DNA of 64,000 bases. Source: Candidatus Poribacteria bacterium (GTDB taxonomy: Bacteria > Poribacteria > WGA-4E > WGA-3G). The notes below the pieces were generated by a model. It saw only the letters and a list, made by a program, of their open reading frames with translations. It was not told the origin of the DNA and made no database searches. Below, one piece after another: positions 1 to 64,000 of this stretch. The stretch lies in NCBI GenBank assembly GCA_965214095.1, contig OZ243938.1:1568001-1632000 (forward strand). Reading direction: 5' to 3'. Positions within the stretch are counted from its first letter, which is position 1. The number at the start of each line of letters is the position of its first letter. The position numbers and the translations under genes are program-made.

Positions 1-2
1 AA

Positions 3-2567
3 ACACAGATCGCAACGACACTCACCGATGAGGACAGTGAAACCTACAGAATGTTCAAAGCGTTCAAGGAAACGTTGCTCGCGACACTCACTCCTAACGA
101 TTTCTCGGATATGTATGCACAAACTCTCACGTATGGGTTATTCGCTGCACGCTGCACATTGCCGAATGCAACAAATTTTTCACGTCACACCGCAGTTGGC
201 ACACTCCCAAGATCAAATCCGTTTCTCGTCCAACTTTTTTATCATGTCGCCTCTCCGAGACTTGAGACGAATGTCACTTACATTCTGGATGACATTGCAA
301 CGCTTCTCCAAAACGTTCCAACAGCCATGCTCCGTACAGCATTTACTGCAAGAAATCCACTTGAAGACCCGGTTATCCATTTTTATGAGACGTTCCTAAA
401 AGAATATAATCCGAAACTCCGCTTTGACCGCGGGGTTTTTTATACGCCGCCACAGGTTATCTCCTACATTGTTCGCTCAGTGGATTCCTTGCTCAAAACA
501 AAGCTCAACAGACCCGATGGACTTGCCGATGACGACACGCTTATCCTCGATCCTGCCACGGGTACGGGTGGATTTCTGTTGACAGTGCTTGACCATATCC
601 GAGAATATGTTACAGAAAATTATGGCACCGGGGATTGGAACCAGTATATAAACGCAAATTTAGTAAAACGGATTTTTGGATTTGAACTGCTTGTCGCACC
701 GTATACGATTGCACATCTGAAGTTGAGTCTGTTTCTGCAGGCGCAAGGGTGGCGCACCAATGAACGTCTCGGAGTTTATCTTACCAATGCTTTGGAACAA
801 CCGGATGAAATGCAGGCTCCCTTGCCTTTTGCTGCATTTATCTCTGATGAAGCAAACGCTGCACTCTCTGTGAAAAGGGACGCCCCTGTCCTCGTCATCC
901 TCGGCAATCCACCCTATAAGCAACATTCTGCCAACCCAAGCCGAGTCGGTAACGATTTAACTTTTATCGGTGGACTCATGGAAGATTACAGCCAGGTAGA
1001 TGGAGAACCACTTGGTGAAGTCAACCCAAGAGCACTCCAGGATGACTATGTGAAATTTATCCGGTGGGCACAGTGGCGAATTGACAGAAACGGGGAGGGC
1101 GTTATCGGTTATATTGTTAACAACAATTTTCTTGATGCACCTACAGCTCGCGGCATGCGGCAAAATCTGTTAGACAGTTTCAACACAATATACGTACTCA
1201 ATTTACATGGCAGTAATAGAAGAACGGAAGCGGTGCCAACGGGACAGAAAGATGAAAATGTCTTTGATATTATACAAGGGGTTTGCATTCTGCTATGTGT
1301 CAAAGAACGCGATAATCTTGATTCTACAAAGGTCTATCACGCTGATATGTGGGGATCCCGAGAAGAGAGATATAGGACACTTTCAGAGACCGATGTACAA
1401 TCTACGACGTGGTGTGAACTACAACCGGCATCACCTTATTACCTTTTTGTACCGCAAGAAATGGACTACAGTGCTGAATATGAAAGCAGATGGAAAATTA
1501 CAGACATCTTTCAAACTAGTTCAATTGGAATTGTCACCGCGCGAGATAAATTGACAATTCATTGGACTCCTGAAGAGATAAGGGAAACGGTAACCGATTT
1601 TGTCACACTTTCTATTGATGATGCCAGGGAAAAATATAACTTAAGAAAGGATAGCCAAGATTGGAAAATCCATCTTGCCCAAGCCGATCTCCAAAATAAT
1701 CCCAATGCGGAAAAACATGTATCACCAATTTACTACCGACCGTTTGATACACGTTGGACATATTATACTGCGCACTCGCGTGGATTTCATTGTAGACCTC
1801 GCCCTGAGATTATGCCACACTTGCGCAGGAAAAACCTTGCTCTCAGCGTCTGTCGTATTGTCAAAAGTCCCGTATGGCAACATGCCTTGATTTCCGATAA
1901 AATTACAGATAATTGTTATATCTCAAACACAACCAGTGAATCTGCACATGTGTTTCCGCTCTACCTATATCCAGATTCAGAGGCATTATTAGGCTCAACA
2001 GAACCTGAACTCAATTTCAAACCCGAATTTCTCACTGCCCTTTCGGAGACGTTACAACTCCCACAAACCCCACCGTTTGGACTCTCCGAAGGTGTCACAC
2101 CAGAGGAGATTCTCGCTTATATCTATGCTGTGCTTTATAGTCCTACCTATCGTGAACGGTATTATGAATTTCTAAAATACGATTTTCCGCGTATCCCTTT
2201 ACCTAAAGATATTGATCATTTCCGCAAACTCGCATCGTTGGGGCAGGAATTGATTAATTGGCATCTGTTGAAGGAAGTGCAGATTCCAGTTCGTCATCGC
2301 TTTGAAGGTGAAGGTAACAGTGTTGTCTCAAGACACAGCTATGAAGATGGGAACGTGTGGATTAACGACACACAATATTTTACGGATGTGCCTGCGGAAG
2401 TATGGGAATATAAAATAGGAGCATATCAGGTATGTGAGAAGTGGTTGAAGGATAGGAAGGGAGAAACGTTGAGTCATGCGGAGGTTCGTCAGTATCGTTC
2501 TATTTTGGTTGCTGTTGCGGAGACGTTGCGGGTTGTGAGGGAGATTGATGGGGTGCTTGAATTTTAA
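3..2567 (+). CDS. N6-adenine DNA methyltransferase with C-terminal specificity domain (Type ISP/IIG-like R-M protein), 5'-truncated by window edge
   Basis: Frame is open from position 3. Motif I DPATGTGGF and motif IV GNPPY are present. FYETFL..Y....R..RGVFYTP and the C-terminal YRPFD / FLKYDFPRIP / WEYKIGAYQVCEKWLKDRK segments are typical of type ISP C-terminal domains. Confidence 0.85.
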   Translation, partial: TQIATTLTDEDSETYRMFKAFKETLLATLTPNDFSDMYAQTLTYGLFAARCTLPNATNFSRHTAVGTLPRSNPFLVQLFYHVASPRLETNVTYILDDIATLLQNVPTAMLRTAFTARNPLEDPVIHFYETFLKEYNPKLRFDRGVFYTPPQVISYIVRSVDSLLKTKLNRPDGLADDDTLILDPATGTGGFLLTVLDHIREYVTENYGTGDWNQYINANLVKRIFGFELLVAPYTIAHLKLSLFLQAQGWRTNERLGVYLTNALEQPDEMQAPLPFAAFISDEANAALSVKRDAPVLVILGNPPYKQHSANPSRVGNDLTFIGGLMEDYSQVDGEPLGEVNPRALQDDYVKFIRWAQWRIDRNGEGVIGYIVNNNFLDAPTARGMRQNLLDSFNTIYVLNLHGSNRRTEAVPTGQKDENVFDIIQGVCILLCVKERDNLDSTKVYHADMWGSREERYRTLSETDVQSTTWCELQPASPYYLFVPQEMDYSAEYESRWKITDIFQTSSIGIVTARDKLTIHWTPEEIRETVTDFVTLSIDDAREKYNLRKDSQDWKIHLAQADLQNNPNAEKHVSPIYYRPFDTRWTYYTAHSRGFHCRPRPEIMPHLRRKNLALSVCRIVKSPVWQHALISDKITDNCYISNTTSESAHVFPLYLYPDSEALLGSTEPELNFKPEFLTALSETLQLPQTPPFGLSEGVTPEEILAYIYAVLYSPTYRERYYEFLKYDFPRIPLPKDIDHFRKLASLGQELINWHLLKEVQIPVRHRFEGEGNSVVSRHSYEDGNVWINDTQYFTDVPAEVWEYKIGAYQVCEKWLKDRKGETLSHAEVRQYRSILVAVAETLRVVREIDGVLEF

Positions 2568-2640
2568 ACGATCTAATACAACGTAGGTATGTTTTGTGTC
2601 AACGTGACGAATTTTGGCAATCTGTTTTATGGAGATTATT

Positions 2641-2994
2641 ATGGCTGAAGGACAATTTTTATTTACTTTGGATTACGAACAGTTCATGGAAAATTGGGGT
2701 GAAAGTATTCTCAGGTACCTAAAAGAGGAATTTGATAGAAGCAAAATTTCTCTTTCGCGAAGTTTGCTACTTTCCACGGAAACTGAAAACTCTTATTGGT
2801 TGTTAGTAGATTTTGAAAAAGCAGCAGGGAAAAACCAGGAAACACGAGATGCAGTGCTACTGGCATGCACAGATGCAATTTTTGATGCTAATCAAAGCGG
2901 GTATCTTTCTGTGAAAACAAGTCGTTCAGAAAGTGGTGCTCCAAAAATTCGACTAAGTTATCACCTGCTTCCAAATAGTCAACGAGATTTTTGA
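2641..2994 (+). CDS. hypothetical protein
   Basis: ORF with a GGAG RBS upstream of ATG 2641; no recognised motif. Confidence 0.5.
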   Translation: MAEGQFLFTLDYEQFMENWGESILRYLKEEFDRSKISLSRSLLLSTETENSYWLLVDFEKAAGKNQETRDAVLLACTDAIFDANQSGYLSVKTSRSESGAPKIRLSYHLLPNSQRDF

Positions 2995-3129
2995 TGGGAA
3001 CACGCGTGTTTTTGAAAACAAGTGTGCTGCTCATAATCCTCGGCTGGCAGGTAATGATGTCTTTAAATGCCTATTCGTCAAATTTTGCACGTGCGTTTCT
3101 CCTTGAAGGATTCAAAACTAAGTGGCAGC

Positions 3130-3432
3130 TTATCTTTTCTTTTTTTCCCATTCTCTTGCATCTTCTCGCGTCGTGCGTCTCCCGACTTGATGAACATAAA
3201 CATCTTTACCGTAATCCCGTTGAAGTTCCTTTTCACGGCGGTGTAAATCATTCGTAATTCCGCTACGGATAATTTTGTCCCCTTGTTTTAGATGGTATTT
3301 ATAGGTATCACGCTTAGGTTCTACATGAACCCCTCTTGCTTCAAGAACTTCCTTGACTGCTCGTTCTATTTTTGCTCTTGAGAGTTGTCCTGGTTTATAG
3401 GGTGGGTATTTGACGATCCTTTGTCTTGGCAT
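3130..3432 (-). CDS. small basic protein, GIY-YIG-like motif
   Basis: GGAGG RBS 8 nt before ATG 3432. TYKYHL...IIRSGITNDLHRREKEL resembles the Y-x-Y...G-x-T-x-DL-x-RR-x-x-E core of GIY-YIG nucleases. Confidence 0.5.
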   Translation of the reverse strand: MPRQRIVKYPPYKPGQLSRAKIERAVKEVLEARGVHVEPKRDTYKYHLKQGDKIIRSGITNDLHRREKELQRDYGKDVYVHQVGRRTTREDAREWEKKKR

Positions 3433-3455
3433 TCTAATCGCCTCCATAGAATATG

Positions 3456-4088
3456 TTACAGTTTACTATTTGATTGAAGATTCAGCCACTCCACAACAAC
3501 AAAAATATAATCCTTGAAGAATTTTAAGTCTTCAATTTCTAACTGAAACTTCTGAGTTAGTTGAGGTAAATCCTCCAAGAAATCTTGGTAATGTTTCCAA
3601 ATTATGCTTCCACTTGGAATTGTCTGGCGATCCGATACGGTGAGAAGCCAATTCCGAACAACCCGTACCACTTCCTCAGGATTATTGTGATGAACAAAAA
3701 TATCTTGACCTGCAATATCTGAAATGAATTTTTGATACCGATACAGTTCTCTATCCATCACAAGGCATTTTTTTGTCTCCTGTTTTTCTACACCAAATCT
3801 CTTAGCACCTAGAAAAATCCCTAACTCTAAGGGCATATTAAATCGAGGTAGAAGTGAAACTTCATCTAATTCTGTCCGCGATATATCATGGATTCCATAA
3901 CGGCAATCCTCAATAATATTATAAATCTTATCAATCCGAACTTGACTTGCGTCCCCTGCCTCAAGCGCACAACGAGCAACAAAACCGCAATCATGCACGG
4001 CAAATATCATCGCATCAAACAAAGGTTTGTAATCTGAGTCAAAAGGGCAATTTATAAAAACATTATCATTATAATGGGTTGAATTCAT
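3456..4088 (-). CDS. nucleoside 2-deoxyribosyltransferase/TIR-like (flavodoxin-fold) protein
   Basis: VFINCPFD...RIDKIYNIIEDCRYGIHDIS...NMPLELGIFLG pattern, with the conserved N-x-x-x-E-LG catalytic-type Glu. Confidence 0.65.
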   Translation of the reverse strand: MNSTHYNDNVFINCPFDSDYKPLFDAMIFAVHDCGFVARCALEAGDASQVRIDKIYNIIEDCRYGIHDISRTELDEVSLLPRFNMPLELGIFLGAKRFGVEKQETKKCLVMDRELYRYQKFISDIAGQDIFVHHNNPEEVVRVVRNWLLTVSDRQTIPSGSIIWKHYQDFLEDLPQLTQKFQLEIEDLKFFKDYIFVVVEWLNLQSNSKL

Positions 4089-4207
4089 GAATTCCTACTC
4101 GTTTTACATAAGTAGAAGTTTTTTTGAAAACAATTTAGCACATTTTTTGTAAAGTATACCATAAATTTTATGAGTTTTCAATCTTTTGGAAAACCCAAAA
4201 GCCCTTT

Positions 4208-4825
4208 TCAACTCATATCAGTTACAGATTTGAACACAGAATCAACTGCACCAAAAAGCGTTGATAAATTAGCTAATGCAAAGTCTGTTCTGTTTTGGGT
4301 AAAGGTATCGCCGATAAGTCGTCCAAATTGCCATAATGTTCCATCGGTGACAATACCGTACACGGGTAGGGATGCACCATCATTCACTTTTTTAGCATTT
4401 ATTTTTTGTGCGGCGACTAACTCAGCCAGACATTGTCCCCATCCATGCTCAAAGTCGTTTTTCTTCGCCTCAACGAGCAGTATCAACGGGCTTCCAACAA
4501 CGGTTTTGCCTAATTCAGATTTGGTAGAGATAAAATAGTCTGGTGTTCCGTTTAAGATGTCATCGTAAGTGATGGTTTGCTTTATCCAGAGCGCGTATTG
4601 ATCGGCATAAGCTTTATAACTCTCCTTCAAAACAGGAAAGATAATCGTCTCACACCGTGATGCTTCAGACGCAAAAACGTTGATATGTTCTCTGGTAAAT
4701 TCAAAGTCTCGCAAGAACTCCACCGAAGGGGTTGCCAGTTCAACTTCAACGAAATCATCTTCCGCATAAGTGACTCTGAACCTTTCTTGTACCTCAGAAA
4801 TTGTTTTAAAATCGCTAAACGCCAT
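4208..4825 (-). CDS. PD-(D/E)XK nuclease-fold protein (HsdR N-terminal-like)
   Basis: GTPDY...LVEAKK...GQCLAELVAAQ...YGIVTDGTLWQF. Confidence 0.7.
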   Translation of the reverse strand: MAFSDFKTISEVQERFRVTYAEDDFVEVELATPSVEFLRDFEFTREHINVFASEASRCETIIFPVLKESYKAYADQYALWIKQTITYDDILNGTPDYFISTKSELGKTVVGSPLILLVEAKKNDFEHGWGQCLAELVAAQKINAKKVNDGASLPVYGIVTDGTLWQFGRLIGDTFTQNRTDFALANLSTLFGAVDSVFKSVTDMS

Positions 4826-4945
4826 GATATTACTTCTCTATTAAAGTCAAAATGCCTGCCAACAGCGTCTGTAAATCTAGGGAATATCCTTAAAACTTTC
4901 AAATTTTATATGTGCGTTTCTCATTGTAAAGAACATTGTAAAGAA

Positions 4946-5161
4946 TTAAGCAGATTTTCGTTCCTCAAAAAGTTCATGTCGCAGCAGCATGAGCTGCGAT
5001 GCTTGCAACGTCTCTAAAGCATACGTCTGACCTTTAAGATCACAAAACACAACTTCAAATATGTCCGGTTCATATACCTCAACAATAGTACCAACTTGCC
5101 CACGGTATAATTTGAGTGTTGGCATGTCTTCTATGAGTGCAACCGTATCAAATAGTTTCAT
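4946..5161 (-). CDS. DUF4926 domain protein
   Basis: MKLFDTVALIEDMP..KLYRGQVGTIVEVYEPDIFEVVFCDLKGQTYAL. Confidence 0.75.
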   Translation of the reverse strand: MKLFDTVALIEDMPTLKLYRGQVGTIVEVYEPDIFEVVFCDLKGQTYALETLQASQLMLLRHELFEERKSA

Positions 5162-5301
5162 TAGTGAAGTGTCCACTCTTATTTGACAGGTAAATATCGC
5201 GATTCGGAGATCGCTCCTACCGACTGACCACTCATTGTAGGAGGGAACTCCGATTCCCGATTTCTTTGGCGATCCACAATTTTAGAGTAGACAAACCACT
5301 A
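5162..5301. mobile_element. MITE-like element carrying an inverted pair of GTAG-type REP hairpins
   Basis: Imperfect terminal IR: TAGTGAAGTGTCCACTCT versus reverse complement TAGTGGTTTGTCTACTCT. Internal ATCGCGATTCGGAGATCGCTCCTAC and GTAGGAGGGAACTCCGATTCCCGAT at 5196-5261. Confidence 0.55.
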
Positions 5302-5748
5302 GTTATTCCTTTAGTCAAGGATATAGCAAGTTACAAATCAATGTTAAGTATACCGATAGTATTAACCTGTATATTTCCGTGCAATGCTATGCATTTCACT
5401 TCTTATACGGTTTGCAAGTTGCTAAAAAAGCAACCAGGGGCTATCTCCCAAAGCACTTCTGAATTATCAGAAATGCACTTAATTGTTTGCGAATATCCTG
5501 TTTTATCGTGGTTTTTGATAAATTAGGCTTGGTTATTGCCTAAAATACTGCAAACAATGTCTAAATACTGTAACATATATCAACCAATTTATCAAGAATA
5601 TATAGAATTTTAGATACTTTTACTCAGCCTTATTCTCAACTTATATGCAAATCACACATCGCTTTTTATCGCTAAAATTATACCATTTCCAAATAATAAC
5701 TAATCATTACCAGGACGAGTGTTCGTAGTCGCGCAATTCATTGCGTCT

Positions 5749-6409
5749 AGGTGTGTAAAGTTTTTGGCATGAACTTCTTACCATCCATTGCATCTAACAA
5801 GAAAAAACCCTTGAATTGACACCATCCATATTGTAGCACTGGGTCTCCGTGCTTCACAATGTTGACTTTATCAAAAAATAATAATCAGTTGAATTTGGTA
5901 TGAGACATCCTACGCAGAATCAACTCCGAATTTAGGACAGTTCTAACAAAACCGACCCAGACCCCTCAGAATCGTAATTGGTAAAATTGGTAATTTTTCT
6001 TATAGACGAATCCAGTGATAGCCTACATAATGCAACTTTTAAAAATACCAATTGCCTTTGGATAGCATGGAGTTGTCCTCAGAGATCACAGCAAGCGATC
6101 CCAAAACAGGTGCTTGGCACAGTTGTGACAAACTGCAGAATTGGTATAAGAAAATACAATTCCAATCGATAACCGGTTGTTTGTTTGCGGGGTGGTCTGG
6201 TTGGTTCTGTGGGTTCTCTGTGGTGCGGGTATTCTCTTTGTACGGTGGCAGACAATCCGAGCGGCGCGTTGCGTTATCGCGTCGATTTATACTGGGTTGG
6301 TATACTGATGTTGTTCGGTTGGTGTGTTATTCTCACATGGATTATTTTTTTGTAAAAACGTGTATATTTCTTTGGATATTGAGTTGAGTGTCAAAAACTT
6401 TATACACCC
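5749..6409. mobile_element. non-autonomous IS-derived element (IS256-like ends)
   Basis: 21-bp TIR AGGTGTGTAAAGTTTTTGGCA / TGTCAAAAACTTTATACACCC. 8-bp direct repeat TTGCGTCT at 5741-5748 and 6410-6417. No transposase ORF. Confidence 0.75.
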
Positions 6410-6455
6410 TTGCGTCTCTAATATTCTTTACATAAGTCTGTTAGAAATGGTATAA

Positions 6456-6653
6456 TTTCATTATAGTGTTGAGAAACATTTAGAGGCAATCATTACTCAA
6501 CGTCAAAATGCTTTAGAGAACTTTGACATATTTGTTACTGCGCCAGAAGGAAACCGAGTAGCACGTGATCAAGTATTAGTTGACGCAGACGCAGAACTCC
6601 ATTTCCTACCTGCTATTAGTGGTGGAGGACAAGGAGCTTCCTACCAATTCTAA
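6456..6653 (+). pseudogene. MoaD/ThiS-like C-terminal remnant
   Basis: Frame reads ...VLVDADAELHFLPAISGGGQGASYQF*; no in-frame start after the stop at 6453. Confidence 0.3.
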
Positions 6654-6659
6654 GGACCA

Positions 6660-7451
6660 ATGAAACAAATGCAAAATCAAAAGATACCAGAAACTAAAGC
6701 ACTGCACCCCATCCCTAATAGATTGGTTGTCCTCACCTTTGATGATGGCAACAAATCAGATTATACTTATGTTGCTCCTCTGTTAAAACGATACGGTTTT
6801 GGAGCGACTTTTTTCATTACAGAAGGACTCGGTTTTCTCAACAACAAAGATCATTATGTTACATGGGAAGAAATCCGTGAGTTGCACGATGAAGGTTTTG
6901 AAATCGGTAATCACACGCGCTATCATAAGCATGCCAACACACAATCGAAAGAGGAATTGCTGTCAGACTTGATACACATTGATGAACGGTGTGAAGAATA
7001 CGGTATCCCTATTCCTGAGACCTTCGGCTATCCTGCGGATTGTCGTGGACCGGAAGCGATAGAAGCGTTGTTAGAAAAAGGGTATCGATTCGCACGACGT
7101 GGCATTGGTCCAGATTTTCCATTTCATCCAGAGGGTGGACGTGGTCCTGCTTATGATCCGAATGTCCATCACCCGTTGGTCATCCCTTCAACAGGTGTCC
7201 CTGGTCCTAACTATAAATTTGATGATTTGGTTTGGGCAGTAGAACAAGCTAAGGATGGAAAAATCGCTGTCTTGACATTTCACGGTGTGCCTGCTCTTGA
7301 ACACCCGTGGGTTGATACCCCACCTGAAGTGTTTGAGACCTACATGGATTATCTACGAGACAAAGAATGTACCGTTATTGCCTTGCGTGATTTAGCAAAC
7401 TATATTGATCCAAGCAAATCAACTGGTAGAGACATTACATATTGGCCATAA
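6660..7451 (+). CDS. polysaccharide deacetylase (NodB/CE4) family protein
   Basis: VVLTFDDG, EIGNHTRYH, FGYP, VLTFH motifs. Confidence 0.9.
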   Translation: MKQMQNQKIPETKALHPIPNRLVVLTFDDGNKSDYTYVAPLLKRYGFGATFFITEGLGFLNNKDHYVTWEEIRELHDEGFEIGNHTRYHKHANTQSKEELLSDLIHIDERCEEYGIPIPETFGYPADCRGPEAIEALLEKGYRFARRGIGPDFPFHPEGGRGPAYDPNVHHPLVIPSTGVPGPNYKFDDLVWAVEQAKDGKIAVLTFHGVPALEHPWVDTPPEVFETYMDYLRDKECTVIALRDLANYIDPSKSTGRDITYWP

Positions 7452-7663
7452 AGTGCTACATGTTGCGGTCAGTGTAGGGTCAGTCAATGACAGGAGTGTA
7501 ATAACCAGTCCTAACTAAACTTCTGGGATCGAAATGGTTTTGGTTGACAGTCTATGGTAGGTGTGTTATTCTTTCCACAATTGATTCCGATGTGGTGCCG
7601 TTAGGAAATTTGCCACCGTATAAATCCCACTGTTTTATTCAAGACCTTAAAGGAGAAGTTATT

Positions 7664-8356
7664 ATGAAATCAAGAGAAATGAGATTCAGCGTCTTCACAC
7701 TCTTTTCATTTATTTTCATCTCAGTATATGCACCTCTTTGTGTTGGCGAGGTGTTGTTTGAGGATGACTTTGGGAAGAACAATATTGACAATGATAAATG
7801 GATACCAACAGGAAGTTGGTCCCTGGATGGTGGCACCCTTGACGTTAATGGCGGAGAAGTCGGAATTACTGTCAAAAAGGATTTCACAGACTTTGATTTC
7901 ATTGTTGACTTTAATATGGTCAGCCCGCTATGGGCAGCCAACTGGGTCGTGCGTGCGGAAGACCCAAACAATTGTACGCTGGTTCAAATCGTCGCAGATG
8001 ATCGTAATCAATTTTGGTGGTTTACGAGAGTTGGTGGTAATTATATCGTTAATGATGAAGATAAGTTAGATAATGAATCAGGTGTACACGCTGAACTTGG
8101 TAAATGGTATACGATAAAAATAGTTGCGGAAGGTGATCGTTACGACCTCTATCTCGGTGAGCGTGGAAAGAAACTTGAGTTATCGTGTACTTGGATGGAT
8201 AAAACCCATGACAAGGGTGCCATAGGTTTCAGAGCTGGTGGTGCTGAACATTGTCTGTATGATAATGTGTTAGTGACAACCGTAGGATACAGTCTTGCAG
8301 TGAACCCCGATGATGCTCTGCCAGTTACATGGGGCAAACTCAAGATGGGGAAATGA
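7664..8356 (+). CDS. secreted DUF1080 / concanavalin-like beta-sandwich protein with C-terminal TWGKLK tail
   Basis: AGGAG RBS, hydrophobic signal peptide, LFEDDF...W, WYTIKIVAEG, GAIGF...YDNV. Confidence 0.7.
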   Translation: MKSREMRFSVFTLFSFIFISVYAPLCVGEVLFEDDFGKNNIDNDKWIPTGSWSLDGGTLDVNGGEVGITVKKDFTDFDFIVDFNMVSPLWAANWVVRAEDPNNCTLVQIVADDRNQFWWFTRVGGNYIVNDEDKLDNESGVHAELGKWYTIKIVAEGDRYDLYLGERGKKLELSCTWMDKTHDKGAIGFRAGGAEHCLYDNVLVTTVGYSLAVNPDDALPVTWGKLKMGK

Positions 8357-9267
8357 GTTCGGAAGGAACAATTCTAATGCACGCCGAATTGCCATTTGTA
8401 GACTGCACAGACATGGTTGAAAGTCGGGATAGACTTCTTGAACACAGTCACCAGAATGGGTATCTCTTCTTTCCTGGACTACTCCCTGTAGAGTCAGTAC
8501 TTGAGTTACGTCAACAGGTGCTCCGTGTAGCAGAGCAGCACGAACTCCTTGCACCGGACTCTGATCCAGATGCTGGTATCCGTCGGAAAGGTGTTTTCAT
8601 TTGTGAACAGGATGGATCCGAGACCTTCAGGCGTTTCTACATTGATGTCCAGAAACTCCGACTTTTCCACGCGCTTCCACATCACGAGCGTATCCTAAGG
8701 GTCTTGGAAGTTCTGTTTGGAACAGACGTTTTCATCCATCCGCGCCACATCTGTCACGTCATCTTCCCAGGAGAACATCAGTATACCACACCGCCGCATC
8801 AGGACTTCAGTCCGGTTCGTGGCTCACAGGAAACTTGGACTGTGTGGACACCATTGGGAGACTGTGATGCAGCGTTGGGAGGTTTAGCAATTGCACGTGG
8901 ATCAAACCGTCGCGGGTTATTAGATGACGGTGGTGTCCGTTCGCGTGAGTTGATCGAAGACAGTACTGAATGGGCTTGGAACCCCTTCAAGTCCGGAGAT
9001 GTCCTCATGTTTCATAGTTTAACGATTCACCAAGGTCGGCACAATATGACCGATGACCGTATACGGCTTGCAACAAGTGCACGCTACCAGTCGGTCAATG
9101 AACCCGTTGACGAGGATGCCCTCACCGTCCATCTGGGTTGTGCAAAATGGGAAGAAGTCTATTCCGAGTGGGAAGCAGACGATTCGCTGAAGTATTACTG
9201 GAACGCTATTGATATGGATGTCCAGCCGGCTTACCATCGCCGCAGGAGAAAATCAAAAAATAGTTAG
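8353..9267 (+). CDS. phytanoyl-CoA dioxygenase (PhyH) family 2OG-Fe(II) oxygenase
   Basis: TPPHQD (HxD), GDVLMFHSLTIH, R.ATSARY; ATGA overlap with the upstream gene. Confidence 0.85.
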   Translation: MSSEGTILMHAELPFVDCTDMVESRDRLLEHSHQNGYLFFPGLLPVESVLELRQQVLRVAEQHELLAPDSDPDAGIRRKGVFICEQDGSETFRRFYIDVQKLRLFHALPHHERILRVLEVLFGTDVFIHPRHICHVIFPGEHQYTTPPHQDFSPVRGSQETWTVWTPLGDCDAALGGLAIARGSNRRGLLDDGGVRSRELIEDSTEWAWNPFKSGDVLMFHSLTIHQGRHNMTDDRIRLATSARYQSVNEPVDEDALTVHLGCAKWEEVYSEWEADDSLKYYWNAIDMDVQPAYHRRRRKSKNS

Positions 9268-9274
9268 GTGTAAA

Positions 9275-10063
9275 ATGCAAAAAGAGAATCGCGGGTTATC
9301 TGGTGCTAAAGCACTGCGACCCATCCCCGATAAATTAGTTGTCCTCACCTTTGATGACGGCAACAAGTCAGATTATACTAATGTTGCTCCTCTGTTAAAA
9401 CGATACGGTTTTGGAGCGACTTTTTTCATAACAGAAGGTCTCGGTTTTCTCAACAACAAAGATCACTATGTTACATGGGAAGAAATTCGTGAGTTACACG
9501 ATGAAGGTTTTGAGATAGGTAACCATACCCGTTATCATAATAACATCAACACACTATCACAGGAAGAGTTTTTGGAAGAATTGATCCACATTGACAATCG
9601 GTGTGAGGCGCATGAAATCCCTATTCCTGAGACCTTTGCTTATCCTGGAGACAGTCGTGGTCCAGAAGCGATAGAAGTATTGAAAGAAAAAGGCTATCCT
9701 TTCGCACGACGTGGTGTCGGACCAGATTTTCCCTATGACTTAGAAGGTGGACGCGGTCCTGCTTACGATCCGGATGTTCATCATCCGTTGGTTATTCCTT
9801 CAACAGGTGTCCCTGGTCCAAGCTATAAATTTGAGGACTTGGTTTGGGCAGTAGAACAAGCTAAGGATGGGAAAATCGCTGTCTTGACATTTCACGGTGT
9901 GCCTGCTCTTGAACACCCGTGGGTTGATACCCCACCTGAAGTGTTTGAGACCTACATGGATTATCTACGAGACAAAGAATGTACCGTTATTGCCTTGCGT
10001 GATTTGGCAAAATACGTTGATTCATCAAAAACAACAGGTAAAGACATAACATATTTTCCATAA
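9275..10063 (+). CDS. polysaccharide deacetylase (NodB/CE4) family protein, paralogue of 6660-7451
   Basis: Same motifs; long near-identical DNA blocks shared with the first copy. Confidence 0.9.
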   Translation: MQKENRGLSGAKALRPIPDKLVVLTFDDGNKSDYTNVAPLLKRYGFGATFFITEGLGFLNNKDHYVTWEEIRELHDEGFEIGNHTRYHNNINTLSQEEFLEELIHIDNRCEAHEIPIPETFAYPGDSRGPEAIEVLKEKGYPFARRGVGPDFPYDLEGGRGPAYDPDVHHPLVIPSTGVPGPSYKFEDLVWAVEQAKDGKIAVLTFHGVPALEHPWVDTPPEVFETYMDYLRDKECTVIALRDLAKYVDSSKTTGKDITYFP

Positions 10064-10238
10064 TAATACCCTGGTGGCACGATAGTAAAGAGTTGATCGA
10101 AACTACAAAGTTTGATGTCTATGACAACATTATCACCAAAACCACTGAAACTATAGACGATTAAATACCATAAAATACCATTTAATTTGCCAAAAAGCAT
10201 AATATTTTCAAAATATATGCTTTTTTTCTTATTTTAAT

Positions 10239-10267
10239 TTGACAAACGAATTTTAAGTGGGTATAAT
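10239..10267 (+). promoter_or_regulatory. rRNA sigma70 promoter
   Basis: TTGACA (10239-10244), 17-nt spacer, TATAAT (10262-10267), with AT-rich UP-like sequence upstream. Confidence 0.85.
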
Positions 10268-10301
10268 ATATCTTACCTTTCAACAATTTGGAAGGTGAAG
10301 T

Positions 10302-10313
10302 AGTTCTTTGAAA
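10302..10313 (+). promoter_or_regulatory. boxA antitermination site
   Basis: AGTTCTTTGAAA in the rRNA leader. Confidence 0.6.
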
Positions 10314-10389
10314 GTTAAATAGTGAACGTGACGTGCCTATTAATAGCTTGTGAGTACGCTTCAATTATTTGATGATGTACTTCAAAACT

Positions 10390-11948
<1,559 letters not shown>

Positions 11949-12060
11949 CAATTAACAAGGATATTCTCACACGATTTCCTTGTTCAAACGCTCTGAATCT
12001 TACAAGGCACTTACGACTTCCTATTTAACTTTCAATTGACTCTTTTTCTACCTTCTCTAA

Positions 12061-12134
12061 GGGCTTATAGCTCAGAAGGTTAGAGCGCGCGCCTGATAAG
12101 CGCGAGGTCCCTGGTTCGATTCCAGGTAAGCCCA
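12061..12134 (+). tRNA. tRNA-Ile (GAT), CCA not encoded
   Basis: GGGCTTA/TAAGCCC acceptor stem, anticodon arm CGCGC-CTGATAA-GCGCG, T-loop GGTTCGATTCC. Confidence 0.97.
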
Positions 12135-12370
12135 TCTCTATTACCATATCAACCAATCATTTTCATCTGATAAACAGCCAACCCAAACTCATTAGAGAAT
12201 AAATCCAAACACAGAATAAAGCGCAAAGTCTCTGTGTCCTCCAATTCTTTATTATTTACAAAACGATTTTCATGCTTTCTGTAACCTGATATACGTTTAT
12301 TTCGTAATTTTGCCACCTGAATTGGTTTCTTATGTTTCGGTCTATTAGAGCACGGAGGAGGGTTTAGCCT

Positions 12371-12991
12371 ATGGCGCGCCAAGCGAAGAACAAACTATCT
12401 GCTACCGAAGATACTTACTTAGCCACACAAGTCAAACAAGGGAATGAAGCAGCGTTTAGACAGTTGTTTGATAAACACTATGAGTGGGTCTATAGTAAGG
12501 CATATCGTATGCTAAAATACCACCATCAGGATGCAGAAGAGGTTAGTTTGGACGTATTTACTAAGGTCTGGGAAAAACTACAAGATAATAAATGGGACCC
12601 AAAGAAAGGAAGTTTTTGGGCTTGGCTAAATAAACTCGCGTTTAATACAATTGTTGATGCAATACGAAAAAGAGAACGGATTCGTGAATCGGTCCAAACC
12701 TATGAAGAACAGAATAACTTGCCGTTGAACCAGTACGAGGATGATGCCCCCGGGCCAGACAAACATATTATCGCTCAGGAAGCACAAGAAATATTAGAAA
12801 AGGCTCTTGAACAGGTCACAAGACCTAACCACCGTATTGCTTGGATATTACGACATTTAGAAGGATGTAGTGTCGCAGAGATTTCCCATATACTTAATAC
12901 AAAAGAAGGTACTGTGAAAATCTGGATTCACAGATGCACAATAGAACTCAGACAGATAATGGTCAACAATGGAATTACATGGATACAATAG
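12371..12991 (+). CDS. ECF-type sigma-70 RNA polymerase sigma factor
   Basis: Region 2 (GNEAAFRQLF...DAEEVSLDVF...SFWAWLNKLAFN) and region 4 (LEGCSVAEISHILNTKEGTVK); GGAGG RBS. Confidence 0.9.
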   Translation: MARQAKNKLSATEDTYLATQVKQGNEAAFRQLFDKHYEWVYSKAYRMLKYHHQDAEEVSLDVFTKVWEKLQDNKWDPKKGSFWAWLNKLAFNTIVDAIRKRERIRESVQTYEEQNNLPLNQYEDDAPGPDKHIIAQEAQEILEKALEQVTRPNHRIAWILRHLEGCSVAEISHILNTKEGTVKIWIHRCTIELRQIMVNNGITWIQ

Positions 12992-13019
12992 TACTCTGTC
13001 CATTTTTTGTATTGTCCGT

Positions 13020-13090
13020 TGGGGAGAGAAACGACACCCGACTTTCTTTATGATAAGGGGCTGCATGTTGGGTGTCGTCCCTCTACCCCA
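13020..13090. repeat. long imperfect inverted repeat (REP/REPIN-like hairpin)
   Basis: TGGGGAGAGAAACGACACCCGAC versus reverse complement TGGGGTAGAGGGACGACACCCAAC. Confidence 0.6.
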
Positions 13091-13118
13091 TTGAACAACG
13101 TTATTGAAGGAGATAATC

Positions 13119-15179
13119 GTGCCAGACAAAACCACTTCAAACCTAATACTTAGACCACTTAACGACACAGATGTTACAACTTGGGAACTCCCCGAAGGTG
13201 CAATTACCCGATTGGGACGGGGTAGACTGGTGAATATATCATTTTCACCTGATGGGAAGTATCTTGCTGTAGCAACTCCTATCGGATGTTGGTTGTATGA
13301 CCTACCCACGCTTACCCCTCGCTCATTGATTGAAACGGAACGCGGAATGCTTACGAAAATTGCTTTTTCTCGTGATGGACGGTGGATTGCTACGGGCAAC
13401 GCGGATGGTATCGTTAAGGTATGGGACACAGATACCTCACAGTGTCTTGCCAAAATAGATTACCACAAGATAATGGGAGGACCGTTGGGTTATTGTGATT
13501 TGAACTTTTCGGAGGATGGCAAATATCTTGCTGTGTCCAGCTCCAGTGGGTGTGCTGTCTTCACTTGGCACACAAATACTGATGAACCCATAGCACAGTT
13601 CTCGATTGATGCAGCAGATACGAATGGAAAACGCGTTCCTATCTACTTATCTCCTAACAGGAATATGTTTGCATACGTATCTTCTGTGTCTCCCATGACT
13701 ACAATAATGATTAAAGATATTGACACCGGTGAACATATTACAGACTATAGTTGTCCAGCACTTTATGCATTCACAGGTCTTGTATTTTCACCGTGTGGTC
13801 AGTATCTTGCATCTGTACATCAGAACGGCAATGTGCAGGTGCGTAATATTGACAATGCCACATCGGAGATAGTACATACCTTATCAGATGCGACTTCTGT
13901 GAGACTTGCGTATACGTCTGTTGGTGCATTGCGTATTGCTGAAATTCATGAGGAAAAAGTTGTAATTTGGGATACGGAGCAGTTTCAGAAGGTAGGTACA
14001 TTGGAATTTGAGAGACACGGAAGGAAAATATTTCGATTTTCGGACGATGGAACACATTTCGTAATCGCTAATTCACGCGAATTCCAAGTATGGAGGGATG
14101 GCGGATTGATTAAAGTTGTGTCTATGTCTGCTGCACATATAGGTATTATTAGATGGGTACGTTTTTCTCAACAGAAAAAGACACTAATTAGTGGACACGG
14201 ACCAAGTAATATGTTCTGGTCTTTAGAGGATCACCAGTTACAACATATCTTCTATCCCAAAACAGAGGGTTACTTTTTGGGAAGAAGTAGCGTCTTATCA
14301 CCTTGTGAAGAATCTCTTGCTACCCCTATTTTAGGTATCCGCAATAGCAACGACATCGCTATTACAATTTGGCATATTACATCTGGCACCTTAATTGCTG
14401 AGATGACTGGACATGAAAGACATGTCGTCCAGATGGCGTATTCACCGTCTGGAGACTTTTTAGTTAGTGCATCGTCACTTGGTGAGCTCATTGTATGGGA
14501 CACGCAGTTTTGGGAAAAGCGTCACGAACTTATAGGACATACTAAAGATATTACGAGTGTCTTTTTTCACCCTGATGGGAAGCAGCTTGTCACCGCGTCC
14601 AATGACAGGACTGCACGAGTCTGGAATGTTGAGAATGGTGAACAGGTCGGTTCACTTCCTTTAGACACAATCATAAAAGATATATCCCTTTATAGAGGTG
14701 GATCCCAAGAAATCCAGGCGTTAATAAAATGGAAACAGCAATTGGAGTCTGAGCAGTCAACTGATCAAACCATTTGTTCTGATATCCGGTTTTCTCCGTG
14801 CGGTACACTCATCGCCGGTAGGTTATATCGGCGCGGTAAATGGAAGAAGAAAATGGCAAATGAGATTAGACTTTGGGATGCAGCAACCTTAGAAATACGA
14901 ATGACGATACTGCTCCCTGCAGATGATTCCCTTACACGTGCGCTTACATTTTCACCATGCAGCCGCTACCTTGCCTCTGGAACGTGGTGGAAAAAAGGTT
15001 TAGAGAAGATGCGAATAAGGTTATGGGAGGTTGCGAGTGGGGAAAATATTGCTACCTTCTGGGGACATCCAACAGATATTCATGACCTGGCATTTTCACC
15101 TGATGGTTCGCTTCTCGCAAGTGGTAGTTATGATGGGACTATCCTCTTGTGGGACATGAAACCTTTTATTAACTCTTAG
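13119..15179 (+). CDS. WD40 repeat protein, array copy 1
   Basis: GTG start after AGGAG; DVTTWELPEGAITRLGRG, multiple FSxxG...WD blades, terminal GH...FSPDG..LASGSYDGTILLWDMKPF. Confidence 0.92.
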   Translation: MPDKTTSNLILRPLNDTDVTTWELPEGAITRLGRGRLVNISFSPDGKYLAVATPIGCWLYDLPTLTPRSLIETERGMLTKIAFSRDGRWIATGNADGIVKVWDTDTSQCLAKIDYHKIMGGPLGYCDLNFSEDGKYLAVSSSSGCAVFTWHTNTDEPIAQFSIDAADTNGKRVPIYLSPNRNMFAYVSSVSPMTTIMIKDIDTGEHITDYSCPALYAFTGLVFSPCGQYLASVHQNGNVQVRNIDNATSEIVHTLSDATSVRLAYTSVGALRIAEIHEEKVVIWDTEQFQKVGTLEFERHGRKIFRFSDDGTHFVIANSREFQVWRDGGLIKVVSMSAAHIGIIRWVRFSQQKKTLISGHGPSNMFWSLEDHQLQHIFYPKTEGYFLGRSSVLSPCEESLATPILGIRNSNDIAITIWHITSGTLIAEMTGHERHVVQMAYSPSGDFLVSASSLGELIVWDTQFWEKRHELIGHTKDITSVFFHPDGKQLVTASNDRTARVWNVENGEQVGSLPLDTIIKDISLYRGGSQEIQALIKWKQQLESEQSTDQTICSDIRFSPCGTLIAGRLYRRGKWKKKMANEIRLWDAATLEIRMTILLPADDSLTRALTFSPCSRYLASGTWWKKGLEKMRIRLWEVASGENIATFWGHPTDIHDLAFSPDGSLLASGSYDGTILLWDMKPFINS

Positions 15180-15314
15180 ACATTCCTTATCAATTCATTT
15201 ATAGCATTGCGATACCTGTTGCATTACACAACTCTGTCAGTCAATTTTACATAATATATCAGAGCATGAAGTTACCGAGTCTTGCATCTCATATACCAAT
15301 AAAGGAGATAATTT

Positions 15315-17285
15315 TTGAAAAACAGAGAACCCATAACACCTTCAATTAGACCTATCCACGACACGGATGTAACAACATGGGAACTCCCCGAAGGGGCAAT
15401 TGCCCGGTTGGGGCGGGGTGGAATTATGGGTAATATCATTCACGCACCTGATGGAAAGCACTTTGTTGTTCCAAGTTCCATAGGAGTCTGGTGGTACAAT
15501 ATATCTACAATGACACCTAATGCACTAATGGACACAGACAGAGGATACATTACTGCTATCTCATTTTCTCCAAATGGTAAAAGGCTTGCAACAGGTGATG
15601 GAGACGGTCTGGTCAAAGTATGGGATGTACAGAATGGTGTCAACATCGCGCAGATGGATCGGGATGAAAATGAGAAACCCTACCATTGTGTTTCCCGATT
15701 CGCATTTTCATCTGATAGTCAGTTTATTGCAGCTTCCAGTTTCCGTGATTATATCCTATACATCTGGAACACTGAAACGGGCAAACAAATTGGCAAATTC
15801 CACGATAATACCAATTATAGGTGGTGGCCTACTCTGCTACGTCCTATTGCCTTCTCTCCGGATGGCAGTTTGATAGCGTGTACAATGCCTGATGAGGGTC
15901 TATTCGCACATGCAGATCGTCGTGGAACGATCCGTACTCCCAATCATTCTTCCAACTATATTTCTGTATGGAATATAAAAACAAGTGAACAAATAGCATG
16001 TATTACAGAACATCCTGATTTTGTTAATAGTATTGTCTTTTCTCCTTGTGGAAAGTTTCTTATCTCTGGAGGAAGAGATGGAACAGTGAGGGTGTGGTCA
16101 GTTGAAACTTGGAAGATGCTCCATTCATTTAATAATCTTGGAACAGAACGGAAACAACTCTTCTATTCACCTAAAAGTGAATTGTTTGCTAAAGAAGCCT
16201 CTAAGGATAATTTCACTGTATGGAATGTATATGAAGGTCAAAAAACCGACACATACCTTGAAGAACATCGAAATATTCAAATCCCATATTCCACAAAGGA
16301 AGCACCATTTATTGTAGCCGATGAGAACGAATTTAGAGTGTGGAAAGTCGGTGATACTCAACCACATACTTTTGTTCATTCACACATAGAATTCTCTGAT
16401 TCAGTAGTATTCACAGAGGATGGAAAAACACTCGCAGGGGCAATTCGAGAAAATGGTATTATGTTGTGGGATATGACTAAACCATCATTTCCGCTAACAC
16501 ATTTGAATATATCTGGTAACAAGAAAATTGTTTCTTCGTTTGGTTCAGAAAAGATTTCTGTTATGGGTATAGAGGGGAACGCAGCTAAAGTATGGGTGTC
16601 TGGAGAGAGTCAACCAAGACATATATTCACACTTCCTAACGGAAAAGAAGAAGCGACATCAGCAGCATTCGCACAGGTAGAGAACCTGTTAGTTTGCAGT
16701 GGAACACAAAATAAACTCTACATATGGAACACTCAAACGAAAGAAATATTACATACACTCACACCAGATTTATCGGATGAAGATTCCATAGCATATTTGG
16801 AATTTAGTCCAGATGCAAAACTACTTTTCAGTGTCTCGGGACGGGGTCCCAGAACCTATCTATGGCAAGTTGAAACAGGAGAGATAATTGATACTTTCAC
16901 CTATAATACCAGAGTCATTACTTTTTCCCCATGTAGTTCAATAATAGCTTGTGCAGTACCCCCAGGAATTATATTATGGGATGTAAATCGTTCTGAAACC
17001 GTCATCGCAATGCCTGAGAAGGAAGAAGATTTTCTTGTAGCATTGTCATTTTCTCCATGCGGAAGATATTTAGTTTCCGGTTCAAATTGGCAGCAACGTA
17101 TGAATATAAAGAAAGTGGCTATTCGGTTATGGGAGGTTGCAAGTGGCAAAAACATTGCCACTTTTAGAGGACACCCAACTGATATTCAGTCATTGGCTTT
17201 CTCCCCAGATGGTAAACTGTTAGCCAGCGCAAGTTTTGATGGTACCATCCTCCTCTGGGATATGAAACCCTTTATTAACTCTTAG
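15315..17285 (+). CDS. WD40 repeat protein, array copy 2
   Basis: Same conserved termini; AAGGAG RBS, TTG start. Confidence 0.92.
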   Translation: MKNREPITPSIRPIHDTDVTTWELPEGAIARLGRGGIMGNIIHAPDGKHFVVPSSIGVWWYNISTMTPNALMDTDRGYITAISFSPNGKRLATGDGDGLVKVWDVQNGVNIAQMDRDENEKPYHCVSRFAFSSDSQFIAASSFRDYILYIWNTETGKQIGKFHDNTNYRWWPTLLRPIAFSPDGSLIACTMPDEGLFAHADRRGTIRTPNHSSNYISVWNIKTSEQIACITEHPDFVNSIVFSPCGKFLISGGRDGTVRVWSVETWKMLHSFNNLGTERKQLFYSPKSELFAKEASKDNFTVWNVYEGQKTDTYLEEHRNIQIPYSTKEAPFIVADENEFRVWKVGDTQPHTFVHSHIEFSDSVVFTEDGKTLAGAIRENGIMLWDMTKPSFPLTHLNISGNKKIVSSFGSEKISVMGIEGNAAKVWVSGESQPRHIFTLPNGKEEATSAAFAQVENLLVCSGTQNKLYIWNTQTKEILHTLTPDLSDEDSIAYLEFSPDAKLLFSVSGRGPRTYLWQVETGEIIDTFTYNTRVITFSPCSSIIACAVPPGIILWDVNRSETVIAMPEKEEDFLVALSFSPCGRYLVSGSNWQQRMNIKKVAIRLWEVASGKNIATFRGHPTDIQSLAFSPDGKLLASASFDGTILLWDMKPFINS

Positions 17286-17423
17286 ACATTCCTTATCAAT
17301 TCATTTATAGCATAGCATAACAATACCGGTTGGATTACACAACTCTATCAGTCAATTTCACATTACATATCGTAGTGCGAAGTTACCGAACCTCGCAAGC
17401 CATAAAACAATAAAGGAGAATTG

Positions 17424-19418
17424 ATGGAAACCACAAAAACACAAACAACCACCCCTTTTCACTTTGATGATAGCAAAGTATGTAATTGGACACTTCCCGA
17501 AGGTGCAATCGCTCGATTAGGACGTGGAAGTGTACGTGATATGGAATTTTCACCGGATGGACAGTACTTCGCTGTTGGAACAACAATAGGACTTTGGATG
17601 TATCAACTTTCAACACTTTCCCCAATCACGCTCTGGGAAACTGATAGAGGATATATTGAAAGTGTTACATTCTCACCTGATGGTCGATGGATTGCTTCAA
17701 CTACACTTAACGAAGCACTCAGGGTGTGGGATATCCAGAACAAGAGTTGTATTACTGAGATGGAATTTAAGGAGAAACATACCAATTTCGGAATTGACAA
17801 ACCTGTTTTTTCCGCAGATGGAGACTGTCTTGTTGCATTTAATGTGAACAACAAGGTTTATTTTTTGTGTCCTCGCACCGGTACGAAAATGAGAGAAACA
17901 GAAATCAAAGTAAATGGAACAGAAAACGAAACAATTGATGGGATCTATCCCACTTGTTTTTCTCCGGATATCAGTTTGTTGGCAGGTGCGTGTTGCGATC
18001 ATAGAAACCGTACCGTTGAATTCATTGCACTGTGGGATGTGGAGACAGGTGAACAAGTCACTCGTCTTGAATGGACTGAAAGATGGGGTAACCTCTGTTT
18101 TTCACCGTGTGGAAGGTTTCTTGCTGCCGGCAGTTCAGAGGGTAAAATTCATGTGTGGGATGTGGAAAGTGGAAGTCTGATTGCAAGCTATTCTGACTAT
18201 GGAGATGCACGGATGACACCACATTATCCCTCGGAAGGTGGATTGATTGCAACTATGGTTTTTCCATCTGAACCCAAAATTGAAGTCTGGGATTTAGAAA
18301 GAAACGAAAAAATGGCGACGTTCGAAAAAGGGAGCAAACATAGTTTTGTCCGTTTTTCGAAAGATGACACAAAATTTGCATATACTGATGATGGGGAAAT
18401 CAAATTCTGGACAAAAGAAAAACCCATCTCGAAATTACTGCCGAGTATTAAAGGACATACACGTCCAGTCAGTTCATTAGTCTATGCAACAGATGAGAAA
18501 ACGCTTGTGGCTACGTACTGGGGGTGGAAAGCACTTTTTTGGGATGTTCCACGCAGACGAGGACAACGTCCAACTGGAACAGATTTACCCACAAGTAAAA
18601 CACTTCATCTCTATCAGGACAATGAGGGGAAAGTATATGCAACGGGTGGAGACAGTGCCTACCTAAGAGTGTGGAAGAATGGCAATAGTGAATCAATCAC
18701 CGATATTCCAATACATGAGCAAAAACTGCAATCAATCACAGGTAGTGAGGCGTTCGCATTAACAGCAGACCGGATAGCGCGGGCAGATAGAGATCATAAC
18801 ATCTATGTATGGATGTGTAAATCGAAATCAAATAGTAGTGATAATAAAAAGGACTGGATATTGCAAGTAAATCTGACCGGACATACAGAATACATTGAAG
18901 CTTTGGCATTTAGTCCTGACGCAAAACAACTCGTGAGTATATCGCGAGATAAAACTGCCAGATTATGGGATGTTGAATCAGGAGAACAGATCATACAACT
19001 ACCTTTAACCCCGCCTTCAAGTCCCAGACGATACCGAAGTTATGACAGAGGTATTACATTTTCACCTCGTGGAGACTTAATTGCAGGTGGACAGTGGGGA
19101 GAGATAGTGCTGTGGAATGCGACAGATGGAAAAATCTATAGGACAATTCCACAACCAGAAGGAAATCAGCGACCGATTACATTATGTTTTTCACCATGTG
19201 GGGAGTATCTCCTTTCCGGTTCATGGTGGCAAGGTGGTTTGCAGAAAGTGCCTATCCGTTTGTGGAAAGTAGCGACAGGTGAGAATATTGCCACGTTTTC
19301 TGGACACACTACAGACGTTCAGTGTTTTGCATTTAATCAGGATTGCACTGTTCTCGCCAGCGGTGGATATGATGGGGTAATATTCCTCTGGGATTTGAAA
19401 CCGTATATCAATTCATAA
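17424..19418 (+). CDS. WD40 repeat protein, array copy 3
   Basis: WTLPEGAIARLGRG...GHTTDVQCFAF; close paralogue of copy 4. Confidence 0.92.
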   Translation: METTKTQTTTPFHFDDSKVCNWTLPEGAIARLGRGSVRDMEFSPDGQYFAVGTTIGLWMYQLSTLSPITLWETDRGYIESVTFSPDGRWIASTTLNEALRVWDIQNKSCITEMEFKEKHTNFGIDKPVFSADGDCLVAFNVNNKVYFLCPRTGTKMRETEIKVNGTENETIDGIYPTCFSPDISLLAGACCDHRNRTVEFIALWDVETGEQVTRLEWTERWGNLCFSPCGRFLAAGSSEGKIHVWDVESGSLIASYSDYGDARMTPHYPSEGGLIATMVFPSEPKIEVWDLERNEKMATFEKGSKHSFVRFSKDDTKFAYTDDGEIKFWTKEKPISKLLPSIKGHTRPVSSLVYATDEKTLVATYWGWKALFWDVPRRRGQRPTGTDLPTSKTLHLYQDNEGKVYATGGDSAYLRVWKNGNSESITDIPIHEQKLQSITGSEAFALTADRIARADRDHNIYVWMCKSKSNSSDNKKDWILQVNLTGHTEYIEALAFSPDAKQLVSISRDKTARLWDVESGEQIIQLPLTPPSSPRRYRSYDRGITFSPRGDLIAGGQWGEIVLWNATDGKIYRTIPQPEGNQRPITLCFSPCGEYLLSGSWWQGGLQKVPIRLWKVATGENIATFSGHTTDVQCFAFNQDCTVLASGGYDGVIFLWDLKPYINS

Positions 19419-19512
19419 CATTCCTCGTCAATTCTCTTGGTCAAATTCGCAATTCATCTCAACGTGCAAGATTAACGAATCTCGCCATTTATTAGAGTAA
19501 GGAGACATCATT

Positions 19513-21522
19513 ATGAAAAATGAAACCACATCAACCCCAGTACTTAGACCACATGATGACACAGATGTAACAACATGGGAACTGCCCGAAGGGGCAATTG
19601 CTCGATTGGGACGGGGTGGTCTGAGGGATATGGCATTTTCACCAGATGGACATCATTTTGCAGTCGGAACGAACATAGGACTCTGGATATACGAACTTTC
19701 CACGCTGTCCCCGATCGCGCTGTGGGAAACGGATAGGGGATATATTGATAGTGTTACATTTTCACCAGATGCTCAATGGCTTGCCGCATATACATATCAG
19801 CAAGCACTCAGAGTATGGGACATCCAAAATCAAGTGTGTGTTGCAGAGATGGAGTTGCCGAAAGGACGAAAAGGGCAGATTCGTTTGTCTAATATGAAAC
19901 CGATCTTTTCTCAAGATGGAGAAGAACTCTTCGCTTTCAATTATTTCATCGGGAGGGTTTATATCTGGTGTCCACGAACTGGCGCGTTAAAAAATGAAAT
20001 AGAGATAAAATTAAGTGATACTGACATCAAATCCATAAATGCCATCTATCCAAGCTACTTTTCTCCAGATTTGAGTTTGTTGGCAGGCACTTGTTACGAT
20101 CATAGTGACCGTACCGCTGAATTCATTGCAGTGTGGCAGGTAGAAACGGGAGAACAAATCGCTCGTCTTGATTGGACTGAAAGGTGGGGTCGTCATTGCT
20201 TTTCGCCGTGTGGACGATTTTTTGCTACCACTGGCTCAGAAGGAAGATTACATGTGTGGAACGTGGAGACTGGAAACCTTGAGGAAACCTATACCGATCA
20301 CGAGGATACTCAAATACATCCATATTATACACCGGAAGGTGAATTAATAGCCGCGGTAGTCTTTCCATCTCAGCCTAAACTTGAAGTCTGGAATTTAAAA
20401 AAAGGTGAAAAAATTGACACATGTGAACATCAGAGTCAGGGAAGTTCTGTTCGTTTTTCGACGAGTGGTACACAATTCGCCTACACTGATAGAGGTGAAA
20501 TCAAAATCTGGATAGAAGGTAGCCCCATCGCTCAAGCATGCCCGACTATTCAGGGGCACACTGGGACTGTCGGTTCATTAGTCTTCGCACCGGATAAAAA
20601 AACGTTAGTGACTGCCTACTGGGGTAGGAACACGGTTTTATGGGATGTTTCAAGTCAGTGTGCCCGATATCCAACCGAAAAAGAACTACCCAATAGTATA
20701 CGTGATGTTTACCCGACTTCAATCGGGACAATCTTTGCTGTTGGCGGAGACGAAAAAACATTAGAAGTATGTGAGTTTGGAAGCGGTGAATCCATCGCTG
20801 AAATTCCTATTCCTGAATCCGGGTTGTTATTGGGAACGGGGACCGATGCGTCAGCACTGACAGCTCAACGGTTGGCACGTGCTGGTAAAGATCGCAACAT
20901 CTATGTGTGGGAGTACACACCTTCATCTAATGAAATAAACGAAGGAGGAAACTGGGAAAAGTGTGCCGTCCTTATAGGACACGCAGAATATGTTAATGCG
21001 TTGGCATTGAGTCCCGATGGAAAGCGGCTCGCAAGTATCCCTATAGTGCGTCGTCCACAAAAACGAACCGCTCTATTATGGGATGTTGATGCTGAAGAAC
21101 AGATTACTCAGTTACCCCTAACTACACCGGAACGGGGAGGATATAACAGTTACCAGACGGGGATAACGTTTTCACCAGATGGTAACATAATCGCTGGTGG
21201 ATTTTGGAACGAGATTGTTTTGTGGGATGCAACAGATGGAAAAACGCTTATGACGATTCCTCAATCGGAAGAGAATCAGCGACCAATTACACTTCGTTTC
21301 ACGCCGTGCGGCCAATATTTGGTTGCGGGTGCTTGGTGGAAAGGTGGACTAAAAAAGACATCCATCTGTTTATGGGAAGTCGCAACAGGTAAGAGGATCA
21401 CCACGTTTAAGGGACATACCACTGATGTACAGTGCTTTGCATTTTCGCAGGACTGTACCGTTCTTGCAAGTGGTGGACATGATGGTGCGATTTACCTTTG
21501 GGATCTGAAACCTTATCTGTAG
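19513..21522 (+). CDS. WD40 repeat protein, array copy 4
   Basis: Same conserved termini; paralogue of copy 3. Confidence 0.92.
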   Translation: MKNETTSTPVLRPHDDTDVTTWELPEGAIARLGRGGLRDMAFSPDGHHFAVGTNIGLWIYELSTLSPIALWETDRGYIDSVTFSPDAQWLAAYTYQQALRVWDIQNQVCVAEMELPKGRKGQIRLSNMKPIFSQDGEELFAFNYFIGRVYIWCPRTGALKNEIEIKLSDTDIKSINAIYPSYFSPDLSLLAGTCYDHSDRTAEFIAVWQVETGEQIARLDWTERWGRHCFSPCGRFFATTGSEGRLHVWNVETGNLEETYTDHEDTQIHPYYTPEGELIAAVVFPSQPKLEVWNLKKGEKIDTCEHQSQGSSVRFSTSGTQFAYTDRGEIKIWIEGSPIAQACPTIQGHTGTVGSLVFAPDKKTLVTAYWGRNTVLWDVSSQCARYPTEKELPNSIRDVYPTSIGTIFAVGGDEKTLEVCEFGSGESIAEIPIPESGLLLGTGTDASALTAQRLARAGKDRNIYVWEYTPSSNEINEGGNWEKCAVLIGHAEYVNALALSPDGKRLASIPIVRRPQKRTALLWDVDAEEQITQLPLTTPERGGYNSYQTGITFSPDGNIIAGGFWNEIVLWDATDGKTLMTIPQSEENQRPITLRFTPCGQYLVAGAWWKGGLKKTSICLWEVATGKRITTFKGHTTDVQCFAFSQDCTVLASGGHDGAIYLWDLKPYL

Positions 21523-21540
21523 AATACAAGGAGATGTTTT

Positions 21541-23550
21541 ATGGAAAACAGAAAACCTATAATCCCTACATTTAGACCTTACCAAGACGCAGATGTGACA
21601 ACTTGGGGACTGCCCGATGGAGCAATTGCACGGTTAGGACGAGGCGTTATACGCGATATTGCAATTTCTTCAGAAAAAAGGATTTTTGCTGTTGCTACTC
21701 ACATCGGAACATGGATATATGAACTTGATACAAAGCAACCCGTTGCATTATTGGATACCGAAAGAGGTATGGTTAGTAACGTCGCTCTTTCTGGCAATGG
21801 TCAGTGGATTGCCACCAGTAATTGGGACTGTATCATTAAAGTACAAGAAACAGATACCCAACAGTGTGTTGCCAAAATACAAGGATGGTACAAAAACACC
21901 TCCCAACTCACCTTCTCACCTGACAATCAATATATTGCCGCAACGGGTTATGGATACGGAGACGTATATATGTGGCACACACAATCCGGGAAACATGTCG
22001 CAAGTTTCAGGTTGGAAGGTAGGGTGGAAGGGAAACGTAAGAAAGATGAAAGGTACCCCACCCGTTACCCAATCTGCTTTTCACCTGATGGGCAGCTGCT
22101 GGCTTATGCTTCTGATAAGTTCACTCTCACTGTCCGACACCTAAAATCGCAACAACGTATCGCATCTTTGCCTACAACTCTTCATCTATCCAGTCAATGT
22201 TATGTATATGGTCTCGTTTTCTCACCATGTAGTCAGTTTCTTGCTGCAAGTGTTCAAGATCTCAATACAGAAAAAAACATTGAGGTGCAAGTGTGGAATA
22301 TCAATAAAGAGACCTTAGAGACAACATACACAGACATCGGTGGAACTCGAGTGCTTCCTGCATATACCCCCGAAAATGCCTTACAAGTTGCTGTTACCTA
22401 TAAAAATAAGATCGTCATGTTAGATGGGTCTCAAGGAGAAAAACTTGACTCCATTGAATACCAAACTACTCCTAAAGCAGTCAATGTTTCTTCTGATGGA
22501 CAACTGTGGGTGATCATTACTTCGCATCAGATCAACGTATGGCAGGCAGATTCATCCATCACAGTAATTCCAATCGAAGAACCTTCTTCACCATCCAATG
22601 CTATGTTTTTCTCTCAATCGGATAATATGTTGATATGCAAGTACTGGAGCGAAAGTAGTATTGTCTTTTGGGATATTGGTAAGAAACAGAGGATTCGACC
22701 ACCGATTATGGTAAATAGTAACGGCAAAAAGTGTGCCCTGTCACCCTGTGAAAATTTGTTGGCTCTCATAGGAGAAGATATGCAGACGCTTGAAGTCTGG
22801 AATATCGCATCAGGAACTCAAATAGCAGAACTCTCCGAACATAAGAGTTCAATTTCTGCCATGGCCTTTTCACCTTCAGGTCAACACCTCATCAGCGGTG
22901 ATACTGATGGAAATCTTGTTGTGTGGAGTGTCCAGCGATGGGAAAAGCAGTACGCATTCATCGCTCATACAGATGTAATTAAAGCTATAGCCATTCACCC
23001 AAATTGTCAGAAATTTGCAACCGTCGAATGGGATGGTCCTGTCCATTTGTGGGATGTTACGAGTGGGAAACAACTTGGATCACCAAGTGTAGACTTCACT
23101 TTAGCTGATACATCTCTGTATAAAGGAGATGCACGTGAAATCCATCGTCATATCAATCAAAGTTCAAAAACGGAATGGATCAATTCCATTGCATTTTCTC
23201 CATGTGGTACATTTATTGCAGGTGGACTTTATGGAGAAGTGCGCTTCTGGGATTCAGCAACTTTAGAACCCTACATGGGGTTGATTCTACCCGAAAGTTG
23301 CTGGCGTGTCGGCAAGGTAGTATTTTCCCCATGTGGAAGGTATCTTGTCTCAGGTACTTGGTGGAACAAAACAGACAAAGTCTCCATCCGAATATGGGAA
23401 GTTGCTACTGGAGAAAACATCCATACATTCTGGGGACATCCATCAGATATTCAAAATCTCGCTCTTTCAAAGGGTGGAGAACTCTTGGCAAGTAGTAGTT
23501 ATGAGGGCACTATCTTGCTATGGGATCTTAAACCGTATATCAGCACATAA
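21541..23550 (+). CDS. WD40 repeat protein, array copy 5
   Basis: Same conserved termini; core related to copy 10. Confidence 0.92.
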   Translation: MENRKPIIPTFRPYQDADVTTWGLPDGAIARLGRGVIRDIAISSEKRIFAVATHIGTWIYELDTKQPVALLDTERGMVSNVALSGNGQWIATSNWDCIIKVQETDTQQCVAKIQGWYKNTSQLTFSPDNQYIAATGYGYGDVYMWHTQSGKHVASFRLEGRVEGKRKKDERYPTRYPICFSPDGQLLAYASDKFTLTVRHLKSQQRIASLPTTLHLSSQCYVYGLVFSPCSQFLAASVQDLNTEKNIEVQVWNINKETLETTYTDIGGTRVLPAYTPENALQVAVTYKNKIVMLDGSQGEKLDSIEYQTTPKAVNVSSDGQLWVIITSHQINVWQADSSITVIPIEEPSSPSNAMFFSQSDNMLICKYWSESSIVFWDIGKKQRIRPPIMVNSNGKKCALSPCENLLALIGEDMQTLEVWNIASGTQIAELSEHKSSISAMAFSPSGQHLISGDTDGNLVVWSVQRWEKQYAFIAHTDVIKAIAIHPNCQKFATVEWDGPVHLWDVTSGKQLGSPSVDFTLADTSLYKGDAREIHRHINQSSKTEWINSIAFSPCGTFIAGGLYGEVRFWDSATLEPYMGLILPESCWRVGKVVFSPCGRYLVSGTWWNKTDKVSIRIWEVATGENIHTFWGHPSDIQNLALSKGGELLASSSYEGTILLWDLKPYIST

Positions 23551-23645
23551 ATATGCCTTGTCATTTCTCTTGGTCAATTTCTTGAACAACTTAATTTGTA
23601 ACATTAACGACTCTCGCCATTTATAAGTGTAAAGGAGACATCATT

Positions 23646-25838
23646 TTGAGAAACAAACACACTTCAACTCCCGCTCTGCGACCACTTAACGACACAGATG
23701 TAACAACTTGGGAACTCCCTGAAGGCGCAATTGCTCGTTTAGGCAGAGGGCAGATAGGCAAAATAGCATTTTCACCCGATGGGACACATCTTGCTGTTCC
23801 AACACGTATCGGTTGTTGGTTGTATGACCTTGATACGATGACAAACCGCGCATTATGGGGAACAGAGCGTGGGATGGTCGCAACCATCTCATTTTCTGAC
23901 GATGCACAATGGGTTGCTACCAGCGACTGGGATGGTGTTGTGAAGATATGGAACACGCAAAACCTACAATGTGTCGCAGAAATAGATGTGCCCGAGGATT
24001 CGAGAGCTGTAAGAGTCGCGGCTACCAATGTCACCTTTTTGCCTGATAGACAACACTTAGCCATGTACTATTGTGACACATATTCCGACCAGACTCCAAG
24101 ATACTATGACAGACAGTGTGCCGTTTACGACTGGCGTACAGACATCGACACGCCTATCAAAAGCTACACAATAAAATCTGGGCGGGAAGGAGGCAACGTT
24201 GCTCCCAAAGTAATTTCATCAGATGGCAGCCTCTTTGCATACACGTCTGATGCAAACATGACATCCGTCATTTGTATGGAAACTAAGGAACTGATTGCAG
24301 AACTTCACGATGACTACACCGAAGAATCTGTAAGTGGATGTGACAGACTCGTTTTTTCTCCCTGTGGAGAGTATCTCGCCGCCTGTAACAGGGGAAACAA
24401 GGTGCATATATGGAATATACATAATGGCACCTTGGAAATGGCACCTACCACTTATGGTGAAAATCACTACATAATGTTTGGCATACCTTCTTATACGAAG
24501 GATGGGACCTTACAGGTTGCTGGTATCGGTGGCATGAAAGTCGTGTTATGGGATGCAGCTCAACAGGAGACAATAGATACTTTTGAATCTTGGAATCCGT
24601 CTAATATCAGTGCATGTTTTTCAAAAGATGGCACACGTTTTGCTGTTGCTAATGCACGCGGAGAACTCCATGTCTGGACAGAAGGGGCAGCAGCACTTGC
24701 ATCTCTCCCTGTACATCATCAGAACGCCGGTTCAGTAAGTTTTTCTAAAGATGGTCGTACACTGGTAAGTACACACCGGACCCATTCCGCAGTCTGTGTA
24801 TGGAATGTTACAAGCCGACAGGTTAAACGCACATTCCACTTTGAGAACAGGAACCCCAATATACCCGGTGGCATTGTTACCTCACCCGGTGGGGAACTAT
24901 TGGCAATCAACAAAGCAAAGGAAGATTCAATTAGTGTTTGGCATCTTCCATCTGACACACAAGTCACAGAATTCACCGGAAAAAAATTGAGAGTCAGAAA
25001 AATGGTGTTCTCACCAACTGGGGAATATCTTGTGAGTGTAAACAATCTTACCTCTATTAAAGTTTGGCATGTTGCATCCGGTACACAAGTCACTGAACTT
25101 CCCAAAAGTCCATCTTCACATGTGTTCAAGATAGGGTTCTCACCTACAGGGGCATACTTCGTTGTCATCTATGGAGATAGTATCGCTGTGTGGGATGTGC
25201 AGCAATGGGAAAAACACTATCACGCACCACTAACACCACAAACATATCCGGGCTGGAAGTTGCATTTTGATTTGGATGGTAAGCAGTTTTACACTCGTCC
25301 TCCAAGAGGAGCTGCTATAGTCTGGAATTTCAAAAGCGACGAACAAATCGGATTGCTTGATATTGAACCATGTATAGATACTTCTATATATAAAGGCATG
25401 CTACAAGACCTTCAACGTGCCCAAGAGCGTCAGAGGGAAGGTCCCCGTCGCATTAGAGCACTCCAGACTTCTACTTGTCATGACATTATCGCTGGTGGAA
25501 TGTGGGGTGAAATTAGACTTTGGGACGCAACTACCTTCAAAACGCTGATGGCACTAATTCAACCTACAGGATATCAAGCACCCTACGCGCTCGCATTTTC
25601 ACCATGTGGTAAATACCTTGCCTCTGGTTCTCGATGGGACCCGAAATGGGAAAAGGGACAGCAAAAAACCTCCGTCCGTTTGTGGGATATTGCCACGTGT
25701 GAAAATTTTCACACCTTCTGGGCACACCCTACTGATATATTATCGGTCAATTTTTCACCGGATGGCAAACTGCTGGCAAGTAGTAGTTATGATGGCACCA
25801 TCCTCCTTTGGGATGTAAAACCCTTTATAAGTGCTTAA
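23646..25838 (+). CDS. WD40 repeat protein, array copy 6
   Basis: Same conserved termini; AAGGAG RBS, TTG start. Confidence 0.92.
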   Translation: MRNKHTSTPALRPLNDTDVTTWELPEGAIARLGRGQIGKIAFSPDGTHLAVPTRIGCWLYDLDTMTNRALWGTERGMVATISFSDDAQWVATSDWDGVVKIWNTQNLQCVAEIDVPEDSRAVRVAATNVTFLPDRQHLAMYYCDTYSDQTPRYYDRQCAVYDWRTDIDTPIKSYTIKSGREGGNVAPKVISSDGSLFAYTSDANMTSVICMETKELIAELHDDYTEESVSGCDRLVFSPCGEYLAACNRGNKVHIWNIHNGTLEMAPTTYGENHYIMFGIPSYTKDGTLQVAGIGGMKVVLWDAAQQETIDTFESWNPSNISACFSKDGTRFAVANARGELHVWTEGAAALASLPVHHQNAGSVSFSKDGRTLVSTHRTHSAVCVWNVTSRQVKRTFHFENRNPNIPGGIVTSPGGELLAINKAKEDSISVWHLPSDTQVTEFTGKKLRVRKMVFSPTGEYLVSVNNLTSIKVWHVASGTQVTELPKSPSSHVFKIGFSPTGAYFVVIYGDSIAVWDVQQWEKHYHAPLTPQTYPGWKLHFDLDGKQFYTRPPRGAAIVWNFKSDEQIGLLDIEPCIDTSIYKGMLQDLQRAQERQREGPRRIRALQTSTCHDIIAGGMWGEIRLWDATTFKTLMALIQPTGYQAPYALAFSPCGKYLASGSRWDPKWEKGQQKTSVRLWDIATCENFHTFWAHPTDILSVNFSPDGKLLASSSYDGTILLWDVKPFISA

Positions 25839-25970
25839 AGCCATTCATGTCAATTCACCGATAGTATATCGGCTGCTGCTGGCATAGTGAACTCACCCAA
25901 CCAACTTCGTAATAAGCATGCTAGACACTTAAACCTCAAACACTTTTTGGCAACAACAGGAGGCACTTTT

Positions 25971-28007
25971 ATGGAAAACAGACAACCTTTAACTCCCGTA
26001 CTGCGACCACTTAACGACACTGATGTAACAACTTGGGAACTCTCCGAAGGTGCAATTGCCCGATTCGGACACGGATTGAGACTTGACGTAGAATTCTCAC
26101 CCGATGCCGCATATCTTTCCGTAGCAACAAAAATTGGATTCTGGCTATATGATACGGATACCCTTGCACCTCGCGCATTGTGGGGTACCGAACGCGGCAT
26201 GATGAATGTCGCCACCTTCTCGCATGATTCACGTTGGATTGCCACTGGTGACCAAGACGGGATTCTCAAGGTGTGGGATACACAAAACGGACAGTGCGTT
26301 GCAAAAACTGACTGGGGAGGTACTGAGGAACGCAATGTCATCCTTCATGCCCACTTTTCACTGGACGATCAATATCTCGCTGCTTCCGGTTTTGGACATA
26401 GTGCTGTCTATACCTGGAATAGAGAACTCAACGCACCTATCAGGAATTTTAAACTTGAAAAGCCAAAATTAGCGGATTATAGAAAAGAAGGTACTTCTTA
26501 TGACAGATATTTTCCCATCGCTTTTTCACCCAACAGTAATCTATTCGCTTATGTGTCTTCACCGGAAGCAGTAACGGTTTCAGATATAAACACAAGTGAA
26601 GAGATAGCACACCTCACGGGACACACTACCCCATTACATACCCTCCTGTTTTCACCCTGTGGACAACACCTTGCGAGTGCAAGTCGTGGCACTGCAGTTC
26701 AAGTATGGGATATTCATAATGAATCTCTTGTTATGGCACCCAAAACATATCAAGGTGAAAGAGTAAGACTTGCGTACACACCAGATGAGACATTACGTGT
26801 TGCAGACATTTATAATGACAAAGTGGTAATGTGGGATGCTTCACAGCACAAAAAGTTGGATACCTTCAACACTATTGGGAATACAGACAGTAAGGCAAGG
26901 TTTTCAAACGATGGAACAAAATTCGCAATTACATGCAGGAACCGCAAAATCCAAATATGGCATGAAGATGATTCTACTACAAAATCGTTCTTTTCTGGAT
27001 ATGGAAGTATTCCTTATTCGGTGGCATTTATGCAGGATAACAAAACATTGATCGGTGGGAACTGGGGAGGTACTGGTAAGTTATTTTGGGATATAAATAG
27101 ACGGGAAGTCCAGCGGATACTGCCACCAGAGAAACGCAGTTCTTCCAGAGGATGCATGACGTTGTCTCCAGATGATCAACTCTTGGCTATTGATACAGGA
27201 GACAATGATATACACGTCTGGCATGTTGAAACTGATGAATTAGTTGCAGAACTAACAGGACATGAAAATCGGATTTATTCGTTGACGTTTTCTCCTACCG
27301 GTAAATACCTTGTCAGTGGAGGATGGAAAGACGAATTATACGTTTGGGATGTCGCGCGCTGGGAAAAACATCACACACTTATAGGACATACAAGTTCAAT
27401 TGAGGCAATTGCATTCCATCCTGATGGAAAACGGTTCGTTACCTCCTCCAGGGATGGAACAGCCTTGCTATGGAATGTTGAAACCGGAGAACAAATCTCA
27501 CCACTTCCTTTACCTGAAACCTTAGAGGATGTCTCTCTATACAGGGGTGAACCAGACGAAATTGAACGAGTTATCAATGGTGGGAATCTTCAATATAAGA
27601 AATATCAACACATGCAATCTATTGTTTTTTCGCCTTGTGGCAACTGGATTGCTGGTGGACTCGGCACATGGATCGCTGATGCGTTAATAAATGAAATCCG
27701 ATTGTGGGACACAGAAACGTTAGAAACACGCATGATATTCCTTCAACCTCATGGATGTATTCGTCCGTGGGCATTAGCATTTTCTCCGTGTGGAAAGTAT
27801 CTCGCATCAGGTGCTTGGTGGAAATGGGGATTAGACAAAGCACCTATCCACTTGTGGGAAATGACGACTGGCGAAAATATCCATACTTTCTGGGGACACG
27901 CATCGGATGTTCAAGATGTAGCCTTTTCACCAGATGGAAAATATTTGGCAAGTGGCAGTTATGATGGCACTGTCCTATTGTGGGCTATGGAACCATTTCT
28001 TGATTAG
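25971..28007 (+). CDS. WD40 repeat protein, array copy 7
   Basis: AGGAGG RBS before ATG 25971; canonical GH...WD blades. Confidence 0.92.
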   Translation: MENRQPLTPVLRPLNDTDVTTWELSEGAIARFGHGLRLDVEFSPDAAYLSVATKIGFWLYDTDTLAPRALWGTERGMMNVATFSHDSRWIATGDQDGILKVWDTQNGQCVAKTDWGGTEERNVILHAHFSLDDQYLAASGFGHSAVYTWNRELNAPIRNFKLEKPKLADYRKEGTSYDRYFPIAFSPNSNLFAYVSSPEAVTVSDINTSEEIAHLTGHTTPLHTLLFSPCGQHLASASRGTAVQVWDIHNESLVMAPKTYQGERVRLAYTPDETLRVADIYNDKVVMWDASQHKKLDTFNTIGNTDSKARFSNDGTKFAITCRNRKIQIWHEDDSTTKSFFSGYGSIPYSVAFMQDNKTLIGGNWGGTGKLFWDINRREVQRILPPEKRSSSRGCMTLSPDDQLLAIDTGDNDIHVWHVETDELVAELTGHENRIYSLTFSPTGKYLVSGGWKDELYVWDVARWEKHHTLIGHTSSIEAIAFHPDGKRFVTSSRDGTALLWNVETGEQISPLPLPETLEDVSLYRGEPDEIERVINGGNLQYKKYQHMQSIVFSPCGNWIAGGLGTWIADALINEIRLWDTETLETRMIFLQPHGCIRPWALAFSPCGKYLASGAWWKWGLDKAPIHLWEMTTGENIHTFWGHASDVQDVAFSPDGKYLASGSYDGTVLLWAMEPFLD

Positions 28008-28083
28008 CATATATATGCATCAGATTGAACTAAAGTATTCTTTAGTGTCCAAACAAGCTGTAGCAATTGCTGAGGAGATTATT

Positions 28084-30075
28084 ATGTATCATAATCAAAT
28101 CTATAATACGAATCAAATGAAGTCTGATAATACAGATGTAACAACATGGGAACTCCCCGATGGCGCAATCGCCCGATTAGGACGGGGTTGGGTGCGCCGA
28201 GATATAGCATTTTCACCTAAAGGGGTGTGTCTAGCTATTGCGACAGACATCGGTTGTTGGTTATATGACCTTGATACGATGGTGCCACGTGTGTTGTGGG
28301 ATACAGAACGGGGGATGGTTTCTGCCATCTCCTTTTCACACGATGCACGATGGATTGCTACCGGAAACACCGATGGCACCTTGAAGATATGGTCCACAGA
28401 AACTCTCCAATACATCATAGAAATTGAAACCGGAAAACCTGTTTTCCAACTTAGCTTTTCACCAGATGGACAGTACTTAGCATGTGTCAGTAAAATGTCT
28501 ACGGGAAGTTGTCGAACAAGTATTTATATTTGGCGTGAAAACACCGGCACACCGATCATAGATTTCTCTTTTACATCTAAGCCAGGCGGGCATAATTCAT
28601 ACGCAACAGCTTTTTCACATAATGGTGAACTATTTGCATATACGTCTGATTATAATATCATATCTGTAATAAATGTAGAGACGAATGAATGTATCGCTCA
28701 ACTTCCGGAAGTATCCACTGAACAACGGTCCGCTGTTGGTCCTCAACTCATTTTTTCTCACTGCGGGAAGTATCTTTCTGGCTACATTCGAAAAAATAGG
28801 ATCTACGTTTGGGATCTCTTCTGCGGTACAATGGAAAAATCGATGGAATATAATAAAATCAATAGGTTGATCCCGACCTTCACATCTGATAGTACTTTGC
28901 GGGTAGCATGTATCTCTGACAACGAGGTGGTCATCTCAAACGCAGCTCAGCAGGAGAAAGTGGATACCTTTGAAATTTGGGGACCGTCTGAAGTATCAGC
29001 TTGTTTCTCAGCAGATGGATCAAGATTTATTATTTCGAATAGACGCGGCGACCTTTACATGTGGACAGAAACCTCTTCTCCATCTGTAAATATTCTCACT
29101 GGACATTTGCCAGGGGTTAGACAGGTAGGTTTTTCTAAAGATAGCAGAACACTAGTGAGTAATTACGATTATCGAGCTGGATGTCGGTTATGGAATGTTG
29201 AGAGTAAACGGGTCGGATTGACCTTTCTTTTTCAATATTCGGATCGTAATTCACCCGGTAAGATGGTTATCTCCCAAGGTCAGGAATTCTTCGCTACTAC
29301 TAACGGAAACGGTATTAATATTTGGGATATAGCATCTGGCACACAAATATCAGAACTTACCGTAAAGCCTACAAGTGTACGCAATATGGCTTTTTCACTA
29401 ACTGGGGAATATCTCATAGGAAACCACAGAGGAGGAGTTACAGTATGGAATACGATGCAATGGGAAAAGTGCTATACTCTGAGTATTGAACAAATTGATC
29501 TCCGTAAAGCTCGGTTGCTGTTTCATCCAAACGGTGAGTTTTTTATAATTATTCCGCGTGAAGGGGATAATCTTATTTGGGATCTCAAGAGTGGTGATCA
29601 AGTTGGCACACTATCCACAGCAATGTGCTCAGATATCACCCTATTTAGAGGTCTAAAAACGGACATCCAGAGAGCTCCTAAACAGCAAACACACCCTCGA
29701 CGTGTATGGGGATTTGAGGCATCCCCTCGTGGCACACTTCTCGCTGGGGGAATGTGGGATGAAATTAGAATTTGGGACGCTGCTACCTTAGAAACGCGTA
29801 TGGTCATAATTCCACCTGAAGGATGTCAAAAGCAGCATACGCTTGCATTTTCCCCTTGTAGCCGCTACCTTGCCTCCGGTACATGGTGGCAAAGGGGTCA
29901 GAAGAAGGTATCCATCCGGTTATGGGAGGTAGCTACAGGTGAGAATATACATACTTTCTGGGGACACCCTACTGATGTGCAGTGTCTCGCTTTCTCACCG
30001 GATGGCAGGATTTTGGCAAGTGGTAGTTTTGATGGCACCATCCTCCTCTGGGATATGAAACCATTTATAAATTAA
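28084..30075 (+). CDS. WD40 repeat protein, array copy 8
   Basis: GAGGAG RBS; class-B N-terminus MYHNQIYNTNQMKSDNTDVTTW. Confidence 0.92.
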   Translation: MYHNQIYNTNQMKSDNTDVTTWELPDGAIARLGRGWVRRDIAFSPKGVCLAIATDIGCWLYDLDTMVPRVLWDTERGMVSAISFSHDARWIATGNTDGTLKIWSTETLQYIIEIETGKPVFQLSFSPDGQYLACVSKMSTGSCRTSIYIWRENTGTPIIDFSFTSKPGGHNSYATAFSHNGELFAYTSDYNIISVINVETNECIAQLPEVSTEQRSAVGPQLIFSHCGKYLSGYIRKNRIYVWDLFCGTMEKSMEYNKINRLIPTFTSDSTLRVACISDNEVVISNAAQQEKVDTFEIWGPSEVSACFSADGSRFIISNRRGDLYMWTETSSPSVNILTGHLPGVRQVGFSKDSRTLVSNYDYRAGCRLWNVESKRVGLTFLFQYSDRNSPGKMVISQGQEFFATTNGNGINIWDIASGTQISELTVKPTSVRNMAFSLTGEYLIGNHRGGVTVWNTMQWEKCYTLSIEQIDLRKARLLFHPNGEFFIIIPREGDNLIWDLKSGDQVGTLSTAMCSDITLFRGLKTDIQRAPKQQTHPRRVWGFEASPRGTLLAGGMWDEIRIWDAATLETRMVIIPPEGCQKQHTLAFSPCSRYLASGTWWQRGQKKVSIRLWEVATGENIHTFWGHPTDVQCLAFSPDGRILASGSFDGTILLWDMKPFIN

Positions 30076-30395
30076 CGACTTGTGCTAAAAAACTAAATGT
30101 TAAGTATTGATTCACACATTCAGGTCCTTTTGTCCGTATTTCTTTCACTTAAGATGCTCTTTAGTCCCGTATGAAGATAAAAAACAAATAGGGTAATTTG
30201 ACTTCAAAGTCCAGCGCGCTTACAAAGCGCGCCTACGGGTTTGACAAGCGCGCAAGCAAAGCACGCCTACAGGTCTTGGGTTAATTAAGATTAACCGTTT
30301 AATAAATTAATCTTCATTAGGGACGATATGCTTATAGTGTTAATGCTATTAAATGTAAAAACCAACAAGACAGAATGTTAACTGGCACAAGTCGT
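30075..30395. mobile_element. MITE (IS982-like AC ends) with a nested second MITE and REP hairpins
   Basis: Perfect 11-bp TIR ACGACTTGTGC / GCACAAGTCGT; 6-bp duplication AAATTA at 30069-30074 and 30396-30401. Inner IR GTCCCGTATGAAGAT / ATCTTCATTAGGGAC spans 30164-30324. Confidence 0.8.
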
Positions 30396-30478
30396 AAATT
30401 AGCATATATGTGCATCAGATTGAACTAAAATATTCTTTAGTGTCCAAACAAGCCGTAGCAATTGCTGAGGAGATTATT

Positions 30479-32560
30479 ATGCATCATAATCAAAACTATA
30501 ATACGAATCAAATGAAGTCTGATAATACAGATGTGACAACTTGGAAACTTCCTGAAGGTGCGATCGGCAGATTAGCCAGAGGACGCGTGTCAGATATGTC
30601 CTTTTCAACTGATGGTAAATATCTTGCCGTCGCAACCCCCATCGGCTGTTGGTTGTATGATAGATTGTCGCTGAAACCACTTGACTTGTTTGAAACAGAA
30701 AGTGGAATGCTTAATACCATTGTCTTTTCACGCGATACCCGGTTGATTGCCACCAGTAATTTTGATGGCGTAGTGAAGGTATGGGACGTACAAACGCTAA
30801 AGTGTCTCGCAAAGATAAACCATCGCAAGAATATAGATGCAACTTCAGGATATTCTTGGAACCTCCATTTTTCTTGGGACAACGCATACTTAGCAGCATC
30901 TTGTTTTGACAAACAAAATGTTGTCTACGCGTGGCACAAAAACACTGATGAACCTATCACGATATTTCCGATTGACGTAGCAGAAGAGAGCGGACACCAT
31001 TTTCCTATCTGTTTTTCTCCGATAGGGAACTTACTTGCATACGTATCTGCTGGAACACCGCATCACACTCTCACCATTTCCGATATAGAGACCAGTGAAC
31101 ACATCACACATCTCAACTGCATAGCACCATTGGTATACCGAGGTCTTGTCTTTTCTCCTTGTGGGCAATATATAGCTGCTGCTAATCAGAACAATGAAGT
31201 CTTGGTGTGGAATGTTTACAACGACACTTTGGAAATGGAACCCACTACTTATGATGGGAGGAGGTTAATCCCTGCCTATACACCCGATGGCACACTACGC
31301 GTTGCCGATATTTACGACTATAAAGTTGTAATATGGGATGCTATCCGAAAAGAAAAAATAGATACATTTGACCGTCAGAACCCCAGACATGATCATTTTT
31401 TAAGCGGACATCAGGAACATTTTTCAAGCGATGGCTCGTATGTCGCAACGATCCTCTCACGTAGCAATCTTTGTGTGTGGACAGTCGGGTCACCATCAAC
31501 CAAAGTTTCAAGTCCTGCTGATCATAAACCTGTTGCACATTCGGTTGCTTTTTCTAAAAACGGAAAGACATTAGCAAGTGGACATGGGTTTGGTATGTAT
31601 CACGTATTCTGGGATGCTGCACAAAGACAAACAGAACAAATATTCCCAATGCCAAATATCCAAGCACAACGTACAACTCTAACTAAAGACCTAACAGAAG
31701 AAGAGAAACAGCAGTGGTACCGTGTCAGTGCTTTGTCGCCTTGTGGAGAACGACTGACACTTCGCGACCTTCCGAGGGGGTCAGTTGAAATTTGGGATAT
31801 TGCGTCTGAAACCCTCATTACAGAACTATCGGACAGTAACAGATTTAGATCTTGGCGTGAAATGCGTTTTTCACCTACAGGTGAACATTTTATCGGCATA
31901 ACAGCTACAGGTGATATTGATGTCTGGGATACACAGTCCGGTGAGAAAGTCAATACACTCGCAGGAGATAACCGACTGATTTTGACAACTGCGTTTCACC
32001 CTGATGGTAAACAACTCGCTGCAGCACTAACAGAGAGTGCTGGAATGCTTTGGGATATTGACAGCGGTGAACAACTCGGAGTTTTCCCCACAGAACTACC
32101 AGAAGATACCTCCCTCTATAGAGGCGATCCAGAGCAGATACACCAATATATTCAAAAATATAAAAAAAGAAGTGGCTATAAGTGCATCCCTTACAAACTC
32201 GTCTTCTCTCCTTGTGGCACGACGATCGCCTGTGGGATAAAAGATCATATCCAGTTGCGAGACACAGATACCTTAGAAACACAGATGCTCATACTGCTAC
32301 CAAAAACGTGCACCAAACCGTTTGCGCTTACATTTTCCCCCTGCGGAAAATACCTCGTCTCTGGGTCGTGGTGGATAAAGGGATTGGACAAAGTATCCAT
32401 AAGAATATGGGAAGTCGCAACGGGTCAAAATATACACACATTCTGGGGACATACAACAGATGTGCAGGATTTAGCATTTTCACCGGATGGCAAATATCTC
32501 GCAAGTGGCAGTTATGATGGCACCATCCTGTTCTGGGATATGAAACCATTCATCAATTAG
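30479..32560 (+). CDS. WD40 repeat protein, array copy 9
   Basis: Class-B N-terminus; mosaic of copy 11-like and copy 14-like segments. Confidence 0.92.
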   Translation: MHHNQNYNTNQMKSDNTDVTTWKLPEGAIGRLARGRVSDMSFSTDGKYLAVATPIGCWLYDRLSLKPLDLFETESGMLNTIVFSRDTRLIATSNFDGVVKVWDVQTLKCLAKINHRKNIDATSGYSWNLHFSWDNAYLAASCFDKQNVVYAWHKNTDEPITIFPIDVAEESGHHFPICFSPIGNLLAYVSAGTPHHTLTISDIETSEHITHLNCIAPLVYRGLVFSPCGQYIAAANQNNEVLVWNVYNDTLEMEPTTYDGRRLIPAYTPDGTLRVADIYDYKVVIWDAIRKEKIDTFDRQNPRHDHFLSGHQEHFSSDGSYVATILSRSNLCVWTVGSPSTKVSSPADHKPVAHSVAFSKNGKTLASGHGFGMYHVFWDAAQRQTEQIFPMPNIQAQRTTLTKDLTEEEKQQWYRVSALSPCGERLTLRDLPRGSVEIWDIASETLITELSDSNRFRSWREMRFSPTGEHFIGITATGDIDVWDTQSGEKVNTLAGDNRLILTTAFHPDGKQLAAALTESAGMLWDIDSGEQLGVFPTELPEDTSLYRGDPEQIHQYIQKYKKRSGYKCIPYKLVFSPCGTTIACGIKDHIQLRDTDTLETQMLILLPKTCTKPFALTFSPCGKYLVSGSWWIKGLDKVSIRIWEVATGQNIHTFWGHTTDVQDLAFSPDGKYLASGSYDGTILFWDMKPFIN

Positions 32561-32614
32561 TTTATGTGCGTCATGTTGATCTAAACAACTGTAGCAATCG
32601 CTGAGGAGATTATT

Positions 32615-34600
32615 ATGTATCATAAACAAACCTATAATACGAATCAAATGAAATCTGATAATGCAGATGTAACTACCTGGAAACTCCCCGATGGTGCAAT
32701 TGCACGATTAGGACAAGGACTCGTATTTGACATGGCGTTTTCACCGGATAACGCGTCTCTCGCTGTTGCAACTCGCGTCGGGGTATGGATGTATGAACTC
32801 GACACCATGCAGCCCGTCACATTATTTGAAACCGAACGGGGCATGCTTTCTAACGTCGTCCTTTCACCCGATGGAAAATGTGTTGCTACTAGCAACGGGG
32901 ATGGCATTATCAAGGTGCGAGAGATAGAGACCCGGCGGTGTGTTGCGAAAATACGAGGCTGGCACGGAGGCACCTCCCAACTTGCCTTTTCACCGGATAG
33001 CCAATACATCGCCGCATCTGGCCACGGATACGGCGACGTTTACATCTGGTGCGCAAAAACCGGCCAACATGTCGCAAGTTTCAAAGTGGGAGGCACACTG
33101 AAGGAAGGTGAACGCTCTCCTGCCCGTTTCCCAATCTGCTTTTCACCCGATGGGCAGCTGCTCGTTTATGCTTCTGACTGGACCACCCTTACTGTTCGAA
33201 ACCTAAAAACGAAAGAATGCTTTGCTTATCTGCGTCATCTGCGCGAATCAGGGCATGTGTATGATCTCGTCTTTTCACCTTGTAGTCAGTTTCTTGCTGC
33301 GAGTATTCAGGACCCGACGACACGTGAGAACATTGAGGTGCAAGTGTGGAATATTGATAAAGAGATATTGGAGACAACTTATACCGACTACAACGGAACT
33401 CGGGCGATTCTCGCCTATTCCCCTGATGGGGCATTACGGGTGGCAGATGTGTATGAAGACAAGGTAGTGATGTGGAATGCGTCCCGGGGTGAAAAACTTG
33501 ATACCATTGAATATCCACCAGAAATATGTAGAATAGAACAATGTATCTCGACTGATGGACAACAGTTCGCAATTCTCACCAACCGCGATATCCGCGTGTG
33601 GCGTGCAGGCTCCCCTGCCATAGTAGCACCGCTCACAGTGCCTAATCAGGTGCCAGAATCTCTGTTTTTTTATCAAACGGACAGGATGCTGGTTTGCCAA
33701 CACTGGTATGCAGATACCGTTTTCTGGGATGTTGTCCAGAAACAGGTGTCACCTCCCCCGACTCCACAAAAGAGCGGAGGTAAAAGGTGTGCGCTGTCCC
33801 CTTGTGAAGAATTGTTGGTTCTCATCGGAGAAGGCGGTCAAACTCTTGAAGTCTGGAACATTGTGTCCGGAACCCAGATAGCGGAACTCACCGGACATCA
33901 AAGTTTTATCACCACCGTAGTGTTTTCACCCGCAGGGGAACACCTCATCAGCGGTGATGTAGATGGGAAACTTGTTGTGTGGCGTGTCCAACGTTGGGAA
34001 AAGCAGCATGCATTTATAGGGCATGCTGAGCCGCTTCGGACAGCAGCCTTTCACCCCAACGGACAGCAATTCGCTACTACTGACGGGTATGGTATATTTC
34101 TTTGGGACGTTACGAGTGGTGAACAGCTTGGCTCACCTTCTGTAGACTCCACCTTTGTTACCCTATATAAAGGAGATATGCGACGAATCCAGAGACAAAC
34201 CCAGCCACGTAACAAACTGCCAAAGAATCTCCATTCAATTGCGTTTTCACCTTGTGGCACTTTTTTGGCTGCTGGATTATACGGTGGAGTTCATCTATGG
34301 GATGCTATAACTTTGGAGCCGCACATGGGGATGATTCTACCTGAGAGTTGCTCCCTTGTCGGTGTCGTTGTGTTTTCTCCATGTGGTCGGTATCTTGCCT
34401 CCGGTTCTTGGTGGAACAAAACAGACAAAGTCTCTATCCGTTTATGGGAAGTTGCCACTGGGGAAAACATCCATACCTTCTGGGGGCATACTTCAGATGT
34501 ACAAAATCTCGCTTTCTCAAAGGATGGCGAACTTCTGGCAAGTAGCAGCTATGATGGCACTATTTTATTGTGGGATATGAAACCGTTTATTAACACTTAA
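32615..34600 (+). CDS. WD40 repeat protein, array copy 10
   Basis: Class-B N-terminus; core related to copy 5. Confidence 0.92.
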   Translation: MYHKQTYNTNQMKSDNADVTTWKLPDGAIARLGQGLVFDMAFSPDNASLAVATRVGVWMYELDTMQPVTLFETERGMLSNVVLSPDGKCVATSNGDGIIKVREIETRRCVAKIRGWHGGTSQLAFSPDSQYIAASGHGYGDVYIWCAKTGQHVASFKVGGTLKEGERSPARFPICFSPDGQLLVYASDWTTLTVRNLKTKECFAYLRHLRESGHVYDLVFSPCSQFLAASIQDPTTRENIEVQVWNIDKEILETTYTDYNGTRAILAYSPDGALRVADVYEDKVVMWNASRGEKLDTIEYPPEICRIEQCISTDGQQFAILTNRDIRVWRAGSPAIVAPLTVPNQVPESLFFYQTDRMLVCQHWYADTVFWDVVQKQVSPPPTPQKSGGKRCALSPCEELLVLIGEGGQTLEVWNIVSGTQIAELTGHQSFITTVVFSPAGEHLISGDVDGKLVVWRVQRWEKQHAFIGHAEPLRTAAFHPNGQQFATTDGYGIFLWDVTSGEQLGSPSVDSTFVTLYKGDMRRIQRQTQPRNKLPKNLHSIAFSPCGTFLAAGLYGGVHLWDAITLEPHMGMILPESCSLVGVVVFSPCGRYLASGSWWNKTDKVSIRLWEVATGENIHTFWGHTSDVQNLAFSKDGELLASSSYDGTILLWDMKPFINT

Positions 34601-34699
34601 ATATTTCTCGTAAATTCTCTTGGTCAATTTCATATAATACCTTGACGCACGAGGTTATTGAATACTGAACGTCTATTAGTAATAAAAGGAGACATCTTC

Positions 34700-36763
34700 T
34701 TGGAAAAGAGAATACATACAACCCCCTCATTTAGACCTATTGACGACACAGATGTAACAACTTGGAAACTACCTGAAGGTGCAATCGGCAGATTGGCACG
34801 TGGACGGGTGTCAGATATGTCCTTTTCAGTTGATGGTAAATATCTTGCTGTCGCAACCCCTATCGGTTGTTGGTTGTATGATCGATCATCCCTGAAACCA
34901 CTCGACTTGTTCGAAACAGAATGCGGTATGCTTGATTCCATTGTCTTTTCACACGACACCCAATTCATTGCTACAAGTAATAAAGATGGTGTTCTAAAGA
35001 TATGGGATACACAAACGCTAAAGTGCCTCGCAAAGATAAACCATCGCAAGAATGTAGATGCAACTTCAGGATATTTTTGGAACCTCCATTTTTCTCGGGA
35101 CAACGCATACTTAGCAGCATCTTGTTTTGACAAACAAAATGTTGTCTACGCGTGGCACAAAAACACTGATGAACCTGCGATTTACTTCCCAATTGACTTA
35201 GAAAAAGAAAGTGGACACGACTTTCCTATCTGTTTCTCTCCGATAGGGAATCTACTTGCATACGTGTCTGCTGGAACCCCGCAGAACACTCTCACCATTT
35301 CCGATATAGAGACTAATGAACACATCACACATCTCAACTGTATAGCACCATTGGTATACCGAGGTCTTGTCTTTTCTCCTTGTGGACAATATATAGCTGC
35401 TATCAATCTGAACAATGAGATGTTGGTGTGGAATGTTCACAACGGCACTTTGGAAACGGAACCCACTACTTATAATGGGAGGAGGTTAATCCCTGCCTAT
35501 ACACCCGATGGCACACTACGCGTTGCCGATATTTACGACTATAAAGTTGTAATATGGGATGCTATCCGAAAAGAAATAATGGATACCTTTAAATGTCAGA
35601 ACCGCTGGCATGATCATTTTTCATCCGATGGTGCACACATCGCAACGATCCTCTCGCGCAGCGATCTCTGTGTGTGGACAGTCGGGTCACCGTCAACAAA
35701 AGTTACAAGTCCTGCTGATCATAAACCTGTTCCATATTCGGTTGTTTTTTTTAAAAAAGGTAAAACATTAACAAGTCCAGAAATGTTTGGTGCACAGCTC
35801 GTTTGTTGGAATGTTGCACAGAGGCAAACAGAACAGATTTTCCCAACGCTGAGGATGCAGGCACAGTACACGACTCAAACTAAAAATCTCACAACGGAAG
35901 AAAGACAGGATTTGTTCCGAGTCAGCACATTGTCTCCTTGTGGAAAACGACTAGCACTTTGCAAACTTCCGAGGGGTTCAATTGAAATCTGGGACATTAC
36001 GTCTGAAACACTCATTATAAAACTCTCGGACAGTAGAGGATTTGACGCCGCAATGTGTTTTTCACCTTCTAATAAACATCTCATCGGCACAGCACCTACG
36101 GGCGGTACAGGAGACATCGGTGTATGGGATACACAGTCTGGGAAGAAAGTTAATATGCTCACAGGACATACGAATTATATTTTAACAGTAGCTTTCCATC
36201 CAAGCGGTAAACGACTCGCAACCGTCGCCAAGGATAGAACAGCAAGGCTCTGGGATATTGACAGCGGTGAACAACTCGGAGTTTTCCCCACAGAACTACC
36301 AGAAGATACCTCCCTCTATAGAGGCGATCCAGAGCAGATACACCAATATATTCAAAAATATAAAAAAAGAAGTGGCTATAAGTGCATCCCTTATAAACTC
36401 GTCTTCTCTCCTTGTGGCACAACGATCGCCTGTGGGATAAAAGATCATATCCAGTTGCGAGACACAGATACCTTAGAGACACAGATGCTCATACTGCTAC
36501 CAAAAACGTGCACCAAACCGTTTGCGCTTACATTTTCCCCCTGCGGAAAATACCTCGTCTCTGGGTCGTGGTGGATAAAGGGATTGGACAAAGTATCCAT
36601 AAGAATATGGGAAGTCGCAACGGGTCAAAATATACACACATTCTGGGGACATACAACAGATGTACAGGATTTAGCATTTTCACCGGATGGCAAATATCTC
36701 GCAAGTAGCAGTTATGATGGCACCATACTCCTCTGGGATATGAAACCTATTATATGCACCTAA
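34700..36763 (+). CDS. WD40 repeat protein, array copy 11
   Basis: AAGGAG RBS, TTG start; class-A N-terminus; core related to copies 9 and 14. Confidence 0.92.
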   Translation: MEKRIHTTPSFRPIDDTDVTTWKLPEGAIGRLARGRVSDMSFSVDGKYLAVATPIGCWLYDRSSLKPLDLFETECGMLDSIVFSHDTQFIATSNKDGVLKIWDTQTLKCLAKINHRKNVDATSGYFWNLHFSRDNAYLAASCFDKQNVVYAWHKNTDEPAIYFPIDLEKESGHDFPICFSPIGNLLAYVSAGTPQNTLTISDIETNEHITHLNCIAPLVYRGLVFSPCGQYIAAINLNNEMLVWNVHNGTLETEPTTYNGRRLIPAYTPDGTLRVADIYDYKVVIWDAIRKEIMDTFKCQNRWHDHFSSDGAHIATILSRSDLCVWTVGSPSTKVTSPADHKPVPYSVVFFKKGKTLTSPEMFGAQLVCWNVAQRQTEQIFPTLRMQAQYTTQTKNLTTEERQDLFRVSTLSPCGKRLALCKLPRGSIEIWDITSETLIIKLSDSRGFDAAMCFSPSNKHLIGTAPTGGTGDIGVWDTQSGKKVNMLTGHTNYILTVAFHPSGKRLATVAKDRTARLWDIDSGEQLGVFPTELPEDTSLYRGDPEQIHQYIQKYKKRSGYKCIPYKLVFSPCGTTIACGIKDHIQLRDTDTLETQMLILLPKTCTKPFALTFSPCGKYLVSGSWWIKGLDKVSIRIWEVATGQNIHTFWGHTTDVQDLAFSPDGKYLASSSYDGTILLWDMKPIICT

Positions 36764-36795
36764 AACAACTGATAAAAAATAACTTGGAGGTTTCC

Positions 36796-39000
36796 ATGGA
36801 TAATCAACGATCACAAACACCCACACAAATACCCCAAACAAACGCAGATATTACCACTTGGTCTCTCCCTGAGGGTGCAATTGCACGTTTAGGGCGCGGT
36901 CGTAACCGTGGTGGTCTAACATTTTCACCTGATGGTGATTCTCTTGTTGTTGCGACAGACATCGGGTGTTGGTTGTATGACCTTGATACGCTGACGCCGA
37001 GTGCGTTATGGGCAACAGAACGGGGGATGGTTTCTGCCATCTCCTTTTCTCATAATGGGAAGTGGATTGCTACCACCAACTGGGACGGCATCGTGAAGAT
37101 ATGGGACACACAAACCTTACGCTGCATTTCCCAAATAGAACCACCTTGGCATCCTAATACATATGTAGATTTTTCATCAGATGGGCAGCACTTAGCTCTG
37201 GTTGGTAGTACACAAACTTCTGCATGGACAGCTGTTTACGACTGGCACTTGAACACAACTACGCCTATCATAAACTTAGATTTTACGCTGAAACCACAGG
37301 TATACTCTGCAGTCTCAACAGCTTTTTCCATTAATGGTAATTTATTTGCGTATACGTCCGACTACAATATGACATCTGTGATGCACATGGAGACAGGGGA
37401 GATCATAGCGAAATTTACTGACACATATACCGATGACACATATACCAAAGGTCCTATTTTAGGGACCACCAACTTAGTTTTTTCACCTTGTGGAGAGTTC
37501 CTTGCGGGTTGTAATAAAAAGGACACGGTTCATGTATGGAATATCCAAAGCGGGAACTTTACGATGGAACCGACAACTTATCATCAGAGCACTCGGGTAC
37601 TGCCGACCTACCTATCTGATGGCACATTACGGGTTGCTGCGCGTCATCCAAAAGAAATAATCATCTGGGATACGAAGTCGCAGGAGAAGGTGGACTCCAT
37701 TGCATATTCGGGAGGGATCTTCTGGGCAACGTGCTTTTCAGTTGATGGTAGAAAGTTCGCAATCGCCAGTAGATACGATGATCTTAAGCTCTGGTGTGAA
37801 GGTTGTTCCTCAAAAGTCGTATCTCTGACTGAACATCTACATCCGGACCCTGTCCAAAGGTTCCCGAGCACACTGGATTTTTCTAAGGACAGTCGGACAC
37901 TTTTCTGTGGATACTGGAAACACATCGGACACCTTGCTTGGGATGTTTCGAAGCACCAAATAGCACGGACATTTCCGTCACATTCACATGAATATTCGGC
38001 ACATCCCGATATGCCTTTCACGATGTCACACAATGCGGAACTGATAGCTACTGCAAACGGCATGGACAGCCCCATTAAAGTTTGGGATATAGCGTCAAAT
38101 ACGCAAGTTGCAGAGTTCCTCGAATCTTCATGGCAAGTGTGCTGGCTGACTTTTTCTTCAACAGCAGAATATCTTCTGAGTAGCATGAATAGAGACGCAG
38201 CCAAGGTTTGGGATGTAGAATCTGGCACGCAAGTCGCAGAACTTACTGAGAAGGATAACTTAATGGAGAAAGGGTTCAAGATGAAAATGTTTTCTCCGAC
38301 AGATGAATATATACTCGGTATCAGTAAGGATCGTATCAGCGTGTGGGATGCCTTGAAGTGGGAACATCTTTATGAAACTCACCTCAAGGGTTTTAACAGG
38401 TCAAGGAGAGAGGGAGTATTTAAGTTTGGGACACCGTTGAGGTTTCATCCAGACGGTCAGCATTTCATCACTGCTGGATACGAAAAGGATGCTTTTGTCT
38501 GGGACCTCAAATGCGGTGAACAAGTGGGTTCACTTCACACAGAAAAATGTTTAGATACAACCCTCTATAGAGGTGAGCCACAAGATATCCAGCGTCTCCG
38601 CGAACAACAGAATGCGGACTCTCGACGTATCCGTGGAATTGAAACATCCCCCTGCGGCACTTTTATTGCTGGCGCAATGCATAACGAAATTAGGGTATGG
38701 GACGCTGCTACCTTACAAACCCAAATAGCAATCATACCATCCATTGGCTGTCAGAAGTCTTATATAATAGTGTTTTCACCTTGCAGCAAGTATCTGGCAA
38801 CAGGTGCGTGGTGGCAAGAGGGACAAACAAAAATGTCTATCAGGTTGTGGAATATCATTACAGGTGATAATATTGCCACTTTTTGGGCACACACGACTGA
38901 TGTTGATAAACTTGCGTTTTCACCGGATGGCAAATATCTCGCAAGCGGTAGTTATGATGGTACTATCCTCGTCTGGGATATGAAACCATTTATAAATTAG
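36796..39000 (+). CDS. WD40 repeat protein, array copy 12
   Basis: GGAGG RBS before ATG 36796; core related to copy 13. Confidence 0.92.
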   Translation: MDNQRSQTPTQIPQTNADITTWSLPEGAIARLGRGRNRGGLTFSPDGDSLVVATDIGCWLYDLDTLTPSALWATERGMVSAISFSHNGKWIATTNWDGIVKIWDTQTLRCISQIEPPWHPNTYVDFSSDGQHLALVGSTQTSAWTAVYDWHLNTTTPIINLDFTLKPQVYSAVSTAFSINGNLFAYTSDYNMTSVMHMETGEIIAKFTDTYTDDTYTKGPILGTTNLVFSPCGEFLAGCNKKDTVHVWNIQSGNFTMEPTTYHQSTRVLPTYLSDGTLRVAARHPKEIIIWDTKSQEKVDSIAYSGGIFWATCFSVDGRKFAIASRYDDLKLWCEGCSSKVVSLTEHLHPDPVQRFPSTLDFSKDSRTLFCGYWKHIGHLAWDVSKHQIARTFPSHSHEYSAHPDMPFTMSHNAELIATANGMDSPIKVWDIASNTQVAEFLESSWQVCWLTFSSTAEYLLSSMNRDAAKVWDVESGTQVAELTEKDNLMEKGFKMKMFSPTDEYILGISKDRISVWDALKWEHLYETHLKGFNRSRREGVFKFGTPLRFHPDGQHFITAGYEKDAFVWDLKCGEQVGSLHTEKCLDTTLYRGEPQDIQRLREQQNADSRRIRGIETSPCGTFIAGAMHNEIRVWDAATLQTQIAIIPSIGCQKSYIIVFSPCSKYLATGAWWQEGQTKMSIRLWNIITGDNIATFWAHTTDVDKLAFSPDGKYLASGSYDGTILVWDMKPFIN

Positions 39001-39057
39001 TTTATATGTGCGTCATGTTGATACAAACAAGCAGTAGCAATTGTTGAGGAGATTATT

Positions 39058-41244
39058 ATGCAACATAAACAAACCTATAATACGAATCAAATAAAATCTG
39101 ATAATACAGATGTAACAACTTGGCACCTTCCCGATGGAGCAATTGCACGGTTAGGACGAGGTCGTATCCGTGGGGGTCTAACATTTTCACCTGATGGTAA
39201 TTCTCTTGTTGTTGCGACAGACATCGGGTGTTGGTTGTATGACCTTGAAACATTAACACCACGGGCATTGTGGAATACAGAACGAGGGATGGTTTCTGCC
39301 ATCTCCTTTTCTCATAATGGGAAGTGGATTGCTATCGGAAATATGCACGGCACCGTGAAGGTATGTGACACACAAACCTTACAATCCATTGCAATAATAG
39401 AAACGAACCGACTTGTTACACGTATTAATATTTCTCCGAGTGGACAGCACTTGGCAATTGCTACAGTAGCTGGTGGCGTTCAAACTACTATTTATGCTTG
39501 TCGTCCTCATATCAGTACACCGATTGCAAACTTTGCTTTAACGCAAGAACAACGGGTAAAATGTACAACATCAATAGCATTTTCGCCTAATGGCTGCCTA
39601 TTTGCTTACACGTCTGACATCAATAAAACATCTGTGATATATGTAGAGACAGGAGAAATCATCGCGGAACTTCACGATACGTATACCACGTATACCGAAG
39701 AACCTGGTGGATGTACGAAATTGGTTTTTTCACCGTGTGGTAAGTTCCTTGCGGGGTGTAATAAGAAGGACACGGTTCATGTCTGGGATATCCAAAGCGG
39801 TAACTTCGCAATAGAACCGACAACCTATCATCAGAGCACTCGCGTGCTGCCGACTTATCTATCTGATGGTACCCTAAAGGTTGCAGCGTGTTATCGCAAA
39901 GAGGTAATATTCTGGGATACAAAGTTACAACAGAAGATGGATGCTTTTGAATATATAGGGAGCGAAGGTGGGGCAACGTGCTTTTCAGTTGATGGTAGAA
40001 AGTTCGCAATTGCCAGTAAATACGACGATCTTAAGGTCTGGTGTGAAGGTTCTCCCTCAAAAGTCGTATCTTTACCTGAACATCTACATCCCGACCCTGT
40101 GCAAAGGTTCCCGAATATACTGGATTTTTCTAAAGACAGTCGGACGCTTTTCTGTGGATATTGGAAACACACCGGGTACCTCGCTTGGGATGTTTCGAAG
40201 CACCAAATAGCACGGACATTTCCGTCACATTCACGCGGATATTCGGCACATCCCGAAATGCCTTTCACGATGTCACACAATGCGGAACTGATAGCTACAG
40301 CAAACGGAACGGACAGTCCCATTAGTGTTTGGAATGTAGTCTCAAACACGCAAGTGGCAGAGTTCCTCAAATCTTCACGGCAAGTGTGCTGGCTAACGTT
40401 ATCTCCAAAAGGAGAATATCTTGTGGGTAGCATGAAGGGAGACGCAGCCAAGGTATGGGATGTAGAATCTGGCACGCAAATCACAGAACTTACAGAGAAG
40501 GATACTTCGTTGACGAAAGGAGTCAGAATGAAGATGTTTTCCCCGACAGGTGAATATATACTCGGTATCGGTAAGGATCGTATCAGCGTGTGGGATGCCT
40601 TGAAGTGGGAACATCTTTATGAAACTCGCCTCAAAGAGTTTAACCGGTCCAGGAGAGACGGAGTGTTTAAGCTTGGGACACCGTTGAGGTTTCATCCAGA
40701 CGGTCAGCATTTCTTCACTGCTGGATACGAAGTGGGTGCTTATGTGTGGGAACTCAAAAACGGTGAACAAGTGGGGACACTACCCACAGAAATATGCATA
40801 GATACAACCCTATATAGAGGAGATCCACAGAACATCCAGCTGGTCCGTAAACAGCAGGAAACGACCCGTCGCGTCCGACAACTTGAGGTATCTCTTTGCG
40901 GTACTATTATTGCTGGCGCAATGCAAAACGAAATTAGGGTATGGGATGCAGCCACACTACAAACAAAAATGGTGATAATACCTCCGAAAGGATGTCAAAA
41001 ACCTTTCACCTTAGCCTTTTCACCGTGTAGTCAATATCTTGCTGCTGGCGTATGGTGGCAACACGGACAAATAAGAATGTCTATCCGGGTATGGAATATC
41101 ACTACTGGTGAAAATATTACTACCTTCTGGGCACATCCTACCGATATCGATAGACTTAGGTTTTCACCGGATGGCAAATATCTCGCAAGTGGCAGTTATG
41201 ATGGCACCATCCTGCTCTGGGATATGAAACCATTTATAAATTAG
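39058..41244 (+). CDS. WD40 repeat protein, array copy 13
   Basis: Class-B N-terminus; core related to copy 12. Confidence 0.92.
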   Translation: MQHKQTYNTNQIKSDNTDVTTWHLPDGAIARLGRGRIRGGLTFSPDGNSLVVATDIGCWLYDLETLTPRALWNTERGMVSAISFSHNGKWIAIGNMHGTVKVCDTQTLQSIAIIETNRLVTRINISPSGQHLAIATVAGGVQTTIYACRPHISTPIANFALTQEQRVKCTTSIAFSPNGCLFAYTSDINKTSVIYVETGEIIAELHDTYTTYTEEPGGCTKLVFSPCGKFLAGCNKKDTVHVWDIQSGNFAIEPTTYHQSTRVLPTYLSDGTLKVAACYRKEVIFWDTKLQQKMDAFEYIGSEGGATCFSVDGRKFAIASKYDDLKVWCEGSPSKVVSLPEHLHPDPVQRFPNILDFSKDSRTLFCGYWKHTGYLAWDVSKHQIARTFPSHSRGYSAHPEMPFTMSHNAELIATANGTDSPISVWNVVSNTQVAEFLKSSRQVCWLTLSPKGEYLVGSMKGDAAKVWDVESGTQITELTEKDTSLTKGVRMKMFSPTGEYILGIGKDRISVWDALKWEHLYETRLKEFNRSRRDGVFKLGTPLRFHPDGQHFFTAGYEVGAYVWELKNGEQVGTLPTEICIDTTLYRGDPQNIQLVRKQQETTRRVRQLEVSLCGTIIAGAMQNEIRVWDAATLQTKMVIIPPKGCQKPFTLAFSPCSQYLAAGVWWQHGQIRMSIRVWNITTGENITTFWAHPTDIDRLRFSPDGKYLASGSYDGTILLWDMKPFIN

Positions 41245-41301
41245 TTTATATGTGTGTCATGTTGAGCTAAACAAACTGCAGCAATTGCTGAGGAGATTAT
41301 T

Positions 41302-43386
41302 ATGCATCATATTCAAACCTATAATACGAATCAAATGAAATCTGATAATACAGATGTAACAACATGGGAACTACCTGAAGGTGCAATCGACAGATTAGCA
41401 AGGGGACGGGTGTCGGATATGTCATTTTCAACTGATGGTAAGTATCTTGCCGTCGCAACGCCGATCGGTTGTTGGTTGTATGATAGATTGTCGCTGAAAA
41501 CGATCGCGTTATTTGATACAGAAAGTGGAATGCTTAATACCATTGCCTTTTCACCCGACACCCAGTTCATTGCTACCAGTAATAAAGATGGTGTTTTAAA
41601 GGTATGGGATACACAAACGCTAAAGTGTCTTGCAAAGATAAACCATCGCAAGAATGTAGATGCAGCTTCAGGATATTTTTCGAAGCTCTGCTTTTCTCAA
41701 GATAACCAATACTTAGCCGCATCCTGTTTTGATAAACAAAATGTTGTCTACGCATGGCAACAAAACACTGATAAACCTATGATCTGTTTACCGATTGATG
41801 TAGAAGAAACGAAGGGACACAGCTTTCCCATCTGTTTCTCACCTAATGGGTATCTACTCGCGTATGTGTCTTCTGTATCTCTCCAGAACACTGTAACGAT
41901 TTCCGATATTGAAACCGGTGAACACATCACACATCTTAGCCAATCCTCGGCACTGTCTACATACCGTTTTTCCCCTTGCGGACAATATATAGCAGCTGCT
42001 AATCGGAACAATGAAGTGTTGGTATGGAATGTTCACAACGGCACTTTGGAAACGGAACCAACAGCGTATGATGGAAAGTGGTTAAGCATTGCCTATACAC
42101 CTTATGGCATACTACGCGTTGCCGATATTTACGACTATAAAGTTGTGATTTGGGATGCTATCTCAAAAGAAAAAATAGATACCTTTGAACGCGATAAACC
42201 CAGGTCTGATCATTTTTTAAGCGGACATCATTTACACTTTTCATCCGGTGGCGCACACATCGCAACGATCCTCTCGCGCAGTAAGCTCTGTGTGTGGACG
42301 GTCGGGGCACCATCAAGTAAAGTTTCAAGTCCTGCTGATCATAAACCTGTTGTCCACGCGGTTGCTTTTTCTAAAGACGGAAAGACATTAGCAAGTAGAT
42401 ATGCGTGGGGTATGTATCACGTATTCTGGGATGCTACACAGCGACAAACAGAACAAATATTCCCAACGCCAAATATCCAAGCACAACGCACAGCTCTAAC
42501 TAAAGACCTAACAGAAGAAGAGAAAAAGCAGTGGTACCGTGTCAGTGCCTTGTCACCTTGTAGGGAACGACTGGCACTTCGCGACCTTCCGAGAGGGTCA
42601 GTTGAAATTTGGGATATTGCGTCTGAAACCCTTATTACAGAACTCTCGGACAGTAAGAAATTTAGATCTTGGCGTGAAATGCGTTTTTCACCGACAGGTG
42701 AACGTTTTATCGATACAGCACCGACAGGTGATATTGATGTCTGGGATACACAGTCTGGTGAGAAAGTCAATACACTCGCAGGAGATAACCGACTGATTTT
42801 GACAACTGCGTTTCACCCTGATGGTAAACAACTCGCTGCTGCACCAAAAGGGAGTGCTGGAATGCTTTGGGATATTGACAGCGGTGAACAACTCGGAGTG
42901 TTCCCTACAGAACTGCCAGAAGATACCTCCCTCTATAGAGGCGATCCAGAGCAGATACACCAATATATTCAAAAATATAAAAAAATAATCAAGCAATATA
43001 AGTGTATCCCTTACAAACTCGCCTTCTCTCCTTGTGGCACGATGATCGCCTGTGGGATACAAGATCATATCCGGTTGCGAAATACAGCAACCTTAGAAAC
43101 GCACATGCTTATACTACCACCCGAAACGTGTAGCAGACCGTTTGCACTCACATTTTCCCCCTGCGGAAAATACCTCGTCTCTGGGTCGTGGTGGATAAAG
43201 GGGTTGGACAAAGTATCCATAAGAATATGGGAAGTCGCAACGGGTCAAAATATACACACATTCTGGGGACATACAACAGATGTGCAGGATTTAGCATTTT
43301 CACCGGATGGCAAATATCTCGCAAGTAGCAGTTATGATGGCACCATACTCCTCTGGGATATGAAACCTTTTACCGGTTCAGATTGA
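41302..43386 (+). CDS. WD40 repeat protein, array copy 14
   Basis: Class-B N-terminus; core related to copies 9 and 11. Confidence 0.92.
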   Translation: MHHIQTYNTNQMKSDNTDVTTWELPEGAIDRLARGRVSDMSFSTDGKYLAVATPIGCWLYDRLSLKTIALFDTESGMLNTIAFSPDTQFIATSNKDGVLKVWDTQTLKCLAKINHRKNVDAASGYFSKLCFSQDNQYLAASCFDKQNVVYAWQQNTDKPMICLPIDVEETKGHSFPICFSPNGYLLAYVSSVSLQNTVTISDIETGEHITHLSQSSALSTYRFSPCGQYIAAANRNNEVLVWNVHNGTLETEPTAYDGKWLSIAYTPYGILRVADIYDYKVVIWDAISKEKIDTFERDKPRSDHFLSGHHLHFSSGGAHIATILSRSKLCVWTVGAPSSKVSSPADHKPVVHAVAFSKDGKTLASRYAWGMYHVFWDATQRQTEQIFPTPNIQAQRTALTKDLTEEEKKQWYRVSALSPCRERLALRDLPRGSVEIWDIASETLITELSDSKKFRSWREMRFSPTGERFIDTAPTGDIDVWDTQSGEKVNTLAGDNRLILTTAFHPDGKQLAAAPKGSAGMLWDIDSGEQLGVFPTELPEDTSLYRGDPEQIHQYIQKYKKIIKQYKCIPYKLAFSPCGTMIACGIQDHIRLRNTATLETHMLILPPETCSRPFALTFSPCGKYLVSGSWWIKGLDKVSIRIWEVATGQNIHTFWGHTTDVQDLAFSPDGKYLASSSYDGTILLWDMKPFTGSD

Positions 43387-43459
43387 GGCACTTCCAATAA
43401 GAATGTGCCAATTGCTTGAAACTGAGATGAATTTCCGCTAAACTTTAGCAGGGAGGATT

Positions 43460-44737
43460 ATGATCATGTCAAACATTTCAGATGAACAATTGGTAGTCGC
43501 CGCGGCAAAAGGTGATACCAATGCAATGGAAAACATAAAAGAAAGAGCAATATTTGGAAAATACGGCATACGCAAATGTCTTAAGAAGATGGGATGTACT
43601 GATAAAGAAATATCTCTGCTGGAACCCAAAATAGTCCAGATTTTGTTGGCTTCCATACCCAAATATGAATTCACTGCTCCGTTTTTTGTATACGGATACC
43701 GTCTTGCGGTAAATTATTCTCTCCAATATAAGGAAAACAGGGAAGTTCTACTGTTTGACAAACGGATACATAAGGAAAAAGCATGCCCAAATACACTGCG
43801 GACATTGAGCGACACTCTTGGAAAACCTAAGCATCCGCCGCTTGAACAAATTGACCTTGAGATTCGGACACTTGTGAGTTTACTGAATCAATCACCTGAC
43901 ATTAAAACATCCGGTTCCTCTTGTAGTGGACATCCAGATCAGGAAGAATGGAAAAACGGGAAATGGTCTCAATTTGGAGGATATATTGGGATCATACCAA
44001 TGAGTTCCCCGGACAAGGCATTGGATTTTCTCAACGGTATACTGAAGAAGTTAGATAATTCTAACACACAGACCAAGAATAGATTTTTACCAGCAGACCT
44101 ACAGCAAACAAAGAGTACACTGAATGAAAACATCACTTTCACTGACGCAATTCGCGCACGATACAAGCAAGTAGACGCTGAGGATTTGTTCTGCTCAGAT
44201 GCCCCCGTTGTCTTGATAAACGTTTCATTCCGTTTTTATGTGTGCCATAGCCATGCAAAGCATTCTTTAGAAATCTGGAAACAACTCATCGCGCGTATAA
44301 AAGAGTTGATCCCAGAAGACAGGGAGCTTACTGCTGAAGTTGACACGCCAGAGAAGGCAATGCAGCTATTGCAAAAAGCATTACACCGGTTACCCTTCCT
44401 ATTTAGTGCCACACTTACGACAAGTCAGGAAGGATATCCCGGAATAGTCTTGACTACTGTAGCAGACCTCGCTTTATTACAGTGGTTTTCAACATTAGCC
44501 GATAGGCTGCATGAATGTCTTGATAATGCAGGATATGTAAGTTCTCGCTATACAGAAGATGAAATACCATATGCTGAAAAGTGGTCTTTCACGTTGAGAC
44601 CATTTCTAAACCAAGAATGCATACCGTTACCGCATCTGTTAGCACCGCAGTGGGAACCACGCACTCGTGAAGACCATCTGAAGATTTGGAAACTCCTTGA
44701 GTTAACAGTGGCAGAACAAGTTGAATGTGAAATTTAG
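43460..44737 (+). CDS. hypothetical protein: sigma-70 region 2-like N-terminus fused to a TYW3-like domain
   Basis: SDEQLVVAAAKGDTNAME...FFVYGYRLAVNYSLQY (ECF sigma2-like), then IDLEIRTLVSLLNQSPDIKTSGSSCSGH; no region 4 HTH seen. Confidence 0.6.
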   Translation: MIMSNISDEQLVVAAAKGDTNAMENIKERAIFGKYGIRKCLKKMGCTDKEISLLEPKIVQILLASIPKYEFTAPFFVYGYRLAVNYSLQYKENREVLLFDKRIHKEKACPNTLRTLSDTLGKPKHPPLEQIDLEIRTLVSLLNQSPDIKTSGSSCSGHPDQEEWKNGKWSQFGGYIGIIPMSSPDKALDFLNGILKKLDNSNTQTKNRFLPADLQQTKSTLNENITFTDAIRARYKQVDAEDLFCSDAPVVLINVSFRFYVCHSHAKHSLEIWKQLIARIKELIPEDRELTAEVDTPEKAMQLLQKALHRLPFLFSATLTTSQEGYPGIVLTTVADLALLQWFSTLADRLHECLDNAGYVSSRYTEDEIPYAEKWSFTLRPFLNQECIPLPHLLAPQWEPRTREDHLKIWKLLELTVAEQVECEI

Positions 44738-44861
44738 AGCATTTACCAGTAATCTATATTAAAATGTAATAAGTAAACACCTCGCTATAGAAAATGAAGA
44801 CTAAAAACATTTTGGGGTGATCCACTCAACAATCGTCAAATTGACATTTAGGAGGATTTTT

Positions 44862-46139
44862 ATGTTGTCAAACATTTCAGAGCAAAGATTGATAGTTGCA
44901 GCGGTGAAAGAAGGTGATTCCAATGCATTGGAAGAACTAAAAGAACGTCTAATTTCTGGACAATACGGTATACGCCCTATAATTAATAGAATTCCATGTG
45001 CAGATGCCGACAGAAAAATACTTGAACAACATATTGTGGAGAATATCATCAATGATTTGCATGCACATGGGTTCAGAGGGTCTATCCAGACATCTGGATT
45101 CCGTCTCGCTACCCATTTTGCTATCCAATATAGGAATAATAACGACTTTAGACTTTCTGACCTAGACAGTCCGAAAGAGAAAGTAGTGCTGACTGCAAAC
45201 AATGATCCTGAAGAACCTAAGCACCCTCCACTGGAGGAAATTGACCTTGAGATTCGGACACTTGTGAGTTTACTGAATCAATCACCTGATATTAAAACAT
45301 CCGGTTCTTGTAGTGGACATCCACAATGGCAACCCGATAAATGGACTCAGTATGGAGGCTATCTTGGGATCAGACCTATCAGTTCTCCGCGTAAAACTTT
45401 AGATTTTCTTGTTGGTATGCTGATGCAGTTAGATAATACAGGCACGCCAACCAATAATGCATACTTGCCAGCTGCGCTGCAAGTAGAGGATAGCACACGG
45501 AATGATAACACCATTTCTGTCGAAGCAATTCGTGAGCGATATAAGCAAGCTGACGCGGAGAATTTATACTGTTCCGGTGCGCCTATTGTCCTTATAGGTG
45601 TTTATTTTCGTTTCTATGTTTGTCATCGTGAAGAAAGCCACTCTTTAGAAATCTGGAAACAACTCATCGCACGTATAAAAGAGTTGATCCCAGAAGACGG
45701 AGAGCTTACTGCCGAAGTTGACACGCCAGAGATGGCAATGCAGCTATTACAAAAAGCATTACACCGGTTACCCTTCCTATTTAGTGCCACACTTACGACA
45801 AGTCAGGAAGGATATCCCGGTATTATCTTGCACACAGTAGCAGACCTTTCATTATTCCAATGGTTTTGTGCATTAACCGACAAACTACATGAGCAGCTTG
45901 GCAAAGCAGGATATGTAAGTTCTCGCGATACAGAAGATGAAATACCATATGCTGAAAAGTGGTCTTTCACGTTGAGACCATTTCTAAATCAAGAATGCAT
46001 ACCGTTACCGCATCTGTTAGCGCCGCAGTGGGAACCACGCACTCGTGAAGACCATCTGAAGATTTGGAAACTCCTTGAGTTGGCAGTTGCAGAACAACTT
46101 AAGTCTGAGGGTATTACATTAAAAACTGAAAATACGTAG
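44862..46139 (+). CDS. paralogue of 43460-44737 (degenerate sigma2-like plus TYW3-like)
   Basis: AGGAGG RBS; SEQRLIVAAVKEGDSNALE...; identical IDLEIRTLVSLLNQSPDIKTSG block; near-identical C-terminal third. Confidence 0.6.
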   Translation: MLSNISEQRLIVAAVKEGDSNALEELKERLISGQYGIRPIINRIPCADADRKILEQHIVENIINDLHAHGFRGSIQTSGFRLATHFAIQYRNNNDFRLSDLDSPKEKVVLTANNDPEEPKHPPLEEIDLEIRTLVSLLNQSPDIKTSGSCSGHPQWQPDKWTQYGGYLGIRPISSPRKTLDFLVGMLMQLDNTGTPTNNAYLPAALQVEDSTRNDNTISVEAIRERYKQADAENLYCSGAPIVLIGVYFRFYVCHREESHSLEIWKQLIARIKELIPEDGELTAEVDTPEMAMQLLQKALHRLPFLFSATLTTSQEGYPGIILHTVADLSLFQWFCALTDKLHEQLGKAGYVSSRDTEDEIPYAEKWSFTLRPFLNQECIPLPHLLAPQWEPRTREDHLKIWKLLELAVAEQLKSEGITLKTENT

Positions 46140-46285
46140 TGTATCTCATAAATCATTATAGGACGAGGTTTTGTGCTTCATCCTATCCTGGGAAAAAGAC
46201 AATGGACGGGCACAGAGACTCGCCTCTACGATTTAAGGTAATGTGGTATTATTTCATTTCAAACTGTTTTTATGGTGTGTTTAAT

Positions 46286-48169
46286 ATGCAAAACAAAGAT
46301 TTCACACAGAACTATCCTGAAGAAAACCTTATCTCTTTACCATCCGAGGCGATCGCTCGATTCGGTAGGGGTGATGTAGAAGGTACTGCCATCTCCCCCG
46401 ATGGAAATATGATTGCAGTAGCATCCCGTATTGGTTTGTGGATTTATAATGCTCATACTGAAGATTTCATAAGGCTAATTGCGGTAGAAGGCACAGGTCT
46501 ACTTTCAAGGGTTACTTTTTCTCCAGATAGCACACAGGTTGCTACAGGCGATTGGGATGGCATTGCATCACTATGGGATGTTTCTACTGGAGCAAAACTC
46601 GCAACCTTCAAGAATAAAGATTATGTCATTTCCATTGCTTTTTCTCCAGATGGAAAATCCTTGGCAACTGGAACACGGGATGGTAAAGCAACACTGTGGG
46701 ATATTAACACTGGTAATGAACGTTGGTCGATTTCTCACAAAGATTATGTCACTTCCGTTGCTTTTTCTCCAGACGGTTTACTTTTAGCAACAGGTAGTCG
46801 GGATAGTACATCAAATCTATGTGATGTTGAGAATGGAGAAGTTCAACGGTGTTTCACCCATCAGAAACATAGTGTAGATATTGAATTAGATACCGGGTTC
46901 GTTGAGACCTTTAACAATCTCGGAATCAATTGCATTGCCTTTTCTCCAAATGGACGATATTTTGCCACAGGTGACCGTATCGGAGCTGATATAAAGGGTG
47001 TTACAACATTGTGGGATATTGAAAGCGGGGAGGCTGTGTGGGAATTTGCCCATGAGGACTCTGCGACATCAATTGCTTTTTCAACAGACAATAAATACAT
47101 GGCAACTCGCTTTTCCAATGGAGACACCGATGTTCGTCATATTGCCGATTGCACAACGGCATCAATTCAAGAAGGAAATTGGGCAAAACAGAAAAAGAAA
47201 CCGCCAGCAAGTCATCCACGAGGATTATACGGCTGGCTCGTTAACTTTTCACCAGACGGAAAGCACTTGGCTGCCGTAACACAAATGTCTTCCCTTAAGA
47301 TATGGGATTTAGCATCTGGGATAAACATCAAGACAATTGACCAAGATATTGGACAAGCAGAAGCACTATCTTATGCACACGATGGATATTGCTTTGGAGT
47401 GAGCCGATCATCCAAAGGTGAGACCTCTTGGAATTGTGCGACCTTTTGGAAAGATCAGGAACAAAATATTGACTTTCGGCCTGAAGATCCAAATGCAGAC
47501 ATTTTATCCGCCGCTGTTTCACCTGATACCGAAATTGTGGCTACAGGAGGAGATGATAAAAAAGTTTATTTATGGGATAGAGCAACACAAAAATTGGTTA
47601 ACACACTTTCTGGACATACTGGACCAATAATTAACCTTGCATTCTCCCCTAATGGCACACACTTAGTAAGCACAGGAGGCATTGAAGTGGAAAGACAAGA
47701 AAAAGATGGAACCGTGTATTCTTACCCACTGGAGGATGGTGCGGCAGATCAGACAGCAAGAGTTTGGCATATTGAAACAGGTACTGAGGTCGCAACGCTC
47801 ACGCATCGCTTCAAAGTTGAGACGCTTGTTTTCTCACCAGATAGTACTTGCCTTGCAACTGCCTCTGGGGAAGATGTCCATCTGTGGGATACTAAGACGT
47901 GGCTGAAAATTGTAACACTTGAGACAGTAAGAGTTGAGTCGCTCGGATTTTCGGCGGATGGTTCGCTACTTGCCGTTGGTGGTACAGGACGGAAGCCAAA
48001 GATACAGATATGGAATGTGAAAACAGCACAACTGATTGTAGAATTCTCTGGTCACAAGAGTGATGTGGAATCTGTTGCCTTCTCACCAGATGGCACACTA
48101 TTGGCAAGCGGAGGTTTTGATAGTGTCATCTACTTATGGGATATGAAATCTATTACAGAATTAGATTGA
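46286..48169 (+). CDS. WD40 repeat protein, divergent copy 15
   Basis: LPSEAIARFGRG N-terminus, regular AFSPDG..LATG..D...LWD blades, terminal WDMK. Confidence 0.9.
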   Translation: MQNKDFTQNYPEENLISLPSEAIARFGRGDVEGTAISPDGNMIAVASRIGLWIYNAHTEDFIRLIAVEGTGLLSRVTFSPDSTQVATGDWDGIASLWDVSTGAKLATFKNKDYVISIAFSPDGKSLATGTRDGKATLWDINTGNERWSISHKDYVTSVAFSPDGLLLATGSRDSTSNLCDVENGEVQRCFTHQKHSVDIELDTGFVETFNNLGINCIAFSPNGRYFATGDRIGADIKGVTTLWDIESGEAVWEFAHEDSATSIAFSTDNKYMATRFSNGDTDVRHIADCTTASIQEGNWAKQKKKPPASHPRGLYGWLVNFSPDGKHLAAVTQMSSLKIWDLASGINIKTIDQDIGQAEALSYAHDGYCFGVSRSSKGETSWNCATFWKDQEQNIDFRPEDPNADILSAAVSPDTEIVATGGDDKKVYLWDRATQKLVNTLSGHTGPIINLAFSPNGTHLVSTGGIEVERQEKDGTVYSYPLEDGAADQTARVWHIETGTEVATLTHRFKVETLVFSPDSTCLATASGEDVHLWDTKTWLKIVTLETVRVESLGFSADGSLLAVGGTGRKPKIQIWNVKTAQLIVEFSGHKSDVESVAFSPDGTLLASGGFDSVIYLWDMKSITELD

Positions 48170-48408
48170 AGACACCTCCAATCAGAATGCAATAGGGGGT
48201 AATGTCAATAATTTCAGATGAAGGGCATTAGTTAACAATCTCACTGCTTTAACTGTGAGTCAATGAAATTCAGAGGCATTCAATTGTCAATATTCTCTAT
48301 CGTGGGAGGGGTTTCAAACCCCGATTTAACAACAAAATCAGTCGTCCTCACGCAATTCACATTGCTTTCTATTGCTATAAATGAGGTATTATGATAAATT
48401 GAAGTAAT

Positions 48409-48540
48409 CCCATTTCTAAAAAATGAAAATTCATTGTGAAATTATCGGTTCAAGCAGAGTTGAAGAATGTCCGAGGCGCAATGAATTGAACGACTACAAA
48501 CGCGTTTTTTGTGAATGACAAGCGATCAATTAGGAATGGG
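48409..48540. repeat. MITE-like element with central GTAG-type REP hairpin
   Basis: IR CCCATTTCTAA / TTAGGAATGGG; internal GAGGCGCAATGAATTGAACGACTAC, with related copies at ~5725 and ~60088. Confidence 0.45.
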
Positions 48541-48553
48541 AAAATAGAAGATT

Positions 48554-48999
48554 TTGACATACTCACCGAGTTAAAACTCCGGTGATTCTTTTGAAAGAAT
48601 CACACAAGCAATTGTGGTATCAACGACCTTGTTTAGAAAACCTAATAGGCATTCCAGTGACAAAGCCTACTCCAACAGTTGATGTCCCAACTGCACCTCC
48701 AAAGGAGGTCTTAAGAAACATTTTCACGTGTGAATATCAACGGGATGAGTTTTGAAACTTCTTTCCCTAACACGCAACAGATGTTTTGAAAACTTTAGCA
48801 GTATTGAATAGCAAAGCTTTTACGTGATTGTTTCACTGCTTAGCTATCTGCCGTAGCATCAATCACAACCAATGCCGATTGCTAAAGATATTATATTAGT
48901 TTTTAGATTAAAAGGCAAGTTTTTTCTTGACACACAATAGGAGTGGTGTCTACATCCCCGTGCTAAAGCAACGGGGTCTTGACACCGAAGATATGATAA
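48554..48999 (-). mobile_element. IS200/IS605-family (tnpB-type) non-autonomous relic
   Basis: Minus-strand right end AGAATCACCGGAGTTTTAACTCGGTGAGTATGTCAA; left-end hairpin CCCCGTTGCTTTAGCACGGGG (48956-48976); degenerate tnpB-tail-like GTTGGGACATCAACTGTTGGAGTAGG; no ORF. Confidence 0.65.
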
Positions 49000-49018
49000 A
49001 GTTTGAAGGAGATAAATA

Positions 49019-50062
49019 TTGATGTTAAATTGGGGTGTGATTGGACCTGGTGGTATTGCACGCGTATTCTGCAATGGTATGCGATTTACGGATACTGGAC
49101 AGATTTTTGCAGTTGCGAGCCGTACTAAATCACGTGCAGAGAGTTTTGCAGATATTTTTGATATACCACGTCGTTATGGGAGTTATGAAGCACTGTTAGC
49201 TGATGGAGATATTGATGCAGTTTATGTTGCGACTATTCACCCACATCACGCGGAGTGGGTAATTAAAGCCGCTGAGGCAAAGAAGCATATTTTGGTTGAG
49301 AAACCAATTAGTATTGATCATGCGACCGCTTCAACGATGGTGGACGCTGCCCGTAAGAATGATGTGTTCTTGATGGAAGCGTTTATGTATCGTTGCCATC
49401 CGCAGATACAACGCATGGCTGAGTTGATTCAGGACGATGCAATCGGTGAGGTGCGTTTCGTTCAAGCGACATTTGGGTTTCAAGCAGGTTTCAATCCAGA
49501 AGGTCGCCTTTTCAATCGTGAAATGGGTGGTGGTGGAATTCTTGATATTGGATGTTATACTGCCTCAATAGCTCGTAAAGTTGCTGGTGCGGCTGTGGGT
49601 AAACTGTTCTTAGATCCGATTTCAGTAAAGGCGCATGGGAAGATTGGACCGACGGGTGTTGATCACATTGCAGCGGCGACACTGAAATTTGAGAATGAAA
49701 TTATTGCTGAGATCGTCTGTGCTGTTGAATGTAACATCGGTAGTAAAGTTATTATCTACGGTTCTGGTGGGACAATTACGATTCCAAGTCCTTGGCTGCC
49801 ATCTTCACCGTGTCGTGGTGCGAGCGGTGCAATGCCTTTAGATACAACCTTCCCACCAAGTATACTTGTTTTGAACTCCTATCAAGATAGAGAAACAACG
49901 GAGATATCCGTTGAAGTAGACCGTGACCTATTTACCTATGAAGCAGATATGGTAGCAAACCATATTTCTGATCGACAAGCACCTGCGATGTCTTGGGATG
50001 ACACATTAGGAAATATGAAGGTGTTAGATGCTTGGCGTGCAGAGATAGGCGTTGTTTATTGA
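49019..50062 (+). CDS. Gfo/Idh/MocA family oxidoreductase
   Basis: WGVIGPGGIA, IDAVYVATIHPHH, HILVEKP, GGGILDIGCY. Confidence 0.93.
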   Translation: MMLNWGVIGPGGIARVFCNGMRFTDTGQIFAVASRTKSRAESFADIFDIPRRYGSYEALLADGDIDAVYVATIHPHHAEWVIKAAEAKKHILVEKPISIDHATASTMVDAARKNDVFLMEAFMYRCHPQIQRMAELIQDDAIGEVRFVQATFGFQAGFNPEGRLFNREMGGGGILDIGCYTASIARKVAGAAVGKLFLDPISVKAHGKIGPTGVDHIAAATLKFENEIIAEIVCAVECNIGSKVIIYGSGGTITIPSPWLPSSPCRGASGAMPLDTTFPPSILVLNSYQDRETTEISVEVDRDLFTYEADMVANHISDRQAPAMSWDDTLGNMKVLDAWRAEIGVVY

Positions 50063-50083
50063 ACAAATTGAGGACAAGATACT

Positions 50084-50857
50084 ATGTTAACTGTTTGTTA
50101 TGACCCTTATTCTGGCACATTAGGGAGATTTACTCGTGCTGAAATTTTCGACCTTGTCTCCGATGCTGGCTATGAAGGTATTAATATACCTGTGAATTCA
50201 GCGTTTCTCGGTGAACTTTCGGCATCTGAGATTGAGGATGCTGTAAGTCTTGCTGAAAAGCACAATCTGGTTGCACCGACGATTGGCTTTGGAAATCATA
50301 TTTTAACGACACCTACTCGAAAAGATGAAGCGTTACAGCACTTTGAGATCGTGCTTGAAGTTGCAAAGCAATTTGAAGCAGGTTTTATCGGTGTTTGGGT
50401 AAATCCATCTGCTGATGTTTCACGGCAGGATTCGTTGGATTCACTTGCAGATAACTTGACTCAGATGGTACCTGCATGTGAGGAACATGAAATTAAGATC
50501 GCGCTTGAATTTGAAAAAGGGTGTCCACTTGATAACTATCGGGAAGGTGTTGCATTTATCTCTGATACAGGATTGCCTGTATATCTGACCTGCGACACTT
50601 ATCATTTATTTAATGACAGTGCGGAACCCCATGCTGCAGCATTGGCAATGCAAACGTGTTTAGGTGATGTGCACATGTCTGGGAGCAATCGGGGTGAACC
50701 AGGTGGCGGTGTGTTTGATTTTGAGACATTTGCTAAGGGGTTGAAGGAGATTAATTTCTCAGGCCCGCTGGTAGTTCAGTATAAGATGGAAGATGTTGCG
50801 AGTATTAAACGGAGTTGTGATTTTACTCGGAAGTTTAGAGAGATGGTGCAGTCTTGA
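50084..50857 (+). CDS. sugar phosphate isomerase/epimerase (xylose isomerase-like TIM barrel)
   Basis: IALE, DTYH, DVHMSGSNRGEPGGG.FDF motifs. Confidence 0.85.
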   Translation: MLTVCYDPYSGTLGRFTRAEIFDLVSDAGYEGINIPVNSAFLGELSASEIEDAVSLAEKHNLVAPTIGFGNHILTTPTRKDEALQHFEIVLEVAKQFEAGFIGVWVNPSADVSRQDSLDSLADNLTQMVPACEEHEIKIALEFEKGCPLDNYREGVAFISDTGLPVYLTCDTYHLFNDSAEPHAAALAMQTCLGDVHMSGSNRGEPGGGVFDFETFAKGLKEINFSGPLVVQYKMEDVASIKRSCDFTRKFREMVQS

Positions 50858-50990
50858 GATAATGCCAATTCTATAAATAATATTCCTTTTGAAATAGAAT
50901 GTAAGAGGTATGGTTAGTAAACCGCACCTACTGGATCAATGAGAGATATTTTGGGTAAAATGGAGTTCATATACCTATTGTCAACTCACG

Positions 50991-52685
50991 TTACGGATCA
51001 GGGATTAATGGTTTTATATTGTTCTTTCCCGCTTCATATAGGTAAGCATCTCTGCCATTAAAATATGTCTTATAGACACTTTGCCAATCGCTGTTTGTTA
51101 ACCCCCATCTGGGAGCAGGACCAAGTTTAAAATAGATAATATTCGCTTCGTCAAGACTTTCAAATGGATAGTCCCCTACTGGTGCATCGCGTGTGTTGGG
51201 GACAAAAATGACAGCGTCGTGAACATCAAATTTCTTTACCAACGGTGGCAATTTCTGATAAACTGCACTCCAATTCTGATACACTTTCCCAATCCACACA
51301 TAACTCCATACAGTATTTACGCTGAGCAACAACAGACAAATTCCTGCTGCATAGGTAAGTTTATTAACCCATATCGGTTTTTTGAGTTGCTGATAGAGAA
51401 GATACATACCACGTGCTGTTAATGGAATGAATCCGAGGAAAATTGCTTCTGTGTAGTACCTGGCATTTACAGGTGTAAATCCCCATGTCGATCCTTCGAA
51501 ATAAAAGAATGCATAGAGTATCAAACTTCCCACAATAAAAGCCATACATAACACATCATATCTGTTTCGTGAGGAATGGAAAAATGGTATGAGTGCGAGG
51601 CACCATGGTATTAACAAGGGTAGAAAATGAAGGAAAAACTTGGGAGTTAGCTTCGGTTCAATTAGGAGTCTTGGTTTATAGTTGCCCCATCCAAGTGCGT
51701 TAAAACTGATGCACGGGAGAATGTGTTGCCATGTTCTTGTGACTGACCATTGCGGTTTGAATTCCCATCCACTATCAGGGTCAACATAATACCCTTCACC
51801 GCGTTTTCCAAAACCCACTTTATCTTTAGGTTGTGCGGCGGTGTGGGTGAAAGTGAACGGGTTTCCCGTAAAATGATTATTCCACGCCATACATACAAGT
51901 ATCATGAACGTAAAGGGTATTAAGAAAATCCCTAACCGAGTCATCAGTTGTTTCTGTGTAGGATTGTTTGTCTGACTCTGCTCATCTGTTTCGGTGGAAT
52001 CGTGCACAACTGTTGGTTTATAGAGGTGATAGAGTGCGAATCCTGCTCCGACAACACCGAAAACTATGGCGGAGAGTGGACGTGTATTGAAAGCATACCC
52101 TAAAGCGACTCCAGAGAGAATCGGATAAATTACATGTCGTTTCCCATTAAGGATTCGGACAAGCGTGAATAGAAAGAGAGTAAGGTAAAATCTGCTTACC
52201 GGTTCGCTGAACCATGTTGATCCCATTCCTGCCGTTGCGGGAGAGATCAGTGCAATAACCGCTGCTATAAGTGCAATAGGTTTACCATAAGTGTCTTTGA
52301 TTAAAAGGAACAGTAGAAATATTGCACCACCAGTTGCAAGTGCAGGGATAAGCCATGGCGCGTTGAAGAATACACCAAACATTAGCATGAGTGCATTTCC
52401 AAATGGATATTTGGAATACCATTTACCATTGAGCATGTTGATGTGTGGTGAAGGAGAGAGTCCATATTCCGGCATCGGTTTGCCGTTTGGGTCTTGGACA
52501 GGTGTTCCATCGGATGTTTGGATAGGCGTTGGTATAGATATTTTGCCTTGTGCGAACAACTTCGCTTGGAATAGATATGAAGCGGTATCGGGTTCAAAAT
52601 AAGAGAAGTTGAGGTATATACCGCTTAGGATAATGGAAAGTATGACACCGAGTATGGAGATTATGAGGATTGGTTTGTTTTTCAT
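50991..52685 (-). CDS. polytopic membrane glycosyltransferase-like protein (GT-C/ArnT-PMT-like)
   Basis: PDTASYLFQAK, YSKYPFG, SEP, many TM segments, RY motif late in the sequence. Confidence 0.65.
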   Translation of the reverse strand: MKNKPILIISILGVILSIILSGIYLNFSYFEPDTASYLFQAKLFAQGKISIPTPIQTSDGTPVQDPNGKPMPEYGLSPSPHINMLNGKWYSKYPFGNALMLMFGVFFNAPWLIPALATGGAIFLLFLLIKDTYGKPIALIAAVIALISPATAGMGSTWFSEPVSRFYLTLFLFTLVRILNGKRHVIYPILSGVALGYAFNTRPLSAIVFGVVGAGFALYHLYKPTVVHDSTETDEQSQTNNPTQKQLMTRLGIFLIPFTFMILVCMAWNNHFTGNPFTFTHTAAQPKDKVGFGKRGEGYYVDPDSGWEFKPQWSVTRTWQHILPCISFNALGWGNYKPRLLIEPKLTPKFFLHFLPLLIPWCLALIPFFHSSRNRYDVLCMAFIVGSLILYAFFYFEGSTWGFTPVNARYYTEAIFLGFIPLTARGMYLLYQQLKKPIWVNKLTYAAGICLLLLSVNTVWSYVWIGKVYQNWSAVYQKLPPLVKKFDVHDAVIFVPNTRDAPVGDYPFESLDEANIIYFKLGPAPRWGLTNSDWQSVYKTYFNGRDAYLYEAGKNNIKPLIPDP

Positions 52686-52736
52686 TTCTTCATTTATGTT
52701 ACAATGGTTTGAAATCGCCTAATTTCAGTATTTCAG

Positions 52737-52764
52737 TTGACATGCTCATTAAATATGCTACAAT
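52737..52764 (+). promoter_or_regulatory. putative sigma70 promoter for the DUF5069 gene
   Basis: TTGACA, 16-nt spacer ending in TGn, TACAAT. Confidence 0.45.
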
Positions 52765-52812
52765 AGTATAGTAGATATATTACCACATTTTCAAATTGAA
52801 AGGAAACGAAAA

Positions 52813-54096
52813 ATGGATTTAACACGTCAACCACCGCGCCGTCCATCCAACTTAGGCGTTGCGGGTATTGTAGGTGCAGCACGTATGACTGACAAGGCTC
52901 GTGCTCATAACATGGAGATGCTCGGGGATTTTGTATATGGAAGGTATTCAGGTTTAGATCGTCGTATATTGGAGTTCTTGGGTATTTCTGCGGACGATTT
53001 TGCTGAAGCTGCAGATGAATATGACGATGCTGCGCTCAGTACTTGGATGCTGGAAAAGGGAAATAAAACAGAAGATGAGATTTCGGCATTTAATCAATCG
53101 GAGTTAGAACGATTGCCTGCCGATAAAAAACATAAGCAGTTGCTTGAAGAAAGATTAGCTAAATATGCTCCTGATAGAACAGATATTAAGACTGTCCTGC
53201 AGTCTATTGAACTTGACGATTGGGGTTGTTTCTGGCAGGTAGACCTTACGGTTCGTCCACCACGCAGTGCGCGTGCGAGAGATATTGCCGGTATTTGTGG
53301 TGTTGCGCGTATGGCAGATAAAGCACGTGCAGAACTCTCAGGGAAAATCGATGACTATAAATACGGTGATATTTCTGGACAGGATGTTCGGATTTTGGCG
53401 TTTCTTGAGGTCTCAGCAGATGATTTTCAGGAGGCAGCTGTTGCCAATCCGAACGATATTGAACTCGGTGAGTGGGTGCAGGAAAACTGCAATAAATCAC
53501 AAGAGGAAATTGATACCTACAATCAGGCAATGGTCAATCGGGGTCCGGACGAAACGACCCGTGAACGATTTGAAGCGCGTCGTCAAGAAGTGGATGCAAG
53601 TCGCACGGACATCACAACGTGGGTTGCACTGCAAGATTTGGATGACGAGTTGAGTTTCGGTATCGTTGACCTCAATCGGCGCGCGCCTCGTAGTCCTTAC
53701 AATACGGATGTTTACGGTATGGTGCATCTCGCTCGGTTGATTGATAAGGGAAGAGCATTTAATGGTAATACATTGGGTGAATATTTCTATGCAGAGGATT
53801 CGGGAATGGACAGAATGGCACTCGGTTTTCTCGGTGTATCTGCTGAGGAATTTACTGGTGCACTCAAAGAATATTCTACCGATGCTGAGATTGAGTCATG
53901 GCTGAAGGAGAACTATGCCAAAAGTGAATCAGAGATCAAAACGTTTAATGAAAAGATAACGAATATGGGTCCCCAAAATGAGCGGTATCAAGCCATGATG
54001 GACCGTATGCTCAAAAAACTGGGTGCTGAAGATTCGGATATTAGCACTTGGTTTGCAATGATGGACCTTGATGATGAGAAGACGTTTGCGTTGTAG
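52813..54096 (+). CDS. DUF5069 domain protein, three tandem domains
   Basis: DL...PPR....G....ARM.DKARA.....G...Y....G.D...L.FL occurs three times, each repeat ending LDD. Confidence 0.8.
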   Translation: MDLTRQPPRRPSNLGVAGIVGAARMTDKARAHNMEMLGDFVYGRYSGLDRRILEFLGISADDFAEAADEYDDAALSTWMLEKGNKTEDEISAFNQSELERLPADKKHKQLLEERLAKYAPDRTDIKTVLQSIELDDWGCFWQVDLTVRPPRSARARDIAGICGVARMADKARAELSGKIDDYKYGDISGQDVRILAFLEVSADDFQEAAVANPNDIELGEWVQENCNKSQEEIDTYNQAMVNRGPDETTRERFEARRQEVDASRTDITTWVALQDLDDELSFGIVDLNRRAPRSPYNTDVYGMVHLARLIDKGRAFNGNTLGEYFYAEDSGMDRMALGFLGVSAEEFTGALKEYSTDAEIESWLKENYAKSESEIKTFNEKITNMGPQNERYQAMMDRMLKKLGAEDSDISTWFAMMDLDDEKTFAL

Positions 54097-54139
54097 TCGT
54101 TGAACAATTTGTTTGTTTTGCATGATGACTTAAAAGGTA

Positions 54140-54370
54140 ATTATGTGGGAATCTATTTCTCAGTGATGAAATGATAGATGATGGAATTACTTACTTTGAT
54201 GTGGAAAATGCTTTACTTACTGGTAGAATTGTGGGAAGACAGAAATATCGACAAACAGATGAATGGAAATATGTCGTTGAAGGCAGAACGCATGGTTCTG
54301 AGATAGCGGTTGTCGTGTCAAGGTTCACTTCCAGTAGAAATTAGTTATCATTACCGTTTATGTAAAATAA
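54140..54370 (+). pseudogene. DUF4258 (BrnT/RelE-like toxin) pseudogene
   Basis: DEMIDDGITYFDVENALLTGRIVGRQK...EWKYVVEG; the terminal KLVIITVYVK* lies in another frame; N-terminus degraded. Confidence 0.65.
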
Positions 54371-54389
54371 ACCTATAAGGAGTTAAACT

Positions 54390-54617
54390 ATGATTTGTGA
54401 TGTGTGCGGAAAAGATGGGGCGCGCCAACGTCATCTGACTCGTAGTTATGGGAAAGGGGTATCGCTTTTGATTATTGAAGATGTACCTGTCATTTGTTGT
54501 CCTCATTGCGGTGAGAGATACATGACTGCACAAACATTGGAACAGCTTGAATGCATTAAAAGGTCCCCTGGGAATCTCGCGACAATACGCTCTGTACCGG
54601 TTGCAGTTTTCAAATAA
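54390..54617 (+). CDS. YgiT-type zinc finger / MqsA-like antitoxin
   Basis: CDVC...IIEDVPVICCPHCGERY; AAGGAG RBS. Confidence 0.85.
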   Translation: MICDVCGKDGARQRHLTRSYGKGVSLLIIEDVPVICCPHCGERYMTAQTLEQLECIKRSPGNLATIRSVPVAVFK

Positions 54618-54767
54618 CGCATGTCCATACTGGAGCATAAGCATTGAAAAACCTTGAAGCGATTGCAGATGTTGAGTCCGGTATGAGGACAGATGCGAAT
54701 GCCGAGTAGTGGGGTTTGATCCTGAAGATGCCACGGAAAATTATCAACATTTCTCAATAAGAAACAA

Positions 54768-55211
54768 TTGCAAAACAAAACCACATTGATAAATGGAGAA
54801 AAGATTTTGTATCTATATCATGGCAGCAAGCAATCTTTTCCAAAATTGAGAAAACGTAAGGCAAATGCCCCACCAGGAAGACCTGCGGAAGAAGCTTTAG
54901 AAGCGATTTATCTCACTCCAGACTTTCTTTTCGCATTAGCATGTGCAGCAAGACCACCCGGAGTTTCAAATATCGATCTGACAGAACGAACCATCTGCTT
55001 TGAAAATCCGGATCAGTTTGAGCCAAACGAGACAATTTACATCTATTTTGTAGATCCTACGAACATTTCAGAGGATAAGAAAATCTATATCGACCCGTGG
55101 CAGGTTGCTGTCACTGAGGATGAGATAACACCAGATAAGGTTGAAACCTATAAATCTGGCGATTTGCTGAAACACTACCGTGTGATTGATTCTTTGGATA
55201 AAACAGTTTGA
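54768..55211 (+). CDS. hypothetical protein, possible ADP-ribosyltransferase-like fold
   Basis: YLYHGS...AIYLTPD..FA. Confidence 0.45.
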   Translation: MQNKTTLINGEKILYLYHGSKQSFPKLRKRKANAPPGRPAEEALEAIYLTPDFLFALACAARPPGVSNIDLTERTICFENPDQFEPNETIYIYFVDPTNISEDKKIYIDPWQVAVTEDEITPDKVETYKSGDLLKHYRVIDSLDKTV

Positions 55212-55291
55212 AGACAAGGGAGGACGAAGAATTGTCTCACAAGAACTAACAATTAGCAGGTAACAAGAACATATAAGGAATATATGTCTTT

Positions 55292-55481
55292 GAAGGGTGT
55301 GCATACTGTTTGGCTCTTTAACATAGGTAGGAACAGACTTCAGAGGCCGCTTGATTTATAGAAATCCCGTTTGTAGTAGCACAATTTATTCTGCATCTTT
55401 GAACTTGCTGACGGCACGTTGTGTGTCCAGACTACCTTTAATCGCATATTTTTAAATCGGAATTATTTATGCACATCCCTC
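55292..55481. mobile_element. MITE copy A (IS256-like ends)
   Basis: TIR GAAGGGTGTGCATA / TATGCACATCCCTC; ~190-bp direct-repeat partner at 58387-58575. Confidence 0.75.
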
Positions 55482-55794
55482 AGTATAATTAACATATAAT
55501 AAAAGTATTTGTCAATATCGCAGAGGAAAATAATATTAATTAAACCTGTTGGAAACCTATTAGACCAGTCACAGAAAGGATTAAAGGGAAACGTGTTGTA
55601 AAAAAAGCAGGTGTCCCTCTAAAGAAAGGCGTTTAAGAGACCCCTTCCCCTAAACTTTGGTGCAGTTTAAATGGTACACCAAAATTTACTATATCAAAAT
55701 GAATAGCGTCCTTATGAGTTTACAATTCACGCTAAGGAAATAACGATTTAATATCTCTTGCTGCGTAGCATCTGTAGAAAAGGAGATTCGCGAT

Positions 55795-57411
55795 ATGTTT
55801 TTTGTAAGAATATTTCGGTTTATTACATTTATTTGTGTTTGTTTTACTTTATATATACCAAATTTATATTCACTTGAACCTTATACTGTGCGAACTGTCT
55901 ATTTCATGCCGACAGATAGTATTGACAGATCTGATTGGTTGGATTTAGATAATATTATGAAAAATAATCAGGAAGTCTATGAAAGCGAAATGGAACGTCA
56001 TGGATTTCTTGGCAAGACTTTTAGATTAGAAACCGATAAACAGGGACAGGTTATCGTGCATAAAATCAAAGGAAGGCATAACAAAGTACACTACAGTGGC
56101 GATACCTATGCTTTAGTCACACAAGAATTACAAGTCCGATTCAATGACAAGAAAAATATATATGCTATTGTCGTAGCGGGTATGCCAGGCCTCCAGTGGG
56201 GACAAGCAGGAGGGGTAGCAAGTGCAAGCCCTGGTGGATGGTGGAATAAAGGAGAAGATCACGCTTTTATCGTTAGCGGAGAAACTACATTAGCGAACAC
56301 AGAACAGGTAATCTTGCATGAGTTGGGACATGCCTTCGGTCTATGGCATATAGTCTTATACGATCCACAGGAATTTATATTAGGCAGTGGCAAAAAATTA
56401 TCCTTGCACGAAGCAAGATGGTTATCCAAATCTTACTATTTCAACGATGTGTGGATATTTGGTTTTGCACCAAGTATAGTAAATTTTCATGGAACTGAAG
56501 CATTCGGTAACGATATACGTTTCCGTGTTGATGTTACAGACCAAAACGGGTTACATCAGGCTTATGCTATGCTTAATACAAACATCGTCGGTTGGGATTT
56601 TCTAAATGGAAACGATGACACGGCAACTTTTGATGTAGAACGCAGGTTCGTTGAAAATGATACAGAACTTTGGATACAACTTATGGATAATGACGGTAAT
56701 TGGTTATGGTATCGTATAAATTACGTATTGCCCGAGCAACCTACAGCCGAAAACGATGGCATACAGAAATACCTAACGATAAGAGACAGGCGAATTCATT
56801 CCCTCGTGCCTATAAACAATGAAAACGAATGGTGTGGATGGGAAAACGCAGGCATTTTTGAAAAGCAGCCGAATAGACATAGACCACAATTACCGAATTG
56901 GTATATTGATGTGCCAAAGCTAAATGAATGGGATAGTTGGTTCTATTCACACGCGAAAAGTCGTTTTGTCTACGATGTGAGTAATGGCGGGTATAACAGA
57001 TTTGAATCACTTCTTTACATGCCGAATCCGTGCAATGGAACAGCAGATATAGAAATAATATGTTTAGCAGATGACGTTCAAGTATACCATTCTGATGTAT
57101 TGCGTCCTCCCGCTGCGCAAAACAAGCGGATTCTCGTAGACTTCCCAAGTGACACAAAAACATTCACGATAGAAGTAACGGATGCCAAAGATGGTATCGC
57201 TTGTGACCATTTTGTTTTGGGAAACGCACGTGTGTTTATTTCTGAGCCTGCTGATATTGATGACGACGTGGTTGAAAATGAAGTGGAAGACAACGAAGTT
57301 TGTGTAAACTGTATGGAAAATATAGACAAAGACACAATAGAAGAAGATTTATCAGTAAGTTTTCAGAATAAACTCACAACCCGCTGGGCAACAATCAAAG
57401 AGCGAAGATAA
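55795..57411 (+). CDS. secreted zinc metallopeptidase (metzincin motif) with NPCBM-like C-terminal domain and RWATIK tail
   Basis: Signal peptide; HELGHAFGLWH (HExxHxxGxxH); SHAKSRFVYD...F...EVTDAKDGIACDHFVLGNAR. Confidence 0.75.
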   Translation: MFFVRIFRFITFICVCFTLYIPNLYSLEPYTVRTVYFMPTDSIDRSDWLDLDNIMKNNQEVYESEMERHGFLGKTFRLETDKQGQVIVHKIKGRHNKVHYSGDTYALVTQELQVRFNDKKNIYAIVVAGMPGLQWGQAGGVASASPGGWWNKGEDHAFIVSGETTLANTEQVILHELGHAFGLWHIVLYDPQEFILGSGKKLSLHEARWLSKSYYFNDVWIFGFAPSIVNFHGTEAFGNDIRFRVDVTDQNGLHQAYAMLNTNIVGWDFLNGNDDTATFDVERRFVENDTELWIQLMDNDGNWLWYRINYVLPEQPTAENDGIQKYLTIRDRRIHSLVPINNENEWCGWENAGIFEKQPNRHRPQLPNWYIDVPKLNEWDSWFYSHAKSRFVYDVSNGGYNRFESLLYMPNPCNGTADIEIICLADDVQVYHSDVLRPPAAQNKRILVDFPSDTKTFTIEVTDAKDGIACDHFVLGNARVFISEPADIDDDVVENEVEDNEVCVNCMENIDKDTIEEDLSVSFQNKLTTRWATIKERR

Positions 57412-57517
57412 CCAAACTGCTACAACGACGACAGCAACCACAGTAGAGTCAATCTGTGAACGGATGCTATTGATGAGAGAGCAACTCCAAAAGCACTTTT
57501 AGAAAAAGCACTCTATT

Positions 57518-57724
57518 TTGGACACAGGACGACAGATGCACAAGCAAATCAGAGAACAGACTGATAAACTCACGATACTTTTAAATGAAATTGATAACTT
57601 ACAAGACGATCAGCCTATCAAAATGAACAAGGCAGAGATGCGGATGGTAAAGACAGTTGCCAAGATTGCCAAACTCACAAAAGCACTTTTGAACCCGACG
57701 ACAAGGAAAACATATCATGACTGA
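57518..57724 (+). CDS. small hypothetical protein
   Basis: Short ORF only; start uncertain. Confidence 0.25.
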   Translation: MDTGRQMHKQIREQTDKLTILLNEIDNLQDDQPIKMNKAEMRMVKTVAKIAKLTKALLNPTTRKTYHD

Positions 57725-57869
57725 TAAACGCAGAAGGTATATCTACAGATCAGAGAGTATAACATCAAACTAACAGATGCACTCGATACGATTGAAAACA
57801 TACCACCAGAGAACAGCGATGAAAAAGTTTCAGACTAGGCAAGCATCTACCTATTGTACAGGAGTCCTT

Positions 57870-58388
57870 ATGAAAAAATTTTACTTTTTGTCATTAATTA
57901 CGTTTTTCATATTCATTTTTACAGGGAAAGCACCTGAAAGCCAAGATATTCCAAACAAAATTACGGTCGGAGTTGCAGTAGACTGTAAAGACAAAAGTGC
58001 TAAAAATCTTATTGAAAACAACATCAAGAAAGAACTTAGACAATTGCGGGATGTCGTAATCATTGAGCCCGAAAAAAAAGTCTCTAACTACATAATTTTT
58101 TCATCTGTAGTTGAGCATAGAGATACATTTGGACGTAAAAATGGTGGCATATCGCTTGTATCGCATAGCCTTGAACCTATATCTTTATATAGTAGACTAA
58201 AACCTCATTTATCACGTGAAAAACATAAGGAACTCTTCATAGAAACTGGAGAACTTCCAATCTATATTCAAAGGTATATTGCAACTTATATTGTAACAGG
58301 TGAGATTACAGAACTAAATAATCATTGTAAAATGGTTGTAGATAATTTTGAAACAAACGTTTTAGAAAAAACACGCAAAATAGAATGA
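57870..58388 (+). CDS. hypothetical exported protein
   Basis: AGGAG RBS, MKK plus hydrophobic stretch; the stop codon overlaps the MITE B terminus. Confidence 0.55.
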   Translation: MKKFYFLSLITFFIFIFTGKAPESQDIPNKITVGVAVDCKDKSAKNLIENNIKKELRQLRDVVIIEPEKKVSNYIIFSSVVEHRDTFGRKNGGISLVSHSLEPISLYSRLKPHLSREKHKELFIETGELPIYIQRYIATYIVTGEITELNNHCKMVVDNFETNVLEKTRKIE

Positions 58389-58575
58389 AGGGTGTGCCTA
58401 AATATTTGGCTCTTTAACACAGGTAGGAACAGACTTCAGAGACCGCTTGATATACAGAAATGCTGTTTCTAGTAGCACAATTCATTGTGCGTCTTTGAAC
58501 ATTCTGAAAGCACGTTGTGTGTCCAAACGACCATTAATCGCACATTTAAATCGGAATTATTTATGCAAACCCCTC
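58387..58575. mobile_element. MITE copy B (IS256-like ends)
   Basis: TIR GAAGGGTGTGCCTAAAT / ATTTATGCAAACCCCTC; homologous to 55292-55481. Confidence 0.75.
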
Positions 58576-58611
58576 ATGTCTTTAAGGTTATACAAGAAAG
58601 GAAAATAAAAA

Positions 58612-59583
58612 ATGTATATTGGAACATACAACGCTATTTATAAAGTGAAAGAGAATGGGAACGATGAACCCATAAAGGTCTTTGAAGGTACAGACCACCA
58701 AGATCTTGATAGAAGAGGTCCTTATTGTGCAATGGTTTCTCTGTCAGATGGTCAAGCGGCAGCATGTGCCCTGTCGGATGGAACACTTCTGGTTTTATCG
58801 GAAGATGGTGAGCGGCGAATTCCAACAGGTATAGAAGATCCAATCGCTTCGTTACTTGTTGTTCGTGAGGATCCGTTGACAATGCTCATTGGAACGGATG
58901 AAGGTGCCTATGTGTATCGTCTCGTCGGAGAAGAAGGACCAGCAGAAAGGGTTGTTTCGTTTGACGAATTAGAATGTCGGGAAGATTGGTATACACCTTG
59001 GGGCGGTCCACCAGCGGTGCGGACTCTTGCTAAAACCAAAGACGGTTATTGTTATGCTGACATTCATGTTGGAAGTATCATGCGTTCATCTGATGAAGGG
59101 AATTCATGGGAACCTGTGACACCAGAACTCAATAAAGATGTCCATCAAGTGGTTACGTGTGCGGCGGACGATAATTATGTTTATGCAAACACTGCTAATG
59201 GTGTGTATGTCAGTACAGACCGTGGAGACTCTTGGGTGAACCGTCTTGATGGTTTGCCGGTTCGGTACGGCACGGCTATTGCAGTAGATCCATCAGAACC
59301 CGACTTGATGATCGCTTCAGTTCAAAACGGACCGAGAGGCGGTGGTGCTTGGCTTTGTCGTTCAGAGAATGGTGGGAAGACTTGGTCTGAACTCAACGAT
59401 CACCTCACGGAATCCACTGATCGTATTAGAACGGGTGGAATTGCCTTCACATCCAACGGAACAGCGTGGGCAGTTATCGGAAAGACGTTATACATCGGTC
59501 AGGAACGAGCCACTGATTGGCATCCTTTCTGGACAGCACCCGACCAAGACAATGAGTACCCTATACAGACTTTAGCTGCCTAA
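58612..59583 (+). CDS. BNR/Asp-box beta-propeller protein
   Basis: Asp-boxes RSSDEGNSW, VSTDRGDSW, RSENGGKTW. Confidence 0.8.
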   Translation: MYIGTYNAIYKVKENGNDEPIKVFEGTDHQDLDRRGPYCAMVSLSDGQAAACALSDGTLLVLSEDGERRIPTGIEDPIASLLVVREDPLTMLIGTDEGAYVYRLVGEEGPAERVVSFDELECREDWYTPWGGPPAVRTLAKTKDGYCYADIHVGSIMRSSDEGNSWEPVTPELNKDVHQVVTCAADDNYVYANTANGVYVSTDRGDSWVNRLDGLPVRYGTAIAVDPSEPDLMIASVQNGPRGGGAWLCRSENGGKTWSELNDHLTESTDRIRTGGIAFTSNGTAWAVIGKTLYIGQERATDWHPFWTAPDQDNEYPIQTLAA

Positions 59584-59607
59584 TATTTTTATTTGTAGGT
59601 TGAAAAA

Positions 59608-59973
59608 ATGAATGTCTTAGGAATTGACTTTACTTTCTTTGCTGTAAACGATATGGAGAAATCTATTACCTTTTACCGTGATGTACTTGGTATCCCACTT
59701 GCGGGACTGGCACATGAAGGTAAATGGGCAGAATTTCAAATTAATCCAGGAACGTTGGCGTTAGGAGAAGGTGATTTCTTTACGGAACCCGGTGGCGGAA
59801 TGGTAGCACTTGCTGTTGAGGACGCGAAAGCTGCCGTTGAAGAATTAGAACAAACTGGAATCGAGGTCATTTCACCGTTAGGGGAATCCGACGTATGTTA
59901 TTGGGCAGTTGTCGCCGATCCTGATGGGAATCGTGTCATCATTCATCAGCGAAAGGACAAAACTGTTGGTTGA
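59608..59973 (+). CDS. VOC (glyoxalase/bleomycin resistance) family protein
   Basis: VNDMEKSITFYRDVLG...DPDGN. Confidence 0.9.
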   Translation: MNVLGIDFTFFAVNDMEKSITFYRDVLGIPLAGLAHEGKWAEFQINPGTLALGEGDFFTEPGGGMVALAVEDAKAAVEELEQTGIEVISPLGESDVCYWAVVADPDGNRVIIHQRKDKTVG

Positions 59974-60027
59974 GCAGTTGGTTAGGATTAGTATATATTG
60001 TGTCTATTATACTTGTTGCATTATATT

Positions 60028-60164
60028 TATAGTAAAATTTACAATTAATGAAACATATTGTCCCAATTGCCTATTCATAGAATGTCCGAGGCGCAATGAA
60101 TTGCGCGACTACGAAAGAGTTTTTCTAAATGTAAAGTGTATTGTTAATTTCAAATTTCACTATA
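60028..60164. mobile_element. MITE with TA-bounded ends and central REP hairpin
   Basis: TATAGTAAAATTTACAATTAA / TTAATTTCAAATTTCACTATA; internal GAGGCGCAATGAATTGCGCGACTAC. Confidence 0.65.
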
Positions 60165-60244
60165 AATCTCCAACAGAACGGATGTATATAAATGTAGAGA
60201 TATTATAATTCAGTTGATTCTATTCCAATGGAAAGGTTGAAAGC

Positions 60245-60610
60245 ATGAATATTTTAGGTATTGATTATACTTATTTTGCTGTGCGCGATATGCAGAGATC
60301 TCTCGCTTTTTATCGTGATCTGCTTGGGATTCCGCTGTCATATATAATCTTTGAAGACACTTGGGCGGAATTTGAGATAAACTCAAGTGCATTGGTATTA
60401 GGAGAGGGTGACAATATTTCACCACCCGGTGGCGGCACAGTCGCGCTTGCTGTTGATGATGTGAGATCAACTGTAGAAGAATTAGAAAAAGAAGGTGTCC
60501 CTGTAAATTGGTCTCCAGATGAATCACCCGTATGTTATTTTGCCGTTGTTGAAGACCCTGACGGTAATCGTATTATTATTCACAAGCGAAAGGATAATAC
60601 ATTTGGTTAA
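60245..60610 (+). CDS. VOC family protein, paralogue of 59608-59973
   Basis: Same length (121 aa) and motifs. Confidence 0.9.
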   Translation: MNILGIDYTYFAVRDMQRSLAFYRDLLGIPLSYIIFEDTWAEFEINSSALVLGEGDNISPPGGGTVALAVDDVRSTVEELEKEGVPVNWSPDESPVCYFAVVEDPDGNRIIIHKRKDNTFG

Positions 60611-60833
60611 TTGTGATTACCAATAGAATCTGTAAATATACAATAAATAGACTTAATTTGGATGGGGATAGTTCTACCAATTCTGTAGAAAAGATATTGA
60701 CAGATCATTATTCAGATATTCAAACCTTAGTGAATAATCCAGATCAAGGACTACTAATTTTGTTATAAGAGTTATTCACTGTAGAATTTGTCTTTATGTT
60801 AACCTATAAATAAGAAAGGAATATATTTTGTAT

Positions 60834-61833
60834 GAACTCATATTGAGTAAAACATAATAATGCTATATAATAGGGAAACACAAGAGTTTATTTATGTCCT
60901 ATTCTTTCACTTCATATATCTATAACTTATTGAAAGGTGTTGTTATGGCAGACAAGGTTCAAGAGCCCCTCAGATACAATGGTATTCCGAAGCAGGTTTC
61001 ACGTAAGGATTTTAATCGTTATATCAAACCTCATCTAAAGAAACGCATAAAAGGTCCCAAACCGAAACTGTCTTTCTATAAGATATTCAACTATATCCTC
61101 TATGTTTTACATACCGGTATTCAATGGGATCAACTCCGCACACGGCGTAATGAACTCCATTGGTCTAACGTCTATAAATGGCATAATCGTTGGTCAAAAG
61201 ATGGTTCTTATGAGAAACTTTTTGAAGCATCTGTCATACATCTTCATGATAGTGATCAACTTGACACCTCTTGTTTACATGGTGATGGTTCAAACACTGT
61301 TGTAAAAAAAGGGGTGACACCATAGGGTATTCAGGTCATAAACATCAAAAAGGTGAAAAAGAGGTGGCTATCACCGACAATAAAGGTTTTATCATTGGTC
61401 CAATAACCCTCAAACCAGTGAACCAACATGATACAACGATTTTGCCCGAGGCATTGACCGAACTCATCTCCTTCAGCAATCGGATTGGCATGGCACTTGA
61501 TGGTTCCGCGCTAACGCTGGATTCTGGTTTTGATTCCAAGGTGAATCATAAGATTATTAAAGAACAAGGACTGATCCCAGTGATCTACCCTAACAAACGA
61601 AACACTAAAGAACCTATCGCTATCGCTCGCAAGTTCCGGTGGTTTAGAAAAGATATATACAAAGACCGGTATAAAGTAGAGCGAACTTTCGGGTGGCAAG
61701 ATACTTACCGAAGACTCGTTCTAAGTTATGATAAACTCAAAGAAACACGTTTAGGTTTTCGTAATTTAGCATATTCAATGATAAATTTTCGAGCAACTTT
61801 CAACGATGCTTAGATGTTACTCGCTATGAGTTC
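60834..61833 (+). mobile_element. IS5-family insertion sequence (1000 bp)
   Basis: TIR GAACTCATATTGAGTAA / TTACTCGCTATGAGTTC; TAT duplication at 60831-60833 and 61834-61836. Confidence 0.85.
60945..61813 (+). CDS. IS5-family DDE transposase, two ORFs joined by a probable -1 frameshift
   Basis: ILYVLHTGIQW..L...VY..HNRWS.DG; slippery AAAAAAAGGGG at 61304-61314 joins DGSNTVVKKG to GDTIGYSGHK; LDSGFD and R..VERTFGW motifs. Confidence 0.85.
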
Positions 61834-62334
61834 TATATTAAAACAACTACAAAACTTGCGTTAATTCTTACATTTATGATCATAGTGTTTGTGTTTTCCG
61901 GTTGCGAACGGATGACGCAAGTATTTGATTCGCAAGCAGCCATCCCGATAGAGGAACGTGACCATGTGTGGCCTGTGGATCAGAATGGTATTGAGGTGCC
62001 AATTCCTGGTACGTGGGTGTTAGTATCACATACCCACCTGAATTCCACTTCTACAATTGGTGAAAGTTTCACTTTACCAGCAGATCCACAACCTATTTTA
62101 CAAACATCCGATGGAACATACACGGATGGTGAAGGATTCCTGTGGACAAAGATAAGGCTTATAACCGCTGAGGGAGATCGCTGGCAATTCCTTGAACGCG
62201 TAGATACAAGTGTTTCTCCACATCAACTCCACGCCGTAGTTACAGTAGATGAAAATGGGATCCCAATCCTTGAATACGGAGAATATCCTTTTGATTTGCC
62301 CAAGTATAATGTGCAAATCTGGGAGAAACAGTAA
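61834..62334 (+). pseudogene. lipoprotein gene separated from its start codon by the IS5 element
   Basis: Removing the IS restores AAAGGA-7nt-TTG(60828) MYIKTTTKLALILTFMIIVFVFSGC, a signal peptide with lipobox. Confidence 0.6.
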
Positions 62335-62352
62335 GATTACGAATGTAAACCT

Positions 62353-63600
62353 ATGCGTATCCCCATGCTCTTCCGTTTCTCACTCTATGGATTCTTAAAG
62401 AACCAAAAATACTATGACCCGTTCCTGATTTTAGCATTTCGTGAGAAAGGTTTGTCCTTCTTTCAAATTGGTATTTTAATCGGTTTTCGGGAAATATGTA
62501 CAAACTTGTTTGAAATACCATCTGGTGCACTTGCTGACCTGTATGGCAGACGTCGCGCCATGATTTTTTCGTTCTGTGCCTATATTGCTTCATTTGCGAC
62601 ATTCGCTCTTAGTCAGACGTTTGCAATCCTATTCATGGCTATGTTCTTCTTCGGATTAGGTGATGCGTTTAGATCAGGCACGCATAAGGCAATGATTTTC
62701 GACTGGCTCAATATGCAAGGTAGATCGGACGAGAAGACGAAGATATACGGTTATACGCGCTCCTGGTCCCAAATGGGTTCAGCTGTTTCTGTACTTATTG
62801 CAGGTGCATTGGTTTTTTATCTTGGAAGTTACACAGTTATATTCTGGTACTCAATCATTCCGTATTGTTTAAACATTATCAATTTCCTTGGATATCCTGC
62901 GCGATTAGACGGTGACAGACAAAGTAAGTTCTCTCTCAAATCAGTTGCAGATATGCTCGGTAGTGCGTTGAAGCAATCTGTGCAATTTCCGCCGCTACGC
63001 AGACTTGTATTTGAGGGAATGGGTTTTGAAGGGATGTATAAAGCCAGTAAAGATTACCTACAACCCATACTCAAACAAACCGCGATTGCCCTACCTTTCT
63101 TGGTATTAATGGATGAGTCTAAACGTGCCGCATTGCTCGTGGGTGGTGTGTATTTTGTGCTATATTTTCTTTCTTCATTTGCATCTCGCAATTCACATAG
63201 GATATCAGATTGGCGTGGTGGAGATGAAGGTGCAGCACAGGTTATGTGGTGGATAGATTTGTTGCTTTTTGCCTTGTTGATTCCAGCACTCTGGTTCAGT
63301 TTGTATCCAGCGATTATAGCACTTTTCGTTGCGTTGGCAATTCTACAGAACTTTTGGAGACCTGGTTTGATTAGTCGTTTCAACGCACAGTCCACACCAG
63401 AAATGAGCGCGACGATCTTATCTATTGAAGCACAATCTAAATCATTAGCAACAATTATACTTGCCCCACTGCTTGGATGGTTAGTTGACAGTATTGGTAA
63501 TTTCTCTCCTGTTGGAATTGTTGGGACTGCGATTGCAATCGTGATACTTATTGTATATCATAGTGAATTAGAGACGAATCAGGAGATCATTGCAAAGTGA
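62353..63600 (+). CDS. MFS transporter
   Basis: EIPSGALADLYGRR motif A; about 12 TM segments. Confidence 0.9.
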   Translation: MRIPMLFRFSLYGFLKNQKYYDPFLILAFREKGLSFFQIGILIGFREICTNLFEIPSGALADLYGRRRAMIFSFCAYIASFATFALSQTFAILFMAMFFFGLGDAFRSGTHKAMIFDWLNMQGRSDEKTKIYGYTRSWSQMGSAVSVLIAGALVFYLGSYTVIFWYSIIPYCLNIINFLGYPARLDGDRQSKFSLKSVADMLGSALKQSVQFPPLRRLVFEGMGFEGMYKASKDYLQPILKQTAIALPFLVLMDESKRAALLVGGVYFVLYFLSSFASRNSHRISDWRGGDEGAAQVMWWIDLLLFALLIPALWFSLYPAIIALFVALAILQNFWRPGLISRFNAQSTPEMSATILSIEAQSKSLATIILAPLLGWLVDSIGNFSPVGIVGTAIAIVILIVYHSELETNQEIIAK

Positions 63601-63608
63601 TCTGAAGT

Positions 63609-64000
63609 ATGGAACAGATATCCTTATTCACCATAGACAAACAATTTCTTCAACCGCAACCTATCCCAAGTAATCAGCATGCTACGGATACCGTCCACGG
63701 GTTTCAATATATACCTGACTATCTAACTGACCATCAGCATGAGTGGTTATTAGACCATATTAATAAACAGGAGTGGGACACATTTTATCAACGGCGTGTA
63801 CAACATTATGGACATAGTTATAACTTCAATGGACAGCAGGAAGAACAGAAGAAGGATATTTCCGAGTTTCCAGAGTGGGTAAATAGACTCTGTCTCAAAT
63901 TGCAGAACGATGGACACATGCCGAAGATTGCTAATCAGGTGCTTATCAGTGAATATGAACCTGGTCAAGGCATCGGTGATCATACCGATAAAGAAGCATG
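63609..64000 (+). CDS. AlkB-family 2OG-Fe(II) dioxygenase, 3'-truncated by window edge (absent from ORF track)
   Basis: Open frame from ATG 63609: GFQYIPDYLT...RRVQHYG..Y...NQVLISEYEPGQGIGDHTD. Confidence 0.8.
   Translation, partial: MEQISLFTIDKQFLQPQPIPSNQHATDTVHGFQYIPDYLTDHQHEWLLDHINKQEWDTFYQRRVQHYGHSYNFNGQQEEQKKDISEFPEWVNRLCLKLQNDGHMPKIANQVLISEYEPGQGIGDHTDKEA

Follow-up and report, generated by a model that had tools for sequence, protein, structure and literature searches.

How might a single ECF sigma factor relate to the 14 WD40 proteins encoded in tandem behind it? The question is posed by a locus of a Candidatus Poribacteria genome from a sponge symbiont, which lies on a 5.2-Mb contig within a window of 64,000 nucleotides (the whole stretch of DNA analysed here), and which the original prediction took for a diversified intracellular receptor system. 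We consider the cluster to be most likely a lineage-specific signalling locus of one Poribacteria family, in which a one-polypeptide ECF sigma-WD40 regulator has been split and multiplied. As a more tentative proposal, signalling there may be many-to-one, with free WD40 sensors acting on one autoregulated sigma factor.

An ORF survey of the window, with gene starts refined by Shine-Dalgarno sites and domains called with Pfam and NCBIfam, bore out the predicted 18 co-oriented genes over ~36 kb: positions 12371-48169 hold 18 intact ORFs in one shared orientation, in the order ECF sigma factor, 14 WD40 proteins, two sigma2/TYW3-like fusions and one distant WD40 protein (Table 1). The gaps between them span 18-146 bp, much as predicted (mostly 18-150 bp), with the sole exception of 403 bp at 30076-30478. 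Assembly error does not account for the array. Contigs from two DNA-like public runs, both of which may be source samples, tile 12105-30486 with 0 mismatches and at even depth (28131-28307 being uncovered by any listed piece), a match that speaks against the strain collapse considered in the original prediction.

The 14 consecutive WD40 proteins (within 13104-43386) are 656-734 aa long from their refined starts, close to the ~660-735 aa from which double propellers had been predicted, and share 31-83% pairwise identity. An AF2 model of a04 (pLDDT 83.0, pTM 0.85) contains 56 strands forming 14 four-stranded blades, and its top Foldseek match is 2ymu_A (E 1.9e-37), with further matches to Aip1 (1nr0), Pwp2 and Apaf-1. 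On the strength of this one model the array proteins are taken for 14-bladed double propellers, predicted to be cytoplasmic: in a rough Kyte-Doolittle scan of hydropathy (19-residue window, threshold 1.8) none of the 18 locus proteins has a TM-like segment and their N-termini are hydrophilic, in keeping with the lack of signal peptides and TM segments first noted. Nor did the two WD40 proteins tested match the TIGR04183 sorting domain at E up to 1; export of the WD40 proteins is therefore unsupported.

Table 1. Coordinates of the cluster genes and the promoter-like motif within the window
Feature	Position	Strand	Remark
ECF-type promoter-like motif TGTAAC-N17-CGTAA	12280..12307	+	64 bp upstream of sigma start codon
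ECF sigma factor, 206 aa, "array-type" duplicate of core sigma	12371..12991	+	sigma2 + sigma4 domains, TIGR02937
WD40 double propeller a01, 686 aa	13119..15179	+	alternative TTG start 13104
WD40 double propeller a02, 656 aa	15315..17285	+	
WD40 double propeller a03, 664 aa	17424..19418	+	overlain by RNA-library contigs of ~95%-identical relative
WD40 double propeller a04, 669 aa	19513..21522	+	copy chosen for modelling
WD40 double propeller a05, 669 aa	21541..23550	+	
WD40 double propeller a06, 730 aa	23646..25838	+	
WD40 double propeller a07, 678 aa	25971..28007	+	ATG start at 25971
WD40 double propeller a08, 663 aa	28084..30075	+	
WD40 double propeller a09, 693 aa	30479..32560	+	79-83% identical to a11, a14
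WD40 double propeller a10, 661 aa	32615..34600	+	
WD40 double propeller a11, 687 aa	34700..36763	+	
WD40 double propeller a12, 734 aa	36796..39000	+	
WD40 double propeller a13, 728 aa	39058..41244	+	
WD40 double propeller a14, 694 aa	41302..43386	+	
g15: sigma-region-2-like (~2-95) + TYW3-like (~113-425) domains	43466..44737	+	
g16: g15 paralogue, 65% identical	44862..46139	+	
g17: WD40 double propeller	46286..48169	+	separate clade accompanying g15 family

The array-type sigma factor and its promoter

The protein heading the array is a full ECF sigma factor, as had been claimed, matching Sigma70_r2 (E 1.3e-12), Sigma70_r4_2 (E 1.6e-7) and TIGR02937 (94.4 bits vs a cut-off of 42.9). Its orthologues in 7 congeners are 84-97% identical, and nearly all congeners also carry a core copy that is ~80% identical to the array-type. 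An FHA-domain gene adjoins the core sigma gene in 22/22 loci and is absent beside the array-type gene in 8/8 (flanks up to 1.5 kb). The array-type sigma is a duplicate of the core sigma, and the FHA-domain gene that accompanies the core copy has been lost from its side. Because the two sigma factors are so similar, a single FHA protein may still control the array-type in trans.

The promoter-like motif matches only once within the window, at the cluster head. Within the genus, 24 of 26 sigma loci have a related motif, TG[TA]AAC-N16-17-CGT, at 81-98 nt before the start codon, and their spacers differ; genome-wide, the promoter motif is not enriched (11 observed vs ~14 expected). Given this single copy, control of the array by the sigma factor calls for either a transcript of 36 kb or further promoters as yet unknown.

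Conceivably, the WD40 proteins are the output of the sigma factor rather than its input. Read-through from its own promoter would then express WD40 scaffold or "eukaryote-like repeat" proteins as one operon, for use in host interaction or in the cell biology of the symbiont. Regulation of the sigma factor itself would come from another source, such as the FHA protein acting in trans. The single ECF-type promoter at the cluster head fits this main alternative, as do the short gaps, the co-orientation and the lack of terminator enrichment. In RNA libraries, contigs of a relative (~95% identical) span the sigma gene and a03-a04, which is weak evidence since DNA carry-over is possible. Poribacteria are known for abundant WD40 proteins, discussed in passages of one report as eukaryote-like repeat proteins (PMC3909097), and in this genome 142 of the 5,877 ORFs of at least 100 aa match the array profile at E <1e-20, clustered at many sites. 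The missing export signals count against it. We regard this explanation as serious and yet somewhat unlikely, because it leaves two recurrent pairings unexplained: repeated fusion of sigma domains to propellers of the same subfamily, and the association of a sigma2-only protein with WD40 genes.

Recurrent pairing of sigma domains with WD40 propellers

That the original prediction recognised no described system with this layout overlooks the ECF57-type sigma factors, which we take to be the former ECF01-Gob group, with their WD40 extensions. Twelve sigma-WD40 fusions occur in this genome, 4 without and 8 with a TM segment; in one of them (L082) Pfam confirms both Sigma70_r2 and WD40, and the W-x-LPEGA motif is present too. 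Their propellers belong to the same WD40 family and subfamily as the array, fused and free forms intermingle in the tree, and the fusions are independent in several clades. Linkage of sigma and WD40 domains is already known from ECF57-type fusions: planctomycete ECFs with WD40 domains are on record (PMC8567305), WD40-like extensions are described for ECF57 factors and regulation via protein interaction is proposed for them (PMC8999054), and 5.3 ECF57 copies per planctomycetal genome are reported (PMC7826278). By domain make-up, the locus resembles ECF57 in tying ECF sigma domains to WD40 propellers in multiple copies per genome. It differs in that the sigma factor is a bare 206-aa protein and the 14 propellers are separate tandem genes, so that the sigma-propeller relation is one-to-many and in trans.

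The synteny and copy-number variation suggested for checking were found in related genomes. The array-type sigma gene is followed by a WD40 array in this genome (G000) and in 6/6 testable congeners, with at least 2, 4, 4, 7, 11 and 11 copies. Among congeners the array varies from 4 to 14 copies, the longest run having 17 WD40 ORFs, gene order is partly shuffled, and in G032 an IS transposase lies between sigma gene and array. Of 18 g15-family loci in two genera, 16 lie beside WD40 genes (11/12 in one set, 5/6 in a further one). The modules are nevertheless separable: G021, G036 and G035 have sigma gene and array without a fusion gene, G015 and G030 have array and fusion gene without an adjacent sigma gene (the array-type sigma being absent from both genomes), and G024, G031, G019 and G026 have a fusion gene and WD40 gene alone.

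These separate occurrences would also suit a locus without functional coupling, where a hugely expanded WD40 family, clustered at many sites, was duplicated in tandem beside a duplicated sigma gene and the congeners share the layout by common ancestry. Genomes with the array-type sigma are not independent, because all belong to one genus. The layout has, however, persisted despite turnover of the array (copy number, shuffling and IS insertion), all window genes are intact, the fusions arose independently, and g15-WD40 adjacency spans two genera. We therefore find an absence of coupling improbable.

Conserved and variable parts of the propellers

How might many propellers act on one sigma factor? 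We envision the free WD40 proteins as sensory or regulatory partners of the array-type sigma, each of which would bind its own ligand or protein at the variable top face of its central blades. A shared sector (repeats 2, 12 and 13, beside the N/C-terminal closure) might be where all of them touch the sigma2 domain or some common partner, and with separate inputs and a shared contact, many signals would converge on one transcription switch. An analogy is the Bacillus stressosome, where RsbR paralogues feed one stressosome and sigma-B: both would combine paralogous sensors, variable sensing, conserved docking and one alternative sigma factor. The fold here is different, and the locus lacks STAS domains and partner-switching kinase/phosphatase genes.

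Conservation along the propeller partly agrees with such a division. In the array alignment the majority-residue frequency is 0.73 in repeat 1 and 0.82 in repeat 14, against 0.39-0.56 in repeats 3-11; the predicted contrast of termini and cores holds, and the "near-invariance" of the termini was overstated. Variability clusters on the surface, as anticipated, peaking in the top-face loops of the central blades (top-loop conservation is 0.29 in core and 0.62 in terminal blades). Gene conversion as the cause of the conserved termini is ruled out: synonymous sites are saturated in termini and core alike (median pS 0.66-0.74), so that terminal conservation reflects selection. The proposed constant docking face stands in part. 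Repeats 2, 12 and 13 are conserved in free-standing WD40 proteins only, core divergence being comparable, consistent with a docking surface common to them; predicted extracytoplasmic sigma-TM-WD40 relatives have repeats 1 and 14 conserved as well, so that conservation of these two is at least partly structural.

Could the array instead be an immune or conflict system, in which WD40 receptors sense phage or host proteins and trigger a sigma-dependent, NLR/STAND-like defence? The differing copy number fits, and across the four closest pairs dN/dS is highest in central-blade top-face loops (0.40-0.66 vs 0.23-0.36 in strands). ECF sigma domains occur in some conflict systems (PMC8195603) and are reported to regulate a CBASS/CRISPR island (PMC11506125). 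As in fungal HET-type/STAND NLRs, variable top-face loops of WD40 propellers could provide binding diversity. Unlike those, the locus lacks internal repeat hypervariability, and among the Pfam matches listed for the 18 proteins there is no NACHT/NB-ARC, NTPase, caspase, TIR, nuclease or other effector domain. PADLOC yielded no more than a weak, partial match of the repeats to a single long model, the flanks are sugar-metabolism and housekeeping genes with a 16S rRNA gene, and no examined class reaches a dN/dS of 1. WD40 paralogue subfamilies are common to several species in the tree; they are old and under purifying selection, which would also suit WD40 proteins as sigma output. The phage sensing of the original prediction was not borne out, the repertoire does not evolve fast, and we judge an immune role highly improbable.

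Many-to-one signalling is favoured by the sigma-array synteny, the sigma-WD40 fusions, the loss of the FHA partner, the conserved promoter, g15-WD40 adjacency, the surface conservation patterns and the ECF57 literature. Against it stand the arrays without an adjacent array-type sigma, the separable modules, the single ECF-like promoter, the IS transposase and the shared conservation of repeats 1 and 14. In sigma-TM-WD40 relatives, moreover, a propeller outside the cytoplasm is predicted, so that there this WD40 family would sense without touching sigma, and we know of no tested precedent for 14 trans-acting regulators of one sigma factor.

The sigma2/TYW3-like companions

Under many-to-one signalling, the two fusion proteins (423-425 aa) might serve as sigma-domain decoys or modifiers at the same WD40 interface. 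Their original sigma2/TYW3-like reading holds structurally. Neither matches Sigma70_r2 in Pfam, even at E up to 10, and yet in an AlphaFold2 model of g15 (pLDDT 85.7) residues 2-95 superpose on region 2 of ECF sigma factors (Z 11.8; 84 residues at an rmsd of 1.7 A). A sigma region-2-like domain without region 4 recalls RsoA of SigO-RsoA, the two-subunit sigma factor of Bacillus subtilis; g15 and g16, in contrast, add a ~310-aa TYW3-like domain, share their cluster with a full sigma factor and have no evident sigma4-only partner.

The g15 model matches three TYW3 structures weakly (Z 5.6-6.2), the Pfam TYW3 score (17.1 bits) is under the 27-bit cut-off, and the nearest Atlas cluster is TYW3 (score 0.87). 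The family shares an SGSSCSGH motif with invariant C155, G157 and H158. As in the SAM-dependent methyltransferases TYW3/Taw3 (PMC5311493), S-G-S-S-C-S-G conforms to (S/T)xSSCxG, and an almost invariant Asp, placed 23 residues ahead of the Cys, reproduces the Asp25-Cys48 spacing of SsTaw3; where TYW3 requires a motif Arg, however, the g15 family has an invariant His. The g15 domain further differs in being bacterial, fused to sigma2 and interrupted by large insertions, and no counterpart of TYW3's conserved His was recognised in it. No description of the sigma2/TYW3-like/WD40 unit turned up in the literature searched. Its WD40 member g17 is only 25-28% identical to the other WD40 proteins of the locus. 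In the tree it groups with the WD40 neighbours of g15 homologues from G032, G005 and G019, and the sister clade comes from G031, G019 and G026.

Layout and conservation of the cluster

The cluster at 12371-48169 is a putative variant of ECF sigma-WD40 signalling that includes a sigma2/TYW3-like architecture and a WD40-g15-WD40 unit not found in the literature searched. Its 18 intact, co-oriented ORFs bear out the layout originally described: an ECF sigma gene, fourteen tandem WD40 genes (a01-a14), two sigma2/TYW3-like fusion genes (g15 and g16) and a terminal WD40 gene (g17). Gene gaps in the array measure 18-146 bp, with a 403-bp spacer as the single exception, and every array WD40 gene is preceded by a Shine-Dalgarno site of its own, placed about 19 codons ahead of a common motif (D-x-D-V-T-T-W-x-L-P-E-G-A-I-A-R-L-G-R-G). 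With starts set by these sites, the array WD40 proteins comprise 656-734 aa. In a crude hydropathy scan, all 18 proteins of the cluster lacked TM-like segments.

Coordinates of the cluster, its flanks and related loci of the same genome
Feature	Position	Remarks
Type ISP restriction-modification enzyme gene	51-2567, cut by window start	Type_ISP_C E 1.6e-89, N6_Mtase
Perfect TTGACA-17-TATAAT promoter	10239-10267	
16S rRNA gene	10390-11940	directly upstream of sigma gene
tRNA-Ile-GAT	12061-12134	directly upstream of sigma gene
ECF-type promoter motif TGTAAC-N17-CGTAA (putative)	12280-12307	upstream of sigma gene; AAC-type -35, CGT-type -10
ECF sigma gene	12371-12991	206 aa
WD40 genes a01-a14	13104-43386	
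403-bp spacer	30076-30478	between a08 and a09; GC-rich repeated units, GCGCGC...CTAC type
g15	43466-44737	sigma2/TYW3-like fusion
g16	44862-46139	sigma2/TYW3-like fusion
g17	46286-48169	last WD40 gene
Gene for 427-aa protein	52813-54096	three matched stretches of DUF5069, E 2.2e-81
Core sigma paralogue and FHA gene	G000:C1:1260550-1261947, outside window	same ECF-type promoter
~57-kb tandem run, about 15 genes	G000:C1:3228977-3285826, outside window	~1000-aa ECF sigma / one TM helix / propeller proteins

The array is real and not an assembly artefact, a risk that had been raised with the prediction. The window (G000:C1:1568001-1632000) lies on the main contig (5,206,209 bases) of a 5.2-Mb genome. 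Contigs from two DNA-like public runs, one with a depth of about 28-35 and the other of about 107-170, tile 12105-30486 evenly and without mismatch, breaking only at conserved gene ends; 28131-28307 falls outside all listed pieces. Since the two runs possibly stem from the source samples themselves, what they corroborate is the sequence and not the order of the genes. That order is supported by the long contig and by equivalent arrays in other genomes, several of them single-contig assemblies. At the 403-bp spacer, summed depth in the DNA runs is about three-fold above that of its neighbours, and depth is also high in RNA runs; this stretch may represent a dispersed small repeat or a small RNA.

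The link between sigma and WD40 genes, proposed from the window alone, recurs in related genomes: the sigma form found here (array-type) precedes a WD40 array in every testable genome (six; the contig of G016 is too short). Downstream of it lie 11 WD40 genes in G036, seven in G035, four in G021, four and then a g15 homologue in G005, and at least two, up to the contig end, in G025; in G032 an IS transposase gene, 11 WD40 genes, two g15 homologues and one more WD40 gene follow. The transposase gene of G032 (DDE_5, L075:7931-9301) separates the sigma gene from the first WD40 gene and reads in the same direction. Sigma, array and g15 modules are separable: sigma and array occur without g15 in G021, G036 and the G035 array, and array and g15 occur without adjacent sigma in G015 and G030, two genomes from which the array-type sigma is absent altogether. 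The g15 family was found in 17/36 congeners and also in another genus of the family, and in 0/24 genomes representing three further families of the order. It adjoins WD40 genes in 11/12 loci, plus 5/6 further loci, and the WD40 protein encoded after it is often of the g17 clade.

The sigma factor and its relatives

The sigma is a complete ECF (group IV) factor (Sigma70_r2 E 1.3e-12, Sigma70_r4_2 E 1.6e-7, no further domains), scoring 94.4 bits against TIGR02937 (cut-off 42.9). Two forms exist in the genus, and 38/40 genomes contain a match: a core copy, about 80% identical to that of the window, is found in nearly all genomes, and array-type copies, 84-97% identical, in seven other genomes. 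The core sigma is directly followed by a gene for a 213-aa FHA-domain protein in 22/22 loci. No such partner accompanies the array-type sigma in 8/8 loci, as judged from flanks of up to 1.5 kb, and the genome under study has one FHA gene only. The window's sigma has no adjacent anti-sigma gene, the next gene encoding a WD40 protein. We consider the FHA protein a candidate cytoplasmic anti-sigma, which could link the sigma to Ser/Thr phosphorylation.

The motif upstream of the sigma gene fits a putative autoregulated ECF promoter: in 24/26 sigma loci, TG[TA]AAC-N16-17-CGT precedes the start codon by 81-98 nt, with differing spacers. The ECF-like motif occurs once in the window and is not enriched genome-wide (11 matches, about 14 expected), with a sensible position at two sigma genes only. 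The genome-wide search thus defined no regulon.

Sigma and WD40 domains are also joined elsewhere in this genome. Among its ORFs of 100 aa or more, 142/5,877 match the array profile at E below 1e-20. The sigma has 51 matching ORFs (E 1e-3 or better), including four sigma-WD40 fusions without TM-like segment, eight sigma-TM-WD40 fusions and 18 more long sigma-TM proteins without WD40 match. One long sigma-TM protein has Pfam matches to Sigma70_r2, Sigma70_r4_2 and Sortilin/BNR propellers. In the direct fusion L082, Pfam detects Sigma70_r2 and WD40 in one polypeptide, with the W-x-LPEGA motif right after the sigma part. Two proteins of the ~57-kb tandem run match the WD40 profile, and the one member of the run checked by Pfam has Sortilin/BNR matches. 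Because such fusions exist and interleave in the WD40 tree with free forms, the sigma-WD40 link as such is not new.

The remark that no system of this layout is known leaves related cases out of account: in addition to the 12 fusions in this genome, the passages available from earlier studies describe ECF57 factors with WD40-like C-terminal extensions and two conserved cysteines linking sigma2 and sigma4 (PMC8999054), 5.3 ECF57 copies per planctomycetal genome (PMC7826278) and planctomycete ECFs with WD40 domains (PMC8567305). A 2014 paper already remarked on how abundant WD40 proteins are in Poribacteria, and the word sigma does not occur in its main text (PMC3909097). Both Planctomycetes and Poribacteria are rich in ECF sigmas that have WD40 extensions, and the passages available give no tested mechanism for them. 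What sets the cluster apart is that ECF57-type factors have the WD40 repeats in the same polypeptide as the sigma, a feature seen in the L082 paralogue, whereas the window's sigma stops after sigma4 and the WD40 proteins are encoded by separate ORFs. We found no description of a free sigma with a tandem WD40 array, or of a sigma2-TYW3 fusion, in the literature searched, which covered few subscription journals and excluded supplements, nor of the WD40-g15-WD40 three-gene unit, although ECF group tables may list such neighbourhoods.

From an evolutionary perspective, these genes might stand together by inheritance alone, without any functional coupling. We regard this as decidedly improbable, as it is weakened by the independent sigma-WD40 fusions and by the synteny of g15 and WD40 genes across two genera.

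WD40 propellers and the proposed constant face

Array proteins match Pfam WD40 at E 1e-33 to 1e-58 and are, according to structure prediction, tandem (7+7) beta-propellers. The AlphaFold2 model of a04, one of the fourteen array proteins, was built on a 47-sequence alignment (pLDDT 83.0, pTM 0.85) and has 56 strands, corresponding to 14 four-stranded blades; the strand order D-A-B-C, taken as order alone and not from coordinates, indicates that the N-terminal strand should complete the last blade. With Foldseek the model matches 14-blade tandem propellers (best 2ymu_A, E 1.9e-37), and further Pwp2/Utp proteins, Aip1 (1nr0), Apaf-1 and Gemin5. The g17 protein is only 25-28% identical to the other WD40 proteins of the cluster.

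Conservation among the 14 array paralogues, given as majority-residue frequency per repeat, is 0.73 in repeat 1 and 0.63 in repeat 2, 0.39-0.56 in repeats 3-11, and 0.58, 0.65 and 0.82 in repeats 12, 13 and 14. Loops of the top face are the most variable (D-A loops 0.38 and B-C loops 0.41, as against 0.69 in A-B loops and 0.53-0.62 in strands), which is the usual pattern in WD40 families. At a median pS of 0.66-0.74, synonymous changes have reached saturation in termini and core alike, so the conserved termini reflect purifying selection. Gene conversion as their cause is ruled out by the same saturation, with the exception of the a09/a11 C-terminus (pS 0.06). In the six pairs examined dN/dS is below 1 everywhere, and in the four closest of them the top loops of the central blades show the highest values (0.40-0.66), with central strands at 0.23-0.36 and terminal-blade top loops at 0.13-0.22. 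The proposed clustering of variability is supported, as it is greatest in the top loops of the central blades. A midpoint-rooted FastTree phylogeny of 93 WD40 proteins from this and related genomes resolves about nine subfamilies common to several species, with a few recent duplications in a09/a11/a14, a12/a13 and a05/a10. The WD40 repertoire is old and maintained, with some birth and death, and not hypervariable.

Do the conserved blades form a constant docking face, as had been proposed? In the DISCRIMINATING test on this face, the array alignment was extended with fused and other free relatives, and each repeat was scored for its identity to the array consensus. Repeats 1 and 14 are raised in every form, including sigma-TM-WD40 proteins (45-63% and 37-62%, with the core mostly at 13-32%). 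Since the propeller of these proteins is predicted to lie outside the cytoplasm, conservation of repeats 1 and 14 is at least partly structural. Repeats 2, 12 and 13 are raised solely in free-standing WD40 proteins: they score 55, 54 and 60 in the free protein free_916202 versus 50, 9 and 31 in the direct fusion 891161, core divergence being similar. This alignment pattern fits a putative surface that is needed only when the propeller acts in trans.

A Por-secretion sorting domain has been suggested for poribacterial WD40 proteins in the available part of one study (PMC3909097). In the two WD40 proteins tested, TIGR04183 was unmatched at E up to 1, and this candidate was rejected.

The fusion family and a possible mechanism

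The g15 and g16 proteins are paralogues (65% identical), and their N-terminus is a sigma-70 region 2 domain by fold and by sequence homology. The AlphaFold2 model of g15 (61-sequence alignment, pLDDT 85.7, pTM 0.86) has two parts, which were resolved by VIA-align only; Foldseek against the PDB gave nothing at E 0.001 or better. Residues 2-95 match ECF sigma region 2, best SigK (4nqw; Z 11.8, rmsd 1.7 A, 84 residues), and the 33 best VIA-align matches (Z 11.8-6.5) are all sigma chains or complexes with them, aligned to residues 1-97. A family profile matches many proteins of about 180-205 aa, possible ECF sigmas, via positions 1-95 to 1-140 (E around 1e-6 to 1e-8). Pfam's own sigma2 model does not match the g15/g16 N-terminus.

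Residues 113-425 of g15 give weak matches that converge on TYW3. Pfam TYW3 (PF02676) scores 17.1 and 19.2 bits in g15 and g16, under the 27-bit cut-off, and has a precomputed match in 45 of 109 listed g15 homologues. The TYW3 structures 2qg3, 1tlj and 2drv align with Z 6.2, 5.7 and 5.6, values below 8 that may mean a common arrangement only, and the nearest Atlas cluster is TYW3 (score 0.87). TYW3/Taw3 proteins share the signature (S/T)xSSCxGR, in which the Arg is required (PMC5311493). The family motif S151-G-S-S-C155-S-G-H158, by contrast, has His at this position in 61/61 aligned sequences, and we therefore name the domain TYW3-like, not TYW3. In TYW3/Taw3 proteins SAM is bound by an invariant N-terminal Asp and a later His. 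D132, kept in at least 90% of family sequences, stands at the TYW3 spacing from the Cys; no equivalent of the His was placed, the alignment being broken by insertions.

All homologues bearing a source name are from Candidatus Poribacteria. In distant homologues sigma2 gives way to Clp_N, to FGE-sulfatase or to a hydrophobic N-terminus, and metagenomic proteins of this kind (P0111-P0113, P0110 and P0132; Clp_N here as repeats) indicate that the C-terminal module (SCSGHP...RTREDHLxIW) occurs with a variety of N-terminal domains. When the phylum was searched with P0113, only the sigma2-type family and ClpA/B-like N-domains emerged. For the Clp_N/TYW3-like distant homologues, P0111 gave no related loci, and an alignment offered no usable conserved stretch. 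The sigma2/TYW3-like/WD40 unit is a new domain architecture for a little-studied methyltransferase-like fold.

How might the cluster work? We tentatively view it as a split and multiplied form of ECF-WD40 one-component regulators, a reading that we judge quite possible, if not quite probable. What the data show is the make-up of the cluster, its synteny, the sigma-WD40 fusions, the lost FHA partner gene and the pattern of selection; binding, a direction of signalling and a diversity of ligands are inferred. On this view the unfused propellers of the cytoplasm would recognise different ligands with their variable top faces and would act, via their shared sector, on the sigma2 domain or a common partner, and the sigma2/TYW3-like proteins might be decoys or modifiers at the same interface. 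A complex prediction of the sigma with a04 scored 0.00; controls were not run, and the result carries no weight for or against binding. In a more specific version, which we hold to be improbable, the 14-bladed WD40 proteins would form a many-to-one receptor bank, each with its own host, phage or metabolic ligand on the variable face. A single conserved sector would dock them all on ECF sigma2, and the sigma2/TYW3-like proteins, as SAM-dependent modifiers or as decoys, would tune the docking. Such a bank, if real, would give an uncultivated animal symbiont a functional equivalent of the stressosome built from WD40 proteins.

The main rival, that the WD40 proteins are merely the operon output of the sigma, appears to us rather unlikely. 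Sigma-70 promoter and terminator scans of the locus gave counts equal to shuffled expectation and hence no information on operon structure. Two RNA libraries yielded contigs solely of a relative about 92-96% identical (in 16 and 17 of 30 bins). Uncovered genes are not to be read as silent, nor do contigs demonstrate a single transcript.

A role in defence, including the phage sensing of the original prediction, we consider most unlikely. Among the listed Pfam matches of the 18 proteins, which for each WD40 protein comprise the top 25 families, there is neither the NACHT/NB-ARC NTPase of STAND/NLR receptors nor another effector domain, and there is no full defence-model match: PADLOC assigned 0 families to the sigma, g15 and g16, and the three WD40 proteins tested gave a partial match to PDLC02919 only. 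Overall, the original observation stands, and its interpretation is supported in part.

If the cluster is indeed a split regulator, its separate sigma, propellers and sigma2-only fusion make the parts testable pairwise, which could reveal if WD40 propellers are able to bind sigma domains in the first place. For sponge symbiosis, it would imply that part at least of the 'eukaryote-like' WD40 expansion represents bacterial transcription signalling and not secreted host effectors.

Upstream of the cluster, no rRNA family other than 16S was matched within the 64-kb window, and the rRNA genes therefore appear unlinked. The array-type sigma of G032, G021 and G035 follows an ORF-free gap of comparable size, which suggests that the same 16S/tRNA layout is present there.

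What the first reader, a model, noticed from the sequence alone, without database searches (positions are those of the whole stretch)
15060..41420. Cassette-like architecture: conserved junction modules assort independently of gene cores
Seen: each junction (last blade, spacer, RBS, N-terminal leader up to DVTTWxLPxGAIARL) falls into classes. Class A leaders (P..RP..D.DVTTW) occur on copies 1, 2, 4, 5, 6, 7 and 11. Class B (spacer ..AGCAAT(T/C)G(C/T)TGAGGAGATTATTATG; leader M.H.Q.YNTNQ.KSDN) occurs on copies 8, 9, 10, 13 and 14. Core families cut across the classes: 5(A)/10(B), 11(A)/9,14(B), 12(other)/13(B). Inference: crossovers in the conserved terminal blades swap whole cores, giving recombinase-free cassette shuffling and expansion.
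Basis: partly seen in the sequence, partly recalled or inferred. Interest (0 to 1): 0.75.

Follow-up and report, generated by a model that had tools for sequence, protein, structure and literature searches.

The report
Recombining WD40 gene array in Poribacteria
Fourteen neighbouring copies of a WD40 propeller gene in a sponge-symbiont (Poribacteria) genome swap short end-and-start pieces by ordinary homologous recombination, which is a clear example of a well-known process, not a new kind of system.

Summary
Window 13119-43386 holds 14 tandem, same-strand WD40 double-propeller genes. They lie downstream of a 16S rRNA gene, a tRNA and an ECF sigma factor, in a Candidatus Poribacteria genome. 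Every copy starts exactly 17 codons before DVTTW. Junction and core trees conflict strongly (AU p 2.4e-9; 1.7e-5).

- The conserved terminal blades are kept by protein-level selection: synonymous sites are saturated (pS 0.63-0.70).
- What has actually moved is a 189-218 nt class B module: the last 28 codons of the upstream gene, the spacer, the RBS and the 17-codon leader. It is 84-94% identical at five junctions whose flanks sit at background identity.
- Copies 9, 11 and 14 are mosaics, with a 497-nt tract of 489 identical bases between c9 and c11.
- The closest relative lacks the c2 unit and carries a hybrid j2/j3 spacer there.
- Array content and order differ between species.

The mechanism is interlocus gene conversion and unequal crossover on evolutionary time. 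I found no silent cassettes, no site-specific recombinase and no evidence of programmed switching. It is a new member of a known kind, of moderate interest.

The parts
12371..12991 (+). ECF sigma factor gene immediately upstream of the array
   Evidence: Pfam Sigma70_r2, Sigma70_ECF and r4_2. NCBIfam TIGR02937 at 94.4 bits. Orthologues (84-94% aa) sit directly upstream of family arrays in L007, L011, L017, L028 and L029.
13119..15179 (+). c1, WD40 double propeller, leader class A, GTG start
   Evidence: Nearest relatives are 67% identical (L002, L028).
15180..15314 (+). spacer j2 (type A1), similar to j3
   Evidence: the first ~55 nt after the stop are nearly identical to j3, and the rest is ~80-85% identical. 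Its 5' half matches the hybrid spacer of L011.
15315..17285 (+). c2, leader class A, TTG start; this unit is absent at the syntenic place in the closest relative
17286..17423 (+). spacer j3 (type A1)
   Evidence: its 3' half matches the hybrid spacer of L011.
17424..19418 (+). c3, leader METTKTQTTTPFHFDDS/KVCNW, a leader type shared with other species
   Evidence: It is 91% aa identical to L011_5825.
19513..21522 (+). c4, leader A, core family with c3 (58%)
21541..23550 (+). c5, leader A, core family with c10 (62%)
23646..25838 (+). c6, leader A, TTG start
   Evidence: 95% aa identical to L032_8107, pS 0.032.
25971..28007 (+). c7, leader A
   Evidence: Its orthogroup has 30 rows, all with class A leaders.
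27924..28134 (+). class B junction module j8 (c7 tail 84 nt + 76-nt spacer, long form + RBS + 17-codon leader of c8)
   Evidence: 211 nt, 84-91% identical to the other B modules.
28084..30075 (+). c8, leader B
   Evidence: It has no close relative among the fetched loci (best 45%).
30075..30394 (.). ~320-nt MITE-like insertion that splits junction j9
   Evidence: 11-nt terminal inverted repeats ACGACTTGTGC/GCACAAGTCGT, flanked by AAATTA on both sides. This explains the 403-nt spacer.
30395..30529 (+). class B junction module j9, distal part (spacer, long form + RBS + leader of c9); the c8 tail 29992-30074 is its proximal part
   Evidence: 218 nt without the insert. By my count on the alignment its spacer differs from the B spacer of L011 at 2 of 83 positions.
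30479..32560 (+). c9, leader B, core family 9/11/14
32051..32547 (+). recent conversion tract shared by c9 and c11 (c11 36251-36747)
   Evidence: 489 of 497 nt identical, ungapped. The neighbouring stretch 31836-32007 is only 58-72% identical.
32477..32665 (+). class B junction module j10 (short form)
   Evidence: 189 nt, 94.2% identical to j14.
32615..34600 (+). c10, leader B on a core whose relatives carry Q-type or A-type leaders
34700..36763 (+). c11, leader A, TTG start, mosaic core of family 9/11/14
36796..39000 (+). c12, leader of the Q type (MDNQRSQTPTQIPQTNA), core family with c13 (72%)
38917..39108 (+). class B junction module j13 (short form)
39058..41244 (+). c13, leader B
41161..41352 (+). 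class B junction module j14 (short form)
41302..43386 (+). c14, leader B; its orthologue in L041 (93% aa) has an unrelated leader
   Evidence: homology to the orthologue begins at the codon before DVTTW.
46139..48169 (+). divergent 15th WD40 gene that closes the locus
   Evidence: Pfam WD40. Orthologues follow arrays in L005, L011, L013 and L018.

Best explanation
WHAT IT IS. The region is a tandem array of 14 old paralogues of a Poribacteria-specific WD40 double-propeller protein. It is placed behind a conserved ECF sigma factor gene.

SHOWN.
- Each core lineage has orthologues in other Poribacteria, so the cores are old.
- Their first and last blades stay alike because the protein is constrained, not because the DNA is exchanged.
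- On top of this, general homologous recombination between the paralogues has acted in three ways.
  1. Interlocus gene conversion copied one short junction tract, class B, to five junctions. The tract is the last 28 codons of the upstream gene, a 54-76 nt spacer, the RBS and a 17-codon disordered leader, 189-218 nt in all. It replaced older A- or Q-type leaders on unrelated cores.
  2. Conversion tracts inside the genes made c9, c11 and c14 mosaics of each other.
  3. Unequal crossover inside similar junctions added or removed whole gene units, so array length and order differ between species.

INFERRED.
- Tract ends fall at the few DNA stretches alike in all copies (FSPDG and WDMKP near the 3' end, ACA GAT GTA ACA ACT TGG at the 5' end). 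These serve as the homology anchors.
- The result is that translation-start and leader modules and cores are reassorted slowly, over evolutionary time.
- I take the proteins to be a diversifying set of interaction modules under the sigma factor. That part is inference only.
For: ORGANISM AND FAMILY. 49 of the 52 fetched loci are titled Poribacteria. 508 stretches in genome contigs encode a relative.

FOLD. AlphaFold2 on 109 sequences gives pLDDT 90.2 and pTM 0.89, with residues 1-16 below 50. The best PDB matches are tandem seven-blade WD40 proteins: 2ymu, 1nr0, 4nsx.

OLD CORES. On a 117-row core tree the window's copies fall into orthogroups shared across species. The nearest relatives of c3, c6, c7, c10 and c14 are 83-95% identical.

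SELECTION VERSUS EXCHANGE. Terminal blades have pS 0.63-0.70 with pN 0.20-0.27. Class B leaders have pS 0.00-0.13 between genes with core pS 0.68-0.79.

MODULE LIMITS. Identity among B pairs is 87% in the upstream gene's last 84 nt, 88% in the spacer and 92% in the leader. The flanks are at background, 69 against 68 and 76 against 74. Whole modules are 84.4-94.2% identical in 10 of 10 pairs. j10, j13 and j14 share a ~19-nt deletion that j8, j9, L011 and L018 lack.

POLARITY. The nearest relatives of c9, c10, c13 and c14 carry A, Q or other leaders. Homology between c14 and its 93% orthologue starts at the codon before DVTTW.

INCONGRUENCE. AU tests.

MOSAICS. The triplet 9/11/14 has 441 informative sites in 157 runs, against 272.5 +/- 9.7 when permuted (p <= 1e-4). 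A 489/497 identical tract links c9 and c11. By segment, c11 is nearest to different relatives.

UNIT GAIN OR LOSS. In the syntenic locus of the closest relative the order is sigma, a ~100-codon gene remnant, an A1 spacer, then c3. The spacer matches j2 in its 5' part and j3 in its 3' part.

SAME PROCESS ELSEWHERE. In L002 (a complete chromosome) and L005, junctions of ~250-300 nt are nearly identical in front of cores only 44-49% identical.

ORDER. It varies between species.
Against: - The 12/13 clade is not rejected on junction data (p 0.17). The junction alignment joins leader classes that may not be homologous, and the tool warned of long branches meeting.
- Across species, leaders of different-core genes in the same genome are not on average more alike than between genomes (30.5% against 28.8%; permutation p 0.20). 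Homogenisation is therefore episodic, not pervasive.
- Conversion (non-reciprocal) cannot be told from double crossover with one genome.
- The direction of the c2 event (gain here or loss in the relative) is open.
- The window and most loci are metagenome assemblies, and repeats of this kind are prone to misassembly. I could not check reads.
- No promoter, terminator or RNA signal was found that would give the junction a function.
- The sigma-factor link rests on gene order alone.
Confidence: 0.8

Rival explanations
1. Programmed cassette switching. The array would be a variation system, like antigenic-variation loci, in which cores are moved at high frequency between junctions so that the expressed protein changes within a population.
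For: - Conserved ends bracket variable cores.
- Recombination tracts end at the conserved boundaries.
- pN/pS of array genes against close orthologues is 0.27-0.75, against 0.19-0.23 for flanking genes.
- The host is a sponge symbiont, where eukaryote-like repeat proteins are thought to act on the host (PMC3909097, passages read).
Against: - All 14 copies are full-length with their own RBS and start, so there are no silent cassettes and no single expression site.
- Pfam scans of 24 + 21 ORFs of the window found no tyrosine or serine recombinase. There is only an IS4/IS5-type transposase 17.5 kb downstream.
- B modules differ by 6-16%.
- Leader class is kept in 3 of 3 orthologous pairs with the closest relative.
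Confidence: 0.07
2. Assembly artefact. The mosaic would come from chimeric or collapsed assembly of similar paralogues, or of co-existing strains, in a metagenome.
For: - The window looks like a metagenome-derived genome.
- The 489/497 tract and the uneven divergence to the relative (pS 0.032 for c6 against 0.14-0.25 for flanking genes) are the kinds of pattern strain mixing can give.
Against: - All 14 ORFs are intact and keep the 17-codon leader.
- B modules are similar but not identical, and show a nested pattern (long and short forms) that needs real history.
- The same kind of junction identity is seen in independent assemblies, including a complete chromosome.
- The MITE-like insertion with a target duplication sits cleanly in one junction.
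Confidence: 0.05
3. Serial tandem duplication without conversion. One B-type junction would have been duplicated together with its neighbouring genes, and the cores then diverged fast under positive selection while the junction stayed.
For: - Tandem arrays do grow by duplication.
- pN/pS is raised.
Against: - Core synonymous sites are saturated between B-bearing genes (pS 0.68-0.79). Positive selection does not explain this.
- B-bearing cores have closer relatives with non-B leaders in other species.
- Class B needs 7 changes for 7 rows on the cross-species core tree.
Confidence: 0.04
4. Selection or convergence only. Leader classes would be functional signals kept or reached independently, with no DNA exchange.
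For: - Leader length is fixed at 17 codons in 14 of 14 copies.
- The same leader types recur across species.
Against: - The non-coding spacer and the synonymous sites are shared too.
- Three junctions share a deletion.
- B spacers diverge between species roughly as neutral sites do. By my count on the alignment there are 2 differences in 83 nt to L011, where flanking genes have pS 0.14-0.25.
Confidence: 0.02

Closest known systems
Interlocus gene conversion and unequal crossover (concerted evolution) in tandem gene families
   Same: Same-orientation paralogues, segment-wise conflicting trees, tracts with near-zero synonymous divergence inside old genes, clustered informative sites, and copy-number change at repeated junctions.
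   Different: The most visible tract is confined to the gene-to-gene junction (upstream tail, spacer, RBS, leader). It therefore reassorts start and leader modules instead of homogenising the coding cores. The cores stay far apart (31-49% aa).
Bacterial paralogue families with conserved ends and a variable middle that recombine (Helicobacter babA/babB, Anaplasma msp2/p44, Borrelia vls, Neisseria pilE/pilS). Recalled, not from any call.
   Same: Conserved 5' and 3' ends serve as homology for exchange of the variable middle.
   Different: Those systems have an expression site and silent or partial donors, and switch within a population. Here all copies are complete genes and no switching is shown.
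Eukaryote-like WD40 repeat proteins of sponge symbionts (Kamke et al. 2014, PMC3909097; passages read)
   Same: The same phylum and the same domain. That paper reports WD40 domains as highly abundant in poribacterial single-cell genomes.
   Different: The passages I read do not describe this sigma-linked tandem array, its leader classes or recombination between copies. I did not open the supplementary tables.
ECF sigma factors associated with WD40 domains in Planctomycetes (PMC8567305; passages read)
   Same: An ECF sigma factor and WD40 propellers go together.
   Different: [quoted passage not shown] Here the sigma factor (206 aa) and the propellers are separate genes, and there are 14-15 propeller genes.
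WD40 repeats of fungal NOD-like receptors that evolve by recombination between repeats (PMC4986451 and PMC13449251 seen only in the listing; the content is recalled)
   Same: WD40 propellers diversify by homologous exchange.
   Different: There the exchange is between repeats within and between genes. Here it is between whole-gene junctions of an array.

Membership tests
WD40 beta-propeller proteins | WD40 repeat profile matches above the curated threshold | tested here: met
   PF00400 scores 112-170 bits against a cut-off of 27 in the 4 of 14 array copies scanned (c1, c3, c10, c13), and 226 bits in the 15th gene.
WD40 beta-propeller proteins | Propeller fold, here two seven-blade rings | tested here: met
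   AF2 model of c10: pLDDT 90.2, pTM 0.89, about 58 strands. Foldseek finds at least 500 PDB matches with E <= 0.001. The top ones are tandem propellers 2ymu_A (E 1.7e-38), 1nr0 and 4nsx, with TM 0.46-0.68. The blade count is inferred from the strand count and the matches. It was not counted on coordinates.
Tandem family evolving by gene conversion / unequal crossover | Different segments of the same genes give significantly different trees | tested here: met
   p-AU 2.4e-9, 1.7e-5, 1.9e-4 and 0.023. One of the four core clades is not rejected (p 0.17).
Tandem family evolving by gene conversion / unequal crossover | Tracts whose silent-site divergence is far below that of the flanking sequence | tested here: met
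   B leaders have pS 0.00-0.13 against core pS 0.68-0.79. The spacer is 88% identical against a 66% background. A 489/497 tract links c9 and c11.
Tandem family evolving by gene conversion / unequal crossover | Clustered informative sites (mosaic) among three or more copies | tested here: met
   157 runs against 272.5 +/- 9.7, p <= 1e-4.
Tandem family evolving by gene conversion / unequal crossover | Non-reciprocal transfer (donor unchanged) | not testable with these tools
   This needs parental and derived arrays, or population data.
Programmed cassette / antigenic-variation loci | One expression site plus silent, truncated or promoterless donor cassettes | tested here: not met
   14 of 14 copies have an RBS, a start codon, a 17-codon leader and a full ORF of 656-734 aa.
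Programmed cassette / antigenic-variation loci | High-frequency switching within a population | not testable with these tools
   No reads or strain series were available. Genome contigs holds one genome per species.
Site-specific recombinase systems (integron cassettes, shufflons) | Recombinase gene next to the array | tested here: not met
   There is no integrase, invertase or resolvase family among the 45 ORFs of the window scanned with Pfam. The only hit of that sort is a DDE transposase at 60894-61810.
Site-specific recombinase systems (integron cassettes, shufflons) | Short specific recombination sites at every junction | tested here: inconclusive
   Junctions fall into several unrelated sequence classes, which speaks against one common site. 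I ran no dedicated search for attC-like sites.
ECF sigma factor fused to WD40 (Planctomycetes type) | Sigma and WD40 domains in one protein | tested here: not met
   The sigma gene is 206 aa with only sigma domains, and the propeller genes have no sigma domain. Adjacency is conserved in 5 other loci.

The most novel reading that the evidence does not exclude
The sigma-linked WD40 array would be a Poribacteria-wide repertoire of diversifying interaction proteins, acting on the host or on phage. In it the 17-residue disordered leader with its spacer would be a separable targeting or expression signal. Class B would be a newer signal now being spread by biased conversion or selection, so that old binding cores are re-routed to a new fate. 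Class B has an ATG start in 5 of 5 copies and a polar N/Q/S/T-rich peptide, and it was seen on seven different core lineages in three genomes.
Probability: 0.2. Interest if true: 0.65.

Novelty: new member of a known kind. Interest (0 to 1): 0.4.

Why it matters
- It gives a clean, well-bounded bacterial example of recombination reassorting translation-start and leader modules among old paralogues, with the protein cores left diverged.
- It defines a so far undescribed, phylum-wide gene family and locus in Poribacteria: 16S rRNA, tRNA, ECF sigma, then a variable WD40 array. Poribacteria are dominant, uncultured sponge symbionts whose repeat proteins are suspected to act on the host.
- Practically, such arrays are a trap for short-read assembly and for orthology calls. 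Leader-based or end-based typing of these genes would mislead.
- If the leaders prove to be sorting or expression signals, the locus becomes a natural experiment in rewiring them.

Tried and rejected
- Sigma-70 promoter and intrinsic terminator scans over 12000-48500 gave counts at chance: 47 against 43.9 and 32 against 40.3 promoters, 14 against 14.2 and 17 against 14.2 terminators. None marked the junctions.
- Rfam at gathering thresholds found nothing in the array, only the 16S rRNA gene and a tRNA upstream.
- A visible stem-loop (GCGAGG TTACCGGA CCTCGC) in A-type spacers got 0 consensus pairs from RNAalifold. The named helix is paired in 83% of cells, but its covariation is no better than shuffles (92-377 of 500 reach the observed values). 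The 19 spacers used were picked by a loop motif (5 from the window, 14 from loci), so the set is biased.
- The idea that class B gives a less folded initiation region is not supported. Mean MFE is -8.7 (B) against -7.0 (A) for -30..+51, and -2.7 for both for -20..+20. The only differences are leader GC (0.25 against 0.41) and start codons (B: ATG 5 of 5; A: ATG 3, TTG 3, GTG 1).
- I tested whether same-genome leaders on different cores are more alike than between genomes. The mean is not significant (p 0.20). The share of pairs at least 75% identical is 8.1% against 2.9%, or 6.0% against 3.3% without the window (102 of 117 rows used).
- Codon identity at conserved residues near the boundary motifs is only modestly above the gene-wide mean of 0.48. 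AT-biased two-fold codons can explain it, so I make no claim from it.
- A protein search with residues 1-40 of c10, meant to count class B leaders elsewhere, returned only 6 candidates and 4 hits, all with Q- or A-type leaders. The word index is too coarse, so this says little about how common B is.
- My first self-BLAST settings merged hits and were uninformative. One script crashed on parsing and one seed search failed; the tract was then found.
- NCBIfam and the protein atlas gave no solid name for the two unknown genes after c14.
- Not checked:
  - Metagenome contigs and viral contigs, which are closed;
  - strains of one species;
  - the 428 of 508 family hits that were not kept;
  - sequence beyond 10 kb flanks;
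  - supplements of the papers.

Full report
WHAT IS THERE. The window carries 14 head-to-tail ORFs of 656-734 aa on the + strand between 13.1 and 43.4 kb, and a more distant 15th at 46139-48169. The four array copies I scanned, and the 15th gene, are WD40 proteins by Pfam. An AlphaFold2 model of c10, built on 109 family sequences, has pLDDT 90.2 and pTM 0.89. It is all-beta with about 58 strands. Its best PDB matches are tandem seven-blade propellers (2ymu, 1nr0, 4nsx). I gave that alignment 14 window copies and 95 of the 103 locus proteins, leaving out 8 near-duplicate or truncated rows.

Upstream lie a polysaccharide deacetylase gene, a 16S rRNA gene (10390-11940), a tRNA (12061-12134) and an ECF sigma factor gene (12371-12991). 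Downstream lie two paralogous genes of no known family, then the 15th WD40 gene.

GENE STARTS. The longest ORFs overstate several genes. In 14 of 14 copies, the in-frame start codon that has GGAG within the 16 nt before it lies exactly 17 codons before the D of DVTTW. Start codons are ATG 10, TTG 3 and GTG 1. Spacers are 135, 138, 94, 18, 95, 132, 76, 403, 54, 99, 32, 57 and 57 nt.

On a tree of the cores (leader, DVTTW and the C-terminal tail removed), the leader label needs 6 changes, which is what random labels need (5.9). Forcing class B into one clade costs 938 lnL units (p-AU 2.4e-9). On the junction DNA (up to 100 nt of spacer plus the 51-nt leader), class B is one clade. The core clades 9/11/14, 5/10 and 3/4 are rejected (p 1.7e-5, 1.9e-4, 0.023). 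The clade 12/13 is not rejected (p 0.17). The junction alignment does mix leader types that may not be homologous, and the tool flagged long branches.

WHAT IS SELECTION AND WHAT IS EXCHANGE.
- The conserved first blades (alignment columns 17-105) and the last ~75 codons have saturated silent sites over all pairs (mean pS 0.63 and 0.70) with low pN (0.27 and 0.20). The cores have pS 0.72 and pN 0.45. The blades are therefore alike because the protein is constrained.
- In contrast, class B leaders have pS 0.00-0.13 between genes whose cores are saturated (8/9, 8/13, 10/13, 13/14). The non-coding spacer is shared as well. This is recent common ancestry of the DNA.

Segment by segment, B junction pairs are 87% identical in the last 84 nt of the upstream gene, 88% in the spacer and 92% in the leader. 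They drop to background on both sides: 69 against 68% further upstream, and 76 against 74% after DVTTW. Whole modules of 189-218 nt are 84.4-94.2% identical in all 10 pairs.

There are two forms. j8 and j9 have a longer spacer. j10, j13 and j14 share a ~19-nt deletion.

WHERE IT COMES FROM. A scan of one genome per species found 508 stretches encoding relatives. The best 80 gave 52 loci, of which 49 are titled Poribacteria. I picked family genes in the loci with a regular expression: 105 hits, 2 false ones dropped, 103 kept. One search shows that this missed some members, so the tallies below are partial.

Leaders fall into recurring types across species:
- A: 61 of 117 rows.
- A Q-rich type: 22 rows, including c12.
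- c3's type: 8 rows.
- B: 7 rows.
- Others: 19 rows.

Besides the window's five copies, B occurs once in L011 and once in L018, on yet other cores.

On the 117-row core tree the window's copies sit in orthogroups shared by many species. The leader label is clustered, but it changes 31 times (minimum 4; shuffled 51.1; as low in 0 of 200 shuffles). The 7 B rows need 7 changes.

The nearest relatives of the B-bearing copies carry other leaders: c10 83-84% (Q), c14 93% (other), c9 79% (A), c13 65% (other). Four database proteins close to c10 also carry Q or A leaders. c14 and its 93% orthologue are alike throughout (pS 0.13), but homology stops at the codon before DVTTW. So B was pasted onto pre-existing cores.

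The B spacer of L011 differs from j9 at 2 of 83 positions, by my count on the alignment. Flanking genes of the two genomes have pS 0.14-0.25. The module therefore diverges about as neutral DNA does, and its copies in the window are roughly as old as these species splits.

OTHER RECOMBINATION.
- Within family 9/11/14, the 441 sites where two copies agree against the third form 157 runs, against 272.5 +/- 9.7 after permutation (p <= 1e-4).
- c9 and c11 share an ungapped 497-nt tract with 489 identities (32051-32547 and 36251-36747), next to a stretch of 58-72% identity.
- By segment, c11 is closest to different foreign relatives.
- The j2 and j3 spacers are nearly identical for ~55 nt after the stop, although c1, c2 and c3 are 33-35% identical.

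COMPARISON OF ARRAYS. The locus is conserved: deacetylase, ECF sigma, the array, then (where the fetched DNA reaches them) the unknown pair and/or the 15th WD40 gene. The content is not conserved.

The closest relative (L011; sigma 94% aa) has sigma, a ~100-codon remnant of a family gene, an A1 spacer, c3, a B-led gene of another lineage, c7, and the 15th gene. Its c5-c6-c7 block lies elsewhere in that chromosome (L032). The remnant and its spacer match the c1 tail and the 5' part of j2 best (38/40 and 35/40 in 40-column windows). They then match the 3' part of j3 best (35/40, 32/39). This is what a crossover between the two A1 junctions leaves when the c2 unit is lost or gained.

Other species show other orders, for example:
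- L007: 3-6-9-x-1-13-10-x-7-11.
- L029: 1-10-9-x-6-7.
- L002: 4-5-1-9-1-7-x-6.

Some adjacencies recur: 9 then 1, and 7 last. In L002 and L005, junction tracts of ~250-300 nt are almost identical in front of cores 44-49% identical. The process is therefore not peculiar to the window.

It is episodic, though. Leader class is the same in the 3 orthologous pairs with the closest relative. Averaged over all genomes, same-genome leaders on different cores are not significantly more alike (p 0.20).

MECHANISM. I conclude that general homologous recombination between paralogues explains the pattern. Gene conversion accounts for the short tracts, and unequal crossover accounts for unit gain and loss. 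Tract ends fall at the DNA motifs common to all copies.
- Shown: the incongruence, the silent-site contrast, the module limits, the mosaics, the hybrid spacer, and the variable order.
- Inferred: non-reciprocity, the direction of single events, the role of the boundary motifs as anchors, and any function.

I found no site-specific recombinase (45 ORFs scanned) and no silent cassettes. I found no promoter, terminator, Rfam family or supported RNA structure in the junctions. The B module does not fold less around the start. What it does bring is an ATG start (5 of 5) and an AT-rich, polar leader. The leader is predicted to be disordered.

FUNCTION. This is open. pN/pS against close orthologues is 0.27-0.75 for array genes and 0.19-0.23 for two flanking genes, which fits relaxed or diversifying selection. 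WD40 proteins are reported as abundant in Poribacteria and discussed as possible host-interaction or intracellular interaction proteins (PMC3909097, passages). Planctomycetes have ECF sigma factors with WD40 domains (PMC8567305, passages). My working reading is a sigma-controlled repertoire of binding modules. It rests on gene order and analogy only.

NOVELTY. Searches for Poribacteria with WD40, Poribacteria with gene conversion, WD40 with ECF sigma and Planctomycetes, and two broader term sets found no description of this array or its junction mosaic. I read passages of two papers and otherwise saw only listings. The process itself is textbook concerted evolution. The bacterial conserved-end, variable-core families I compare it with (bab, msp2, vls, pilS) are recalled, not taken from a call. 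I therefore rate it a new member of a known kind, of moderate interest. The bolder reading, that leaders are exchangeable sorting or expression signals and B is sweeping, is not excluded.

CAVEATS.
- The window and most loci are metagenome assemblies and no reads could be checked.
- Only one genome per species was available, with +/-10 kb flanks, and only 80 of 508 hits were kept.

Noticed in passing
window 10390-11940 and 12061-12134: A full-length bacterial 16S rRNA gene (1543 bits) and a tRNA lie directly upstream of the ECF sigma gene and the array. There is no 23S match in the 64 kb, so the rRNA genes look unlinked here.
   Followed up: partly
window 30075-30394: A ~320-nt MITE-like insertion with 11-nt terminal inverted repeats and AAATTA on both flanks sits exactly at the c8 stop inside a class B junction. 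It turns the usual TAG stop into TAA. The repeat end also occurs in L029 (1 match) and L035 (3 matches). Inside it is a 28-nt direct repeat with a GC-rich core.
   Followed up: partly
window 43460-44737 and 44817-46139: Two paralogous genes after c14 have no Pfam or NCBIfam match. The protein atlas gives only weak leads to sigma-70 region 2 (scores 0.84-0.86, below the level to trust). Orthologues follow arrays in L026 and L028.
   Followed up: partly
window c6 23646-25838 against L032; c3 and c7 against L011/L032: Silent divergence to the same relative genome is very uneven: c6 pS 0.032, c3 0.117, c7 0.225, sigma 0.136, deacetylase 0.253. This suggests recent exchange between lineages, or mixed orthology.
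   Followed up: no
L011 5320-5775: The closest relative keeps only the last ~100 codons of a family gene right after the sigma gene. This is a deletion scar. Its 5' piece looks c7-like and its 3' piece c1-like.
   Followed up: partly
L032 5935-7990 and L011 12054-14075: In the relative, the c5 orthologue and the 15th WD40 gene each appear as two ORFs. These are possible frameshifts or pseudogenes. My pN for the 15th gene (0.315) is spoiled by this and should be ignored.
   Followed up: no
L041 about 9400-9900: A small cysteine-rich ORF lies between the c10-like and c14-like genes, where the window has c11. The c14 orthologue there has a short, unrelated leader.
   Followed up: no
window spacers j2, j3, j4 and many loci, ~25-45 nt before the start: A sequence able to form an 8-bp stem-loop (GCGCGAGG TTACCGGA CCTCGCGC in its best form) recurs in A-type spacers. 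It is paired in 83% of cells, but covariation does not support it.
   Followed up: yes
window 28064-28073 and the other class B spacers: A 10-nt palindrome, AGCAATTGCT, lies just before the RBS of class B junctions. It is perfect in j8, j9 and j14 and one base off in j10, j13, L011 and L018.
   Followed up: no
window 3-2567: An open-ended ORF has the Type ISP restriction-modification C-terminal specificity domain (E 1.6e-89) and an N6 methylase domain.
   Followed up: no
window 60894-61322 and 61364-61810: An IS4/IS5-family transposase lies in two consecutive ORFs (DUF4096, then DDE_Tnp_1), 17.5 kb downstream of the array.
   Followed up: no
loci L007, L028, L029, L013, L026 and others: Arrays in other species hold a further family lineage, with a best hit to c6 at only 42-50%. 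It is absent from the window and my leader pattern missed it.
   Followed up: no
L020 and L021: Two loci with nearly identical genes carry different phylum labels, Poribacteria and Binatia. This is probably a binning error in one record.
   Followed up: no

Follow-up and report, generated by a model that had tools for sequence, protein, structure and literature searches.

A poribacterial protein family joining an ECF-type sigma region-2 domain to a divergent TYW3-like module, possibly a sigma mimic of WD40 gene arrays

To our knowledge, sigma-factor domains are rarely used as anything other than sigma factors, with PhyR as the textbook case, and only one reaction, on archaeal and eukaryotic tRNA, has been linked to the TYW3/Taw3 fold to date. 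In PhyR, a receiver domain acts as the sensor, and the sigma-like part comprises a sigma-2-like and a sigma-4-like half; RsoA is a small protein that works with a sigma-4-bearing partner encoded alongside it. Sigma-2 domains have beta' as their canonical partner. The PhyR-NepR-EcfG system of Alphaproteobacteria is described as having a non-working sigma-like domain fused to a signal-receiving domain (PMC4551977, PMC4814048), and RsoA, of the SigO-RsoA pair, as having sigma region-2-like sequence only (PMC7826278). ECF57-type sigma factors of Planctomycetes are described with WD40 C-terminal extensions (PMC8999054, PMC7826278), and the acidic 'DAED' residues of ECF sigma factors as usually needed for beta' binding (PMC8999054). 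The TYW3/Taw3 tRNA-yW N4-methyltransferases (PF02676) are presented as the 'ninth class' of SAM methyltransferases (Currie et al. 2017, PMC5311493); according to the same source, Taw3 proteins bind SAM and carry a basic patch proposed for tRNA, and the motif Arg is required for TYW3 function. Another SAM-binding fold has two side-by-side antiparallel sheets backed by helices (PMC11701544).

Two tandem genes, A and B, were found in a 64,000-nucleotide stretch of Candidatus Poribacteria DNA, analysed as a whole and here named the window (GCA_965214095.1 OZ243938.1:1568001-1632000). They belong to an undescribed protein family of an uncultured sponge-symbiont-type bacterium, in which half a sigma factor is joined to what appears to be an altered TYW3-type fold (Table 1). 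Each gene encodes a soluble protein with a sigma-2 domain (aa 2-95), a floppy linker of ~30 aa and a ~300-aa module. The initial annotation had placed two tandem paralogues here, most different in the sigma-like part and near-identical in much of the C-terminal part. The ORFs were indeed found at these positions, with 278/424 identities between the proteins (66%, E 0.0, BLASTP), and the DNA identity is mosaic as described, with ~48-58% in the sigma-like part (aa 30-105) against 84-98% over aa 120-150, 255-320 and 345-405. The ORF of B (44817-46139, + strand) opens at a GTG at 44817, and its start is likely the ATG at 44862 behind AGGAGGA, which would give a protein of 425 aa. Upstream of A and B, no promoter-like motif common to both was evident, and neither promoters nor terminators were more numerous than in shuffles. 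The AlphaFold2 model of full-length A showed pLDDT 84.7 and pTM 0.85; compared with pTM 0.83 for the module alone, this weakly hints that the sigma-2-like domain and the module may be docked onto each other.

Table 1. Features of the tandem genes and their surroundings; positions are counted from the first letter of the window.
Feature	Coordinates	Strand	Basis
Complete ECF sigma factor (sigma-2 + sigma-4), head of the array	12371..12991	+	Sigma70_r2 1.3e-12, Sigma70_r4_2 1.6e-7 (Pfam); TIGR02937 5.4e-27
14 same-strand WD40 double-propeller paralogues upstream of A	13104..43386	+	ORF list; Pfam WD40 families for first and last; short intergenic gaps
Paralogue A CDS, 425 aa: sigma-2-like domain, linker, putative TYW3-fold module	43460..44737	+	ORF list; GGAGGA before ATG
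A aa 1-95: ECF-type sigma region-2 (sigma-2) domain	43460..43744	+	hhalign, VIA-align, Foldseek
A aa 96-127: variable low-confidence linker	43745..43840	+	pLDDT <50 at 115-121; alignment gappy and variable
A aa 128-288: module, first half	43841..44323	+	H133-142, E148-155, E175-180, H184-198, H223-237, E251-261, H266-283 (AlphaFold model)
A aa 131-159: ID.EIR.LV.LLN..P.I.T..SCSGHP motif	43850..43936	+	Invariant columns; Pfam TYW3 profile positions 14-48; aligned to 2qg3_A residues 31-60
A aa 289-425: module, second, degenerate half	44324..44734	+	H297-309, E314-321, E327-335, H337-356, E371-381, H403-424 (AlphaFold model)
A aa 401-410: RTREDHLKIW, superfamily-wide signature, start of last helix	44660..44689	+	Conservation in alignments
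Paralogue B CDS, 425 aa, architecture as in A	44862..46139	+	ORF list, BLASTP
B aa 127-154: Asp and SCSGHP motif as in A	45240..45323	+	Invariant columns of family alignment
15th WD40 gene, directly downstream of B	46139..48169	+	Pfam

Residues 2-95 of A make up a genuine sigma region-2 domain of the ECF type. Profile-profile comparison (hhalign) of the N-domain with ECF sigmas of the same genome gave a probability of 98.2% and E 4.4e-14 over 90 columns, and the N-domain profile retrieved genuine ECF sigmas from that genome (E 5e-9 to 1e-6). The best structural match was 4nqw_A (Z 11.6, rmsd 1.8, 84 aligned; VIA-align), and ranks 1-32 were sigma factors without exception, with Z 11.6-8.1 for ranks 1-18. 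The fold and the homology over regions 2.1-2.4 are shared with ECF (group 4) sigma factors of the Sigma70_r2 type, such as SigK (4nqw), SigW (5wuq) and sigmaE (2mao/1or7), at Z 11.6-11.1 and rmsd 1.8-3.0. Region 2 of sigmaE was also matched by Foldseek (TM by target 0.69, rmsd 2.5-2.7) and by a PDB profile search (E 5.2e-4). Pfam Sigma70_r2 reached E<=0.01 in just one of the 53 family members and neither A nor B at E<=1, and BLASTP of the N-domain against the ECF sigma of the locus gave no match (E 0.5). The N-terminal ~90 aa had been proposed to resemble an ECF sigma2 without sigma4, and this stood, as no Sigma70_r4 match was found in A, B or the family, and A residues 128-425 form an alpha/beta module. 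Unlike in ECF sigmas, the sigma-2 domain is followed by this unrelated 300-aa module and the acidic 'DAED' motif of sigma-2.2 has not been retained: in one profile alignment, it aligns to a gap, E50, I51 and S52 in A, and to i-k-x-L-E in the family consensus. The F..W..RI..N segment is retained within the well-preserved sigma-2 fold.

The ~300-aa module is modestly similar to the TYW3/Taw3 fold, of which its sequence and predicted structure suggest an enlarged, divergent relative. A TYW3-like ID.EI..LV..LN motif with His for Arg had been noticed beforehand; its core proved invariant in 53/53 aligned members (I131, E134, L138, L142, N143, I148, T150, S154, C155, S156, G157, H158 and P159, among 29 invariant columns in total), and the Pfam TYW3 profile matches exactly there, below threshold. 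The paralogues scored 17.1 and 19.3 bits (B: 19.3, aa 119-152), missing the gathering cut-off of 27 bits, and a genome scan gave 18.1 and 20.1 bits; 47 of the 53 members matched at E<=0.01, the best at 5.8e-7. As in TYW3/Taw3 (2qg3, 2drv, 1tlj, 2dvk), the module motif D..(S/T)xSSCxG-H has an N-terminal Asp helix, a strand and the (S/T)xSSCxG loop equally spaced: D132, with a conservation of 0.98 over 53 sequences, is aligned with the Asp of 2qg3_A, and its distance to C155 downstream is 23 residues, equal to that from D25 to C48 in SsTaw3 as numbered in PMC5311493. T-x-S-S-C-S-G is kept, but the TYW3 Arg position is His in 53/53 members and in 13 of 14 distant relatives. The module also differs from TYW3/Taw3 in its length (~300 aa versus ~190-210), its acidity (pI 4.7-6.2), its bacterial origin and an extra RTREDHLKIW helix, of which R401, H406 and W410 are invariant in 53/53; in the distant relatives, R401, R403 and W410 are found in 14/14 and H406 in 13/14. 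TYW3/Taw3 proteins have an invariant His (H73, end of strand 3) ~25 residues after the Cys, where the family has no invariant one; its invariant or near-invariant His residues are H158, H263, H392 and H406.

When the AlphaFold model of the module was compared with 48,161 chains, Taw3/TYW3 structures occupied ranks 1-4 (2qg3_B, Z 7.1, 122 aligned, rmsd 3.6; 2drv_A, 6.6; 1tlj_B, 6.3; 2dvk_A, 5.7; next chain, 5.1), with ~120 residues superposed, at Z values of 5.7-7.1 that are below 8 and can reflect a common arrangement. The full-length model matched Taw3 structures at Z 5.7-5.9, and PDB profile searches reached Taw3 at E 0.069, 1.3 and 0.12. Foldseek of the module against the PDB gave nothing at E<=0.001, with no Taw3 chain among the matches listed, and structural re-comparison against its 999 chains gave no Z>=5; a single-sequence PDB search returned 0 matches and a BFVD search returned nothing. 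Within the module model, residues 136-261 are similar to the ferredoxin-like ABM, ACT and MscS-C domains (Z 3.3-4.9). The fold of PMC11701544 (8qa4_A) scored 0.83-0.84 in a language-model search and Z 4.1, to be taken as a lead only; this match is far weaker than that to Taw3 (rmsd 6.9) and there is no common motif. ESM Atlas feature scores were <=0.86 and are likewise leads only. Both folds named in the initial annotation were matched by the predicted structures, sigma-2 at Z 11.6-8.1 and TYW3/Taw3 modestly (ranks 1-4, Z 7.1-5.7), and its call for Foldseek by domain succeeded for the sigma-2 domain (TM 0.69) but not for the module.

The conserved polar residues D132, E134, R136, N143, T150, S154, C155, S156, H158, N200, R401 and H406 form a candidate ligand site. 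A wybutosine enzyme was ruled out because no match to the TYW1 marker PF08608 (Wyosine_form) was found in the same genome (94.5% complete), with control matches in 3 archaea.

An internally duplicated TYW3-like domain had also been proposed. The halves of the module (125-288 and 289-425) are collinear over 109 columns (probability 51%, E 1.5e-4; hhalign on a 121-sequence module alignment), and the AlphaFold model shows the order helix-strand-strand-helix-strand-helix in both; with the 53-sequence alignment, the HSLEIWKQ/DHLKIWKL helix alone was aligned (E 0.023, probability 2%). By these comparisons the repeat is weak but real, with distantly homologous halves. The duplication of a whole TYW3 domain did not stand: Taw3 structures align across the entire module (model range 1..305 of 308), so that both halves together make one enlarged TYW3-like fold and not two.

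Linkage of homologues to WD40 arrays, which the initial annotation had set as a check, was found in 14 of 16 loci, where a WD40 paralogue is directly adjacent on the same strand; WD40 ORFs of this kind number just 118 in the 5.2-Mb genome. In L027, L031 and L033, orthologues of the 15th WD40 gene (69-92% identical) lie directly downstream of the fusion gene. The exceptions, L028 and L029, are not beside WD40 genes, and their fusion genes are intact. An ECF sigma heads the array in the window and in L026. Elsewhere, a close sigma-2-like domain is found beside WD40 genes alone (102-124 aa) or appended to complete ECF sigmas (~310 aa), two WD40 proteins of ~790 aa from the same genome match the N-domain profile, and L056 encodes an ECF-WD40 fusion. 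The association of an ECF-type sigma domain with WD40 is shared with ECF57, and the L056 fusion shows that such proteins also occur in Poribacteria; the domain described here differs from ECF57 in lacking sigma-4 and in being fused to the putative TYW3-fold module in place of WD40. The module is also found stand-alone, with Clp_N as fusion partner, or with the sigma-2-like domain in reversed order (P0123, sigma-2-like domain at aa 279-353, E 4e-13).

We propose, with a probability of about 0.4, that these proteins are putative sigma-mimic regulators of Poribacteria-specific ECF-sigma/WD40 signalling cassettes, with a ligand-binding TYW3-fold head. The sigma-2-like domain would be unable to direct transcription alone and would dock onto a protein that normally binds sigma-2, for which a WD40 propeller in an anti-sigma-like role is the most plausible candidate; from gene order and the fusions we infer that WD40 proteins bind sigma-2 domains. 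The TYW3-fold module would bind a small molecule, a SAM-like ligand being the obvious guess, or perform a reaction, and its ligand or reaction state would set the availability of the decoy. The fast-evolving N-domain could provide partner specificity, and the module, homogenised by gene conversion, a common output or sensor. The scheme would follow the logic of PhyR-type partner switching, with another kind of sensor head, and PhyR, in which a sigma-like domain is likewise joined to another head, may serve as a working analogy; it differs in that the fusion family has sigma-2 only, a putative TYW3-fold module as sensor, no Response_reg match (Pfam) and no NepR-like anti-sigma found.

This sigma-mimic reading is favoured by the sigma-2 identity obtained with hhalign, PDB profiles and VIA-align, by a protein whose remainder is the module and not sigma-4, and by the lost beta'-contact motif, although that loss was read from one profile alignment. 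The WD40 linkage, the ECF sigma at the head of two arrays, the recurrence of the sigma-2-like domain near WD40 genes in other forms and the ECF-WD40 fusions also argue for it, as does the modularity of a module found alone, in reversed order or behind Clp_N, another protein-docking domain. The candidate ligand site, in a fold whose Taw3 relatives bind SAM, the selection on both parts and the weak pTM hint of docking are consistent with it. Against it, no anti-sigma factor, NepR-like ones included, was identified in the locus, L028 and L029 have no WD40 neighbour, and the one recovered context of a Clp_N-fused relative (3.3 kb) has no WD40 gene. The TYW3 similarity is modest by Z, was missed by Foldseek and reached E 0.069-1.3 in PDB profiles, and the strictly conserved TYW3-like catalytic motif would suit an enzyme no less well than a sensor.

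An RNAP-docked enzyme we consider unlikely. The sigma-2-like domain would sit on the beta' clamp helices and place a TYW3-fold transferase on RNAP, with nascent RNA, promoter DNA or RNAP itself as target. Beta' is the canonical partner of sigma-2, the TYW3 Asp and SSCSG are kept at identical spacing, Taw3 structures are the best structural matches and the invariant polar cluster looks catalytic; but the Arg required by TYW3 is His in every member, the acidic motif of sigma-2.2 has not been retained, and the pI of the module is low where Taw3 has a basic patch proposed for tRNA (PMC5311493). Direct contact with RNAP or RNA, as would be expected of the RNAP-binding decoy or RNA-acting effector put forward in the initial annotation, is argued somewhat against by the sequence, because 'DAED' is not kept and the module is acidic. 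Moreover, a module that is also found alone or behind Clp_N would not have RNAP as its general address. We strongly doubt a related version, in which the sigma-2 domain serves as the handle by which a TYW3-fold transferase is docked on RNAP or on a sigma-binding hub, bringing SAM-type chemistry to the transcription machinery; if true, a sigma domain would be guiding an enzyme that makes its modifications during transcription, a wiring undescribed for any sigma-family protein.

The exchange of the N-terminal domain between two protein-binding types, the tight linkage to WD40 genes and the acidic module would also fit an enzyme or adaptor acting on proteins, with the sigma-2-like domain and Clp_N as swappable recruiting handles and the neighbouring WD40 proteins or the ECF sigma as targets. 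This is decidedly unlikely: we know of no protein-modifying activity of the TYW3 fold, in agreement with PMC5311493; no further hint came from Pfam, from PADLOC (no match with A or B, nor with the relatives P0108 and P0109) or from NCBIfam (noise only, E >= 0.018).

Very improbable is an unconventional or split sigma factor, in which the sigma-2-like domain would initiate transcription either paired with a second protein that bears sigma-4, on the SigO-RsoA pattern, or with the module taking the place of sigma-4. Split ECF-type sigma factors do exist (PMC7826278), and the sigma-2 fold, its F..W..RI..N segment included, has been well preserved. However, no sigma-4-only gene lies beside the fusions, whose neighbours are WD40 genes; unlike RsoA, the family has no partner gene here and carries a large C-terminal module without counterpart. 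The beta'-binding motif is degenerate, the order is reversed in P0123, relatives have Clp_N in place of the sigma-2-like domain, and the N-domain evolves fast (dN/dS 0.46-0.74).

A functionless recombination by-product of a rapidly reshuffling gene array would fit the mosaic gene conversion between A and B, the contigs of a related population that join A to B as one hybrid copy, the patchy presence of full-length genes (26 of 176 Poribacteria genomes) and the truncated N-domain remnants with stops in some genomes, but is extremely improbable given intact frames in 19/19 genes examined, a module dN/dS of 0.17-0.35 across dS up to about 1.2, the 29 invariant columns in 53 members and the same motifs retained in relatives down to 24-33% identity.

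The genes are under purifying selection, and a sigma-factor domain and a probable TYW3-type fold are joined in a conserved, selected bacterial family. The family would form a new branch of the TYW3 fold in bacteria, its signature altered by the exchange of Arg for His and by the added RTREDHLKIW, and the literature searched contained no mention of a TYW3-like domain outside tRNA enzymes. It also offers a concrete handle on the role of the abundant "eukaryote-like" WD40 arrays in sponge symbionts; if the sigma-like domain binds propellers, these arrays would be transcription-signalling hardware and not host-interaction proteins.

The known occurrence of the family is limited to part of the Poribacteria. 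No member was found in viral contigs, a single locus was recovered from metagenome contigs, and no longer fused forms (798-2275 aa) were found, which is weak evidence. Translation of the copies in G159, G094 and G132 showed intact ORFs in which TGA is the terminal stop, and a second copy in G084 was scored '2 TGA' in the genome scan. The sigma-2-fused members are all named 'hypothetical protein' in databases, and the one named Clp_N-fused relative is labelled by its Clp_N domain alone.

Genes A and B encode tandem paralogues and are embedded in the largest WD40 gene array of their genome (see table). The ECF sigma factor gene is directly preceded, on the same strand, by a complete 16S rRNA gene (10390-11940, + strand; 1543 bits) and a tRNA gene (12061-12134, + strand). 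A 23S rRNA gene was not detected within the window, suggesting that the rRNA genes are unlinked.

Coordinates of the genes and ORFs discussed (positions with an L prefix refer to loci fetched from other genomes, all others to the window)
Feature	Position	Strand	Remark
ECF sigma factor gene	12371-12991	+	array head
14 WD40 double-propeller genes	13104-43386	+	after the ECF gene, same strand
Gene A, 425 aa	43460-44737	+	downstream of the 14 WD40 genes
Gene B, 425 aa	ORF from 44817; likely start ATG 44862	+	AGGAGGA before the ATG
Fifteenth WD40 gene	46139-48169	+	downstream of B
Short sigma-2-like-only ORF	L051:3128-3451	-	just downstream of a WD40 gene
Short sigma-2-like-only ORF	L057:2907-3215	-	just downstream of a WD40 gene
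Short sigma-2-like-only ORF	L052:3263-3637	-	third of the three
ECF sigma with extra C-terminal sigma-2-like domain	L053:3536-4468	-	next to WD40; HTH_16 only faint
ECF sigma with extra C-terminal sigma-2-like domain	L054:2645-3580	+	next to WD40; Pfam HTH_16
ECF sigma with extra C-terminal sigma-2-like domain	L055:2385-4019	+	next to WD40

The N-terminal domain of A and B is a sigma-2 domain. Pfam gave no match to this domain in either protein at E<=1, and of the 53 family members the Sigma70_r2 model detected just one at E<=0.01. In the PDB, residues 4-86 of a profile of these 53 sequences matched structures of sigmaE region 2 (best E 5.2e-4), and profile-profile comparison with an alignment of the ECF sigmas of the own genome gave a probability of 98.2% (E 4.4e-14), with N-domain 5-97 and ECF 11-105 aligned in 90 columns. 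Run over the full ORF set of the own genome (15,299), the N-domain profile found 15 further ORFs at E<=0.01; the best ten of these are seven complete proteins with both sigma-2 and sigma-4 (six of 185-212 aa, one of 563 aa), a 112-aa ORF with sigma-2 only and two WD40 proteins of ~790 aa. The AlphaFold2 model of full-length A (pLDDT 84.7, pTM 0.85) contains five helices within residues 8-93, and in a structural search of 48,161 chains with it the first 32 ranks were all sigma factors, led by ECF sigmas (SigK 4nqw_A, Z 11.6, rmsd 1.8, 84 aligned; SigW, Z 11.2; sigmaE region 2, Z 11.1). The Foldseek TM-score for this domain (0.69 by target, rmsd 2.5-2.7) agreed, although its E-value did not. Sigma-4 is absent from both proteins. 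The acidic DAED of the ECF consensus falls, by profile alignment, opposite a gap, E, I and S in A; according to a review, contact with beta' usually needs these acidic residues (PMC8999054).

The C-terminal module is probably an enlarged and altered TYW3/Taw3-like fold. Its residues 131-159 read ID.EIR.LV.LLN..P.I.T..SCSGHP, most positions being invariant in all 53 members. The Pfam TYW3 model matched this same stretch (profile positions 14-48 of 211), scoring A and B, its only two matches in the own genome, below the cut-off of 27 bits (17.1 and 19.3), and detected 47 of the 53 members at E<=0.01 (best 5.8e-7). Against the Taw3 homologue AF_2059 (2qg3_A, residues 31-60), the family profile aligned the Asp, Asn, Thr and SSCSG, at only E 0.069-1.3. 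A structural study of TYW3/Taw3 defines the family by (S/T)xSSCxGR plus an invariant Asp and an invariant His, describes the fold as composed of an N-terminal extension, a RAGNYA domain and an SHS2 domain, reports that the motif Arg is required, and mentions a basic patch proposed for tRNA (PMC5311493). The module keeps the Asp at the same spacing (D132-C155, 23 residues, as D25-C48) and the motif as far as the Gly; in contrast, it always has His in place of the Arg, has no invariant His at the expected H73 place and is acidic (pI 4.7-6.2) where Taw3 carries its basic patch. An invariant RTREDHLKIW of the family's own starts the last helix and is kept even in relatives at 24-33% identity.

When the module was modelled by itself with AlphaFold2 (25 sequences, pLDDT 82.9, pTM 0.83), Foldseek found no match to the model. 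Exhaustive VIA-align of this model against the 48,161 chains placed four Taw3 structures at ranks 1-4 (2qg3_B, Z 7.1, rmsd 3.6, 122 aligned; 2drv_A, 6.6; 1tlj_B, 6.3; 2dvk_A, 5.7), values for which the program warns of a possible common arrangement; the next chain, at Z 5.1, was unrelated. The full-length model again returned three of the four (2qg3_B, 2drv_A and 1tlj_B) at Z 5.7-5.9. Because an independent sequence motif and the structure search point to the same small family, the link is credible, and the module is probably a remote homologue of TYW3/Taw3. That it has the same function is highly improbable. No match to the TYW1 marker PF08608 was found in the own genome (94.5% complete).

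The initial annotation had described the TYW3-like domain as internally duplicated, with a degenerate second half. Residues 125-288 and 289-425 are collinear over 109 columns (probability 51%, E 1.5e-4 in a single comparison), and both halves of the model follow the order helix-strand-strand-helix-(helix)-strand-helix; the 53-sequence alignment detected only the last helix of the repeat. The degenerate repeat is thus supported given enough sequence diversity. The halves are distantly homologous, but together they appear to form one TYW3-like fold instead of two domains, since the alignments with Taw3 structures span the entire module (range 1..305).

A word-indexed search gave 107 full-length or fragmentary clusters of the family, and all six with organism-bearing names are hypothetical proteins of Candidatus Poribacteria; an exhaustive HMMER search, covering 1.84 billion representatives, yielded no more than 31 proteins at E<=0.001. 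All 176 genomes of the phylum matched by way of the sigma-like domain, which their ordinary ECF sigmas supply. Only 26 of them had full-length genes, with best E <= 1e-156 (13/40 of the window's genus and 13/65 of one sister genus), and one more had fragments. A pattern scan of one genome per species (185,579 species) gave 22 loci, all in Poribacteria-titled records. Among distant relatives, the module stands alone in five proteins (P0108, P0117, P0120, P0121 and P0130), follows two Clp_N repeats in six (P0109, P0116, P0118, P0122, P0129 and P0131, the last from a MAG labelled Promethearchaeota), and precedes a sigma-2-like domain in P0123 (aa 279-353, E 4e-13). No longer fused forms of the family were found on search. 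In the one context recovered for a Clp_N-fused form (L081:1593-2900, within 3.3 kb of sequence), the upstream gene resembles a radical-SAM/B12-type enzyme. The literature searched contained no description of the A/B architecture or the module family, and supplementary tables may list such proteins among unclassified sigma-like sequences; the database entries seen were unnamed or called hypothetical.

Linkage was assessed in 16 loci, which came from 15 of the genomes with full-length genes, long contigs being preferred. In 14 of them a WD40 paralogue of the same orientation directly adjoins the gene, and often there is one at either side. The genes of the two exceptions (genomes G172 and G159) are intact and group in the module tree; an STT3-like gene comes after one of them. 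The own genome has 118 ORFs like the array's WD40 proteins (E<1e-20) in 55 clusters, the 15-gene array being followed in size by a 13-gene cluster (868507-896096); compared with this gene density the adjacency is far above expectation, although orthologous loci are not independent. In a related genome (L026), an 84%-identical ECF sigma again stands at the head of the array. Elsewhere in the own genome, an ECF sigma gene (4009569-4010207) is directly followed by a WD40 gene (4010250-4012166).

Close sigma-2-like domains (E 1e-24 to 1e-33 with the N-domain profile) recur in other architectures. Three short ORFs (102-124 aa, E 1e-29 to 1e-33) consist of this domain alone, two of them lying just downstream of WD40 genes; since similar stretches with stop codons occur in other genomes, some probably derive from fusion genes by loss of the module. 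In three complete ECF sigmas of other Poribacteria genomes (sigma-2 plus sigma-4, ~310 and 544 aa) the extra domain is close to that of A and B. ECF-WD40 fusions also exist, and the two ~790-aa WD40 proteins, which lie outside the window inside the 13-gene cluster (G000:C1:885939-888335 and 888713-891064, both - strand; E 5.6e-5 and 1.9e-4 with the sigma-2-like profile), may represent fusions of sigma and WD40 domains like those of ECF57.

A and B share 66% protein identity (278/424, E 0.0), and their DNA identity is a mosaic: three blocks within the C-terminal two thirds reach 84-98%, against ~50% at aa 30-105. The N-domain tree separates the A-type from the B-type genes of three to four genomes (clade support 100/99 and 99/97); in the module tree, B of the own genome and of its closest relative shifts beside the A-type clade (89/91), consistent with partial gene conversion. 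Contigs from the best-matching runs, possibly those of the source sample, cover the stretch without a mismatch and are interrupted at its repeated blocks. In the sponge metagenome run X9, contigs of a related population fuse A to B in register into a single hybrid copy (43466 to 44866 and 44008 to 45387, skipping 1399 and 1378 bases), so copy number is polymorphic through unequal recombination. The pair is therefore a real, recombining tandem duplication.

Pairwise dN/dS was 0.17-0.35 for the module (eight comparisons, dS up to ~1.2) and 0.46-0.74 for the N-domain (seven pairs with computable dS), so both parts are maintained, the sigma-like part evolving about twice as fast. The domain identities, the altered signature, the repeat, the linkage and the selection are observed, and whatever concerns partners and ligands we infer. 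A and B could be sigma-mimic regulators of ECF/WD40 cassettes, a tentative reading to which we give a probability of about 0.4. It is favoured because the sigma-like domain lacks sigma-4 and the beta'-contact motif, because it is this domain that accompanies WD40 genes in several architectures, and because the module behaves as an exchangeable head, found also with the protein-docking Clp_N and in either order, whose invariant polar cluster and Taw3 kinship fit a candidate small-molecule site. The conserved catalytic-looking motif keeps enzyme readings alive: an enzyme docked on RNAP is unlikely, the beta'-contact residues being changed, and an enzyme or adaptor acting on proteins is slightly less likely still. 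A split or unconventional sigma would account for the ECF-like fold, and is improbable. A functionless by-product is least plausible of all, with both parts maintained by selection. The sigma-mimic logic has a precedent in PhyR, and both parts of A and B are known folds.

The window opens within the gene of a Type ISP restriction-modification enzyme (3-2567, + strand; Type_ISP_C 1.6e-89, N6_Mtase), of which it includes the last 854 aa. Beyond the array, three DUF5069 repeats (2.2e-81) make up a 427-aa protein (52813-54096, + strand) that has neighbours of sugar-metabolism type, namely a GFO/IDH/MocA oxidoreductase, a xylose-isomerase-like TIM barrel and a PMT_2 glycosyltransferase.
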